64,000 nucleotides of DNA from Chiloscyllium plagiosum (GCF_004010195.1 NC_057719.1:41051318-41115317), one strand, 5' to 3'. Positions 1 to 64,000 are shown, counted from the first letter of the stretch. Translations and numbers: made by a program. Notes: generated by a model from the sequence alone, not told the origin.

Positions 1-521
1 CTGTACAGGACTTTGGTTAGGTCACATTTGGAGTACTGTGTGCAGTTCTGGTCGCCTCATTTTAGGAAAGATGTGGAAGCTTTGGAGAGGGTGCAGAGAA
101 GATTTACCAGGATGTTGCCTGGAATGGAGAATAGGTCATACGAGGATAGGTTGAGAGTGCTAGGCCTTTTCTCATTGGAGCGGCGACTTGATAGAGGTTT
201 ATAAGATGATCAGAGGAATAGATAGACAGTCAGAAACGTTTTTCCCGGGTACAACAGAGTGTTACAAGGGGACATAAATTTAAGGTGAAGGGTGGAAGGT
301 ATAGGGGGGATGTCAGGGGTAGGTTCTTTACCCAGAGAGTGGTGGGGGCATGGAATGCGCTACCTGTGGGAGTGGCAGAGTCAGAATCATTGGTGACCTT
401 TAAGCGGCAATTGGATAGGTACATGGATGGGTGCTTAAGCTAGGACAAATGTTCGGCACAACATTGTGGGCCGAAGGGCCTGTACTGTGCTGTATTGTTC
501 TATATTCTATGTTCTATGTTC
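1..521 (+). mobile_element. CR1-clade LINE, 3' fragment (RT C-terminus, 3' UTR, microsatellite tail)
   Basis: ORF 13..204 [36 protein letters not shown] is the CR1 ORF2 C-terminal motif; ends in (TTCTATG)n-like tail. Confidence 0.95.
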
Positions 522-529
522 ATCCAGCA

Positions 530-1010
530 GCTATGTCCTTTTAGGGCTCAACCACCTCAGTCAGTATTGAGTCAATCTTCGTGATGGACATTGAATTCCC
601 CACCCAGAGTGCATTCGGTGATCTTGCCACAGTCAGTGCTTCTGCCAGGTGGAGATCAGCATTAAGGAATATTGAATTTCAGTTGAGGCAGGGGTTTGTT
701 TTACATGGTAATTAGTAAAACATTTCCATGCTCATGTTAGACCTGATGACTTCATGGGGACTGGAGTCAATGTTGATGACTCCTGGAACAGTTTTCTCCT
801 GACTGTACAGCACGGTGCTGGGTCTGCTCTGCCAATGTGACAGGGCATATTCAGGGATAGTCATGGTGGAGTCTGGAACATTGTCTGTCAGACCTGATTT
901 GTGCGGATGACTGTGTCTGGGTTTTGCTTGACTAATCTGTGTGACAGCTGTCCAAGTTTTGGCATTAGTCTCCAGATCTTGCAAAGGAGGACTTTGTAGG
1001 GTCAACATGG
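530..1010 (-). mobile_element. Decayed non-LTR LINE apurinic-like endonuclease fragment
   Basis: ORF 712..1008 LTDNVPDSTMTIPEYALSH..VINIDSSPHEV; downstream minus-strand LWVG.F.VH-like motif near 590-610; frameshifted. Confidence 0.75.
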
Positions 1011-1069
1011 ATAAGATTCATCAATGTCATTTCACCTAGAGCGTGATGAGCCTGTGCAATTCATTATCA

Positions 1070-1255
1070 TAGAAAGTAGTTCAGACCAAAACATTGTGTT
1101 TTCAAGAAGGAGGTAGATAAAGCTTTTGTGGCTAAAGGAATCAAGAGATATGGGGGGAGAGGCGGGATTAGGGTATTGAGCTAGATAACCTGCCGTGATC
1201 ATACTGAATGGTGGAGCAGGTTCATCAGGTGGGATGGTCTACTTCTGTGTTTCAG
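1070..1255 (+). mobile_element. CR1 LINE 3' end fragment
   Basis: ttcaagaaggaggtagat...ggaatcaagagatatggg...gatcatactgaatggtggagcagg resembles the other CR1 3' ends in this window. Confidence 0.7.
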
Positions 1256-1324
1256 TATTTCTAGTGCCTTGGTTGACATAGGTGGTCAGTGCAATTTCAT
1301 ACTTTCTTTTGAGGGTTTGTTATA

Positions 1325-1625
1325 ATCGGGTGGTTTGCTGGGCTTTTGCATGAGACCAGTTAAGTATCAACCACCTTGCTGTTGGCCTGGAGTCAATTGT
1401 TGGTCAGATCAGGTAAAGAAGGCAGATTCCTTCCTGAAGGGCATTACAGAACCAGATAAATAGTTACGACATTAACAATGGTTTCATGACTATCAGTAGA
1501 CTCTTAATTACAGAATTATTCCATTGAATTTCAATTCTACCATCTGCTGTGGTTGGATTTATTACCCAGATCTCCGGATGACTAGTCCTGTGATAATATC
1601 ACTGTTCTATTACCGTTGCCATCCC
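1325..1625 (-). mobile_element. tRNA-derived SINE (same family as 22881 and 30067), decayed
   Basis: Reverse complement aligns by eye with 30067-30428 (aggtaaagaaggcagattccttcctgaaggg core; gtgataatatcact head). Confidence 0.75.
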
Positions 1626-4600
1626 TGGATTTCATTAGAGGTGCTGTGTTCTGGAAAGTACAGTGTGTGAAAGCAGGACTGGTCTGTCTGGCGAAATCAA
1701 TAGCTTGTACTGACTTCTAAGACTGGAATCCTGAAGAGCATGATATCCAAGAACTGCTGTAGAATTTGTGCTAAGCAGTATCCATGTCTTAAGCAGGGAA
1801 CAGAAAAGGGAAAGGAACTGTTTATAGAGAAAAGCAGCAGTCTAATGTTCCACTTACAATGAATGAAGAGCTCATAAAGAGCACAGTAACTGACTCTGGT
1901 AATTATACTTCTGAAAGCATTACTTCTAGAAGAGTTAATTTCAATGTCATTCATAATTCTCCCTGTAAAGTGTAGCATTAGTTTGCAATCAGGATTATAA
2001 CCTGGAAAAGCAAAGACTGAAACATGCCCTTTAAATTGAAGCCTCTGAGTCACCTTTTCAATCAGTATTGAGAATTTTAGAATTTCAAGTTGAAATGATC
2101 AGTGAAACTGAATAAATGACAACTCGTTGCTTTCACCAGTTCATTAGATTGTCAGTCAATAAGGCTCTATTGGCGTGTTCGTGAAACAGTGACAAACAAA
2201 CATGATTTCACTTTAAACCCATTTCACTCCCACATAAATGATCTCCTTTGAAGTGCTTCAAAACTAAAGGCATTATAGCTGTAGATGCCGCATTCTTGAG
2301 TTTTAATGCTCCATATATATCCATCATACTGACATCCTGTCAAGTGGAAGTCATCGCTTTCTCTGCTACTGTTTTTACAAAATTTCCCTGAGCCATTGCA
2401 AAATGTTTAGTTTATTCACAAGTAGACTTTGAGTGAAGGACATTTGGATGGTACATTTAGAAGAATGGATGTGTGCCCACTGTCAGAGATTGCACATTTT
2501 CTTCACATAGGTAAGAATCTGAAGTTGAGAATTTTTATGATTAGGATCCTGCCTCTATCCCAACAAAGTTGACGGGCAATAATTTGTACCTGCTGGAGGA
2601 TGGGACAGCCTGGAGACACTACTGTTTCCCCTGAGCAAGGAGGTGCTGGGCGTGGTGAAAAGGCCCACTTCCATTCCTAGAGAAATTGGTGTACTTTTTC
2701 GGATCAGTTTAAAGTTTCCTCACCTATTCAAGAGATATTCCCTTCACCTCGTTATGATCCCTTCAATCTCTCTTCCTCTGTATGTCACCTCTTCCCATTC
2801 AATCATTCATCCTTGTCGCACGCAACTCACCCACCAAATATCCATTTTGTAAATAGAGCTCACATGTCATATAATTACATTTGAAAATTACTGTAAAGCT
2901 CATAATTCTGTCAAAATAAACAAAACTTACATGAAAATGCATTTGATAAAAACATTTCATCACTTGAGAAGCTTAAAATAGTTGTCAATGAAACAAATTC
3001 ATATTTCACAAGACAGCTTTGAAAACAAACACTGCAGTCTATTATTTAATGGTCAGATTTTCCAATCACAACACTGCCATCACTCACTTCAGTAAATATA
3101 GATAGAACTCAGATTACAACAATCATGATGGACTTTTAAAGGAGCCAACATCATTTTTACTCTCCTACTTTACTTTTGTTATTTTAGTCCATTGGTTCAT
3201 GACCACTTTGCAGATATAATTGAGGAAGACTGCCAATACATGGCCGTTGACTGAAAGTTGTGGAAGTTCTGAAATATCCATTCTCAGAATGGTGCTAGCA
3301 ACTTCTAAACAACAGCTTATGAAACTCCTGACCTGCCCGCTTTCTCACTGCACTGAAAAAAAGCATCAGAAATGGAAATGAAGGCAGGAATTCTGAATGC
3401 GTCCCCCGAGCCCTTTTTTTCTAATTTCCGATTCTCTGTGATCCTGAAACATGATTGATCCCTGGCTCATACCCATCAAATCAACACCTTGACATTGCTA
3501 AGAAAAGCTCATGCCTGCTAGAATGCCATGCTTTATCAATATCTGCTGGACTGCCAGGCAGGATGGAAATGATATACTCAGAGTCAGATAATCATGCTTC
3601 CTACTAATAAGCAATGAGACCATTAATCACATGTATTAGGATCTCATTGTTAGTTAATTTCACCTTATTTCTAGGCAGCTTATGAGTCTTCTAAGTATTA
3701 GTGAGGAACTAGACAGAGCCCAATTCCCTACCTTGTGGTTGCAGTTCGCCGGCATGTTCTGCAGGTCTCCATTTTAATCATCAGTCCCCCACATCTCATT
3801 GCATGCTCCACAGGCAGTGACTGCCTGTATCTTTTGTCTGTTAAAGTTGGCATTTGTGAAACACCAGCATCATCACATCACTATGGTCAATCTTGGACTA
3901 CATCAGGAGACACTTCAGTACTTCAATGCTGCACTATACAGCTTACTGTCACCTTATAATACCATGTCTATGCCAGGGTTATACATCCATCTCATCCACT
4001 GAGGCAGGATGCACCTCAGAGATTTCAGCTTGTTTCCTTAACATTCACTCAATTTGCTGTTACTTGGACAGGATCTCTGCCTTGCCTTTAAGTGTGAACT
4101 GAAAGTCAGGCAGCTTGTTTTCTCAGCCAGTACTTAACAGTCAAGATGGTAGTCACTGAACAGCACCAGGCTACCTCAATGTCACACCTACAACACCTGT
4201 CTGCAACTTCCACACTGGTCTTCAACCTAATGGCCAGGTCTGAAAGTCAAAGTGGACGAGCCCTTCATTTAATGAAGAAGGATGGTGGTCAGTCAGGAGG
4301 AGGTGAGGGAAATGGCCACTCAGTCAAAAGCATTGTCTGATCTCAATCTGGTGCTTTGGATGTGAGATTAATTGATGAGGGTGTGGGGATTTATACCCTC
4401 CCAGTCTGGAGATTGGAGCATGTTCAGTATTCCAGGTCAAATTCAACCAATCCGTGGAGTACAAGTAAGTCAATGGGAGGGGTGTTGTACAGCTATCATC
4501 AAGGGATCATCCTCGGCCAAGGCTGTCCCCTTTGTCAGTTGGAGATTGGCAACAGTCTGTACTAGAGGTTTGGGCAGGAGATAACAAGAGAGGTTATCAG

Positions 4601-5149
4601 GGGCCAGTCCATCTGTGTTGGGGAAATGGGAAACAAAATAGGGATTGGAGTCAAGACAGTGTGGATAAATCTGTGATCCAATTTACTGACTATCTCTGAT
4701 AAACCTGTCTGTTGCTGCAGTTCCTATCTGCACTTTTGCATAATGTTATAATAGCCAACAGTATGAGGTCATTTTCTGCCTGTGCCAGAACAGGTCCCTG
4801 TTCTCCAACACCTCCAAAGATCTGTGGCATTTATTTCTGGATTAGGTGTGGAGACACAACAGCGATGTGCTCACCAGCACATGCTCCCGAGATTAATCTA
4901 AAGTACCCATTGAGTTGAAAGTCTCTGGGCTGATGGATTGTACAGGGGACAGTCTGACTGATGCAAACTCTGAGGGATCTGTGGCTTCTTCCTCAGAGAT
5001 GGAATAGAAGATGATGGCTGGAAGCTGTGTAAATGCTGCTGGTTCCTGCAGAAGAGGAGAGGGGGAATTAGGAATGCAATAAGGATTGAAGTTTGAGCAT
5101 GTTATGAACATGTTCACTTATTTGGAAAGGTAAGGACTGATAAGGGATA

Positions 5150-5819
5150 GTCATAGAGTCATAGAGATGTAAGGCATGGAAACAGACCCTTCGGTCCAAC
5201 CCGTCCATGCCAACCAGATATCCCAACCCAATCTAGTCCCACCTGCCAGCACCCGGCCCATATCCCTCCAAACCCTTCCTATTCATATACCCATCCAAAT
5301 GCCTCTTAAATGTTGCAATTNCTATCCATGTCCCTCATAATTTTGTAAACCTCTATAAGGTCACCCCTCAGCCTCTGATGCTCCAGGGAAAACAGCCCCA
5401 GCCTGTTCAGCCTCTCCCTATAGCTCAAATCCTCCAACCCTGGCAACATCCTTGTAAATCTTTTCTGAACCCTTTCAAGTTTCGCAACATCTTTCCGAAT
5501 AGAAGAAGAGCAGAATTGCACACATTGTTCCAACAGTGGCCTAACCAATGTCCTGTTCAGCCGCAGCATGACCTCCCAACCCCTGTATTCAATACTCTGA
5601 CCAATAAAGGAAAGCATACCAAATGCCTTCTTCACTAACCTATCTACCTGCGACTCCACTTTCAAAGAGCTATGAACCTGCACTCCAAGGTATCTTTGTT
5701 CAGCAACACTCCCTAGGACCTTACCATTAAGTGTATAAGTCCTGCTAAGATTTGCTTTCCCAAAATGCAGCATCTTGCATTTATCAGAATTAAACTCCAT
5801 CTGCCACTTCTCAGCCCAT
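5150..5819 (-). mobile_element. CR1 (HER1-type) LINE 3' fragment
   Basis: ORF 5306..5800 MEFNSDKCKMLHFG...LVRPLLEQCVQF...[22 protein letters not shown] tail at the left end; single N at 5321. Confidence 0.95.
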
Positions 5820-6167
5820 GCATGGCTTTGTGTGTGAGAACCTAACTAGTCTATTTGATGGCTTTCTCCCCTTTGCCTTCTCAAGTTCCAAACACACACA
5901 CACTTCACCCACTCTGTTGAAAAGTTATAATTATTTTACTGCTCCATCCGTACTTGATATCAATGATACCAGAAGTTCAGTTGTGTAGTTTAGAGTGACA
6001 TAGTCCCAAAGCTTTTTGTAGACAATATATGCTCTATATATGTTTATAACTTGATGACATCCTACGATTGGTTCACCCTATTCTAATGTTATGTATTGTG
6101 AGATAAACTGTGAAAATAGGATAGAGAAGTGAACAGTTGCCTAGATCATGCTAACTGTTTATTAGCA

Positions 6168-6379
6168 AAGTTCAAAATCACACAGCACCAGGTTATCATC
6201 CAACAGGTTTATTTGGAAGTACACTAGCTTTCGGAACATCGCTCCTTCATCAGGTGGTTGATGAAGGAGCGGCGTTCCAAAAGCTGATGTGCTTCCAATT
6301 AAACCTGTTAGACTATAACCTGGTGTTGTGTGATTTTGAACTTTGTACACCCCAGACCAACACCAGCATCTCCAAATCA
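6168..6379. mobile_element. PLE family B fold-back mini-element with TSD
   Basis: Inverted arms centred near 6255; 12-bp TSD TGTTTATTAGCA at 6156-6167 and 6380-6391; a hammerhead motif in each arm. Confidence 0.9.
6225..6253 (-). ncRNA. Minimal type I hammerhead ribozyme motif (family B)
   Basis: Minus strand CTGATGA-A-GGAGC-GAT-GTTCC-GAAA-GCTA; helix I CAC/GTG. Confidence 0.75.
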
Positions 6380-7147
6380 TGTTTATTAGCAGCCTGATTA
6401 CTTTTCAATTGTAAGTAAATCAGTTACAGTTGAAGACCACAGTGCTGTTGAATTATACATTCTGAAACGAACATGAAAACAACTAGATCGCAAAAGTGAA
6501 ATAAGACTGAAAATTTAATTTACTGCTGGAATTTTTGAATATTATTTATGGAAAAGTCAGATAAAAAAGTAGACCAATCAAAAAATGTGATATCTTTGTC
6601 AACATGGAAGGTTTGAAATGACTGTAATCCTTAAGTGCAACCTTGAATATGATGATAAGGCTGACAGTGGTACTCAATTCCTGCAGTAGCATCTCATTTT
6701 AATTTCCAACTGGAAAATTTATCTGACATTGATTCAACTGTTTTTGTTACGGATGTATATGTCAAATTACTGGCACTCTGGTTAAGTAGACAGGCTTCGA
6801 TAATACCTTATCATCCAGGAGCATCAACATCATGTGAAAGAGTTCTCCTGCCATTGTTGTTTTCCTGCAGCTTACAGTGCTTTTTTTTTTTGCAGAATGA
6901 TATTGACCTGTGCAACTGAAAATCATGATCAAATAGATAGCACATGGCCACAGATTTGCTCTCTCTTATGTATTGGCCATATATTCCGAATGCTGTTTTA
7001 AGTCCTTAAATCTTGCCTGGTGGTCATGGAAATATAGTTTTTCCTCTGTTTGAGATACATATTAATGACATGAGTGTTGTGGATTAATTAATGAGTTTAC
7101 CAGTTCTGATATTTGATGAAAAGTTTACCAAAACCTACTGAATTCAT

Positions 7148-7339
7148 CATGATTTGGAGATGCTGGTGTTGGACTGGGGTGTACAAAGTTAAAAATCACA
7201 CACCAGGTTATAGTCCAACAGGTTAAATTGGAAGCACTAGTTTACAGACCGCTGCCACCTGATGAAGGAGCAGCGCTCCGAAAGATGGTGCTTCCAATTA
7301 AACCTGTTGGATGATAACTTAGTGTTGTGTGATTTTTAA
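7148..7339. mobile_element. PLE family B fold-back mini-element with TSD
   Basis: 13-bp TSD CTACTGAATTCAT at 7135-7147 and 7340-7352; plus-strand core CTGATGA-A-GGAGC-AGC-GCTCC-GAAA at 7259-7283 with a mutated stem III. Confidence 0.9.
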
Positions 7340-7804
7340 CTACTGAATTCATATCTCTCTCCTCAAATTCAACTTAGCAGGGATTTCAATACCTTGGTTC
7401 ATGATTAGTTTAAGAGATTAATATTGCACAGTCTGAAATGATGGAGTTTGAATTCTCAGAATGTAGCCGTTTGCCTTTTCAAGCAACCTGTCTTCAAATT
7501 GACAAGGGAGAGAGAAATTCAAAATCTGTGAAATTGGAAGCCAATGCCTTTGGGTATAAAGGGCCTGCAGCAGATTTTGAGTGCACTGCATATGCAAATT
7601 GGGTTCCTAACAGCTGCTGTACCTGCAAATGCCTTTGATGGACACTTCAAATGGCTGTTTTCTAATTTGTACTGCTCATTCTTGGTGGGTGCAAAGAGAG
7701 CAAAAATGACACTGAGATCCCAAATGCGTCATTTGATCCTGAATTACAAATACTGACAATACTCCCACTTGTAACCAGCAGGTTCTCCAGTAGCTGAAAT
7801 CAAA

Positions 7805-8935
7805 ACAACTTGTGTTTATATGATGCAATTAACATAATAAACTATTCCAAGGTGCTTCACAAAAGCATTATGGATCAAAAAGTTTAACAGCAAGCCACAA
7901 AATTAAAGGTAAATTGAAGGAGTGTCTTAAAGGAGGAAAAAGAAGCATAGTGGCATAAAGAGGGAATTCCAGACCTTAGGACCTAGGAAACTGAAAGGAT
8001 GGTCACCAGTGTTGGAGTGTTTAAAACCGGGTGCCCAAATTGGCAGCAGATACTTCAGAGGGTTTATAGGATTAGAGGAGGTTACAGACATAAGGATAGG
8101 TGAGATCATGGAGTGATTTAAAAACAAGGTTGAGAATTTTAAAATTGAGACATTCCTCGAACAAGATCCAATGTAAATCAGTCAGCTTCAGCGTTTAGCT
8201 GGACAGAAGTTGGGGCAGGTGAAGATACAAACAGCAGAGTTTGGAAGATCTCACGTTTTCAGATGTGAGTGAAAACCCAGGTGGTGCTAAAATAATCAAA
8301 CCTGGAGATAAAAATAACACCAATGATGGTTTCAACAGCAGATAAACTGAGGCAGGAGTGAAGTCAGGTTTTATTTTCATGGTGGAAATAGGCAATATCA
8401 GTGATGTGGGGGAAGCTCATCTTGGGATTAAATTTGATGCCAAAGTTGTAACAGATTGGTTTCATTTCCAACTGTTGCCAGCAAGAGAGAAAAAGTTGGT
8501 CGCTGACAAATGGAATTTGGAGCACATACAATGTCTTTAACTTTCCCAATTGAATTGGATGTAAGTTTTACTCATCCAGTCCTGGATGTCAGATAGGCTG
8601 TCAAGTAATGCAGTGACAGTGGAGAAGTTGAACAATGTGATGCCGAGGTAAGGCTGGAAATCATCATCAGATGTGTGGTAACTGATAATGTGCTGTTTAA
8701 TGATTGTGCTGTGGGGCATCATGTAGTGAGATAGGAGGGGGTCAAGAGTAAATCTTTGTGAACTACCAGAAGTGATAGTATGGGTATGGGATAAGAAGAT
8801 TTGGCTGTGATTTGATCATTAAAACTGAAACTTGAGTGAGAGAAGTCCCAACCAGTTGGATGGCAGTGGAGAGACATTGGAGGACAATGCTGTTGTCATG
8901 AGGTAAAAGCTGCAGACAGGTCCAAAAGTTGTAGG
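7805..8935 (-). mobile_element. L2-clade LINE 3' portion, decayed
   Basis: Minus-strand IIKQHIISYHTSDDDFQPYL (degenerate YADD region) and PFSFLGPKVWNSL; L2-type tail at the left end. Confidence 0.8.
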
Positions 8936-10644
8936 TATACAGTTTACTTTTGTCTCAGTTGCATGCAGAGACACATTAACACATTGGAATTTTTATTTTC
9001 TCTATTCATTGACCCTAGTATTGCCACCTTTTCATGCACAAATGCAACAGTCATGCATGAAAATTGCAACCAATATATTTGCATTTTCTGATGATCTTAT
9101 TCCCACTCTCAATATCTGTTTCAGGTGGGTAATCAGCCAGTTAAGTGTCATCATCCATTTAATGTCATATCAGAGGCCTGCTAATACTTATTATATTTTG
9201 AATCATCATTGTAGTAAAAGTAAAGAAAGGATCTAGGATTTCCTTTTACAAGCTTATCATTTAACTGACAGCATAAATCTGTCAGGTGTCAGTGTAATTA
9301 ATTATTGATTATATGTTGAATGATTGCATATCCATTTAAAATGCATCACTTGGCATGATATAAGGTAAATGAAACTTAATGATTAAATAGAAATGAACTT
9401 ATTTGGGAATTATGTTCTGCCTGAGAATTTGTAAGTATTAATCGTTATATTTCAAAATGCAAAATGGGGCATTTTCTACGCTTTGAAAGGATTTAGAAAT
9501 TTAGACATTAGATGGTTATGAGAGCTATTTTTAACAAGACCAGGTAAACACTGACTAGCATTTAAAAAGCATCTTATGTGCTCAAAAGCATCACAAAGCA
9601 CTTCATGTTCAATGAATGATTTTAAAGTCTTATCTAATTGAACATGACAGCAATTTTACAGACAGTATTATCCTATAGGCAGCTGTTAAATGAATCAGCA
9701 GTTAATCGATTTCTGGTAAAGTAGTCAAAGGAGGAATACTGGATCATGCAGCGACAGGACTTCCAGAACTTCTTCAATGGATCTTTAAGAAGTAGACATG
9801 ACTTCAGGTTAAAACCTCCTCTGAAGAAGGAGTGGATATTGTTCTTGAATGACAAGAATTTCCAATAAGAAAATTTCATAACTTAATAAATAAAAATTCT
9901 GCTAACAGTTCTTTAATTTTGCAAGTAATGATTTAAAAATCACATTGTTACTCAGATGACTTTCATTGCTTACACTGTCATCTGCAGGTATGCGTTTTCA
10001 GCTCCTTTATACAGCTTTTTTTCTTTTTTTTCACGTGATGTTTAATTGTTCATGGGATGCTGTCTTCACTGGCAAGGCCAGCATTTGTTGCCCTTCGTTA
10101 ATTGCCATTGAACTGAATGGCTTGCTAGATCATTTCAGAGGGCAGTTGAAAGTCAGCAATATTGATACAATATTGTGTGTTGTTCAGGATGCCTGCAGCT
10201 GGCATTTGGTTCTGTTTAGATCTTCTTTGGGTAGATTTGCTGCCGCCAGCCCTCACTCTAATCTAATCGATAGAGCCTACTGGTAGTAAATGGTAAAGGA
10301 TTAACTGCTATAAGTTTCAGCAGGAGAAACATGCACTGGGGTAACAGGAAGTAATTTATTACTTAATGGTAAGAAAACAGGTTGCATGGGGTTAAAATTG
10401 GTTAGCTATCTGAACACTTGGTAAAAGATGTTTTTATTTCTACTCACTAAATCTATGTTATGTGGCTATGGACTATGCAACTGACTAACCAGGAACAACC
10501 ATCAACCTAACTCCATCTAGAAACAATCATTTCTGTATTGGTGAATGGAGATATTCCAAAGCTTCTAGGTTAACCCTTTCAACTGTTATACAACAATGTG
10601 GACGTTACTGGTCAGACAAACATTTGTTGCCCAACCCCAAGTGA

Positions 10645-11385
10645 AACATAGATTCATAGCATACAGAAGACATCCTTTCGCCCATTGAGTTTGAAATGAC
10701 AAAACTACTCAAAATGTACAATAATGTCACTTGCCAGCACTTGGCCCATAGGCCTTGAATGTTATGACATTTATTGTGCTCATCCAAGTATGTTTTATAG
10801 ATTATGAGGTTCCTGCCTCAAATAGCCTCCTCGGCAGTGCATTCCAGATTCCCACTACAGCCTGGGTGAAATGTGTTTCCTCAAATCCTCTCTAAACCTT
10901 TAATCTTAAAATTATGTCCCCTTGTTATTAACCCTTCAACTAAGAGGAACAGCTGCTTCCTATCCATACTGTTATAATCTATTATAACTCAATCAGGTCA
11001 CCTTTCAGCCTTCTCTGCTCTAAAAAAAAGCCAAGCTAAACTGTTCCATCTCAGGCAACATGTTGGTGAATCTCCTCTGCACCCCCTCCAGTGCAATCCT
11101 TCTAATACAGTCACCAGAACATGCACAGTACTCCAGATATGACCCGACCATTCATTGTGCAGCATTAAGGGTCACTGGACCCAAAACGCTTACTCTGATT
11201 TCTCTCACAGATGCTGCCAGACAAGCTGAGCTTTTCCAGCAATTTCTGTTTTCATTTCACATAACCTCCCTGCTTTAATAATCAAGACTATATTGATAAA
11301 GGCAAGTGTCCCATATGCCTTCTTAAGTACCCTATTGGCTTGTCCTGCTGCCTTCAGGGATCTGAACTTCCTAAGTAAATCAAAT
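10645..11385 (-). mobile_element. CR1 LINE 3' fragment, interrupted by a PLE piece at 11165-11262
   Basis: Minus-strand KAAGQANRVLKKAYGTLAFIN and CR1 3' motifs. Confidence 0.8.
11165..11262 (+). mobile_element. PLE family D terminal-repeat fragment
   Basis: aagggtcactggacccaaaacgc (helix II GGGTC/GACCC, decayed GAAA) followed by cagatgctgccagacaagctgagcttttccagcaatttctg. Confidence 0.7.
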
Positions 11386-12092
11386 TGCCCTGGAGAAGGA
11401 AGGGACAGGTAGTATTGAGGAAATGGGGAGGTTGCAGAAGGACTTGGACCAGGTAGGAAAATGAGTAAAGAGGTGGCAATGGAACACAATGTGGGGAAAG
11501 TGTGAGGTTTTGTACTTTGGCAGGAAGAATAAAGATGTAGACTATTTTCTAAATGGAAAAAGGCTTTGGAAATCTGAATCACAAAGGGATTGGGGAGTCC
11601 TAGTTAAGGATTCTCTCAAGGTTAACATGCAGGTTCACTTGACAGTTAGGAAAGCAAAGGCAATGTTTACATTCATTTCAAGAGGGCAAGAATACAAGAA
11701 TGATCTGAGGATGAAGGGTATGTCATAAGAGGAGTTTTGAGGACTCTGGATCTGTGTTCAATTGAGTTTGGACTGATGAGGGGGGACCTGATTGAAACTT
11801 ACAGAATACTAAGAGGCCTGGATAGAGTGAATGTAGAGAAGATATTTCCACTAGTAAGAGACACTAGGACCTGAGGGCACAGCTTCAGAGTAAAGGGATG
11901 ACCCTTGAAAACTGAGATAAAGAGGAATTTCTTCAGCCAGAGACTGGTTAATCTGTGGAACTCATTGTTGCAGAGGGCTGTAGAAATTAAGTCAGCATGT
12001 TACTTAAGATGGCGATAGACAGGTTCTTGATTAGTAAGGTGATTAAGGATTATGGAGAAAAGGTAGAAGAATTGGGTTGAGAAACGTATCAG

Positions 12093-12745
12093 AGCTGAAA
12101 ATGTGTTGCTGGAACAGCGCAGCAGGTCAGGCAGCATCCAGGGAACAAGAGGATCGACGTTTCGGGCATAAGCCCTTCTTCAGGAATGAGGAAAGTGTGT
12201 CCAGCAGGCTAAGATAAAAGGTAGGGAGGAGGGACTTGGGGGAGGGGCGATAGATGGAAATGCGATAGATGGAAAGAGGTCAAGGTGAGGGTGATAGGTC
12301 AGAGTGGGGTGGGGCGGAGAGCTCAGGAAGAAGATTGCAGGTTAGGAAGGCGGTGCTGAGTTCAAGGGATTTGACTGAGACAAGGTGGGGGGAGGGGAAA
12401 TGAGGAAACTGGTGAAATCCGAGTTCATCCCTTGTGGTTGGAGGGTTCCTAGGCGGAAGATGAGGCGCTCTTCCTCCAACCGTCATGTTGTTGTGGTCTG
12501 GCGATGGAGGAGTCCAAAGACCTGCATATCCTTGGTGGAGTGGGAGAGGGAGTTGAAGTGTTGAGCCACAGGGTGGTTGGGTTGGTTGGTCCGGGTGTCC
12601 CAGAGGTGTTCTCTGAAACGCTCCGCAAGTAGGCGGCCTGTAAACGTCGATTCTCTTGTTCCCTGGATGCTGCCTGACCTGCTGCGCTGTTCCAGCAACA
12701 CATTTTCAGCTCTGATCTCCAGCATCTGCAGACCTCACTTTCTCC
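12093..12745 (-). mobile_element. Penelope-like element family A: GIY-YIG C-terminus, terminal repeat and inverted short repeat, with TSD
   Basis: LLAERFREHLWDTRTNQPNHPVAQHFNSLSHSTKDMQVFGL; inverted repeat at 12640-12745; 16-bp TSD TTGAGAAACGTATCAG at 12077-12092 and 12746-12761. Confidence 0.92.
12156..12183 (-). ncRNA. Minimal hammerhead ribozyme motif (family A)
   Basis: Minus strand CTGAAGA-A-GGGC-TTAT-GCCC-GAAA-CGTC, in the same sense as the GIY-YIG ORF. Confidence 0.8.
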
Positions 12746-13399
12746 TTGAGAAACGTATCAGCCATGATTGAATGGCAGATTTGATGGGCTGAAAGACCTA
12801 TTTCTTGTAGAGAGGGCGTTGGGGAGCTGCCATCTTCAATTTGTCCAATTTTTAATCCGTTACATTAAATTAAATCGACATTAGACAGATTTTGGAAGAA
12901 TTGATCTATTTCATGAGATCATCATTGAGATAATGAAGATGAGAATTTACTCCTCTGGGCAGAATTGATTGCTGGCCCAGATTGCAGGGAATGAGATAAG
13001 GTGGGGATTGGCGTTGAATTGAGCAGGATGTGTCACATCAGATCTCCAATGCAGAGTCAAAGGTTGGAGAGGCAGTGGTCAGTGCCACATGGTGAGAAGG
13101 TAATTTTGTTGGTTTGTTACATTGTTGTTTCTTAACATGGAAATTTTTGCAATTAAGCATGAGGGACACAGGGACCACTGATCTTCCATTTGTTTAAAGC
13201 TGGTGATGAGCAGCCACCTCAGTCTCTGCAGGCAAGTAGAGCTACTTGTAGTCACCTGTCTACCAAGAGAGAAACAACTCTGATTCAGTATAGGGAAGGA
13301 CAGGATCACTGTTGGGAGGTCAGGGGGTATGCGTGGAGGTTGAAGGGCACGACAGAGGGGCATATGTGAATGACCAGCTTGAGGAGGACAAAGGCAATC

Positions 13400-14110
13400 T
13401 CAGGAGGGAACCTAGTTACAGGAATTTGACGACTTTGGAAAAGGTGTTTCCTGATGTCTTGGGATTCAGTGGAGGAAGAGCCTGTGGAGCTTATGTCTGT
13501 GTCCATTGTTGGATAACCTGTGGGTCCAGGAATTCAGTAAGAACTGAATGTCTGTGACTTTGAAAATATCAGAAGGATTAAATTTCTCTGCCTGCAGCTC
13601 CTTCCTGGGCTGCACTAGGGACATGGATGGTATCTCCCAGGAAGCTATTTAACACTTGTTCAAAGAAATGAGAAATGCCCCGTTGAAGAGGAATGGAGAA
13701 GTAGTGCTGTAAATGCTGGATGTGTAGGCTTCAGGGAATTGCAGAATTTTTGTATGTGCATGGGATGATTAAATGTACACAGAGCTCCCTGTGACCAGCC
13801 TGGAACATTTACAGACAGAGTTTGCATTCCGTTAATGTGCAATTGGTGAGCAACCACAGGAGACATACTCTCCAGCTATGTGTTCAGTCCCCAGGGAGCT
13901 TTTGTGATGTGTATATTCTATGCCACTTCCAGATGCTACAGCTTTCTGAAGCACCCACATAACTGCGAGGGTAGATTCTGGCTGAAAGGGTTGTGTAGTC
14001 ATGGCCTGGCTGATGACACTGGTTGGGAGCCTTGAACTCCAGCTAAGGAGCACCAGAATGAACCCATGGATCTAAAGGATGACAATGAACCATTTGCTAT
14101 TGAAAATGAG
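13400..14110 (+). mobile_element. Harbinger/PIF DDE transposase remnant
   Basis: Manual translation: SVTLKISEGLNFSACSSFLGCTRDMDGISQ..., GMIKCTQ (for GAIDCTH), LHSVNVQLVSNH...PGSFCDVYIL, AWLMTL; several stops and frameshifts. Confidence 0.8.
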
Positions 14111-14399
14111 GTTCACTGCTTGGATCATTCTTCAAACTGATGCTTAAGAAGAGGAAGCCATCATAATTTCTTATGTGGCATTAATTAATGGCTGAAAACT
14201 GCAACTACAAGCCTGCAATTTTTTACTTTTAAGGCTGTTGTTCTTAATCCAACATTTTTCAGGGGACTAAAACCAGGGAACAGCCATCACCAGTGAAGAG
14301 TAAAGGGGAACAGAAGCAAAAGATGAAAAATAAAGGGAGAGAAAAGCAAAATTGGCAAAAAGAATAAATTCTGTGAAGAAAAGCAAAGACCATCAATAA

Positions 14400-14910
14400 G
14401 AAATGAAAGGTAAACACTTACTTATCAACAGGGAAGCCAAATCATCTAAGACCAGCAACCAACTCTCTAACCATTGTGAGACACAGGACATTCTTATTCA
14501 AAGACAGGAGAGAATAAAAGAAATTCACAACCAGCAAGCCAGTAGAGAACTACTAAAACTTAGCACTGAATGGAGAGTGTGAGTTAGAAATATAAAAATA
14601 AATACTTTAATAGAAGCAAACATTTCTAGAATATGCCATCAGCCCAGTTCATATATAGTCATTTCTAATTACAGTGTTATAATGTGAAGGAACAATAACC
14701 AGCTCAGACCAATGCATGACATGTTAATCCTGTACAAATCAAGTGAGGAAGAAAACCTAACAATATTGATTGTACGATGATATTGAGTGACATCAACCAG
14801 TAGCAAGACAACCAAGCTGTCACATAAGTGCAAAAGAGAACAAAAGAGAACAGATGGGTATTCAACCACCAGATCAGGATGAGTTGTCAGACCTTCAAAG
14901 TGGTGTGTTG
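14400..14910 (+). mobile_element. Gypsy LTR retrotransposon integrase C-terminal remnant
   Basis: Manual translation HNQQASRELLKL...QPSSYIVIS...M*RNNNQLRP and TRSG*VVRPSK resemble PRSYxV..LRRNRxxLR and TRSGRxVxPP motifs. Confidence 0.6.
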
Positions 14911-15019
14911 AAGTTTGAAATGTTAAGTTTGTAAACTCAGTCTAACCTGTTTGTATAATTATCAAATTGACAACACATGTTTATGTACAACATGGTTATC
15001 TGTTTGGGATAATACTTAA

Positions 15020-15285
15020 CTGAAAACACTAAATGCTGGAGACCACAGCAGGTCAGAAAGCATTAATGGACAGAAAGCAAGCTTTGACATTCCAATCACT
15101 CAATCTAAACTACCAACATCTTTTCTCCACCAGCACTTTACACACCCTGCACAACTATTGGATAAATGCTGCCCCCTCCATACTTCACTTCAGCTCTGAT
15201 GAAGAGTTACTAGACTCAAAATGCTAGCTTGTTCTCTGTCTATGGATGCAATTGTTGTTTTCAGCATCTGTAGCAATTTGCTCCT
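15020..15285. mobile_element. Old PLE family D-like inverted fragment
   Basis: Decayed hammerhead at 15196-15225: CTGATGA-A-GAGTT-ACTA-GACTC-AAAA; inverted partner at 15025-15095. Confidence 0.55.
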
Positions 15286-15359
15286 ACATTGGGAAAATAC
15301 TTTATCTTTGGACAAACATGGATTTTTTGTTCTATCTGACTAAGTACATCAGTATGCCT

Positions 15360-16210
15360 TTAAGAAACTTTCCTTCCATTATAAGGTCAGAAGTGAGGAT
15401 ATTTGTTAATAATTGCACAGTGTTCTGTGACTCATCAGAAACTGAAGTAGTCCATTCCCAAATGCAACAAGACCTGGACAACATCTGGCTAAAATGTGGC
15501 AAGTAACATTGACACTACACAATGCCAGGAAGTGGCTATCTCCAAGAAGAGATATTCTAACCACCATCCCCTGACTTAGTGATGTCATGGAATTCCCTCC
15601 TATCAACATCCTGTGTTTTACCATTGACTAGAAACTGAACTGGACTTCCCATATAAATACAATATCTACAAAAGCAGGTAAAAGGACAGGAATATTATGA
15701 CGTGTAACTAATCTCCTGACTCCCCAGAACCTGTGTTCCATCTACAAGGAACAAGTCGGGATATAATACTTCTGAGTGCAGAACTAACAACACTTGAGTC
15801 ATGATACCATCCTGGACAAAGCAGCCTATTTGACCTGACACTTATCCACAAGCATCCACTCCCTCCACCACCGATGCTCAGTAGCAGCAGTGTGTACTAT
15901 ATACAAGATTCACTGCAGAAGTTCACCCAGGATCTTTCGAGAACATCTTCCAGACCTATGGCCACTACTATCTAGAAGGACAAAGGTAGCAGTTATTTAG
16001 GAACAATGCCACTTGCAAGTTCCTGTTCAAACCTGAGTTGGAAACATATGACCATTCCTTTAGGGTCGCTTGGTCAAAATCCTGGAACTCCCTATCTGAC
16101 AGCATTGTGAATCTGCCTACAGCACATGTAATGCAGCAGTTCAGGAAATCAGCTCACCACCAACATTTCAAGGCTAACCAGGAATCAGTGATAAATACTA
16201 GCCCAATGAT
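15360..16210 (+). mobile_element. CR1-like LINE (second family), RT to 3' end, decayed
   Basis: FPSIIRSEVRIFVNNCTVF (degenerate FADD), SKSWNSL; 3' end resembles the tRNA-SINE tails. Confidence 0.75.
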
Positions 16211-17919
16211 TAAATTGAAAAACATGGTCATGATACCATCACAATAATATAGCATGTGACTTGAGGATATAAAAGTCTCAGACTCCATCTTTATTTAGGC
16301 CAACTGAAGCATGACCTGTTGATGAAAACATTACTCATTATAAATGCATATTTAATAGTTGTAATGTTTGTACATATCTGTAATATGTAATAAATGTTTG
16401 TTGGATTTTTCAGTACTGTGTTGCCTATGTTCTCATTCCTTATGTTGTGAGGGATAGCATAAGCATTGCCACATTAGGTAAAGATACCTTGCTGGAGGTA
16501 AAGCACGCATCAAATGGGGCCAACCCATCTCTGTGATGAACCCAAGTGAACCAGAATAGCTAAGAGCAACAAGAGGTCTTCAAAGAGGTTGGGATTTTGT
16601 GCAGAATTCAGGACAATTGCATGTAACTGACAATAGAAGCTTTGTGACCCAGGCTTAAGTGTTTAGTTTGCAAGTGCATGCGAATGTACACATTGGAGTT
16701 GAGAAGAATGAGAGGTGGTATTCTGGAAATATTCTGAGTCATTAAATATAGTGAAGGCTGAGTTATATAGTTATTTGATCTGTGAAGGACGTAAGTGTTA
16801 GAGGAATTTGAAGGAAAACAGAGTTCAGGTTGTAATCAAAAAGATGATTATTGGGTTTTGTTTTTGGAAATAAAACAAAGTGATAACATGGAACTTGACA
16901 TTGTGAAAAAAATAGTTCTCTGCAATGAATAAATGTATTTTAGTTTGCAGTTTGTTTTGATGAAAAATTTGATGAAAGATGCATGTGTGCTTGTTATTTT
17001 GAAGCTATAGGAACTCGACAATACACAATTGCTAAATTTATTCTTGAGGACTGAGAATATTATTGAAGGCCAGGATGAGATACAGCTTGAAAATGTGAAA
17101 ACCATGAGAAATAACAAGTAATGGCAGTTAACAATAACAAATGTACAGTGATGTTAATAAAACCTCAAAGTTAGCCATGCAATGAACAAATCTTTCAAAA
17201 ATTCTTCTAGTGTTTAATCAGATTACATGCCTATTGTTTTTGCCTTTCATATTTCAAAGCAGTGCTGCTCATTTAGTTGCTAAGCTTGAGTTGTCAACAT
17301 GCCTGGCATATCTGAAATGTACAAACAGAAGGTATCTGGTCTCCTCTCAAGTGACTGAAGAGGAAAACAAATCCGGGAGGCACAGTTGATTGATTGCTCA
17401 GTAGCAAGAATCCAGAAAACTCTCAGTAATTCAAAGAAACAAACAAGGTTTCTGCTGGCTGCTGGGTTCACTATGGAACAAAAAAGGGAGCTTAGGAAAG
17501 CTGAGCTAGTGTATATGCAGCATGTCAGGCGTGACCACTGACCTTGCTTTTGTGTAGTCAAGGAAATCAGCCATCTTCATTTTGAAGAAATAATGTGAAG
17601 TCTAGAAGAAATTAAAGTTCAGAGATCTGAAAAATAAAAACATCAGAAGCAAGAGTAAGAGTAAAAATGCTGGAAAAGATAGAAAACTTTTGATGCTGTG
17701 CCTTTCCCATAATAAAGCACAAAGGTTTGCTCTGATTCAGAAATTGGATTCACAGTTTGATATTGAATGGTTTTACTACCTTCTAAAGATGACCAATCAG
17801 TGCCTCCATCAAATTTTAAAACGTTTTTTAAATCTCCAATTATCTTTTACCTCCTTTCTCCTCTGTTCAAAAAGTGTAGATGGCTTACTATCTGTCATCG
17901 GATTGTGAGAGGGAACCTC

Positions 17920-18135
17920 TTTATGAGTGATTGGTAATGACCTGGAACTTGCTGCCTGTGACAGTGATGGAGGCAGTGACAATAAATGCTTTTAAAAGGA
18001 ACTTAGACAGACATTTGAGGAAGACAAGCTTGCAGGGCCACTGGCAAGGTGCGGGGCAATGAGACTGACCCGATTGCTCTTCAGAGACAGCCTGGACTTG
18101 AATGAACTCCTTCACATTATGATCTTTTGACACTA
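17920..18135 (+). mobile_element. Old CR1 3' end fragment
   Basis: tggaacttgctgcctgtgacagtgatggaggcag...tttaaaaggaacttagac (WN.LP..VMEA..FK..LD). Confidence 0.65.
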
Positions 18136-18204
18136 TGACCTTGCACAAGTAACCATTAAGTATAAGTACAGCTGCATGAGACATCATAACCAATTCTGGT
18201 ACTC

Positions 18205-18325
18205 AAAAGTGTTGTGCTATTGGCATATTACGATCTGGTGTGTTATGGCCTGTTGGTGATCCTAATTGTTGTGACCTGTCAGTAATCCTATGTGCTATGG
18301 TGTGTTGGTGACCCTGTGGGTGAAC
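18205..18325. repeat. Degenerate ~25-bp minisatellite (TGTTGGTGATCCTA unit)
   Basis: Repeated gttggtgatccta / gtaatccta / gttggtgaccct; same unit as 19643-20175. Confidence 0.6.
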
Positions 18326-19099
18326 CTTACCAGATGCTGGTTTTGTTGAGTTAATAAGAGTATCGCTCCATGAGGCTTGGCATATTTTCTTGCACTATTA
18401 ACCATGTATCAGACTCTGTAGCCATTGTCATGCTACCTTCCAAATTGCCATATTCATCACATGGATATCCCAGTAACACTAGCAACAGCACAATCTTTGA
18501 ATGTCAGCCATTTACCTGGTCAAGGTAGCAGTCCAGAGCTTTCCTTCACATGCATGTAGTAGGTCAGTAACCACAAACCAATGCTTCTCAGGACACAAAG
18601 GTGGTACAGCTGACACCTCGCTATACTCACAATTTCTCATTCCAACATCAATCACTGTTTACGAACCAGGCCACACAGTTTACATGTCATTAGCTACAAC
18701 CCATCTTACAACCCTGTCTATGTCACTGCCATGTTTTCCCCCAAAGCTCGATCTAACTAAGCATCACTTGTTCAGTGTGGGATTATCACATACAGGAAAG
18801 CCTTCAGAAGCTTTAAAAGATTCACTTTTATTCACAAAGGCTAGCAGATAATAAACAAGCAGCAGCAGCAATTTCCTTTCAGAACAGACTGGGTCTGCTC
18901 TTGAGTGTCAATACTGTTCCAGTTAATGAGTGATCACTACACCCAGCTCTCATCTATTGGAACTGTGTGTCAAATAAGCTCTGTGCAGTTACTATCGCCC
19001 CAAAATGCTGCACTTTACCATGCACAAAGTAATGCTTCGCAACTTCAATGATCTCATTTTCCTCTTCAGAAGACTGCTCCCACTTTTCAAGCTTTTCAG

Positions 19100-19640
19100 C
19101 CTTCATCACACCCCCTCTTTACCTGCTCCAGTTGTGCAGAACACATCATGTGAGAATTATATGGTTCCCCCTGCCTGGAGAGCACTGCAAGGTCCTTCCC
19201 ATCACTTGCAGACCAGTCCAAGCTGTCGATCCTCATCTTCGGGAAGCCTACCATCTGCTCCACCATGGTCCTGTTTGATAAATTGGCTAAATTGTATCTG
19301 AGGCGAAGGTTGAGTGCGGCAGATGCTGGAGATCAGAGTCAAGAATGTGGTGCTGGAAAAGCACAGCAGGTCAGGCAGCATCCGAGCAGCAGGAAAATCA
19401 ATGTTTTGGGCAAAAGCTCTTCATCAGGAATGATATATTGTATCTGAGCTCCAGCTCCATCAAGGGTTGCATAATGGAGTCATCAGCTTTTTTGCAGAAG
19501 GTAGTCTTTGTCTCTTAGTAACGATCCTTGTAATAAGGCATGTGCCTCCATAAACAAACAAACAATATGATTGTTTTCATCTAAATAGGTATCATGGGAG
19601 CTCCCAGTTTACCTGGCTCAAACTTCAAAGATGTGGCACA
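19100..19640 (-). mobile_element. Harbinger DDE transposase C-terminal remnant
   Basis: Minus-strand translation GSSHDTYL, LLRDKDYLL..LMTPLCNP, RYNLANLSNRTMVEQMVGFPKMRIDSLD, LQCSP..IILT*CVLHN; split by the PLE insert. Confidence 0.8.
19303..19436 (-). mobile_element. PLE family A ribozyme-plus-tail mini-insertion with TSD
   Basis: 12-bp TSD ATTGTATCTGAG at 19291-19302 and 19437-19448; begins a few nt upstream of a CpG-decayed hammerhead core. Confidence 0.85.
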
Positions 19641-19642
19641 AA

Positions 19643-20175
19643 TGATCCTATGTTGTATTGCGGTGCGTTGGTGATCCTATGTTGTATTGTGGTGTGTTGG
19701 TGATCCTCTGTATTGTGGTGCATTGGTGATCCTATGTGTGTGGTGTGTTGGTAATCCTAGGTCAGGGGAATTGGCCACGCTAAATTGCCCATAGTGTTAG
19801 GTAAGGGGTAAATGTAGGGGTATGGGTGGGTTGCGCTTCGGCGGGGCGGTGTGGACTTGTTGGGCCGAAGGGCCTGTTTCCACACTGTAAGTAATCTAAT
19901 CTAATCTATATGTGCGGTGTGTTGGTGATCCTATATGTGTGGTGTGTTGGTGATCCTATGTATTATGTTGCATTGGTGATCCTAAATATTGTGGTACATT
20001 GGTGATCCTATGTGTGTGGTGTGTTGGTGATCCTATTTGTGTGATGTGTTGTTGATCTTATGTGTGTGGTGCATTGGTGATCCTAAATATTATGGTACTT
20101 TGGTGATCCTATGTGTTGCAGTGTGTTGGTGATCTTATGTGTTGTGGTGTGTTGGTGATCCAAAAATTGTGGTAT
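19643..20175. repeat. Minisatellite, ~23-26 bp unit GGTGTGTTGGTGATCCTATGTGTGT
   Basis: Roughly 15 visible tandem units; interrupted by a SINE. Confidence 0.9.
19759..19908 (+). mobile_element. HE1-type V-SINE, 3' half
   Basis: gaattggccacgctaaattgcccatagtg...gggccgaagggcctgtttccacactgtaag with (TAATC)n tail. Confidence 0.85.
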
Positions 20176-22783
20176 CTTCATCTTTATCTGGCCAAAGTAA
20201 AAGCAGCAGTATTTTTTTTAAACGGTAATTTCAAGTGGATCAAAGGAACTAATTTCAGATATTTGTTAGATGGGTAAAATGGTGTTTTGTGATGGGTTCT
20301 AAATTTGAATGTTTAATGAGAAAATGTTTTAGGTTGAATACAATTTTGTACAGTACATTAACATCTTTTTTTCTGAAATTTCTCTCTCCATTATTTTTGA
20401 GGAGATATTAATCCATTTCGGCTCTTAAGGTAGTGACATTAGCCCACTTACATTAAATGGATTATTGCCCCTATTAACAGAGTAGAGGAAGTAATTTCAT
20501 GTGTATATGTTATCTGTTCATATACTCGTGACTTATGGAATAATTCCAGGGCCACAGTGTAATCTGGTTTGGGCCTTTATTTCCACTTTGTTTCCTCAGT
20601 GCTCCTTGTGGACCCGTAAAAATAATAAGCAATTTCTGCAGCAATATCATCTGCAGTTATATTTATTTAAATTAACTTTGTGAAGGAGCTGAGATAAGCA
20701 AAGAGATGACACTTCATTTATATTTAATACCACCCAAAAAATTGAAAACAAGTATCTCACATTAATAAATGCTTGAAACGAATCTAAGAAGCATACGAAA
20801 ACTGTCCATATTGTGAAGAATTGGACAATTTCTTACAGGACGGAACACCTGTGCTCTATTAGTAATTCCACTTCCCAGATTAGGATGTCTATGGATCTTT
20901 AGGCAAAGTGTATTTGTTCCTGACACACGACTGATGAGAAACTTGACAGTATTATTTGCTGGGAATGGACATAGCTCCCAAAGGACCTGATCCAATTATT
21001 TCTACAATTAGTGGTAGTAGAATATTTAGCCCTGTGTCCACAAAACAAGCAGCCATTCTTTCAGCTGTATAATAATGCATAAAGATGGGATTGGTGGAAT
21101 TGAAAATGTTATGAGATAAGCCGTTGTATGAAATTGCATCCTACATTAAGCGAAAACATTTCATAAGCCATGGACCATCGAAGATGTCGGAGCATTTCCT
21201 TTTCAGAAACTGAAAATATTTAGCTTGAGGGGCCTTGCACAGAATTATAAGAATCAATTTAGTTGAAGGTAATCAGAAGGACTTAGAAATTAATGCAATT
21301 TATCCAGACTAAGGTATTGTCAAGAACTTGAACGCATTGACCATTTAACTGAACTTGAGCCATTTGTTGCAATAGGGTTGCATTTTGGGTTTTTTTTCAA
21401 AAAATAAATGATTTTGTCACAGGTTAGAATTGCACTTCTGTTAGATTTTAATACATATAAATTGCATGAACTAGAAATAAAATAAACTTTTCTTCTGTGA
21501 CTGTGTCAGCAGTTACAAACTCTACAAATTCCTTTCGATTCCTGACTTTGTGACTTTTTCTGGATGTGACTTTGATGCAGTTTCTCTCATTATTGTCTCT
21601 GCATTTTATTCCCTGTTTCTTCTCAGCTCACCCTGTTATTACCTGCTATCCTGGGCCTTTTTGAGACTGGATTCCATTCACAGTACTTGGCAAGCTGGCA
21701 AGGTATGGCTATTAGACGGTTTGGGAGAGAGACAGAATTGTTTTTTTTGCGCCTCGTGAAAAAATACTTTAAAGTCCATTTCAGACCCTTTCACTGCCAC
21801 ATTCAAAGTCCAGTCAAAGGATTGCTGTTCAGGCTACTTGATGTTGTGCACACCCTACTCAGTTGCAGTGTCTGTTTTCCCTACCTGCAGCTCCATATTT
21901 CAAACAAGGTGTTATGTATTTGCTAAGACTCTAATTTACACAAGTGACCTTTTATCTGAAATAGATGGGTACACTGAGTGCCAATCTCATGACCTGACCC
22001 AAGATAGCAACAGCACCAATATGTTCAGGATGATGATTCACACTTGCGACTTTTCAGGCCACTATTGCCTCATTAACAGTATCTGAATGTCTTTGGAATC
22101 AACCCCATTTGGTGCAGATTTGGTTAGTTTTGAGTGTAGAGTGTAAATGAGAAATTAATATTAAGAGGGAGGTGGTGAGCCACATGGAAAGCCTTACCAG
22201 ACAGAAAAGCTCCAGAAAATACAACTTTGTGAAATCTCTCTCTGATGCTTGGAGATGACATTTGAAACTGTCACATACAATGCATTCTTACTGATCACCA
22301 ACTACATCTCACAGATGATTCACCAATAGTACCAATAACAAAGAGTCCAATTTTGATGCAGCATTTGATCACCTATGTCAGTGATACTCAAAGGATAACT
22401 CTGAAATTCCTCTGATATTAGAAACCTGCTGGCCAATATAACCTTCAATCACAGCTGCAAATGCAAGGAAAGAGATAACATTAAAAACCAAGCAAACAGT
22501 TGTTGTATCTGGAATTATTTCCACAATTTTTACAGCAAAAAGATGTGAAGAAATGATTCTCTTAGTCCAAAGTTTTCAAAAGCAGAGAATATTCAGACAA
22601 ATTATAAAAAGAATAATGTCAATGACCTAGCTTTGATGTTGTTTCTACATCATCAGGAAAGGATAAGCGATTATTTTTAGCTTTTCTTTATCACAGTCAA
22701 TACACACCTCACATTCATTGCATTACAAAAGCTTTAGTTCCTTTTCAGGGCCATGAACGAGTGATACGAGATAGACTTAGGGA

Positions 22784-22873
22784 TTCCTGAAGAAGGGCCT
22801 GTGCCCGAAACGTCGAATCTCCTGTTCCCTGGATGCTGCCTGACCTGCTGTGCTGTTCCAGCAATAAAGTTTC
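22784..22873 (+). mobile_element. 90-bp PLE family A mini-insertion with TSD
   Basis: 11-bp TSD AGACTTAGGGA at 22773-22783 and 22874-22884. Confidence 0.9.
22787..22814 (+). ncRNA. Minimal hammerhead ribozyme motif (family A), intact
   Basis: CTGAAGA-A-GGGC-CTGT-GCCC-GAAA-CGTC; helix I GATTC(22782-22786)/GAATC(22815-22819). Confidence 0.85.
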
Positions 22874-22880
22874 AGACTTA

Positions 22881-23203
22881 GGGAATGTCCAGTGGTATTA
22901 TCGCTGGACTGTTAATTAGAGACCCAGGTAACGTTCTTGGGACCCAAGTTTGATACCTGCCATGGTAAATAGTGGAATTTGAATTCAATTTTTAAAATCT
23001 GGAATTAAGAGTCTAATGATGATCGTAAGACCATTGTCGATTGTTGGAAAAACGCAATTCCCTTTAGGGAAGGGAACTGCCATTTTTACCTGGTCTGGCC
23101 TACACGTAATGTGGTTGACTCTTAACTGCAGCTCTCGGATGGGCAATAATGCTGGCTTAGCCGGTGATCTCATGAATTCAATTCCCATGAATGAATAAAA
23201 AAA
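22881..23203 (+). mobile_element. tRNA-derived SINE
   Basis: tRNA-like head (agtggtattatcgctggact...caagtttgatacc), central ctttagggaagggaactgcc core, tail gatgggcaataatgctggc...aatgaataaaaaaa. Confidence 0.85.
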
Positions 23204-25489
23204 TGTAGGTACAAAGGCATTTCAAAATGATGTTGCAGTCACCCCAGTTTTTAAAGAAAAATTTTGCAAGACTAAATTGATACTAAAAGCTCAGAAACGT
23301 TGGAGGAACAGTTAGATATCACCTTGTTTATGTCAAGTAAAATTCTGATAAAATTCTCCACTGCTGTAATGTTGTAATATATACAGGTAGTGTGTGGGGT
23401 GACAGGTAATGTAAATCAAAGTGTTTGTGATCTTTTGGAAATTATTTTGAAAATCTTCAGGAAAAACGTTACCCTGACTAATCTCCCTGGAATTGGATTA
23501 AGGTTTCCACCAGGAAATTACAGTAGACGGGGTGGTGATGGGTATAATGATGCTTAGCTTCACTGACAATCAATGAACTGGAGAATCAAAGCTGTACAGA
23601 AGCAGGGTCACTGCATTTGAAATGTTAACTCTGCTGTCTCTCCACAATTGCTTCCAGTCCTGCTGAGTTTCTCCAGCAATTTTTTGTTTTCATTTTCTTT
23701 ATGATGCTATGCAATGGTAGCTGTTTCTGAAGTCTGCAGCCAACTCTGGATAACCCGCTTAGATCGAAATGATCTCTGCCACTCAGTATTTTAAAGCTTT
23801 AGATCATGCTCCCCATCAATCCTTTCCCCCGTGAACACAAACTTGGCTCCGGTGTAAGTTTTGGAATCATCCTAGTCTCTTTTCAGTGAACACTGCACAA
23901 CGCAGAGAAATTCTATTTATGAGTGTTTCTTTTCTAATGAATTAAACAGAATTAATGAAGCCTTTGTTGTACTTCAAATACTCAGAAGGTGTATCCCAGT
24001 GTACAGTTCAGCACATTGAAAATAACTTTGCATTGATCAGATACTTTCAGTGAGTGGAGAATAATTCCAACCAAATCCTTTTCCTTTTGCACTTTATATC
24101 CTCCCGATCCCCTTCAATTCCTCTGAAATGATCCTGGTTCCTGACCAATAGTTGTAATACCAGGACCAGCTGAGTAATGGACACCTTCATTGTCTCAGTG
24201 AGTGCGGCTTCATGACTGAGCAGGAGGAGCTTCCATTAAGTGAGGGGGTGGGTGGGGGATGGGGGGGTTGATCCTTGACAAACCTCCTGAGTTCAACCCG
24301 CTGTCCTGTCTGAAAGCTGGAAGAACTCACCAGCTCAGCTAATTGAATTGGAGAGACAGTGAGTCTTAGATACACATTACAGCATCTTAAATGAAAGCTG
24401 GACAGCACTTGAGGTATTAGGCTAACCCCAAGGATTTACATTATAGTAAAGTCAGCGCTGTTATTTAGAACTGCCTTAATTGATTCAATATCAATTATGT
24501 ATGTATATCACTCTGAATGAAAATATGTTAACTGCAGTTTTATTAAATGATAATAATAAGTAAAGTAATTTTATTAATACATAAGTGAGCTTCATTGTGA
24601 ACAACTTTTATTTGTTGTGATAGATTATACTTCAAGCAACAACTTACAGAAGCCATATTTATACACTGAACACAGGTCTCTGCAAATAGCAATTGTATGA
24701 ATCAAATCATTCAAATTCAGCTCAAGAATTTATCAACTTTTCTTGACACCAATTTATTGGTAAAGTGGAAACCTGGATTAGTCCAAACTTCCACTTGGTC
24801 ATTGAACTCATCAAGCATCAAATTTAATCCAGTTTTACTAATCCTACCCCTCTCCCACATACCAAGACTGGAATGTAGTCATCCTGAAATATGTTGCGAT
24901 TGCAGACCTGTACGTGGAGGCACTTTTGTTGCAGTGGGAAGAGCTATCTAAGAAATGCTATGGAGATGTGGGCTGCAGACTATTCTATGGTGGGAGCTGG
25001 CAGGAAGATGTTGAACATGCCACATAGTTGATCGATGTGGTCAGAGGCTTGAACACCATTTTTAAAAACTATTTTCTGGTCATCCTGATCAGAGACATTT
25101 TTGCACACCTCAGGAGCAGAAGGGACTTGAAACCAGGCTGACCTGGTTCAGAAACAGGGACACAACCACAAGAACCCTCAAGCTCCATTTTAGTGGCTTG
25201 TGATGGGCCTGTAGCACCTATAAAACAAGCAGGATTAATGCAGCAGGTAGGAACCCAGGATTATCATCCACAGAGCCATCCTTGGCTGGCAAATGGTCTG
25301 CTGCAGGCAATGCTTGGTCCCTTAGTCTGCAATATCTCCCTTCAGGTTCTCCTCGAGTTGTCAGCGTGGGAATGGGAATGGGTGTTCTTCACCATTGATG
25401 TCATCAGGAGTCCCTCCAACAAGGGATGCTTATGCCACGTAGAAAGGGGTCAGGGGCCCCCTTCATTTTGGCATGAACAGATAGTGTCA

Positions 25490-25870
25490 TAGTCATAGAA
25501 TCATTGAATCATATTGCATGGAAACAGCTCCTTCAGTCCAACCATTCCATGCTGAACATAATCCCAAACTAAACTAGTCCCACCTGCCTGCTCCTGGCCC
25601 ATATCCCTCCAAACCTTTCCCATTCATGTACTTATCCAAATGTCTTTTTAACTTTCTAACTGTGGCCACATCCACCACTTCCTCAGGAAGTTCATTCCAC
25701 ACGTGAACCACCCTCTGTGTAGAAGAAACTGCCCCTCATGCCTTTTTTAAATCTCTCTCCTCTCACCTTAAAAGTATGGCCTCTGGTCTTGAAATCCCCC
25801 ATCCGAGGAAAAAGACACCTATCATTAATCCTATCTATATCCCATGTGATTTTTTTAAACCTCTATAATC
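25490..25870 (-). mobile_element. CR1 (HER1-type) 3' end
   Basis: atcccaaactaaactagtcccacctgcc 3' UTR and ATGACT tail, as in the other copies. Confidence 0.9.
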
Positions 25871-26177
25871 TCTGGTTTTTATCAATGGGGCTCTCATGAA
25901 TTTAGAAAGTAATCCATTTCAGTGAGGGAACTGAAAACTGTGCAGGGTAAAGCCCAAAACCAGATACATGAAGTCTGAATGCACGTCAGCCAGAGAGTGA
26001 AAGAGCAAAGAGTTTTCCCTGGGAGTCCCCACTGCAATGTTAAGAAAGCGGATTAAGTGCCCATGAGGTTGAGACACACCCTCCCTTTCTTTTCAAAGGA
26101 GGAAATGCCCCACGATAACAGAGCACGGGCAAAGATGATGCAAGAATACTCGGCATTAGGGTGTTTACACCTACATA

Positions 26178-26385
26178 ATTTGGAGATGCCGGTGTTGGAC
26201 TGGGGTGTATAAAGTTAAAAATCACACATCACCAGGTTATAGTCCAACAGGTTTAATTGGAAGCACACTAGCTTTCGGAGCGACGCTTCTTCATCACCTG
26301 ATGAAGGAGCGTCGCTCCGAAAGCTAATGTGCTTCCAATTAAACCTGTTGGACTATAACCTGGTGTTGTGTGTTTTTTAACTTTG
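26178..26385. mobile_element. PLE family B fold-back mini-element
   Basis: Inverted arms joined at tcatca/cc/tgatga (~26297); TSD TACACCTACATA 26166-26177 vs TACACTTACATA 26386-26397 (1 mismatch); plus-strand core CTGATGA-A-GGAGC-GTC-GCTCC-GAAA-GCTA at 26298-26326. Confidence 0.9.
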
Positions 26386-26424
26386 TACACTTACATAGGA
26401 AGACATAATGGAAACAGTTGACAG

Positions 26425-26635
26425 TAAGATTATTTGGATGTGAACATAGGATGTATAGTTAGTAAGTTTATGGATGACATCAAAATTGGAGGTGTAGTGG
26501 ACAGCGAAGAAGGTTACCTCAGAGTATAACAGGAATTTGATCAGATGGGCCAATGGGCTGAGGAATGGCAGATGGAGTTTAATTCAGATAAATGCAAGGT
26601 GCTGCATTTTAGAAAAGCAAATCAGAGCAGGACTT
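26425..26635 (+). mobile_element. CR1 RT internal fragment
   Basis: agtaagtttatggatgacatcaaaattgg (SKF.DD.KIG), atggagtttaattcagataaatgc (MEFNSDKC). Confidence 0.85.
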
Positions 26636-27576
26636 AAACAAACAGAACAAAGACAATTTACAGCTCAGGAACAGGCCCTTCGGCCCTCTAAGCCAGTGCC
26701 AATACAAATCCGTTGTCTAAACCTATCGTCCAATTCCTAAGGATCCTTATCCCTCTCCTCCCCACCAACTCATGCATCTGTCCAGGCGCAACTTAAAGTG
26801 AATCTACAGTGCCTGCCTCTACAACCTCTGCTGGCATTGTGTTCCGGGCACCTACCACTCTCTGTGTAAAGTACCTGCCGTATGTATCCCTCTTAAATTT
26901 TTCTCCTCTCACCTTGAACGCGTGACCTCTCATTATTGAATCCCTCACCCTGGGAAAAAGCTTATCTCTATCCAGCCTGTCTATACCCTTCATGATTTTG
27001 TAGACCTCAATCAGGGCCCCCCTCAATCTCCTTTTTTCTAATGAAAACAATCCTAACCTACTCAACCTCTCTTCATAGCTAGCACCTTCCATACCAGGCA
27101 ACATCCTTGTAAACCTTCTCTGCACCCTCTCCAAAGCATCCACATCCTTTTGGTAGTGTGGTGACCAGAGCTGTACACAGTATTCTAAATGCAGCCAAAC
27201 CAAAGTCTTGTACAATTTTAACATGACTTGCCAGCCCTTATACTCAATACCCTGTCCGATGAAGGCAAGCATACCATATGCCTTCTTGACCACTCTATCT
27301 AGCTATGCAGCCACTATCAGATGGACCTGAACTCCCAGATCTGTCTACATTAACTTTTCCCAAGGATCTTCCATTTAGAGTATAGTTTGCTCTAGAATTA
27401 GACCTTCCAAAATGCATCACCTCACATTTTCCTAGATTAAACGCTATCTGCCACTTCTCCGCCTCACTCTCCAGTCTATATATTCTCCTGTATTCTTTGA
27501 CAGTCCCCTATGCCTTCTGCTACTCCACCAATCTTTATGTCATCTGCAAGCTTACTGATCAGACCACCAATGCCCT
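26636..27576 (-). mobile_element. CR1 LINE, 5'-truncated copy
   Basis: ORF 26793..27293 VKKAYGMLAFIGQGIEYK...[33 protein letters not shown]. Confidence 0.95.
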
Positions 27577-27622
27577 AGCGCTGTGAGGCAGCAGTGCTAA
27601 CCACTGAGCCATCATGCCACCC
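27573..27622 (-). mobile_element. HE1-type SINE 5' head only, abutting the CR1 5' end
   Basis: Minus strand gggtggcatgatggctcagtggttagcactgctgcctcacagcgctaggg (A box present, B box absent). Confidence 0.85.
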
Positions 27623-28109
27623 TGACTCATAAATCTGTTGTGGTCCTGGGAATGTTGAAATAGTGACAAATCCCAATTCAATGTTCGTTAGTGAGTTTCA
27701 TTAATGTCCTTCTTGTAAATTCATTTTCTAGAAAACCATATGTAAATAAGAATTCATTTGAAAAATTATGAAGACAAAACAATTTATGTGAATTATTAAT
27801 TATCTCCCTGTATCATCAATAGAAAAGTTGTACTGCAGGTTCTATATTGATGCAGGATTATTTAATTGTTGTATTGATGTCGATACAATAAAATAGCAGT
27901 GGTTTAAATCAACTGATTCAAAAATGATGTGAATTGAGATAAATGATGAGAAACCTCTTCAATGGAAATAGTTTCAAATGGTGTGAATGCTCTTCATGGA
28001 GATAGCTTCACTTTACAGCAGTGGCAGTAAAACTGCAAACGTGGTGCAAAGTCATCTCATTAAACTAAATGTCAACAGTAGTTCACTAGTAGCATTCTAG
28101 TTTGTATGA

Positions 28110-28418
28110 GAAACTCCCAGGACTGCTGCACTGTCTGATGTGCTATCTTTTGAATAAGACATTAAACTAAAGCCCCGTCACCCCTCTCTGCTGGATATAA
28201 GAGACCCCCATGGCACTAACTTTGAAGCAGAGAAAGAGACATCTCTAAACCAACATCAAAACATGTTATCTTATTGCTGTCTGTAGAATATTGCAGTGTG
28301 CAAATTGGCCAGTATTTCCCACACCACAACAGTAACTACATTTAAAGTAATTAATTGGCTGTAAAGCATTTTTTTATGTTCTGAGGTCATGAAAGATACT
28401 AGGTAAATGTACATTTTA
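28110..28418 (+). mobile_element. Deu-domain SINE (SacSINE1/AmnSINE1-like), decayed
   Basis: gctgcactgtctgatgtgctatcttttgaataagacattaaac...cccatggcacta...gtgtgcaaattggc...attggctgtaaagcattt; fainter minus-strand copies near 9560-9830 and 43280-43640. Confidence 0.75.
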
Positions 28419-29144
28419 ATCATAGCAAACAATAATCAGCTCTTTCTTGTGTTTAAAATATTGCAAACATTGCAAGCTTCAGGTTTACCCGTCCCCATAG
28501 AGAATCCCATAAGTTTGACTACAGAGTGTGACAGAGCTGATAATGATGCAGTCGGGTAAGTGATCCAGGATGCTGATTGCAATGCCCAAGAGAAGGCTCT
28601 GAAGGCAGGCCACCTTTAATGGATTTCCCTGAAGAGAGATGATCAGTTTTTTCCTCAGAAAAACATTTTTGATACCTCTATCCTTGTAAAATAAAAGCCT
28701 AACTTCAACACTCTTTCTTGCCCAAAGTCCCTTCAGTCACTTCCCAAATGTGTGATCATTTTTCCTGGCACAAATCCCTCCAACAATACTTCCACACCTA
28801 CCACGATGCTGAATCAACTCTTTGCACCAATGACATGTTGTCAGATAGTGGCAATAGTAAATTATCCCTCCTTGTCTTTCTTGACCTTTGACACAGTTGG
28901 CCACACCACCTTGCCCTAACATTGCTCTGTTATCAGCCAGTTGGGTGAAACTGTATTCAGCTGCTTTCAGTCTTATAAGCGGTCGTCAGAAAATCACTCG
29001 CAAAAGCTTATGGAAGATACCATCCAAAATTCATAGCAAGTTACTTTCACCCCTACACTCACTCACAATAGCTTTTGGTTAAGCAACCCCTCAATTTAAA
29101 ATTATCATCTTTATTTTTCTGGATGAACCTAACAAACTGATCAT

Positions 29145-29490
29145 AATTTTTTTTATATTCAATCATGAGATGGGTATCACTGGCTAAGCCAGTAAACCAT
29201 CCCTAACCATCCAAAGGGCAGTTAGGAGTCAACCACATTTCTGTGGGTCTGGACTCATATGAAGGCCAGACCAGGTGAGGGTGGCAGATTTTCTTCCCTA
29301 AAGGATATTTAATGAACAAGATGAGTATTTCCTGACAATCAGCAATGGTTTCATTATCATCAATAGATTCTTATTTCCAGATTAATTCTAATTGTACCAT
29401 CTGCCTTGGCAGAATTTGAGCCCAGGTCTGAAGGACATTGCCTTAGTCTGTGGATTAATAGTCTATTTGCAATAATGTGACGAGGTTATC
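29145..29490 (-). mobile_element. tRNA-derived SINE (22881 family)
   Basis: Reverse complement of the ggccagaccaggtgagggtggcagattttcttccctaaagg core and tail. Confidence 0.8.
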
Positions 29491-29749
29491 ATCTATGCCT
29501 ACCCACCTGCAACATAAATGGACAAACATGGATGAGAAGTGCCCAGACCTCTGACAGGTGCCTTTTAATACTGGTGTGAAAGATGATGAGGTACTCCGAA
29601 TGAGTGAGTAGACAGTGCAGAGGTCCTGTAGGGTTAATGGTGTGGAGGTTCAGGGCAACCAAGAGAGAGTGAAACAAGATGCAATGTGCCTTGAGGGGAG
29701 GTGGGTGCGGTAGCATTTATAGATTGAGCATGAGACAGCAAAGAGAAGA

Positions 29750-29965
29750 ATGTGGTGCTTTTCCTGGTGCAGCAAATTAGGTCATTGAGCTTCCTCCAAC
29801 ACTGCTTTCTGGACTGTAGAAAATGCACTGACCAAGATGATAACCTTCAGCCAGGCTGCCAGGCTCTGGTAGGCATCATTTCATCTGTCAGTCCACCAGG
29901 AACTGGATGGCCCTCCACCGTTCACAAAGATGTCCAGGTTCCTGTGAGAGAACCAGGGCACAATT
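29750..29965 (-). mobile_element. Harbinger-associated Myb/SANT-like DNA-binding ORF remnant
   Basis: Minus-strand PWFSHRNLDIFVN..AWLKVIILVSA..KQCWRKLNDLI; resembles PRFS..LE.L...AW..VA..VS...QCRKK.NDL. Confidence 0.6.
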
Positions 29966-30066
29966 TACATCTTATCAGACACCTTCAGAATGAGTTTCCA
30001 TCACTAGGCAGGGCGGTTCTGGGCTGCCAGTGCTCATCAGGTGTGTAGCAGTCTTTTAAAGATAGT

Positions 30067-30428
30067 GGGGAAGGCAATGGCCAAGTGGTCTTATTGCTGG
30101 ACTGTTAATCCAGAGACTCAGGTAGTGTTCTGTGGACCCAGGTTTAAATCCTACTATGCGTGAGGTTGGAATTTGAACTCAATAAAACAAAATCAGGAAT
30201 TAAGAATCTAATGATGATCATAAAGCCATTGTCGATTGTCGGCAAAACCCATCTGGTTAACTAAAGCTCTTTAGGGAAGGAAATTGCCGTCCTTACCTGT
30301 TCTGGCCTACATCTGACTCCAGAACGACAGCAATGTGATTGGCTTTCAACTCCCCTCTGGGTAATTAGGGATGGGCAATAAATGCCGACTTACCCAGTGA
30401 TGCCATCATCCTGTGGACGAATAAAACA
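30067..30428 (+). mobile_element. tRNA-derived SINE, near full length
   Basis: A box tggccaagtgg, B box ggtttaaatcc, core aaacccatctggttaactaaagctctttagggaaggaaattgccgtccttacc, tail agggatgggcaataaatgcc. Confidence 0.9.
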
Positions 30429-31197
30429 AGACAAATTCTTTCAGTGAGTGGCAAAATCATCCAGCAATGGTGAGTCATAGATTGGAGTCACACAAGAAGG
30501 GTGGGTAGGTAGTTATTGAAATGAAATTGGCAAAAGGCACTGAGAAGACTCACTAGGCCTCACAGAGAGGCCAAAAAGCCCAACATCAGTGATTGGTAGA
30601 GAAGCCCCAACTCCTTCACAACTAATTATCTAACAACTCTATCTGTCCCAGTAGACTTTCTGCTTGTCTGTTCCCACTGCCAGGCCATTGATGGAGGTGG
30701 CTGAAGCAGCGAATTTACCATCTCGCTCTCAATCTCCCATTCCTTGGACACCTTGCCACTGTTGTGGATCTCTGGCAGGGTCTGGTAATGCCTTTTCAGC
30801 TTTGTCTTTATTTGGCAGCCACAGGAAGAACTCATCTCAAATCTCAAGAATCATCAGGTATTTGCTCTTGGAATCATCCCTTTTGTTAAAGTTGTCCAAG
30901 CAACTCTTCAGATGGACAGTGTTCAGGAATATCCACACTGAGTCTATCATTTTGAGCAGTCAGGTAGTTTTGGTCATTACCCTCACTAATATTTAGATTA
31001 CAGCTTCCTCACTGCTCTGTAACTATTGATAAGAAATTTGGTTTAGGACTAAGGTTAAGGTAAAACTAAAGACATTATTTATTTTAGATTTGTTTAAATC
31101 ATTTTTCAAACCTACTAAAACCACCAATTGAGGGTAGCTGCATATTAGAAGCAGGCATCACCAATACAATGTCAAACTGACTTCAAAATATGAACTT

Positions 31198-31735
31198 GTA
31201 GAGTCATACTGCACAGAAACAGACCCTTCGGTCCAACCAGTCCATGCTGAACATAATCCCAAACTAGTCCCACCTGTCTGCTCCTGGCCTATATCCCTCC
31301 AAATCTTTCCTACTCATATACTTATCCAAATGTCTTTTAAATTTTGTAATTGCACCCACATCCACCACTTCCTCAGGATGTTGATTCCTTACGAGAAACC
31401 ACCCTCTACATAAAAAAATTGCCCCACACGTCCTTTTTAAATCTCTCTCCTCCCATTTTAAAAATGTGCCCCATCATCTTGAAATCCCTCATCCTAGGGA
31501 GAAGACAGCTACCATTAAGTCTATCTGTACTCCTGATTATTTTATGAACTTCTACAAGGTTGCCTCTCAATCTCCTAAGCTGCATTGAACAAAGTCCCAG
31601 CTTATCCAGTCTTTTGTTGTAACTAAAATCTTCCACACCCAGCAACATCCTGTTAAATCATTTCTGGACCCTCTCCAACTTAATAATATCATTCCTTTAA
31701 CTGGGCGACCAGAACTGGACACAGTATTCCAGAAA
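31198..31735 (-). mobile_element. CR1 (HER1-type) 3' fragment
   Basis: ORF 31406..31648 SYNKRLDKLGLCSMQLRRLRGNLVEVHKII. Confidence 0.9.
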
Positions 31736-31974
31736 AGACAGTTTCAAATTATGTTTAATAACTTATTTCATCAATATTTCCTGTGCTCTGTCCACTGCAT
31801 TATGGGTCAGTGATTCCCCTTTATTGATTGGATTTGCTTCATACAATCATTTGGTGAAAATTGTAGTCAAATTTGTAAGTCATGATGCAGAGGTGCATTT
31901 GGTGAAAATTCAAATCAACCTGTTGGTCAATAAGCAGGTGTCATGTGATTTTTGAATTTGTAGATACAATATCC

Positions 31975-32062
31975 TCGTGTGAATGTGTGTGTGTATATGT
32001 GGGTGTGTGTGTGCACCAATGTGCATGTTCAAATATGTGTGCATGCACGTGTGTGTGTGTTT
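31975..32062. repeat. Imperfect (TG)n microsatellite
   Basis: gtgtgaatgtgtgtgtgtatatgtgggtgtgtgtgtgcac... Confidence 0.8.
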
Positions 32063-32667
32063 GCAAGGCTGAAGGTTCATCCAGTGGGTCCAAAACTCTT
32101 GCAACAGCCCGGAAGGTTGAGAAGCTTTCTCCTACCTGAGACATGACAGACCCTGTCAAATGGATCTTCCATCATGCATGCATATCCACACGATTTGTGA
32201 ATGCACCACCAGATGCTTTCCTGCCCCTCACTGCATCTCCAGTCAGTACATGTAGCTGTCATCAGAGGCTTATCATCAGCATTGGTCTCAGTATGATCCT
32301 GATTTCCAACAGCACTCCAACTGTAAGGGCCTTTGACTATCACAGCCTCTATCAGCTGCTTCCAGCATGTCCGTGATGTGCTGATTAGAATGTGACCCCA
32401 TAATCACTTACCCACTGAGGAGAACGTGGAGAAAGATATGATAATGCACTCTCTCAAGATTCAATGCTCTACTTCTGTTCAGAGGTTGACTGCAGGGTGG
32501 TGGATGAAAAAGTAAGCCAGAATGAATAGAAATTGCATTGGAGGTAGCAAAAAATAAGGTTCATATTATTCACAATCTCTCTTTTCAACTGTCCGTGGCA
32601 CAGTTTGCCTCTCTGCTCATTGAGCCTCCAATTTTATGCACGCTTGGGTTTCCCTAACACCAATTAA

Positions 32668-33392
32668 AGTCATAGAGTCATAGAGAAGTACAGCACAGAA
32701 ACAGACCCTTTGGTCCAACTCATCCATGCCGACCAGATCCTAACCTAATCTTGTCCCATTTGCCAGCACGTGGCCCATATCCCTCTAAACCCTTCCTATT
32801 CATATATCCATCCAAATGCCTTTTAAATGTTGCAATAGTACTTGCCTCCACCATTTCCTCCAACAGCTCATTCCATACATGCACCACCCTCTGCGTGAAA
32901 AGGTTGCCCTTTAGGTCTCTTTTATATCTTTCCCCTCTCACTCTAAATTTATGCCCTCCCTTTCTGGACACCTCCACCCTAGGTAAAAGATTTTGCTTAT
33001 TCATCTTATCCATGCCTTTCATGATTTTATAAACTTCTATAAGGTCACCTCTCAGCCTCCAATGCTCCAGGGAAAACAGCCCCAGCCCATTCAACCTCTT
33101 CCTATAGCTCAAATTCTCCAACCCTGGTAATATTCCTGTAAATCTTTTCTGAACCCTTTTAAGTTTCACAATATCTTTCCAATAGGAAAGAGACTAGAAT
33201 TGCACACAACATTCCAAAAGTGGCCTAACCAATGTCCTTACAGCTGCAACATGACCCCCCAACTCTTATACTCAGTGCTCTGACCAATAAAGGAAAGCAT
33301 ACCAAATGTCTTTTTCACTATCCTCCCTACCTGCGACTTTACTTTCAAGGAACTATAAACCTGCACTCCAAGGTCTCTTTGCCCATTAAGTG
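32668..33392 (-). mobile_element. CR1 (HER1-type) 3' fragment
   Basis: ORF 32720..33169 LKRVQKRFTGILPGLENLSYRKRL...WNELLEEMVEA; ATGACTCT tail. Confidence 0.95.
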
Positions 33393-33657
33393 TATAGATG
33401 AAGGAAGGGCTGTAGATGTCACATACATGGACTTTATTATGGAATTTGATAATGTTCCCCATGGAAAACTAATGGAGAAAGTGATATCACATGGTGTGCA
33501 GGAGGTTCTAGCTCGGTGGTTACAGGTTCTAGCTCGGTGGTTACAGGTTCTAGCTCGTTACAGGTTCTAGCTCGGTGGTTACAGGTTCTAGCTCGGTGGT
33601 TACAGGTTCTAGCTCGGTGGTTGAGCAACAGGAGACAGAGAGTAGTAGTTGAAGGGA
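33390..33657 (+). mobile_element. CR1 RT internal fragment containing a minisatellite
   Basis: IDEGRAVDVTYMDF.MEFDNVPHGKLMEKVISHGV. Confidence 0.85.
33503..33622. repeat. 21-bp tandem repeat AGGTTCTAGCTCGGTGGTTAC, ~6 copies
   Basis: Four exact copies, one copy with a 4-bp deletion, one partial copy. Confidence 0.95.
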
Positions 33658-33890
33658 GTTTGACTCCAGCCTGAAGCAACTATCTGTGTGGAGTTTGCAC
33701 ATTCTCCCTGTGTCTGTGTGGGTTTCCTCGGAGTGTGCTCCGGTTTCCTCCCACAATCCAAAGATTGCAGGTTACGTGGGAAACACAGGGTTATAAGGAT
33801 GGGGTGGGTGCAGCTGGGATGCTCTTTGGAGGGGTGGTGTGGACTGGATGGGCCAAATGGCCTTCTTCTGCACTGGAGGGATTTTATGAA
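33657..33890 (+). mobile_element. HE1-type V-SINE, partial
   Basis: tgtgtggagtttgcacattctccctgtgtctgtgtgggtttcctcggagtgtgctccggtttcctcccacaatccaaaga (V domain). Confidence 0.85.
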
Positions 33891-35484
33891 GAAACAGTGT
33901 GAACTGTACCTTAATTAGAAGTAGTTAATAATTGCCCTGAGACATGATTATTGCACATGGATGTTGCTGATCAATACACAGGTTCCACATTTCTGAGCCT
34001 TGATTAGACAATGTAAGGTGTAAATTCACTAGAATCCTCGGGGACTTTCTATATAAATCCTGGCTGAAGTCAATATTATTTTCAAATTGGATTTCAGGGA
34101 AATGCAACTGAATATTTTGAAAGGATTTATTTAACTGGGTGTTGTGATTATTGCTGTCCCCATTAATCCTACTGTCTGGTGCAGAAACAGACGCAATGTA
34201 GCCATGAGGAGGCATCACTTAAAATTAGATTCATTTCAATGCAGTTCATGAGACATGGCACAATGCTTGATGCTAAAGCTAGTTAACAATAAAAGGGAAA
34301 GGTGATTGATAATCACCTCCAGTAACAAGTAATAATATACACAACTACAATTGTAACAAAGATCTTCTAGTCTTAAGAACTTATATTTACAGACTACATT
34401 GGATCTTATGATCCAGATGAAATGGTGTAGAATTGAGATTTTCCATAACATCTGCTTTAAAACAACAGCTACAGTTTGGAATATGTCTAATATTTATGGT
34501 TAGTGAGACAGGAAGGATACCTGTACTGATGGTCTTCAATCAGGAACACTAAACTGCTAATGTTGAGTAGGGATCTCTAATTAAGAAATTTTCACAAGGC
34601 TATGAATGTAAGTGAATGTGTTGTTAGGGAATGCACAAAAATGCTATGTTTTAGCTTTTTTTTGTCAAATACTGAGATATATAGCTGACAGTTTCATGGG
34701 GGACAGACTCCATAATATTTATTGAGGGCACGCACATACCTGTAACTCAGTGGGTCTAGAATGTCGTGCTCAGATAGCTTGCTTGAATGGATTGCTCCAC
34801 TGTGAGTTGCACATTCCTTGTGCTTAATGTTGTGTTGAGAAATGCTCATACTTTTAACTAGTGTTCTTGGTTGAAATACTGGGATTTGCAACAGATCATT
34901 TCATACATAACTTTTTACCAGAAGTAAGATCTCAGACACCATAGGATACATTGAAGTGATGAAAGTCTTACCGTTCATCAGTAAATTATTGCAGGTATAA
35001 GAAGATTTTTAATCAAAGATAATCAATTGTAACTGGTACAAAGTACAGAATGTTCCTGTGCACTTATTGATAGATAGTTTATTTGCATTTTGGGTCTATA
35101 AATCACCACCATGCTGCAAGTCCCTTTAGCAAGGATGAACGAGCATCTCTGTGGGGCCGTCCCCGCTGAAAATAGAACTTATTGAAGGATTAAATTACAG
35201 AATTATAGAACTCCAATGAGGTGTTAACTTCATGATTTATTCTCAAGATACAATAATGTAAAATATTTCTAAAAAGCAACATTTGACCACGCACATATAG
35301 AACTATTATTACTTATCAATTGAAATTAAAGTTCTTTCACCTAACCCTTTACTTTTTAATGTTTTTGTGGTAACAAATACAGACAGGATTTGCCCCAGTT
35401 CTTATCATTTAGAATGTATTTACTTTGGGACGAATAGAAGCATAAGAACATAGAAAATAGGAGAAGGCTATTCAACCCTTCAGA

Positions 35485-35685
35485 GTTTAGATCAGAGTTT
35501 AGATCAGAGTGGTGCTGGAAAAGCACAGCAGGTCAGGCAGCATCTGAGGAGCAGGAAAAGCCCTTCCTGATGAAGGGCTTTTGCCCGATTTTCCTGCTCC
35601 TCGGATGCTGCCTGACCTGCTGTGCTTTTCCAGCACCACTCTGATCTAAACTCTGGTTTCCAGCATCTGCAGTCCTCACTTTTGC
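35485..35685. mobile_element. PLE family A fold-back mini-element with TSD
   Basis: 17-bp TSD CTATTCAACCCTTCAGA at 35468-35484 and 35686-35702; arms meet at aaaagcccttc/ctgat/gaagggctttt; the AAACGTC part of the ribozyme is deleted. Confidence 0.9.
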
Positions 35686-36659
35686 CTATTCAACCCTTCA
35701 GACCTATTTGCCATTCTGTATAATATGACAGCAAATTTAACTCTTCATCCTCACCAAAATCAAGTTGGAAAATCAAAGTATTCTGGGGACAGACTGGAAT
35801 GGGAAGAATGAAGGGCATATTCAAAAAGTTATTTTAAAAATATTAGAATTGACTATTGTAAATTAAACAAATTATTTTAACATATGGTAAACTCAGATGG
35901 ATTGCCAATCTTACTATTCAGAATTCTTACATTTTCTTACTCTTCAGAATTCTAAGATGGAGTTATGTTTAAGTATTGGGTTTTAAAACATAGTAAACTC
36001 AGTAGCAGGTTTGTTTAACATCTACACTAGACCCATCTCACTACACTACACACGTGACCATACCCTTTTTTTTACATTTTGCTCTGTGATTTTTATGATT
36101 GCTAATCTCCCTTGCCCACTTACCTTCCTTCCTGTTCCTCCCAACATTTCTCCACTGGATAAAACCTATCACATTTGCACTTCTCAGTTCTGAAGAAGAG
36201 TTATATTGGACAGAAAACCTATTGTGAACTACGATCATCTCTCCACAGATGCTGCCAAACCATTTGAGTTTTTCCAATACTTCCAGTCCTCATTTCATTT
36301 CATATTTCTAGAATATGATAAAATACTAGAATATTGATTTGAGTCAGAAACTATCAGGAACTGCAGATTATGAAACCATCTGTCTTGGTATGGCCTGATT
36401 TCCTCCTCCTCAGCCTGAATCTCCAATTATCCAGTAGCAGCTTCAACCTCCCTTGTGGACATGGTCAGTTTCACCTCCTGCACCATTCCATTCCATCTCG
36501 AGCAGGCATCTTTAAACCTCATCTGCCATAATGTAATCCTGGTGCTGTGGACTCTTGCTGACTTTGTCATAAATGTAACATGAGATTGAGCACATAGATG
36601 GCCCAAAGATCACGCAGCAGGGATTCTTTATCTCACTGGCATCAAGTCATTACAAACCT

Positions 36660-36988
36660 GGGGTGGCATGGTGGCTAGTGCTGTTGCCTCAGAGCGCCAG
36701 GGACCTGGGATTGATCCCTGCCTCGGGCAACTGTCTATGTGGAGTTTGCACAATCTCCCCGTGTCTGTGTCGGTCTCCTCCGGGTGCTCTGGTTTCCTCC
36801 CACAATCCAAAGATGTGCCAGTTAGGTGAATTGGCCATGCTAAATTGCCCATAGTGTTCAGGCGTGTGTAGGTTAGGTGTATTGGTCTGGGGTAAATGTA
36901 GGGGAATGGATCTGGGTGGGTTACTCTTCGGAGGGTCTGTGTGGACTTGTTGAGCTGATGGGTGTTTTCCCGCTGTAGGGATTCTATA
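36660..36988 (+). mobile_element. HE1-type V-SINE, near full length
   Basis: tRNA-like head, V domain and tail similar to the HER1 LINE end. Confidence 0.9.
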
Positions 36989-37344
36989 TTTATAACATGT
37001 AATGGAATTAACATTATACATGAAGACACAGTTTTTACTCGCAATTAAGTCTATGATTCACATCTGGTTGAGGAAACCATCTGTCTGTCTGATTAGAGTC
37101 TCCTTCCCTAAAGTTATCCTTTTCTCACGAGAGGGTCCAATGGACCTTTACAGCCGGCCTGTGCAGATCCCTCCATCACTGCTTGTTGTCACTGGTCCCA
37201 GCATAGTTGCCTGAGCTGCCCTGTATAGTGCCCTAGCTCTCCCACCACTGCCATCTCCTATTGGATGCTCAGTTACATAATTCCTCAATCATTTTATAAT
37301 CCTCCTATAACTTAATCAAGATCATCCTAGCTTTGGCAATATCC

Positions 37345-38846
37345 TAGAACTCTGTGGGAAGCCAGGGAAGTGATTGCTGCTTCCCTTGCTGAGATATTTG
37401 TGTCATCGATAGCCACAGATGAGGTGCCGGAAGACTGGAAAGTTGGCTAATGCGGTGCTATTAAAGAATTTTTTTTATTTAAGAAGTGTGGGAAGGAAAT
37501 TTCAGGGAATTATAGACCAGTGAGTCTGAGGTCAGTGGTGGGTAAGCTATTGGACGGGATCTGGAAAGGTATGGACGAGTTAGGGATAGTCAATATGAAT
37601 TTGTGCGTGGGAAATCATGTCTCAATAACTTGATTGAGTTTTGTAAAGAAGTGACAAAGAAGATTGATGAAGGCAGAGTGGTCGATGTTGTCTGTATGGA
37701 CTTCAGTAAGGTGTTCAACAGATTCTGCATGGTAGACTGCTTAGCAAGGTTAGAGCACATGGAATCCAGGGACAGCTAGCTATTCATTTACAAAATTGGC
37801 TCAAAGGTAGGATACAGAAGGTGGTAGTGGAGGGTTGTTTTTTGAACCGGAGGCCGGTGACCAGCGATGTGCCACAAGGATTGGTGCTGGATCCACTCCT
37901 TTTTTTCATTCATATAAATGATTTAAATGTGAATACAGGAGGTATGGCTAATAAGTTTGCAGATGACACCAAGGTTGGTGTTGTAGTGGATAATGAGGAA
38001 AGTTATCTCAGAATACAATGGGACCTTGATCAGATGTGCTAATGTTCTGAGGATTGGCAGATGGAGTTTAATTTAGATAAGTGTGAGAAGTTACATTTTG
38101 AAAAGGCAAGTCGGGGCAGGACTTACACACTTAATGTTAGGGTCCAGGGGAGTGTTGCTGAGCACCTTGATGTGCAGGTTCATAGTTCCTTGAAAGTGGA
38201 GTCACAGGTAGACAGGGTGTTGAAGAAGACCTTTGGTACACTTGCCTTTATTTGTCAGTGCATTGCGAATAGGTGTTGGGATATCATGTTGCGGCTGGAC
38301 AGGACATTGATTAGACCACTTTTGAAATACTGCATTCAATTCTGGACTCCCTGCTATAGAAAAAAATGTTGGTAAACTTGAAAGGGTATAAAAATGATTT
38401 ACAAGCTTGTTGCCAGGATTGGAGGGTTTGAGCTACAGGCTGAATAGGGTGTGGGGCTATTTTCCCTGAAGCATCGGACACTGAGTGGTGACTTTGTAGA
38501 GGTTTATAAAATCACAATGGATGAGTAGACAAGGTCTTTTCTCCAAGGTAGGGGAGTCCGAAACTAGACAGTATACATTTAAGGTGACAGGCAAAAAATT
38601 TAAAAGGGAGCAAAGGGGCAACATTTTCATGCAGATGCTGGGTAAATGCATGGAATGAGCTGCCAGAGGAAGTGGTGGAGGCTGGTACATTTATAACATT
38701 TAGAAGGCATCTGGATGGATACATGAATAGAGAGATATAGGCCAAATGCTGGCAAATGGGACTAGGTCAACTTAGGTTATCTAGTCTGCATGGACGAGTT
38801 GGACCATAGGATTTATTTATGTGTTGTACATCTCTATGACTCTATG
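37345..38846 (+). mobile_element. CR1 LINE spanning the RT domain to the 3' tail, decayed
   Basis: VPQGLVLDPLLFFIHINDL...KFADDTKVG; MEFNLDKCEKLHF; ATGACTCT tail. Confidence 0.95.
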
Positions 38847-39496
38847 TTTGCCTGGTGTGAGGAAACATTCCAGTTTCATTCTTTTTGTTCTCAGACATGT
38901 AGGCTAGTGGTAACTGACTGAATGAAGTAAGTGAAATCCTAACTATTCTGCATGTTCACTTCCTGCCAAATGAAGCGAGTTAACAATGTTTATTTAACTT
39001 TGTCTTAGGGTTGTTCTCCATGACCATCCTGGAGAGGTTTGTGCTGACATGTGTACATGCAAGTGAAAGACACCTGCATTGAGTACAGAGTACAAGAAGT
39101 ACCATTGTTAATGTATGTTCTCAAGCAAAGGTTGAATTGCTAAGATTAAGTTCTTAATGAATAAATAGGGGCTTGCGTTTTAAACGAATGAGTGATTTTA
39201 TGAAATGGTCAAAATCTATCCTTTCGGACTGTTTCACTAGAGTTTCCAGGTTGTACACTGTTCTTGCCAACGTACCCCAAAAAATAATGTAAAAGAATCT
39301 GATGTAAGTGCACAAATGTAAAGAACTTAACAGCTGCCTCCAATGGTAGGTTATTCTGTGATTCAATGAAACAAGTTTGCACGAGAGTGATTTTGATTGA
39401 GCGTAGAATTTGGAATTTTTGGTGAAATATCATTACGAGAATTGTGATTTTTGAAAAATGAATGTTTTTTCTGGCCAAAGGTCTGGCGTTTACTGA

Positions 39497-39985
39497 GAGT
39501 CATAGGATCATACAGCACGGAAACAGACCCTTCGGTCCAACCAGTCCATGCTGAACATAATCCCAAATTAAACTAATCCCAACCACCTGTTGCTGATTCA
39601 TATCCCTCCATTTCCTATTCATGAGCCTATCCAAATGTCTTTTAAATGTTGTAATTGTACCCACAGCCACTACTTACACAAGCAGTTCATTCCACACCCG
39701 AACTACCCTTTGTGTAAAAAATTTGCCCTTCATGTCTTTTTTAAATCACTCTCCTCTCACTTCAGAAATGTGCCTCCTAGTCTTGAAGTACCCCATCCTA
39801 AGGAAAGGACAACTACTCTTGTATAAACTTCTATCAGATCGTCTCTTAACCTCTTACATTTCAGTGAAAAAAGTTCCAGCCTACATAGCCTTTCTTGATA
39901 ACTCAAACCTTCCATACCTGGCAACATCCTGGTAAATCTTTTCTGAACCCTCACTAGCTTAATAATGTCCTTCCTATAACTGGAT
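39497..39985 (-). mobile_element. CR1 (HER1-type) 3' fragment
   Basis: ORF 39757..39954 [22 protein letters not shown]. Confidence 0.9.
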
Positions 39986-41257
39986 GATTCTTGGAAAAAT
40001 AATTGCTTGAGTAAACATGTTAGTGCTTAGTGAGCTAAACTTACGAGGTTACAAGGTCTGATGCAGCAATGGCTGCCTTGGAGCTCTCATTGAGTTACAT
40101 ACACCCCTTCTCACAGCTTTCCCTCCCAATCGCGCTCCCACTCATCTCGTCTCTCCCTAACTCTCATGGGTTTTTGTCCTGTACCCATAGGTATCCACCC
40201 ACCTCCACTCTCAAAGGACATTCAAACTCCACCCTACTCCCCACCCATTCTCACAGACAGTTTACATTGAAGGGCACAATAATTTTCAAAGATTGAAAAG
40301 AGATCACACTAGGAACTAATTCCAAAAATACTGATATACATATATCCTTACTGTATTACGTAGTACAGGTATAGCATTAAATAATTGATGCATAGATTGT
40401 TTATGACAGTTACTAGCATGAATGCTCAGGAAAGCTTGATAAATGCAGATAAATTGAGATACTTTCACCCCATCCATTTAGTTCTGATCTTTGAAAACAA
40501 TTCCACAGGCTGTAGCAAAGATTTCTTTTTAATATAACAGTCCTTCAGGAAGGTGTTAGATTGATTCCTTAAAACTGGGGTGATCATATCACATGGCAAG
40601 TAAAGGTAAATTATATCTGGATGATAAGTAATGGGTCTGGGGCCTCCTGCGGTTTTGTCTGATTGCTTATGATGGCTGAAGAGAAATTTCTGCCAGATTA
40701 CTTCAAAATTGACTGCATCTCTCTGGTTCTCCCCGGAGGTGAAGGCGAGAAATGGTAGGGGCACAGGAATGAAATCAACCAGATGATTGAGGCAAGCATG
40801 TTTCAACAAGATAGCATTTTCTTGTCCTGGATATACAAATGTATCATCCTAACTTTGCCGATATTGTTACCGTTTTCTTATAGAGTTCTAATAACATTAA
40901 TCATTCTTCAGTATTGAAGTGATTCAGTGCCAAGTGAAGAAAGCAGTAGATTATGGGGTAGATTATCAATTTGTCAAAACTGTGTGCAAAACTGACATTG
41001 TGGATAGATTGTTGTTGCAATATGTATAAATTTGGAGAATTCTACAGTGGGTAGTTATTTCGCAGTAATGTAAAAACTAAATACTGCAGATGCTAGAATT
41101 CTGAAATAAGAAACAGGAAGCACGGGAAATACTCTTCTGATTTGGCAGCATCTGTGGAGAGAGAAAAACAGTCAACATATAAAGTCCAAACACTCTTCTT
41201 CTTATGTGAATATCAGCTTTATGCCAGTGAATATCAGCTTTATGCTCCTCTCACGAT

Positions 41258-42826
41258 GGAGCCGTGGTAATAGGGGACTCCATCGTGAGAGGAACTGACC
41301 GGGGTTTTTGTGGCAGCAGACAGGATTTAAGGATGGTGTGTTGCTTTCCTGGTGCTAGAGTGAAAGACATCGCGGACAGATGCAGGAAATCCTCAAGGAT
41401 GAGGGTGAAGAGCCAGAGGTGGTGGTACATGTCGGCACAAATGATGTCAGGAAGAAGAGGAGGAACATACTACAGCGAGACTTCGGAGAACTAGGAAGAA
41501 GGCTGAAAAGCAGGACGTCCAAGGTGGTTATCTCCGGTTTGCTTCCAGTTCCTCGGGCTAGTGTGGCCAGAAACAGGGAGATAATGGACTTGAACGTGTG
41601 GTTGGGGAACTGGTGCAGGAAGCAAGGATTTAAGTTCTTGGATCACTGGGGTATATTTTGTGGTAAACATAAATTCTACAAGAGAGACGGCTTGCACCTT
41701 AATAGGTTAGGGACCAGTATTCTGGCNNNNNNNNNNNNNNNNNNNNNNNNNNNNNNNNNNNNNNNNNNNNNNNNNNNNNNNNNNNNNNNNNNNNNNNNNN
41801 NNNNNNNNNNNNNNNNNNNNNNNNNNNNNNNNNNNNNNNNNNNNNNNNNNNNNNNNNNNNNNNNNNNNNNNNNNNNNNNNNNNNNNNNNNNNNNNNNNNN
41901 NNNNNNNNNNNNNNNNNNNNNNNNNNNNNNNNNNNNNNNNNNNNNNNNNNNNNNNNNNNNNNNNNNNNNNNNNNNNNNNNNNNNNNNNNNNNNNNNNNNN
42001 NNNNNNNNNNNNNNNNNNNNNNNNNNNNNNNNNNNNNNNNNNNNNNNNNNNNNNNNNNNNNNNNNNNNNNNNNNNNNNNNNNNNNNNNNNNNNNNNNNNN
42101 NNNNNNNNNNNNNNNNNNNNNNNNNNNNNNNNNNNNNNNNNNNNNNNNNNNNNNNNNNNNNNNNNNNNNNNNNNNNNNNNNNNNNNNNNNNNNNNNNNNN
42201 NNNNNNNNNNNNNNNNNNNNNNNNNNNNNNNNNNNNNNNNNNNAATTTGCAATTTGAGAGGGAGAGGGTACAGTTGGAAGTGACAGTACTTCTGTTGAAT
42301 AAAGGGAATTATGGAGCTATGAGGGAGGAGCTGGCCAAAGTTCAATGGTGCAATACCTTAGTAGGGATGACCGTGGAGGAACAATGGCGGATATTTCTGT
42401 GTATAATGCAGAAGTTGCTGGATCAGTTCATTCCTAAAAGGAAGAAAGATCCCAGGAGGAGGCATGGGTGGCCGTGGCTGACGAGGGAAGTAAAGAAACA
42501 TATATAAAGTTAAAAGAGAAAAAGTATAACATAGCTAAGATAAGTGGGAAAACTGAGGACTGGGAAGCTTTTAAAGAGCAACAGAGGATTACTAAGAAGG
42601 AAATACGCAGAGGAAAAATGAGGTACGAAGGTAAACTGGCCAAGAATATTAAGGAGGATAGTAAAAGCTTTTTTAGGTATGTGCAAGGAATGATCAGCCA
42701 TGATTATATTGAATGGCGGTGCAGGCTCGAAGGGCTGAATGGCCTACTCCTGCACCTATTGTCTATTGTCTATTGTCTATTGTCTAGTGTCTATTGTCTA
42801 GTGTCTATTGTCTATTGTCTATTGTA
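41258..42826 (+). mobile_element. CR1 copy with ORF1 SGNH-esterase domain, ORF2 piece and (CTATTGT)n tail; internally deleted and gapped
   Basis: VIGDSIVRG...PGARVKD, then after a frameshift VVVHVGTND...DGLHLN; after the gap PWLTREVK..KSFFRYV joined directly to the 3' UTR at ~42688. Confidence 0.9.
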
Positions 42827-44965
42827 TGGTGGGCAAGTTAGAGCGAGGTACAAGTTTAAAATTTATCCCTCACTTCCAAAATATACATAGTGGTAATAGG
42901 GAAACAATGAATGCTGAAAAATATAAATATTATGCTCAATATAAGCAATTTGTGAGCAACAGAATTCTTTAAAATCATTAGGGTTGACCGTTGAATATAA
43001 AGTCTAAATCTGAACCAGTCTGGTTATACCTTCTTTGGTTTATTTTGCTAAATTTCAAACACGATAAACTGGCAACTCATTGCATAAAGGGATTTCTAAG
43101 TTAATAACTGGTGCTATATAAACATGAGTATTTTACTTATTCAATCACATAACAATATTTTGTATTACTATTCAATGTCTTCCTGCAGAAAATGTTTAAA
43201 TTTATGGATATGAAAAGTTGTTTACTGTGGCAAAGGTTTGTAGAATATGGTTGTTTTGATATATAATCATATCACGTTGCCAAAGTGTCCTAGATAGCTT
43301 ATGGTCAATGAACTATGTTTGCAATTCAGGTAGACAAAGCAACAGATTATTACACAGCAAGGCTGCATAAAAAGCAAATTACCAAATCATCAGCTAATCT
43401 GTTTTTGATGATGCTGATGGGGAAAAGTTAGCTGAGACATTAAACTCCCCATTCTTCTTCAAACATTGCATTGAAATATTTTAGATCCTGAGCCACCAGA
43501 TGGGACCTTTGCTTAACATCTAATCCAGAAGAGATTACATCAGACAATACAATGTAGACACTGAAGTGTTAGTTTATTTACATGCTCATAGCTCACAATG
43601 AGATTTGAATGTACATCCTTCTGACTCAAAGCGGTGACATTTTATCAACATTTCTGATAGAGAGGCGAAATTTGCAAGTTCCTGGACTTCTTTTATTTTT
43701 CACATTAGAACTGGATTTAAATTCAAACAAAATTTTTTCTTCCAAAGCTTAATTTGTATTTGATTAAATATATTTAAACACAGATTTGTACAACATAGTT
43801 CTGACTTAATCACTTGTCGGTCATATGTTTTTTTACTTTTTCTACAAATTACATAGTCGATTGCTTCACAGCTTCAATCTATATATAGACTCATGGATGG
43901 CACAGATTGAGTTACAAGGTAGTAATCTAATTGAGAGATTTAGATGATCTCATAAACCATGAAGGTGAATCTTCAGTAATTTATGAATGTCATTTGAACC
44001 CCAAAGAGATTAGAATCATGACCTCACTCTCTCTAGCTGTGATTTTATTTTATGAAGCATTTTAATATGATTTAGTTTGAAATTCTTACCATTTTTGCTG
44101 AGATTTGTGAACTTAATAAATAATGAAGGTACATTCAAGAAATAATTAACAGTTGATTATATGGAAATTCTGTGTCCTATATGTTTATGATCTCATGCAG
44201 AACAACACATATGTTTACATTGCGGAGTCTTGCAGAGAATGCCATTGAAAGTTTTCTCCAGGGGAATGTCACCATAATTAACTATCATTTGGCACGGCAA
44301 AGGGAAGTACATTAAATGCAGAAGAGTGCACTTATCCTTTGTTGCATTGAGGATAATTAATAACATGTGAACACTCATGTAACTTGGTCAATGGTTTCTT
44401 ATGAAAAATGTTCTGATAATATTTGCAATTTTGAGCAAAATATCATTATGTTTCTATGATTAATGAGGCAACGAATTCAAAAGAGTGACAAGTTGAAGAA
44501 AAATGACACCAAAGACATTTTGTGCAGCTGCTTCAAATATCTTCAGCATCCTTGGATGAGGGAAGAAGACAAAATAAACTAGCTAGACTACTATTGAAAA
44601 TTCTAATATAGAAAAACAGTTTTAAAGTACTTATGTGCCCATCGGGTTAAAGCTGGTTTGAGCAGTGATGCCCATCACAGTCAAATAAGCTATGTAAACT
44701 TAATCCTTTCAGGTACTGAGACTGATCATGAAGCAAAACCTTTGAAGATATCCTCGTCCAGGTCATAAACCAATTGTACAGTACTAGTATCAGCTTGTCT
44801 GGCAAGAATGGGAATTAAATCTAAGATCTTTCTGCTCTACGTGGCTCATCACTTCAGCTGACCACTGTCTTAAGCCACTGAGGCATCAGGATAGCTACCT
44901 AAGAAATAAATTCTTTAAATACTCTGTAGGTTTGAGTGGAATTTTTACTTAGTCATTGCATTTTA

Positions 44966-45083
44966 TTAGATTAAAAACAAGGACTGCAGATGCCGTAAAC
45001 CAGAGTCTAGATTAAGTGGTGCTGGAAAAGCACAGCAGGTCAGGCAGCATCCGAGGAGCAGGAAAATTGACATTTCGGGCAAA
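44966..45083 (-). mobile_element. PLE family A terminal-repeat fragment
   Basis: gtggtgctggaaaagcacagcaggtcaggcagcatccgaggagcaggaaaattgacatttcgggcaaa; truncated inside hammerhead helix II. Confidence 0.85.
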
Positions 45084-46838
45084 GGAGGGAAGGAGCTGTG
45101 TGAAAAATATACGCTGGTTTCAGGATATTCTGATTCAGAACTAATAGAAGGCAAGAATTTTGTTCTTCAAATATCTGATTTCGAGTCAACTTCAGGATGA
45201 AATTCAAATTCAGGATGAATTTATAGAGGCCAACTTGCCAGTGCTCTTATATCAAGACAAAGATTTTGCTGAGTCCTGGATATTCTACAGCATTTCCAAA
45301 AAGATGCACATAATGGTTCCAACCCATTTCTGATGGATCTTATTTTTGGCAGTAAGGAATAGAGACAGGACATGGAACCATAGAGTCATACACTACGGAT
45401 ATAGACCCTTCAATTTAACTCGAGTGTGCTGACCAGAAATCTCAACCTGACCTAGTCCCACTTGCCACCATTTAGCCCATTTCCCTCTAAACCCTTCCTA
45501 TTCATATACCCATCCAGGTGCCTTTTAAATGGTGTAACTGTACCTGACTCCACCACTTACTCTGGCAGCGTATTCCATACATGCACCACTCTCTCCGTGA
45601 AAAAGTTATCCTTCAGGGATTTTTAAAAATATTTCCCCTCTCACCTTAAACCTATGTCCTCTCATTCTGGACTCCCCACCCTAGCAAAAAGACCTTGGCT
45701 ATTTACTCTATCCATCCCCTTCATGGTTTTATAAATTTCTATAAAGTCATCCCTCAGCCTCTGATGCTTCAGGGAAGAAGCCCCAGCCTATTCACCCTCT
45801 CCCTATAGCTCAAACCCTATAATCCCAGCAACATCCTCATATATCTTACCTGTGCCCTTTCAGTTTAACCAACATCCTTCCAATGGAAGGGTGACCAGAA
45901 TTGAATGCAATACTGTAAAAGTGGCCTCACCAATGTCCTGTAAAGCTGCAATATACTCTACCAACTCCTATAATCAGTGTTCCCACCAATGAAGTCAAGC
46001 ATGTCAAATGCCTTCTTCACCACCTTGTCGACCTATGACTCCCCTTTCAAGGAACCGCGCCCTGAGGTCTCTTTGTTTGGCAACGCTCTGCAGGGCCCTA
46101 TCGTATTAGTGCTGCCCTGATTGGCCTTACCGAAATGCAACACCTCACATTTATTTAAATTAAACTCCATCTGCCAATTCTTAGCCCTTTGGCCCATCTG
46201 ATCAACATCCTCTTGTACTCAGGGATAACCTTCTTCACTGTCCACTACACTAACTATTTTGGGTGTCATCAGCAAACTTATTAACCATGCCTCTTATATT
46301 CATATCCAACTCGTTTATATAAATGTCGAAAAGCTGTAGATCCAGTACTGATCTTTGTGGCACACCACTGGCCACAGACTGACAGTTCGAAAAGCAGCCC
46401 TCTGTCAAGGCCCTCTGTCTCCCTTCAAGCCAATTTTGTATTCAATTGATTAGCTCCCCTGCATCTTATGTGATATAATCCTACTAACTAGTCTACCATG
46501 CCTTGTCGAATGCTTCGCTGAAATCCATTTGGACAATGTCTATCACTCTGCCTTCATCAATCTTCTTAGTCACCTCTTGAAAAAACTTAATCAGGTTAGT
46601 GAGACATGATTTCCCATGTACAAAGCCTTGTTGACTATCCCTAATCAGTCCTTGCCTTTCCAAATGCATGTAAATCCTATCCCTCAGAATCCCCTCAAAC
46701 AACTTACCCATCGTTGACAAGGGTTCATTGGTCTATAGTTGCCTGACTTTTCCTTACAGCCTTTCTTACATAATGGCACCACATTAGTCACCCTTCAGTC
46801 TTCTGACACCTCACCCATGGTTGTCGCTGATACAAATA

Positions 46839-47057
46839 GGAGAAAGTGAGGTCTGCAGATGCTGGAGATCAGAGCCGGAGATGTGTTGCTGGAAAAGCGC
46901 AGCAGGTCAGGCAGCATCCAGGGAACAGGAGAATCGACGTTTCGGGCATAAGCCCTTCTTCAGGAATGAAGAAGGGCTTATGCCTGAAACGTCGATTCTC
47001 TTGTTCCCTGGATGCTGCCTGACCTGCTGCGCTTTTCCAGCAACACATCTCCGGCGA
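46839..47057. mobile_element. PLE family A fold-back mini-element with TSD
   Basis: 89-bp arms at 46874-46962 and 46967-47055, 4-nt loop GGAA; TSD TGATACAAATA at 46828-46838 and 47058-47068. Confidence 0.95.
46936..46963 (-). ncRNA. Minimal hammerhead ribozyme motif (family A)
   Basis: Minus strand CTGAAGA-A-GGGC-TTAT-GCCC-GAAA-CGTC. Confidence 0.8.
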
Positions 47058-47199
47058 TGATACAAATATGTCAGCAAGGAGTTCAAGAATCTCTTCCCTA
47101 GGTTTCCACAATGTTCTGGGAAACAGCTGATCTGGTCCTGGGGGTTTATCCATCCCCCATCTGTAATATGAACACTGTTCAAGATATCACTATTTAGAG

Positions 47200-47340
47200 A
47201 TTTGGAAATCGTGTCTCACTAACTTGATTAAGTTTTTGGAAGGGGTGACAAAGAAATCTGAAGGCAGAGCAATGGACGTCATCTATATGGACCTCAGCAA
47301 AGCATTTGACAAGGTTGTGCATGGTAGACTGGTTAGTAAG
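47200..47340 (+). mobile_element. CR1 RT internal fragment
   Basis: IKFLEGVTKKSEGRAMDVIYMDLSKAFDKVVHGRLVSK. Confidence 0.85.
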
Positions 47341-48089
47341 TTCCCTAGCTTCCCTGTCTCATACATGAAGAATCTCAAATTTAGCAGCCTCATATTAACT
47401 CAGGGCTCACATCAAATGGACTCCAGCTTTGCTGCTGCCTTATGAATATTTAGAGTTGATATAAATGCTAATAAAGGACAGCTAAGTTCTCTGTATTTGT
47501 CAAGTTGTCATGTCTAAATATTAAAATTGGTAAAAAAAAAGAGTATGTCAATATATGCAAGTTGGAAAATAGCCTTTGATTGTAGTTTAAGTAGCTGTTT
47601 GTTGAAATGACCCCAAGTATTGTTTTGTTATTGCTTGACTGCTTTCACAAAGCTTTCATCTTCACAGTTTGCAGTTCATAGTTTGCTTGACAGTTTCAAA
47701 AAAATCATTAAAGAATTAGCCGTCTTTGATGTGAATATAAATGTTTGTATTTTATAGGGAATTAGTACTTGATGGGATTTAAATGTATTGATTGGGTTTT
47801 CATGAATGGGAGTGTTTTAATATTGGAAAGTTTGTAATTGATGTTCAGACATTTATTTTATTTCATTTCAGCATGCCTCCTGAAATCTGCCCATGGAGTA
47901 CACTGGGTGAGTTGACATGGAAATTGTAAAAACAAAGGGTGGTGGGGAATGGAGTTGGGTTGGCAGAAGTTGTCTGTAAACTGGCATACAGGCTGTGAGG
48001 TCCATGAGGATGGGTGAGCTTTTTGAATTGGCATGAGTTACCAATAAGTTGGCATTGGACAATAAGAGGCATGGATGTGGTTTTGAATA

Positions 48090-48425
48090 GATTTGATTAT
48101 ATTTGATTTATTATTGTCACATGTAAATGGGTACAGTGAAAAGTTTTGTTTTGTTTGCAGTACAGATAGATCATACCATACAAAGTACATAAGGGGAATA
48201 GAACAGCGTGAGGAATACAATGTTACTGTTGCAGAGAAGGTGCACATACAGCGAGATCAACATTAAATTTAAAATTTGAGAGGTCCATTCAGAAGTCTAA
48301 TAACAGCAGGGAAGAAGCTGTTTTTGATTCAATTTGTACATGCATACAAAACTTTTATATCTTCTGCCCAATGGAAGAAGGTGGAAGAGGGTATAACCGG
48401 GATGGAAGGTGCCTTTGATTATTAG
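48090..48425 (-). mobile_element. Rex1/Babar LINE 3' end
   Basis: Minus-strand IIKGTFHPGYTLFHLLPLGRRYKS matches the Rex1 HP.H.LF.LLPSGRRYRS motif; gacaataataaatcaaat tail. Confidence 0.75.
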
Positions 48426-50327
48426 GGGCTAAAAGGAGCCACTGGAATGGTTGGGGCATAGGTTTGCATGTATGACTGCAGGGATTAGACAGGGATGAGA
48501 TGGTTTATAGTGAGGTCTGAGGGCTGAAATATTCAACAAAATAACTTTTGTGAAGTTCCAGAGAACTGAGATGGGCCTATTAACCAGCATGCCCTGACAG
48601 CCTCTTTGGACATTTCTGATCTACATCTGAATGTGGCAGGCCTGACTCCAGCCCGTAGTTACCTTCATGGAATGGAAATCTGCCAATTTTTGAGCCAGAT
48701 ACAGAGAACTGGGTGATTTTCTAACTTTTTGTACCTACCTCAGGAGTGGAAATCCATGCCTTAGAATTTCTAATTGAGCATTACATTTGAGAAAAAGTCT
48801 GAAAATAGAGGATGCTGTCTAAGGTGGGCACGTAGGAATTGCTTCTCAAGTTTGACATATGGGTAAATGTTAGTTTAAAAAATTAGGCACCCTCCTAATG
48901 TAAACATGATTATAAGAATATAACAGTGTTACAGGGAGAAGGTCATGACAAAACCTGGGCAAAAAAAAATAAGAATGGTTTCTCTATTTATCTTTGGCTT
49001 AGAATGATACCATGTCAACCCACTCTTCCCTTTTTCCCCCATAACCTATCCCTTCATTTACACAAGCTTCTAATACAATTGTATAGAGAATCTGCACCAC
49101 TACTGCCTTAGAATAGACATAAGCACCATTTTCCTGTTACCTAGTAATGATCATTTTATATTTCCCTCCTTCTTAGCTGCTTTTAGGCTTCCAAGTATAA
49201 TCACTTCCTTGAAGACAGGCATTTCATTTTGTTTGAAATGTAACTTTCGCTTCACACAACAGCACAGCTTTTCAAAAGAATCCGAATGTTACTCACTCCT
49301 ACTTTTCTTCCTGGTTAAACTGGTAAACAACAGAATGGGGAGAATCAGAATGTAGGGCTGAAGCTACTTTGAGGATTGTTGCCAAAGGAGAATGCAAAGC
49401 ATTGAAGATGACAAGGTTTGGCCATTTACCTTTTCTCCTTCCTCATCTACAAGGCAGTATGATAACCTGCTTCTGCACCAAGATGTTATTCATTGTGCAT
49501 TGCTTCTCTTTCCCATTATATGTGAACCTTTATCACTGTTTCTTTTGTCGTGGTCCTTATGGTGACTTTACCCTTGTTGCTGGAAAATACAACTAGTTTG
49601 TTAGAGAGATTCATTCATGATGATTCACGTGCACAAGATTGCAGATTAGTGAAGAGGAGAGAGGTGCAAATGTGAGGAAGCCAGTACTTAAAACAAAATC
49701 TTCCTTGCACACCCACAATTGTTCCCAAGTCTGGAAATATGGTACTTCCTGCTTGTCTGTGGATTGATTACAAGGCATAAATATTCTACAATTTACCATA
49801 AATTCATTTTAATGTCCTCTCAAAAATGGTGATGAATAAGATGACAGTGGTTTTGGTTTTCATACTGCCTCACCCTGTCCCAAAAACGAGACAACAGAAA
49901 CAATATTTTAATATTACTGGACTGAAAGTGAAAGTCAGCAGATATCATGCTGTAACTAATACCTTGTATAGATACTGTGACCAACCCTGACATTATTTAA
50001 GATAAGAAATGTCCACCAAGTAATATGGAACGATTCATACAGAAGTAACTCCTGAAAGCTCAGCACATGATTGGAGGATTCAATAAATACAACTTTCTGA
50101 AATGGTGATAAATTTCTCAGAAATAAACAATCAAATTATAGTACTGTGAAAATAAAGTGAATGCTGTCAATTCATTTGAAATCATAGTGCTGATTCCAAA
50201 TAGCCTTCAGTTGGTTTTATATTCGTTGCATAGACGCAACCATCTCATAGGCGCAACCACTGGCAATCCCAATGTAATTTTGTTAGATTGATCAAAGTCT
50301 ACCTGGGCTTAGCCACTCTGGTAGTTA

Positions 50328-50489
50328 ATGATTTGGAGATGCCGGTGTTGGACTGGGGTTTTGCAAAGTTAAAAATCACACAAAAATCAGGTTATCCACC
50401 TGATAAAGGAGCAGCACCCCTGGAGTAGTGAAAGATAGTGTTTCCAATTAAACCTGTTGGACTATAACCTGGTGCTGTGTGATTTTTAA
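50328..50489. mobile_element. PLE family B fold-back mini-element, deleted and decayed
   Basis: atgatttggagatgccggtgttggactgggg...ccaattaaacctgttggactataacctgg; imperfect flanking repeat ctggtagtt/ctggtaagtt. Confidence 0.8.
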
Positions 50490-51911
50490 CTGGTAAGTTT
50501 ACTGTGTGGTTTCAGGTGTCTGTCTGCAAGGACTGTCTGCCTGAGAGTTGGTAGCACTTAATATGGATCTTGAGCAACATAAAAATCAATTGTTCATTCC
50601 ACATATGTGGATCTTACTTCATCAAGACTGTCAATTTGAACTTTATAATAGTATTAGCCCAGGTAAAGTTGTTATGAAGAGCACCTGTGATATTTCTTTT
50701 AATTTTTGTTTTATTTTCCAAGTATACAACCACTCTTGTGACAATTTTAAGAATTTGCATTACATTACATACACTCTAAAAACTATTTGTGGCCTTAGCT
50801 TGCAACACACATACTGTAAATGGCAAGGAAATGTTCAGACTCTCAATCAGTGTGGTTCTCTGCTTTGCACTACTTTATAACATGGGAGTGCCATGGCCTT
50901 CAATTGTTGCATTAAAAAATATCTCAATCTGATGTATAGTTGAATGTTGATAATTTAAAACAATCATTACAGAAGGCTCAGCTTCTCAGCTCTAGCTGCT
51001 TATTCCTGCTTCAATATTTTGTTCCGCAACATGACCCTTTAAATCTATGACTGCTTTGGGTATATTTAAATGATTGCCCCCTGCTGAAATATTGACTATC
51101 ACACTAATTGCATGTTGTATTTGTACCAGAGTCAACAAAGCAGTTGCATTTGCATTTTCATTGTTAGGAATTCCATTACTCCAGGAATCAGCGTTTAGAG
51201 GAAATCCAGTGCTCTGGAGTGCCAGTCTGTTCATATACTCATTTCATAATTCAAAGGCAATTTTGATTTAAAAATTAATTCCATCCATTACAGTTTGTAG
51301 CCTATTATTTTCTGGTGCATGCATGCTGAATGAAAATTATTGTTGAATTCTGCATATAATTACTCATCTTTTAATTTCTCTTCAGGATGTGGGTGATGCT
51401 GAAAAGATTCCATTTATTGTCTGTTCCTTGTCCTGGGAAGGTGGTGATGGGTCTTCTTGAGCAAACACAATGACTGAATTGGTTATACTCCAACAATGGT
51501 GTTAGGCAGAGGTTGTCAGAATTTATTGACAGTGTGTTCTTTATGCTAATCACTAGAGTACTGAAGACTAAATCCCCAATGTTAGTTGTTTCCAGCATCA
51601 TCAACACTGCTATTTTTATACACATTTGCAAATCCATCTACATAGCAGACAAAATCTTCCTCTCTAGTCCTTTATTGAAAGGCTTGTAGACAATGAGTAA
51701 TTCACTTCAGTGCCAACACTCGCAATGATGAATTTATGCATTATCCTTGCCACTGATACACTCAGTTTGTTGATTCCACAACAATAATAAGGCCCATGTC
51801 CAGCCACCACCAGCTCCACAAAAGATGCAAAAAAGAGGATCAAGTGATCAGTGAGAATACAATAAAGTTGGGACTGGGGCTTCAACCTGCATGCCACAAT
51901 TTAAATACAAC

Positions 51912-52220
51912 GAGGTAAAATCAATGACTGCAGATGCTGGAAACCAGATTCTGGATTAGTGGTGCTGGAAGAGCACAGCAGTTCAGGCAGCATCCAACGA
52001 GCAGCGAAATCGACGTTTCGGGCAAAAGCCCCTCATCAGGAATAAAGGCAGTGAGCCTGAAGCGTGGAGAGATAAGCTAGGGGAAGGTGGGAGTGGGGAG
52101 AGAGTAGCATAGAGAAGAGCTTCAGGGCAGAGGAAATGACCTGGGAGTTGCAGTGGGAGAGGGACTCCCTGAGATTCTTGTAGAGAGAGGAGGAAAACTT
52201 CTTCAAGGCAGGCATCCTTG
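51912..52220 (-). mobile_element. PLE family A variant; terminal repeat with intact hammerhead at 52012-52039
   Basis: Minus strand CTGATGA-G-GGGC-TTTT-GCCC-GAAA-CGTC; nearly identical to 55443-55610. Confidence 0.85.
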
Positions 52221-52674
52221 TGTCCCTCACTGCCCATTCATTTGTCTCCCTTTGTCCCTGCCATTCCCCCCTAGGCCCAGATGTTGCTCTCTGGCCTATT
52301 ACCCAGTCTGGTTGCTGGGGACTGTCCTGAAGAGAGTGGAAGACAAATCTCCTGTCATTATTGTTCCTACCTTGCAGCTGGCCTGCCTGCTGAACTGATC
52401 AACTGCTGGGTGGAAACTGGGGCAAATAAATTTGCCTGGATGTTTCAATGCAAGGCAATCAGCATTGGATTGCCACTCTGGTCAAAGCACCAACTATGCT
52501 CCACATTTCTTGTTGGTACTCCAAAGCAGCCTTCTCCAGAAAGGTGGGGCATTGCATCCATTGAAGAGCTCCGTATCAGTGCTATAACACTGGGAAGGTG
52601 GGGGCAGAGCTTGGCACAACCACTTATTATGATACTAATTGCTGCAAATATAAATGTCAAGCAAGAATATTCAA

Positions 52675-53785
52675 AATTAAAAGCAGAAATTGCTGGAAAA
52701 TCTCAACAGGTCTAGCAACATTTGTGGAAGGAAATCAGAGTTAACGTTTCAGGTCAGATAGTCATAGAGATGTACAGCACGGAAACAGACCGTTTGGTCC
52801 ATCTCATCCATGCTGACCAGTTATCCCAACCCAATCTAGTCCCACCTGCCAGCACCCGGCCCATATCCCTCCAAACCCTTCTTATTCATATCCCCATCCA
52901 GATGCCTTTTAAATTGTTCCAGCCTCCACCACGTCCTCTGGCAGCTCATTCCATAGACACACCACCCTCTGTGTGAAAAAGTTGCCCCTTAGTTCCCTTT
53001 TAAATTGTTTCCCCTCTCACCTTAAACCTATGCCCCCTCGTTCTGGACTCCCTATCCCATGAAAAGACCTTGTCTATTTACTGTAACCATGTCCCACCAC
53101 CACCCTCTGCCTTCTACTTTCCAGTAACACTTCATCAGAACTGATGGTAGCCAGGAAAAGGATGGTTTTTATATGGAAGATAGGGTGGGGAGTGTGGGGA
53201 CAAAATAACGATAGGCAGAGATAGAATCCAAAGAGAGAGAAACACAGTTAGACAGACTAAGAAGTGGCTAAAGGTCAGTCTGAGGGAATGGATAGCTCTT
53301 AATGATGACCATTAGTAGATGACAATAGGTTATGTATGGTAACAGCCCATGTGGTGACAAGGCCTGGTGTGAGGGGATAGAAAAAAGCATGGAGAAAGGT
53401 GCTCAAGCCCTAAAATTGTTGAACTCAATATTAAATCCAGAAAGCTGCAAGGTTCCGAATTTGAAAATGTGGTGCTGTTCTTCCAGCTTGCGCTGAGCTT
53501 GTCTGCACCACTTGCAGCAAGCCTGAGACAGAGACGTTGTCCAAGGAACAGGCTGTGGTGTTGAAGTGGCAGGCAACTGGAAGCTCACAGTCCTTTTTGA
53601 TAACAGAATTTAGGTTTTCTGTGAAGCAGTCACCCAGTCTACACTTCGTTTCCCCAGTGTAGAGGAGACTACATTGTGACATTTACTCTGATTTGTCTCC
53701 AGAGACACTGCCAGACTTGCTGAGATTTTCCAGCAATTTTTGTTTTTGTTTCAGATTTCCAGCATCCAGTTCTTTTGCTTTTTAT
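52675..53785 (-). mobile_element. PLE family D: GIY-YIG C-terminus with inverted terminal repeats, split by CR1
   Basis: SQCSLLYTGETKCRLGDCFTENL...LPVACHFN, QRKLEEQHHIFKFGTLQLSGFNIEFNNFR; inverted repeats at 52675-52757 and 53683-53785. Confidence 0.85.
52759..53095 (-). mobile_element. CR1 (HER1-type) 3' end nested in the PLE hammerhead
   Basis: gtcatagagatgtacagcacggaaacagacc...atcccaacccaatctagtcccacctgccagc. Confidence 0.9.
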
Positions 53786-53865
53786 TTGTCTAGTGAATAT
53801 TAGTGAATGGGTGACTAAGTGACTGGATAACTGAATTAATTGTTTGAGTAGGTTGGTGAGATAGG

Positions 53866-54182
53866 TGTCAAGATTAGCGTGGTGCTGGAAAAGCACAGCA
53901 GGTCAGGCAACATCAGCGGCGGCACGGTGGCACAGTGGTTAGCACTGCTGCCTCACAGCGCCAGAGACCTTAGCGTGGTGCTGGAAAAGCACAGCAGGTC
54001 AGGCAACATCAGAGGAGTAGGAAAATCGACGTTTCAGGCAGAAGTGCTTCATCAGGATGAAAGGCTCCTGCCCGGAACATCGATTTTCCTGCTCCTCGGA
54101 TGCTGCCTGACCTGCTGTGCTTTTCCAGCACCACTCTAATCTTGACTCTAATCACCACCATCAGCAGTCCTCACTTTCGCCT
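53866..54182. mobile_element. PLE family A fold-back element containing a captured SINE head (53917-53969)
   Basis: Inverted arms meeting at ttcatcaggatgaa (~54055); 43-bp exact direct repeat at 53874-53916 and 53970-54012. Confidence 0.9.
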
Positions 54183-54367
54183 GGCAGTGCTATCTAGTGC
54201 CAATATCCTTCTCTGTTGCTTGATACTCAACCTTCATTGATTTGATAGCACGTAGTATACGTTCAGCTAAGCCATTTGAGCATAGCTAGTGGGGTGATAA
54301 GATGCTACGGGTCACTCCCAGTTTAGTACACAGCTTGAAACTTTGCCATTGTATTTCAGTCCATTTT

Positions 54368-54835
54368 CAGGATATTGCCAGGGTTGGAGGATTTGAGCTA
54401 TAGGGAGAGGTTGAATAGGCTAGGGCTATTTTCCCCGGAGCGTCGGAGGCTGAGAGGTGACCTGATAGAAGTTCATAAAATCATGAGGGACATAGATAGG
54501 ATAAATAGACGATGTCTTTTCACTGGGGTGGGGGAGTCCAGAACTAGAGGGCATAGGTTTAGATTGAGAGGGAAAGATATAAAAGAGACCTGAGGGGCCA
54601 ATTTTGCACGCAGAGGGTGGTACTTGAATGGAATGAGCTGCCAGAGGAAGTGTTGGAGGCTGGTAAAATTACAACATTTAAAAGGCATTTGGATGGGTAT
54701 ATGAATAGGAAGGGTTTGGAAGGATCTGGGCTGGGTGCTGGCAGGTGGGACTAGATTGGGTTGGGATATCTGGTCGGCATGGACAGATTGGACTGAAGGG
54801 TCTGTTTCCATGCTGTACATCTCTATGACTCTATG
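54368..54835 (+). mobile_element. CR1 (HER1-type) 3' fragment
   Basis: PGLEDLSYRERLNRLGLFSPERRRLRGDLIEVHKIM; ATGACTCT tail. Confidence 0.95.
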
Positions 54836-55080
54836 TTGCTATGGGTCTGAAGTCACATGTCGGCCAGACCAAGAAAGGATGGCAGTTTCCTTTCTCTAAA
54901 AGGCAGTAGGGAAACGGATGAAATTTTCTGACAATCAGCAATGGATTAAAGGTCATTATTAGACTCTTAATTCCAAATTTTCTTTTTATTGAGTTCAAAC
55001 TCCACCACATGTTATAGTGGGATTCAAACCCAGGTCCTTATAACATTATCTGGGATAATACCACTAGGCTATCACTTCCC
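54836..55080 (-). mobile_element. tRNA-derived SINE (22881 family)
   Basis: gtcacatgtcggccagaccaagaaaggatggcagtttcc...gggattcaaacccagg...ataataccactaggc. Confidence 0.8.
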
Positions 55081-55442
55081 TAAGTATTGAAAACATTCAT
55101 CTTCAGCAGTTTGCAATTGCAACTATCCTCATTGGCTCTGGCCACATTGAATCAGACTAACGGTGAGAATGCCTTCAACTTTGTATTCAATAGCATCAAC
55201 ATGTACATCAAGCAGAATACCTTGGTCTTTGTGTGAGCTTAAAAAACTGCTCAGTGTGTCAGCTGTAATTGTCCTGGAAGCTAGCTTATATTCCACTTCT
55301 GAAACATATTCTTGTAGATTGATGAATGATTCTATTGCTTGACATATGGTTGTTTCCATCACAATAGGTGCCTTTGAATCTCAAAAGATGTGACTGTACT
55401 GAGCACATGGATGCAGCCAAGGATACAAACAGAGAGAAGAGA

Positions 55443-56664
55443 GATTCTGGGATTAGTGGTGTTGGAAGAGCACAGCAGTTCAGGCAGCATCCAAGGAGCA
55501 GCGAAATCGACGTTTCAGGCAAAGGCCCTTCATCAGGAATAAAGGCAGAGAGTCTGAAGCGTGGAGAGATAAGCTAGAGGAGGGGGGGGGTGGGGAGAAG
55601 TAGCATAGAGTACAATAGGTGAGTGGGGGAGGGGATGAAGGTGATAGGTTAGGGAGGAGGGTGGAGTGGATANNNNNNNNNNNNNNNNNNNNNNNNNNNN
55701 NNNNNNNNNNNNNNNNNNNNNNNNNNNNNNNNNNNNNNNNNNNNNNNNNNNNNNNNNNNNNNNNNNNNNNNNNNNNNNNNNNNNNNNNNNNNNNNNNNNN
55801 NNNNNNNNNNNNNNNNNNNNNNNNNNNNNNNNNNNNNNNNNNNNNNNNNNNNNNNNNNNNNNNNNNNNNNNNNNNNNNNNNNNNNNNNNNNNNNNNNNNN
55901 NNNNNNNNNNNNNNNNNNNNNNNNNNNNNNNNNNNNNNNNNNNNNNNNNNNNNNNNNNNNNNNNNNNNNNNNNNNNNNNNNNNNNNNNNNNNNNNNNNNN
56001 NNNNNNNNNNNNNNNNNNNNNNNNNNNNNNNNNNNNNNNNNNNNNNNNNNNNNNNNNNNNNNNNNNNNNNNNNNNNNNNNNNNNNNNNNNNNNNNNNNNN
56101 NNNNNNNNNNNNNNNNNNNNNNNNNNNNNNNNNNNNNNNNNNNNNNNNNNNNNNNNNNNNNNNNNNNNNNNNNNNNNNNNNNNNNNNNNNNNNNNNNNNN
56201 NNNNNNNNNNNNNNNNNNNNNNNNNNNNNNNNNNNNNNNNNNNNNNNNNNNNNNNNNNNNNNNNNNNNNNNNNNNNNNNNNNNNNNNNNNNNNNNNNNNN
56301 NNNNNNNNNNNNNNNNNNNNNNNNNNNNNNNNNNNNNNNNNNNNNNNNNNNNNNNNNNNNNNNNNNNNNNNNNNNNNNNNNNNNNNNNNNNNNNNNNNNN
56401 NNNNNNNNNNNNNNNNNNNNNNNNNNNNNNNNNNNNNNNNNNNNNNNNNNNNNNNNNNNNNNNNNNNNNNNNNNNNNNNNNNNNNNNNNNNNNNNNNNNN
56501 NNNNNNNNNNNNNNNNNNNNGAGGTCCAGGAGGGGGAGGGAGGTGTCAGAGATGGTCCAGGTAAATTTAAGGTCAGGGTGGAATGTGTTGGTGAAGTTGA
56601 TGAATTGCTCAACCTTCTCGCGGGAGCACGAGGTGGCGCCAATGCAGTCATCAATGTAGCGGAG
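55443..56664 (-). mobile_element. PLE family A, RT to terminal repeat, spanning an assembly gap; hammerhead at 55509-55536
   Basis: LRYIDDCIGATSCSREKVEQFINFTNTFHPDLKFTWTISDTSLPLLDL (PLE RT YIDD..H..LKFT...LPFLD); minus strand CTGATGA-A-GGGC-CTTT-GCCT-GAAA-CGTC. Confidence 0.9.
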
Positions 56665-57493
56665 GAGAGAGAGAGAGAGACAGAGGAAGAGAGGTAGTTC
56701 TGTTACTGCTGGACAATTGGTAGCTACCAAGTGAAGTATTTTGAGAAGCCAAGATGAGCTTGTGTAATGGCACTGCAGTGTGATTCTGTCAATGCACATC
56801 AGTCTCCAAAGATTCAGAGCTCATAAGGTCTGCGCCATTATAATGTGTTCCTCCCGCTCAATACCTGTGACCACCATCTACCTCAAACCTATTTATATTC
56901 TTCTAATAAAATGATGGTAAGTAGGTAAATAGCCACAGTTGACACAGGACTCCAGGCATCTCTCTGTATTAGAGAGAGGCAGTTGGTATACAGCTTGAAG
57001 AACACCATTTCACAACAAGCTTATGACAAGTCAGGGAGACAGGCCTCCATAAACTATCACCACCATCATTCTGCTCCACATTCTAGCCATCTAAACTATT
57101 TCCTCTCTAATAACATGTAAGAATGTAATTTAAGTAACATCATCAGAATGATGGGCTACATAAAGCTTTGCAGAAATATAGTGGATTGAGGCAATGAAAC
57201 CATCCATTGACCCATTTGCTGACTGGCCAGAATGTGGAACTGAAGTAATTAGAAAACACACATGCCTAGCTGGAACCTCAGCCATGATCATAATGAATGG
57301 TGGTGCTGGCTCGAAGGGCAGAATGGCCTACTCCTGAACCTATTGTCTATTGTCAAAAGCTGACTAACAGCTGAAAATAAATGATGCAGATCTTAAATGA
57401 CGGACAATGTTAAAAGGCCATGACACATGGAAGCAGATACACAGGCTTTCAATGTTAAACAGCAGACATAGATGTTAGGTCTGAAACGTACAT

Positions 57494-57768
57494 TTAGATT
57501 AGATTACTTACAGTGTGGAAACAGGCCCTTCAGCCCAACAAGTCCACACCGACCCTCCGACCCATTCCCCTACACCACGGGCAATTTAGGATGGCCAATT
57601 CACCTAACCTGCACATCTTTGGACTGTGGGAGGAAACCAGAGCACCCGGAGGAAACCCACGTAGACACGGGGAGAATGTGCAAACTCCACACAGACAGTT
57701 GCCCGAGGCGGGAATTGAACCCAGGTCTCCGGTGCTGTGAGGCAGCAGTGCTGACCACTGTGCCACCA
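57494..57768 (-). mobile_element. HE1-type V-SINE, near full length
   Basis: Minus strand A box tggcacagtgg, B box ggttcaattcc, V domain, (TAATC)n tail. Confidence 0.92.
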
Positions 57769-58825
57769 TCTTCTTTATCTATCTTCAGGCAGGGTAGCAG
57801 TATCCTGGTAAGTGGTAAGTGATAAAGGTGATGGGGCCCTCTAATAAAATGCTACTGCCAAAAACACATGCCAATCAGCTTCTCTACCGGTGAACTGGCT
57901 TGATCGTCATCTATGCATCATGCATCAAGCTGTTTAAGTGAATTGGGGGCAGTGTGGCCAAGTACCCTCCCATCCTCATGAAATTTTCTTTACTTCTGCC
58001 CAGTTATTTGTCATGAGCATCAATGGCATGGGAAAAGTGGCACAGCCAAATACGGCTTTGGTCAAAGATGGGAAAGGTGAATGTAACCAGAGGTCAATTA
58101 TACAATGTCCTTCTGGTTGAGAATCATTTCCACTACTTTAGAGTCACAGAATATGTAACATGTGTTGGGAATTTAAAGGAATTTCTGCATAGTGATATAA
58201 TAGGTTTCTACCTTGGGATGCCATTGTATCTGTACTTTCAGAATGAGGGTGATTAGAACAATAGAAGGGAAAGGATCAAAACCAGAAAACTGTAGCAACA
58301 TTTACGCAGCCAACACTTGGCTGCAGTTGGCCTTAGCACAGGATCTACAGATCAATCAGGACCTTTATCATTAGCAATAAAGACAACGAAGATTGTGCTT
58401 TCAAATGAGCAACTTTGCAGAGCTATTCCGGCTGTTGGAACTTGACCAACAAGCTCTTTTCATCAAGGACAGAGCCATCTGGGAAAAGATGAGATAGTGA
58501 AAGGTGTGGAGTCGCAATGCAATGCTTATCAATGTAGGCTAACTGTATATTTTCTCCCATTCGGGATTATCTATCCTGCTCATCAAAACCGATGGGACTG
58601 ATGGAAAATGAGGGGAACCTGCTTCAGCGCTGACACCCTTTTGGAAGCTAAGGGAAGCAGTAAGCTGGGTTCACATGGATCTTGTGGCATAGCGGTAATG
58701 TCCCTACCTCTGGGACAGTACGCCTGAGTTTAAGGACCACCTGCTCTAGAGGTGTGTAATAATATCTGAAAACGTTGATTCGAAAAATTCTATATTTAAA
58801 GTAGGTTTATTTAGAAACATTGGTA

Positions 58826-59154
58826 CAAGTATACAATCCTGTATCCGAAATTCCGTCATCCGAAAATCTCCAAAATCTGAATTTTATTTTGTTTAACAAG
58901 GTTGTTTGGCATGCAAACAGGTGACCCAACTCCACACTCACTTGACCCATGTCACTTAGATGTGACACGGCAGCGTGGCCCAGCACTGTCAGGCATCAGT
59001 TGTGCCTCAGTGCTTGTACTAGTCACACATGGATCTGCTGTTTGGTAATTTTTTTTATTTCACTGTGAAAATGTAATTTATTCTGAAATCCGAAAAATTC
59101 TGAAATCTGAAAACAATTGGCTCCAGGGATTTTCGCTAAAGGATTATGAACCTG
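58826..59154. mobile_element. Non-autonomous Tc1/pogo (Tigger-like) MITE
   Basis: TA on both sides; imperfect TIRs caagtatacaatcctgtatccgaaa / caggttcataatcctttagcgaaaa; subterminal (AAATCCGA)-like repeats at both ends. Confidence 0.7.
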
Positions 59155-59830
59155 TACTATTAAAGCCATTGTAACACAGATTTTGTGCATTCTCTGGTCT
59201 TGTTTCTGGTGCATGGTCAGATCAACAAAGGGTTACGGAAGTTTATTAGTTTTCTGCATCCTTCATAATTTAGGAACATAGGACAACAAACCGTTCAGGT
59301 CATTGTGATTTTTCTACCATTCAATGTGATCACATTGAATCTGTATCTTCATTCATCTAATTGCTTCAGCTGTTTTATACCATTAGGTAAAAAAAATTAA
59401 AGTTATTAATTAGAACAAGCATTTACAGCTTTTTGTGGGTGAGAGGTCCATAGTCTAGCCTTCTAATGCAACAAATGCTGCTGGGGTAGCCATGCCTGAC
59501 TGGGATTCCTGAGCCACTTCAGTTGATGCTTAACACAGTATTGGCACCACAGCATTAAACTATCATCTACTGAGAAGGAAGGCAACCGTATTCTATCACT
59601 GTCTACAGACAGTGTTTGCTACTTTATGAGAGAACACTGAAAAGATCCCAATAAGACAAATAGATTTTTAAAACAGTTTGAGAGCCAAATTGGAGCTCAG
59701 TTGATGCACAATTTACTCACAATCTTGATGTTGAGAACTTTTGAAAGAGGCCAATCTGAGGTTGGATTAATTGTTTGCTGGCAAATACCAGGAAACCAAT
59801 TGAGGCCAATTAGATTTAACTAAGGTGCAG

Positions 59831-60003
59831 CAGGTCAGGTGAATTGGCCATGCTAAATTGCCCGGAGTGTTAGGTGCATTAATCAGGGGTAAATAGAGGA
59901 TAGGGGAATGGGTCTGGTTGGGTTACTCTTCAAAGGGTTGGTATGGACTTGTTGGGCTGAAGGGCCTGTTTCCTTACTGTAGGGAATCTAACCTAATCTA
60001 ATC
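59831..60003 (+). mobile_element. HE1-type SINE, 3' half
   Basis: caggtcaggtgaattggccatgctaaattgccc...agggcctgtttcc...taatctaacctaatcta. Confidence 0.88.
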
Positions 60004-61410
60004 AAAAATCTATTAAAGTCCCATTCCTTGGTAACTGGAAATTTTCTAAATGGGCTGCCCTTCCAAAATGATGGCCAGCATGTTACTGTTGTATATGGGA
60101 CTGGAAAGCTCTGAAATAGTTAAGATTTGATTGATTGCAATTAACAGCACCTACATTAGAAATGGGTGGAGAGTGAGACACGAACATATCGGAGAGTAAG
60201 GCTATGCCCTCCAATAACTTTTGTTGTGATGTAGAGCCTATTTTTATAACCTGTAAGTTATTGCAGGGATGCTTTACCTACTTTACTATACAAGGCTTGT
60301 CTCATTAAAACATGTAAGACTGGGTGCAGGTTTGCTCACTGAGCTGGAAGGTTAATTTCCAGATGTTTCATCACTCTACTAGATAACGTCTCCAGTGGCC
60401 TCCAGGTGAAGCACTGTTGATAATTCCTGCTTTCTATTTATATGTTTGGGTTTCTTTGGGTGGGTGATGTCATTTCCTGTGGTGATGTCATTTTCATGGT
60501 GATGTCCCGCTCTTTTTCTCAGGGTATGGTAGATGGGTTCTAACTCGATGGGTTTGTTGATAGAGTTCCGGTTGGAATGCCATGCTTCTAGGATTCTTGC
60601 GCATGTCTTTGTTTGGCTTGTCCTAAGATGGATGTGTTGTTCCAATTGAAGTGGTGTCCTTCCTCATCTGTATGTAAGGATACTAGTGAGAGAGGGTCAT
60701 GTTGTTTTGAGGCTAGTTGATGTTTATGTATCCTGGTGGCTAGTTGTTTGTCCAATGTAGTGTTTGTTACAGTCCTTGCATGGTATTTTGTAAATAACAT
60801 TAGTTTTGCTTGTTGTCTCTATAGGGCCTTTCAAGTTCATTAGCTGCTGTTTTAGTGTGTTGGTGGTTTGTGGGCTACCGTGATGCCAAGGGGTCTGAGT
60901 AGTCTGGCGGTCATTACCAAGATGTCTTTGATGTAGGGGAGAGTGCCTAGGGTTTCTGGACACATTTTGTCTGCTTGTTTGGGTTTGTTGCTGAGAAATC
61001 TGCTGACTGTGTTCATCTACAGGAAACAAACACATACAGACCAAATATTGAACTATAGGAACAATCACCCCAACATCCACAAATGAAGCCACATCAGAAC
61101 ATTATTCCAACGAGCCATCACACACTGCAGCACAGAGGAACTACGCAGAGAAGAGAAAAATCATCTATAACGTGTATTCAAAAAGGATGGGTACCCAATG
61201 AACACAGTCCGCAGATTTCTCAGCAACAGACCCAAACAAGCATAGAAAACGCGTCCAGAAACCCGAGCAACTCTCCCTTACATTAAAGACCTCTCGGAAA
61301 TGTCTGCCAGACTACTCAGACCCCTTGGCATCATGGTAGCCCACAAACCCACCAACACACTAAAACAGCAGCTAATGAATTGAAAGACCTATAGAGACAA
61401 CAAGCAAAAC

Positions 61411-62199
61411 TAATTCAGATAAATGTGAGGTGCTGCATTTTGGGAAAGCAAATCTTAACAGGACTTAGACACTTAATGGTAAGGTCCTAGGGAGTGTTGC
61501 TGAACAAAGAAACCTTGGAATGCAGGTTCATAGCTCCTTGAAAGTGGAGTCACAGGTAGATAGGATAGTGAAGAAGGTGTTTGGTATGCTTTCCTTTATT
61601 GGTCAGAGTATTGAATACAGGAGTTGGGAGGTCATGTTGTGGCTGTACAGGACATTGGTTAGGCCACTGTTGGAATATTGTGTGCAATACTGGTCTCCTT
61701 CCTATCGGAAAGTTGTTGTGAAACTTGAAAGGGTTCATAAAAGATTTACAAGGATGTTGCCGGGGTTGGAGGATTTAAGTAAAGGGAGAGGCTGAACAGG
61801 CTGGGGCTGTTTTCCCTGGAGCGTCAGAGGCTGAGGGGTGACCTTATAGAGGTTTACAAAATTATGAGGGGCATGGATAGGATAAATAGACTTTTCCCTG
61901 GGTTGGGGAGTCCAGAACTAGAGGGCATAGGTTTGGGGTGAGAGGGGAAAGATATAAAAGGGACCTAAGGGGCATCTTCACACAGAGGGTGTACGAAATG
62001 AGCTGCCAGAGGAAGTGGTAGTGGCTGGTACAATTGCAACATTTAAAAGGTATTTGGATGGGTATATGAATAGGAAGGATTTGGAGGGATATGGGTTGTG
62101 TGCTGGCAGGTGGGAATAGATTAGGTTGGGATACCTGGTCGGTATGGACGGGTTGGACTGAAGTGTCTGTTTCTGTGCTGTACATATCTGTGACTCTAA
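61411..62199 (+). mobile_element. CR1 (HER1-type) copy nested in the PLE GIY-YIG motif
   Basis: ORF 61520..61795 LVRPLLEYCVQYWSPSYRK; host aaaactaat...gttatatacaaaat is interrupted; CTAAT at both junctions. Confidence 0.95.
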
Positions 62200-62621
62200 T
62201 GTTATATACAAAATACTAGTGCAAGGCCTGTAACAAAAACTACATTGGACAAACAGACAGAAAACTAGCCACCAGAACATCAACTAGCCACAAAATGACA
62301 TGACCCTCTCTCATTACTATCCTTACATACAGATGAGGAAGGACACCACTTCGACTGGGCCAACACATCCATTCTCGGACAAGCCAAACAGAGACATACA
62401 CGAGAATTCCTAGAAGCATGGCATTCCAACCAGAACTCTATCAACAAACACATCGAGTTCGACCCCATCTACCACACCCTGAGAAAAAGAATGGGAAATG
62501 AGATCACCACAGGAAATGACATCACCACAGGAAATGACATCACCAGCCCAAAGAAACCAACCATATAAATAGAAAGCAGGAATTATCAACAGTGCTTCGC
62601 CTGGAGGCCCACTGAAGATGT

Positions 62622-62708
62622 GTGGTTGGATGCTGCCTGAACTGCTGTGCTCTTCCAGCACCACTGATCCAGAATCTGGTTTCCAGCGTCTGCAGTCATT
62701 GTTTTTAC
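62622..62708 (+). mobile_element. PLE family A 3' tail inserted in the family C hammerhead
   Basis: 14-bp TSD CCCACTGAAGATGT at 62608-62621 and 62709-62722. Confidence 0.9.
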
Positions 62709-63029
62709 CCCACTGAAGATGTTACCTGCTAAGGTGATAAAACGTCTGGAAATGAACCTCTCAGCTCAGTGAGCAAAGCTACACCCAGAACCTCAATCTG
62801 AGCTACAAATCTTCTCACAACTCACATGTAAGACTCTAAGTAATCCATATGTTTAGAAGGTATGAAGGTTAGTGCACATTCAAAATGGTGAGCAATGTGG
62901 GATCTGAAGATTTAATTTAGCAACACTAACTGCAGAGAGACGAATATGTTGCCAATTCAGAGAACCTCAAGGAAAGCAGATACTGCTGATTGCTCAGGAC
63001 AATGCACCTAACAAAATGCCTCAGAGCAA

Positions 63030-63917
63030 CAATCCGCACTACACACTGTCTTGCTTGCACGGGCATACACACACTCACGCAGACCCTCTCTCATACATAA
63101 CTCTTTCTCATGTGCTCACACATGCACATCCCCCATATTCACATCCACACACGCACCCTCTCACAGACTTATACCTCTTTGCACTCACACAGATACACAT
63201 ATACATACGCTCTCACAGATACTCACACACACCCACTTGCACACATAAGTTTGTGGGGTGAATTTGCACTTGCAGAATTATATTTTACTTTGCGCAAAAA
63301 CTGCATGAATCCATGTAAGATTCTGTAAATCTGTTTTTTAGATTAGAATCAGTCTGACCATTGTGGCACAGACAGCCTCACACAGGGAATTTCACACCTT
63401 CAATATATTATCTAGGCCAACATGACTCCAATTGTTAAAGTTCACTTGAGAATGTAACTTTAAAAAATGTTTTGCGATTTGCATATGAAAGAACTGAAAC
63501 CAACATGGTCATTCTAAAAGATGAAAGACTTAACAAACAATCCAGGTCTTTTTCAATATATAATTTCAGTTACATCACACTGTAAACTTTTGCTATAAAT
63601 TCTGTGTTTTACAATCTTATTCTCCACAACCACCTGATGAAGGAGCAGCACTCCGAAAGCTAGTGCTTCCAAATAAAACTGTTAGGCTATAACCTGGTGT
63701 GTATGCATGGTGTGGGGGGGGGGGGGGGGGTGGCGCTTATGTGGGTCTGTGAGAGAATGGGTGTTTGTGTGTGTCTGTGAGTGTAAAGGGGTTTAAGTCT
63801 GTGAGAGGGTGTGTGTGGGAGCCTATGTGTGAGTGTATGAGAGAGGGTCTGTGTGAGTGTGTGTCTGTTGCTGTGTGTGTATGTGTGTATTATGCAATGG
63901 TGTCACCTGTAGTGTGA
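63030..63917 (+). mobile_element. PLE family B long 3' region (CA-rich UTR and terminal repeat) followed by an inverted copy of the CA-rich part
   Basis: 63630-63700 matches the family B hairpin arms; 63770-63880 is the reverse complement of ~63060-63200. Confidence 0.75.
63634..63662 (+). ncRNA. Minimal hammerhead ribozyme motif (family B), intact
   Basis: CTGATGA-A-GGAG-CAGCA-CTCC-GAAA-GCTA; helix I CAC/GTG. Confidence 0.8.
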
Positions 63918-63920
63918 CTT

Positions 63921-64000
63921 TCACTGTCTATCCTATCTAATCCTCTGATCATCTTGTATGTCTCTATCAAATCCCCTCTTAGCCTTCTTCTTTCCAATGA
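63921..64000 (-). mobile_element. CR1 fragment running off the window end
   Basis: Minus-strand SLERRRLRGDLIETYKMIRGLDRID. Confidence 0.85.

What the first reader, a model, noticed from the sequence alone, without database searches (positions are those of the whole stretch)
6225..63662. Four Penelope-like families carry covarying minimal hammerhead ribozymes apparently built for dimeric cleavage
Seen: seven or eight intact cores (6225-, 12156-, 22787+, 26298+, 46936-, 52012-, 55509-, 63634+; 26298 has a helix I mismatch) and about ten decayed ones. All read CUGANGA + 1 extra nt, helix II, GAAA. Helix II is GGGC/GCCC (A), GGAGC/GCTCC (B), GTTACC/GGTGAT (C), GGGTC/GACCC (D). Helix I is TC/GA to GATTC/GAATC (A), CAC/GTG (B), CCA/TGG (C), AGTT/AACT (D). 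Stem III shrinks to a self-complementary tetramer, ACGT (A, C, D; GUC or GUU site) or AGCT (B; CUA site), so the sequence changes while the palindrome is kept. Established: PLE terminal repeats carry minimal type I hammerheads with palindromic stem III that cleave as dimers, and an extra nucleotide after A9 is tolerated in a viroid hammerhead. Inference: roughly one intact core per 8-9 kb here implies a very large genomic pool of ribozyme halves, with ACGT and AGCT classes possibly forming orthogonal pairing groups. I cannot tell whether these shark families are already described.
Basis: partly seen in the sequence, partly recalled or inferred. Interest (0 to 1): 0.82.

Follow-up and report, generated by a model that had tools for sequence, protein, structure and literature searches.

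The report
Penelope-element hammerhead stumps, shark-like genome
These are short, mostly dead-end copies of Penelope-like jumping genes, each carrying the tiny hammerhead self-cutting RNA motif that such elements are already known to carry; the genome holds over a hundred thousand of them, and the motif is predicted, not shown, to cut only when two copies pair.

Summary
All eight cited cores are at the stated places and read CUGANGA + 1 nt + helix II + GAAA + a 4-nt palindrome.

Only families A and B have intact cores in the window. C and D occur there as decayed copies, but all four are real genome-wide:
- A: 88,166 exact cores
- B: 17,348
- C: 5,097
- D: 400
- reversed-pattern controls: 0

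The helices differ between families by changes on both sides of the pair.

The carriers bear the Penelope-like element (PLE) signature:
- variable 5' truncation
- 8-17 bp target duplications
- head-to-head inverted copies
- a 34-38 bp "tail" at only one end

Family C runs straight out of a reverse transcriptase + GIY-YIG frame. B is a roughly 550-nt non-coding element.

All of this is in print (Cervera & de la Peña 2014; Arkhipova 2013; Craig 2021; Frangieh 2024). This scan had also noted it on other DNA of the same genome. It is therefore a new member of a known kind.

Two things go beyond the literature I read. The copy number is about ten times the published counts. About three quarters of A insertions end within a few nucleotides of the ribozyme's 5' edge, and not at the predicted cleavage site.

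Cleavage, dimerisation and the proposed pool of ribozyme halves remain untested.

The parts
6168..6381 (.). Family B head-to-head insertion between target duplications TTTATTAGCA (6158-6167 and 6382-6391). One arm ends at the long (tailed) site, the other at the short site.
6225..6253 (-). B hammerhead core: CUGAUGA-A-GGAGC-GAU-GUUCC-GAAAGCUA. Helix II has one G.U pair; predicted site is CUA.
7148..7339 (.). Family B head-to-head insertion between target duplications CTACTGAATTCAT (7135-7147 and 7340-7352). The + arm core at 7259-7287 has a mutated stem III (GAAAGAUG).
11140..11250 (+). Decayed family D copy. Helix II GGGTC/GACCC is kept, both core boxes are lost, and the tail is homologous to the A tail.
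   Evidence: D family defined
12088..12745 (.). One family A head-to-head insertion between target duplications TTGAGAAACGT (12077-12087 and 12746-12756). The arms are unequal. The - arm carries the intact core 12156-12183 and more than 70 nt upstream of it. The + arm starts near +17 and carries the long tail.
19311..19440 (-). Family A single-arm stump with a decayed core, between target duplications CAGATACAAT. It starts about 9 nt 5' of CTGA and ends at the long site.
22784..22875 (+). Family A (CUGU-loop subfamily) 92-nt single-arm stump between target duplications ACTTAGGGA (22775-22783 and 22876-22884). The intact core is 22787-22814. The element starts 3 nt before CUGA and ends at the short site.
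26178..26391 (.). Family B head-to-head insertion with a 2-nt apex. The + arm core 26298-26326 is intact apart from a helix I mismatch. One arm ends at the long site and the other at the short site. The flanking duplication is about TACATA.
35509..35687 (.). Decayed family A head-to-head insertion with an internal deletion.
36185..36280 (+). Decayed family D copy. The CUGAAGA box and helix I AGTT are kept; helix II is lost.
44972..45085 (-). Family A copy truncated inside the hammerhead (starts near +14), ending at the long site.
46839..47058 (.). Family A 220-nt head-to-head insertion between target duplications GATACAAATA (46829-46838 and 47059-47068). The - arm core 46936-46963 is intact and that arm carries the long tail. 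The + arm core 46966-46993 has one change and that arm ends at the short site. As RNA it folds into a hairpin of -187 kcal/mol.
50330..50491 (.). Decayed family B head-to-head insertion.
51913..52110 (-). Family A2 copy with at least 70 nt 5' of the core, an intact core at 52012-52039, and the long end.
53975..54190 (.). Decayed family A head-to-head insertion next to a tRNA-type SINE.
55442..55672 (-). Family A2 copy with core 55509-55536 (one G.U pair in helix II) and the short end. Its 5' side runs into the N run 55673-56520.
62616..62709 (+). Family A2 stump without a hammerhead (starts near +41). It is inserted into the CUGAAGA box of a C element, with target duplication CCACTGAAGATGT.
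62710..62800 (+). Decayed family C copy: CCA-CUGAAGA-U-GUUACC-UGCUAA-GGUGAU-AAAACGUC-UGG, with G12 changed to A.
   Evidence: C family defined
63300..63700 (+). Longer family B copy with at least 330 nt 5' of the core. The core is 63634-63662 with a 4-bp helix II. The 3' part is cut off after about +66.

Best explanation
The cited motifs are the minimal type I hammerhead motifs of four Penelope-like retroelement families (A, B, C, D), and most copies in the window are short end-fragments ('stumps') of those elements that are likely inert as ribozymes.

Shown here:
- In all families the motif lies 65-100 nt upstream of two alternative 3' ends that are 34-38 nt apart. This matches the two internal start sites of reverse transcription and the 'tail' described for PLEs.
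- Insertions have 8-17 bp target duplications.
- About half are head-to-head pairs with the tail on one arm only.
- About three quarters of A insertions end within about -11 to +25 of the CUGA box.
- Family C is the 3' end of an element that encodes reverse transcriptase plus a GIY-YIG-like endonuclease.
- B is a roughly 550-nt non-coding passenger.

Inferred:
- The element's protein would bind its RNA just downstream of the hammerhead, start copying at either of the two sites, and run to the RNA's 5' end, which would lie at the ribozyme's 5' edge.
- Priming from both nicked DNA strands would give the mirror-image pairs.
- The ribozyme itself is predicted to need a second copy (helix III = ACGU:ACGU or AGCU:AGCU), and probably the element's protein, to cut.
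- The DNA record suggests that templates were mostly uncut at this site.
For: Motif and counts:
- Motif excess in the window: 17 matches against 3.82 expected.
- Exact genome counts with reversed-pattern controls of 0: A 44,050+44,116; B 8,739+8,609; D 206+194; C 2,566+2,531.

Structure conserved through change:
- Helix II: GGGC/GCCC, GGAGC/GCUCC, GUUACC/GGURAY, GGGUC/GACCC.
- Helix I: UUC/GAA, CAC/GUG, CCA/UGG, AGUU/AACU.
- 15.2-16.2: C-G or G-C.
- Predicted sites: GUC, CUA, GUU.

Retroelement signature:
- Constant 3' ends of two classes and variable 5' ends in 20 B and 20 A loci.
- Target duplications read directly.
- Of 30 tail-anchored A copies, 16 are head-to-head, 6 are single arms starting 1-11 nt before CUGA, 7 are longer and 1 is unreadable.
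- Of 15 head-to-head copies with both ends readable, 13 are long/short, 2 are long/+62, and none is long/long or short/short (read by eye).

Protein evidence:
- L059 has a 259-aa frame upstream of a C core. It hits 13 of 975 longer candidates, which carry RVT_1 and PF26215.
- It aligns to residues 482-627 of P0013 (E 3e-18). That stretch overlaps the Pfam GIY-YIG domain of P0013 at 566-652.
- L109 has one 466-aa frame with RVT_1 (41.2 bits against a cut-off of 29.6). It runs into a decayed C core and tail.

Literature read: the min-HHR features, the inverted 5'-truncated copy, the tail at one end, two adjacent reverse-transcription start sites, and both DNA strands cleaved and extended.
Against: - No cleavage assay or end-specific RNA data exist here.
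- Rfam finds no hammerhead.
- Pfam finds nothing on the L059 frame itself. GIY-YIG in L109 scores 17 bits, below the 22.6 cut-off.
- No coding partner was found for A, B or D. The A2 upstream frame has no significant match to P0013, and four same-strand A pairs held no element body.
- The 5'-end and tail counts come from 30 loci on one contig read by eye, and 7 of them are the same insertions as in the first sample.
- RNA reads cover the repeat on both strands without any pile-up of ends. This fits passive read-through and gives no support for processing.
Confidence: 0.9

Rival explanations
1. The short A and B units are non-LTR retrozymes in the strict sense. That is, tandem repeats whose transcripts self-cleave to unit length, circularise, and are copied by rolling-circle reverse transcription.
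For: B is non-coding and about 550 nt long. One A2 tandem with 776-nt spacing was seen (L065). A 2026 preprint argues that vertebrate retrozymes derive from PLE pLTRs.
Against: - Tandem copies are rare. Only 2 of the first 100 A hits have a same-strand neighbour within 1 kb, while 8 sit in tight opposite-strand pairs.
- The insertions seen are single units or head-to-head pairs with target duplications.
- None of the 30 tail-anchored copies starts at the predicted cleavage site.
Confidence: 0.06
2. The palindromic units are foldback or MITE-type DNA transposons, or hairpin (miRNA-like) genes, and the hammerhead boxes in them are incidental.
For: The copies are near-perfect hairpins of -187 and -99 kcal/mol. 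There are sub-threshold Rfam miRNA-type matches at 26253-26342 (51.7 bits against a gathering score of 81) and 35530-35619.
Against: - The outer ends are not inverted repeats of each other; one arm is 34-38 nt longer.
- Target duplications vary from 8 to 17 bp.
- The same sequence occurs as single arms, and as the 3' end of longer copies including a frame encoding reverse transcriptase plus endonuclease.
- Every loop-II subfamily occurs in all forms. The mirror half is therefore made at insertion.
Confidence: 0.02
3. The core boxes are chance matches in an abundant repeat, with no RNA structure behind them.
For: Six or seven of the 17 window matches do look like chance. Rfam is silent.
Against: Four families with unrelated helix sequences all keep the boxes, the spacing, the extra nucleotide, the pairing of helices I and II, and a 4-nt palindrome. 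There are 111,011 exact matches and 0 for the reversed patterns.
Confidence: 0.01

Closest known systems
Minimal hammerheads (min-HHR) in the pseudo-LTRs of metazoan Penelope-like elements (Cervera & de la Peña 2014, PMC4209133; text parts 1-2 read)
   Same: - CUGANGA and GAAA boxes
[quoted passage not shown]
- G10.1-C11.1
- no helix III hairpin, but a palindromic 15.2-16.2 pair
- a short helix I
- several families per genome that differ by compensatory changes
- mostly solitary motifs from truncated elements
- pairs on opposite strands
   Different: - Copy number: at least 111,011 strict cores here, against about 2,000-9,000 per genome in that paper.
- Opposite-strand pairs here are mostly only 2-30 nt apart at the motif's 5' edge, against 100-700 bp there.
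- Cartilaginous fishes are not named in the text I read. Its supplements were not opened.
Poseidon PLE of Anolis carolinensis, PAc (Frangieh et al. 2024, PMC11167929; main text read)
   Same: - The hammerhead sits at the pLTR-ORF junction, with the ATG of CUGAUGA opening a frame (family C: open through the tail, read from the sequences printed).
- There are two alternative 3' ends 30-40 nt apart downstream of the motif (the 'tail').
- The insertion structures fit priming on both DNA strands.
- The templates appear not to have been cut at the ribozyme.
   Different: - There is no biochemistry here.
- The start sites lie about 90 and 125-130 nt after CUGA in A and B. In PAc they lie 111-118 nt into the ORF.
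- A1 lacks the ATG (CUGAAGA), and A2 and B hit a stop soon after it.
PLE insertion architecture: partial tandems, adjacent inverted 5'-truncated copy, and tail at one end (Arkhipova et al. 2013, PMC3846280; Craig et al. 2021, PMC8557442; passages read)
   Same: Inverted copies joined head to head, often with a small palindrome at the joint. A 31-40 bp tail on only one of the inverted repeats. Short target duplications of variable length.
   Different: Here the great majority are stumps of 90-220 nt with no element body, in very large numbers. Partial tandems were rarely seen.
Non-LTR retrozymes of animals (Cervera & de la Peña 2020, PMC7229834, search listing only; Li, Clavereau & Pollet 2026 preprint, results section read)
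   Same: Non-coding, hammerhead-bearing passengers thought to be mobilised by PLEs. Family B fits this description.
   Different: Retrozymes are defined by tandem arrays and circular RNAs. Arrays are rare here, and circles were not tested.

Membership tests
Hammerhead ribozyme, minimal type I (min-HHR of PLEs) | Core boxes C3-U4-G5-A6-N7-G8-A9 and G12-A13-A14 in the right order and spacing | tested here: met
   All eight cited cores. Genome families A-D were defined by exact patterns with reversed controls of 0.
Hammerhead ribozyme, minimal type I (min-HHR of PLEs) | Helix II base-paired, closed by G10.1-C11.1, with an unpaired nucleotide after A9 | tested here: met
   Helix II is 4-6 bp in all four families, with an extra A (A, B, D) or U (C). 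C often has G10.1.U11.1 in place of G-C.
Hammerhead ribozyme, minimal type I (min-HHR of PLEs) | A15.1-U16.1 with a palindromic 15.2-16.2 pair and H17 (not G) at the cleavage site | tested here: met
   ACGU-C (A, C), ACGU-U (D) and AGCU-A (B).
Hammerhead ribozyme, minimal type I (min-HHR of PLEs) | Helix I formed by the flanks | tested here: inconclusive
   Helix I is 3-4 bp in B, C, D and the A CUGU subfamily, but only 2 bp plus a mismatch in the main A subfamilies. In stumps the 5' strand is cut down to 1-4 nt and is partly supplied by target DNA.
Hammerhead ribozyme, minimal type I (min-HHR of PLEs) | Self-cleavage 3' of H17, as dimers | not testable with these tools
   RNAcofold predicts dimers 4-8 kcal/mol below two monomers, but not the hammerhead dimer fold. 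RNA reads show no ends at the site, in a library unsuited to the question.
Rfam Hammerhead_1 (RF00163) and the other Rfam hammerhead models | Score at or above the gathering threshold | tested here: not met
   No hammerhead match at the gathering threshold or at E<=10 in the window. The accession number RF00163 is recalled. No call returned it.
Penelope-like elements (EN+) | A single ORF with reverse transcriptase followed by a GIY-YIG endonuclease | tested here: met
   Family C only. The L109 466-aa frame has RVT_1 at 41.2 bits and GIY-YIG at 17 bits, below cut-off. The L059 frame aligns across the GIY-YIG domain of P0013, E 3e-18. A, B and D: none found.
Penelope-like elements (EN+) | 5'-truncated insertions with an adjacent inverted 5'-truncated copy | tested here: met
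   16 of 30 tail-anchored A copies. About 8 of 25 HHR-anchored B copies. Window copies at 6168, 7148, 12088, 26178 and 46839.
Penelope-like elements (EN+) | [quoted passage not shown] | tested here: met
   Two 3'-end classes 34-38 nt apart in A and B (about 45 nt in the one C head-to-head copy read, L061). 13 of 15 head-to-head A copies are long/short and none is long/long or short/short.
Penelope-like elements (EN+) | Partial tandem giving direct pseudo-LTRs | tested here: inconclusive
   Only one tandem was seen (L065, 776-nt spacing, with an N run inside). No full-length element was recovered. Stretches where the reverse transcriptase should lie read N in L108.
Non-LTR retrozymes | Tandem arrays of hammerhead-bearing units that give circular RNAs | tested here: not met
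   Only 2 of the first 100 A hits have a same-strand neighbour within 1 kb. Circular RNAs were not tested.

The most novel reading that the evidence does not exclude
The hammerhead's 5' edge is the 5' end of the element's RNA. Most of the >100,000 copies are therefore not truncations. They are complete copies of the 90-135 nt between the transcript start and the 5'-proximal pair of reverse-transcription start sites on ordinary unit-length mRNAs.

The strictly one-tailed mirror pairs arise when the two nicked DNA strands are each extended from one of the two adjacent start sites on the same RNA.

On this reading the ribozyme sits in the first 30 nt of the mRNA, so cutting would remove the capped leader. 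The DNA record shows that the copied RNAs had not been cut. The palindromic stumps would also be a genome-wide source of hairpin RNA against the element's own recognition region.
Probability: 0.3. Interest if true: 0.55.

Novelty: new member of a known kind. Interest (0 to 1): 0.3.

Why it matters
This genome may hold one of the largest sets of hammerhead motifs counted in any genome: at least 111,011 strict cores. The highest published figures I read are about 9,000 (Xenopus) and 14,255 (axolotl).

The set also serves as a large fossil record of Penelope-element integration. The two 3'-end classes, the one-tailed mirror pairs and the sharp 5' boundary are what the 2024 in vitro work on an Anolis element would predict, so they could be tested at scale here.

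The record bears on the open question of what the ribozyme is for. The copied RNAs spanned the cleavage site intact.

For genome annotation the practical point is smaller. These 90-220 nt units and their hairpins should be masked as PLE stumps, not called as SINEs, MITEs or microRNA precursors.

Tried and rejected
- Rfam, at the gathering threshold and at E<=10: no hammerhead. The only notable hits were sub-threshold miRNA-type matches on the palindromes.
- A fuzzy-regex scan timed out and was replaced by BLAST.
- Pfam on 64 window frames of 90 aa or more gave only two weak RVT_1 fragments (37710-38039+, 47167-47442+). I did not show these to be PLE.
- A genome search with Pfam GIY-YIG gave one marginal hit and was uninformative.
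- Pfam found nothing on the L059, L056 and L046 frames.
- The A2 upstream frame has no significant match to P0013.
- Four same-strand A pairs were fetched to look for an autonomous A element; none was found.
- Three loci with long PLE frames were fetched to see a full-length C element. All were 5'-truncated or interrupted by N runs.
- RNA: no RNA holder was listed by the index.
- RNAcofold dimers are more stable than two monomers, but they do not adopt the hammerhead dimer fold, so the result is not informative.
- MAFFT misaligned the four families. No count of structure pairs was made, and the pair table was read by hand.
- L021, where the reverse-complement arm of an A copy abuts a B core, has no target duplication. 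It could not be used to tell two-template priming from separate insertions.
- Lünse et al. 2017 is not held in the library. It is cited only through the review PMC6765202.
- Searches for shark-specific reports found none. 'hammerhead ribozyme' + Penelope + shark gave one review, in which 'shark' refers to the shape of the fold. Penelope + shark + transposable elements + genome listed 14 papers, which I did not open.

Full report

The loose descriptor CTGANGAN-N{6,20}-GAAA matches 17 times in the window. Dinucleotide-preserving shuffles give 3.82 on average, with a largest value of 8 in 100 shuffles.

Ten matches fall into two repeat families:
- Family A reads (A)UUC-CUGA[A/U]GA-A-GGGC-NNNN-GCCC-GAA-ACGU-C|GAUUC. 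Copies are at 12160-, 22787+, 46940-, 52016-, 55513-, plus a decayed one at 54032-.
- Family B reads CAC-CUGAUGA-A-GGAGC-NNN-GCUCC-GAA-AGCU-A|GUG. Copies are at 6229-, 7259+, 26298+ and 63634+.

Five fit strict family patterns. Three carry one change that keeps pairing through G.U or shortens helix II.

Families C and D occur in the window only as decayed copies (62713+, about 11169+, 36190+).

Rfam reports no hammerhead at the gathering threshold or at E<=10. This is expected, because the motif has no helix III hairpin.

**2. Genome scale**

The window is G000:C10:41051318-41115317, in a 3.56-Gb assembly. Exact-pattern counts, forward + reverse:

| Family | Count |
|---|---|
| A | 44,050 + 44,116 |
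| B | 8,739 + 8,609 |
| C | 2,566 + 2,531 |
| D | 206 + 194 |

The same patterns read backwards gave 0 in every case. Together this is 111,011 strict cores, or one per 32 kb, so the window is about four times denser than average. A 20-nt word of the A tail occurs 165,276 times.

**3. Covariation**

I read the pairs from real copies of the four families.

| Feature | A | B | C | D |
|---|---|---|---|---|
| Helix II | GGGC/GCCC | GGAGC/GCUCC | GUUACC/GGURAY | GGGUC/GACCC |
| Helix I | UUC/GAA (AUUC/GAAU in the CUGU-loop subfamily) | CAC/GUG | CCA/UGG | AGUU/AACU |
| 15.2-16.2 | C-G | G-C | C-G | C-G |
| Site | GUC | CUA | GUC | GUU |
| Extra nt after A9 | A | A | U | A |

Counting from the core, helix II pair 2 has two pair types, pair 3 has three, and pair 4 has four. 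All are standard pairs and most differ on both sides. Because 15.2-16.2 is C-G or G-C, the tetramer stays self-complementary.

MAFFT could not align the four families in register, so this table is my reading and not a count of structure pairs result.

The 5-bp helix I at 22787 owes its outer G and A to the target. The insertion is 22784-22875, between two copies of ACTTAGGGA.

**4. What carries the motif**

Homology between copies starts only 1-11 nt upstream of CUGA in many cases. It always continues downstream, across the predicted cleavage site.

I sampled the first 20 B and first 20 A genome hits, each with 500 nt either side. The hammerhead strand is the sense strand of a retroelement with fixed 3' ends and variable 5' ends. 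There are two 3'-end classes in each family:

| Family | Short end | Long end |
|---|---|---|
| A | about +95 (...CACATTTTCAGCT) | 34 nt further (...CCTCACTTTCTCC) |
| B | about +88 | about +125 |

In the one C head-to-head copy read (L061) the long arm runs about 45 nt past the short end.

Target duplications of 8-17 bp flank the insertions.

Family B reaches at most about 550 nt and has no long frame.

Family C follows directly on a coding frame:
- L059 has a 259-aa open frame with the motif ...IYKI...YVGQTGRKLATRIHEH.
- Its relatives among longer proteins (13 of 975 candidates) carry RVT_1 and PF26215. The best is an uncharacterised bamboo-shark protein at 50% identity.
- It aligns to residues 482-627 of P0013 at E 3e-18. 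In P0013, Pfam places RVT_1 at 224-396 and GIY-YIG at 566-652.
- In L109 a single 466-aa frame has RVT_1 (41.2 bits) and a sub-threshold GIY-YIG match. It runs into a decayed C core and the long tail.

The ATG inside CUGAUGA opens a frame through the C tail, as I read it from the sequences printed. This is the arrangement described for the Anolis element.

I found no coding partner for A, B or D. D's tail is homologous to A's.

**5. Insertion architecture**

To avoid selecting for an intact core, I took the first 30 plus-strand hits of the A tail word and read them by eye:
- 16 are head-to-head pairs.
- 6 are single arms that begin 1-11 nt before CUGA.
- 7 reach at least 25 nt further upstream.
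- 1 runs into N.

Seven of these 30 are the same insertions as in the first sample.

In the 16 pairs the inner arm ends lie between about -10 and +33. Of the 15 pairs whose outer ends could both be read, 13 have one long and one short end, and 2 have a long end and an end near +62. None is long/long or short/short.

Among the 12 single and longer copies whose 3' end I classed, I read 7 as short and about 5 as long. Independent choice would therefore give about 48% mixed pairs.

The window shows the same pattern:
- 46839-47058: long/short, target duplication GATACAAATA.
- 6168-6381, 7148-7339 and 26178-26391: B family, all long/short.
- 12088-12745: one insertion with very unequal arms, between copies of TTGAGAAACGT.

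No single arm of the 30 begins at the predicted cleavage site (+29). Three inner arm ends lie within 3 nt of it.

**6. Comparison with what is known**

Everything in sections 1-5 except the numbers is already described:
- Cervera & de la Peña 2014 (read) define the min-HHR. They list the nucleotide between 9 and 10.1, G10.1-C11.1, the palindromic 15.2-16.2, several covarying families per genome, mostly solitary motifs from truncated elements, and pairs on opposite strands. They found only weak cleavage, and only in dimer or trimer constructs.
- Arkhipova 2013 and Craig 2021 (passages) describe the inverted 5'-truncated copy, palindromes at the joint, and a 30-40 bp tail on one end only.
- Frangieh 2024 (main text) shows that an Anolis PLE starts reverse transcription at two adjacent internal sites which bracket the tail. 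The enzyme cleaves and extends both DNA strands. The hammerhead needs the protein to cut. Hammerhead mutants insert normally, and no RNA-seq reads end at the cleavage site.
- A 2026 preprint derives vertebrate retrozymes from PLE pLTRs. It sampled one cartilaginous fish.

This scan had already noted the same families and the palindromic stumps on other pieces of this genome.

**7. Mechanism, and what is inferred**

Shown: the motif, its families, the element ends, the target duplications, the mirror pairs, and the C coding frame.

Inferred from the fit with the Anolis biochemistry:
- The protein binds the RNA just downstream of the hammerhead.
- It starts at one of two sites and copies to the RNA's 5' end.
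- The mirror pairs arise because both nicked strands are extended.

The strict one-tail rule suggests that the two cDNAs start at the two different sites. This is perhaps because they are on one RNA, which would also explain why both arms usually stop at the same place. Self-priming of one cDNA, as proposed by Arkhipova 2013, is not excluded. The unequal arms at 12088-12745 fit either model.

The sharp 5' boundary at the ribozyme edge is best explained as the RNA's 5' end. PLE transcripts are reported to start inside the pLTR (review PMC6765202, passage). I could not test this.

Every copy that spans GUC|N was copied from RNA that was uncut there. This agrees with the in vitro result that uncut RNA is the main substrate.

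**8. The 'pool of ribozyme halves'**

- Stumps have lost most of the 5' strand of helix I.
- In mirror pairs the two motifs lie on opposite strands, and a transcript of either strand folds into a near-perfect hairpin. The predicted energies are -187 kcal/mol for the 222-nt A copy and -99 kcal/mol for 173 nt of a B copy.
- Same-strand neighbours within 1 kb are rare: 2 of the first 100 A hits.

Raw reads of a poly(A) single-cell RNA run of the same species label cover only the repeat (22783-22879). They lie in both orientations at similar depth, 99% run on into unlike flanks, and there is no pile-up of ends. This looks like read-through of many copies and says nothing about cleavage. A second run gave no reads.

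ACGU and AGCU cannot pair with each other, so A and B would not form mixed dimers. That follows from the base-pairing rules alone.

**9. Verdict**

The kind is already known, so this is a new member of it. It is notable for its copy number and for a very clean record of PLE integration. Interest is 0.3.

Noticed in passing
window 62613-62722: An A2 stump without a hammerhead (starts near +41) is inserted inside the CUGAAGA box of a family C hammerhead. The 13-bp target duplication CCACTGAAGATGT is repeated on both sides, so this is one PLE family landing in the ribozyme of another.
   Followed up: partly
window 55673-56520 and 41727-42243; L007, L015, L025, L026, L091, L108: Runs of N lie directly upstream of several hammerhead copies. 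In L108 they lie where the PLE reverse transcriptase should be. Either way they prevented recovery of a full-length element.
   Followed up: no
window 26253-26342 and 35530-35619: Sub-threshold Rfam microRNA-precursor matches (MIR845_1 at 51.7 bits against a gathering score of 81; mir-2007 at 34.4 against 100). These are the palindromic PLE stumps. Such hairpins could be miscalled as miRNA genes.
   Followed up: partly
L021 (G000:C1:4662037-4663065), minus strand: The reverse-complement arm of an A2 copy abuts a family B hammerhead exactly at the apex, giving a mixed head-to-head pair. No target duplication was found, so it may be two separate events.
   Followed up: partly
window 53879-53975; also L007, L039: A tRNA-type SINE head (GGCACGGTGGCACAGTGGTTAGCACTGCTGCC...) sits next to PLE stumps.
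   Followed up: no
window 37710-38039 (+), 47167-47442 (+); L046-L049: Weak RVT_1 fragments in the window. The fetched loci hold many frames of an abundant LINE-type reverse transcriptase (...NYRPVSLTSVVGK...). It is unrelated to the PLE frames.
   Followed up: no
window 18243-20188: An array of about 26-nt tandem units (…TGTTGGTGATCCTA…) next to the decayed A copy at 19311-19440.
   Followed up: no
runs X2-X14: Contigs from runs labelled as three other organisms (coded B, C, D) hold the A-family part of the stretch at 90-99% likeness (only X4, organism C, was laid). The family is therefore shared beyond this species label.
   Followed up: partly
L066 and L081 (A copies, 'ctcctc' subfamily): In two head-to-head insertions the untailed arm ends near +62 (…GGATGCTGCCT) instead of at the usual short site. 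This hints at a third start site in one subfamily.
   Followed up: no
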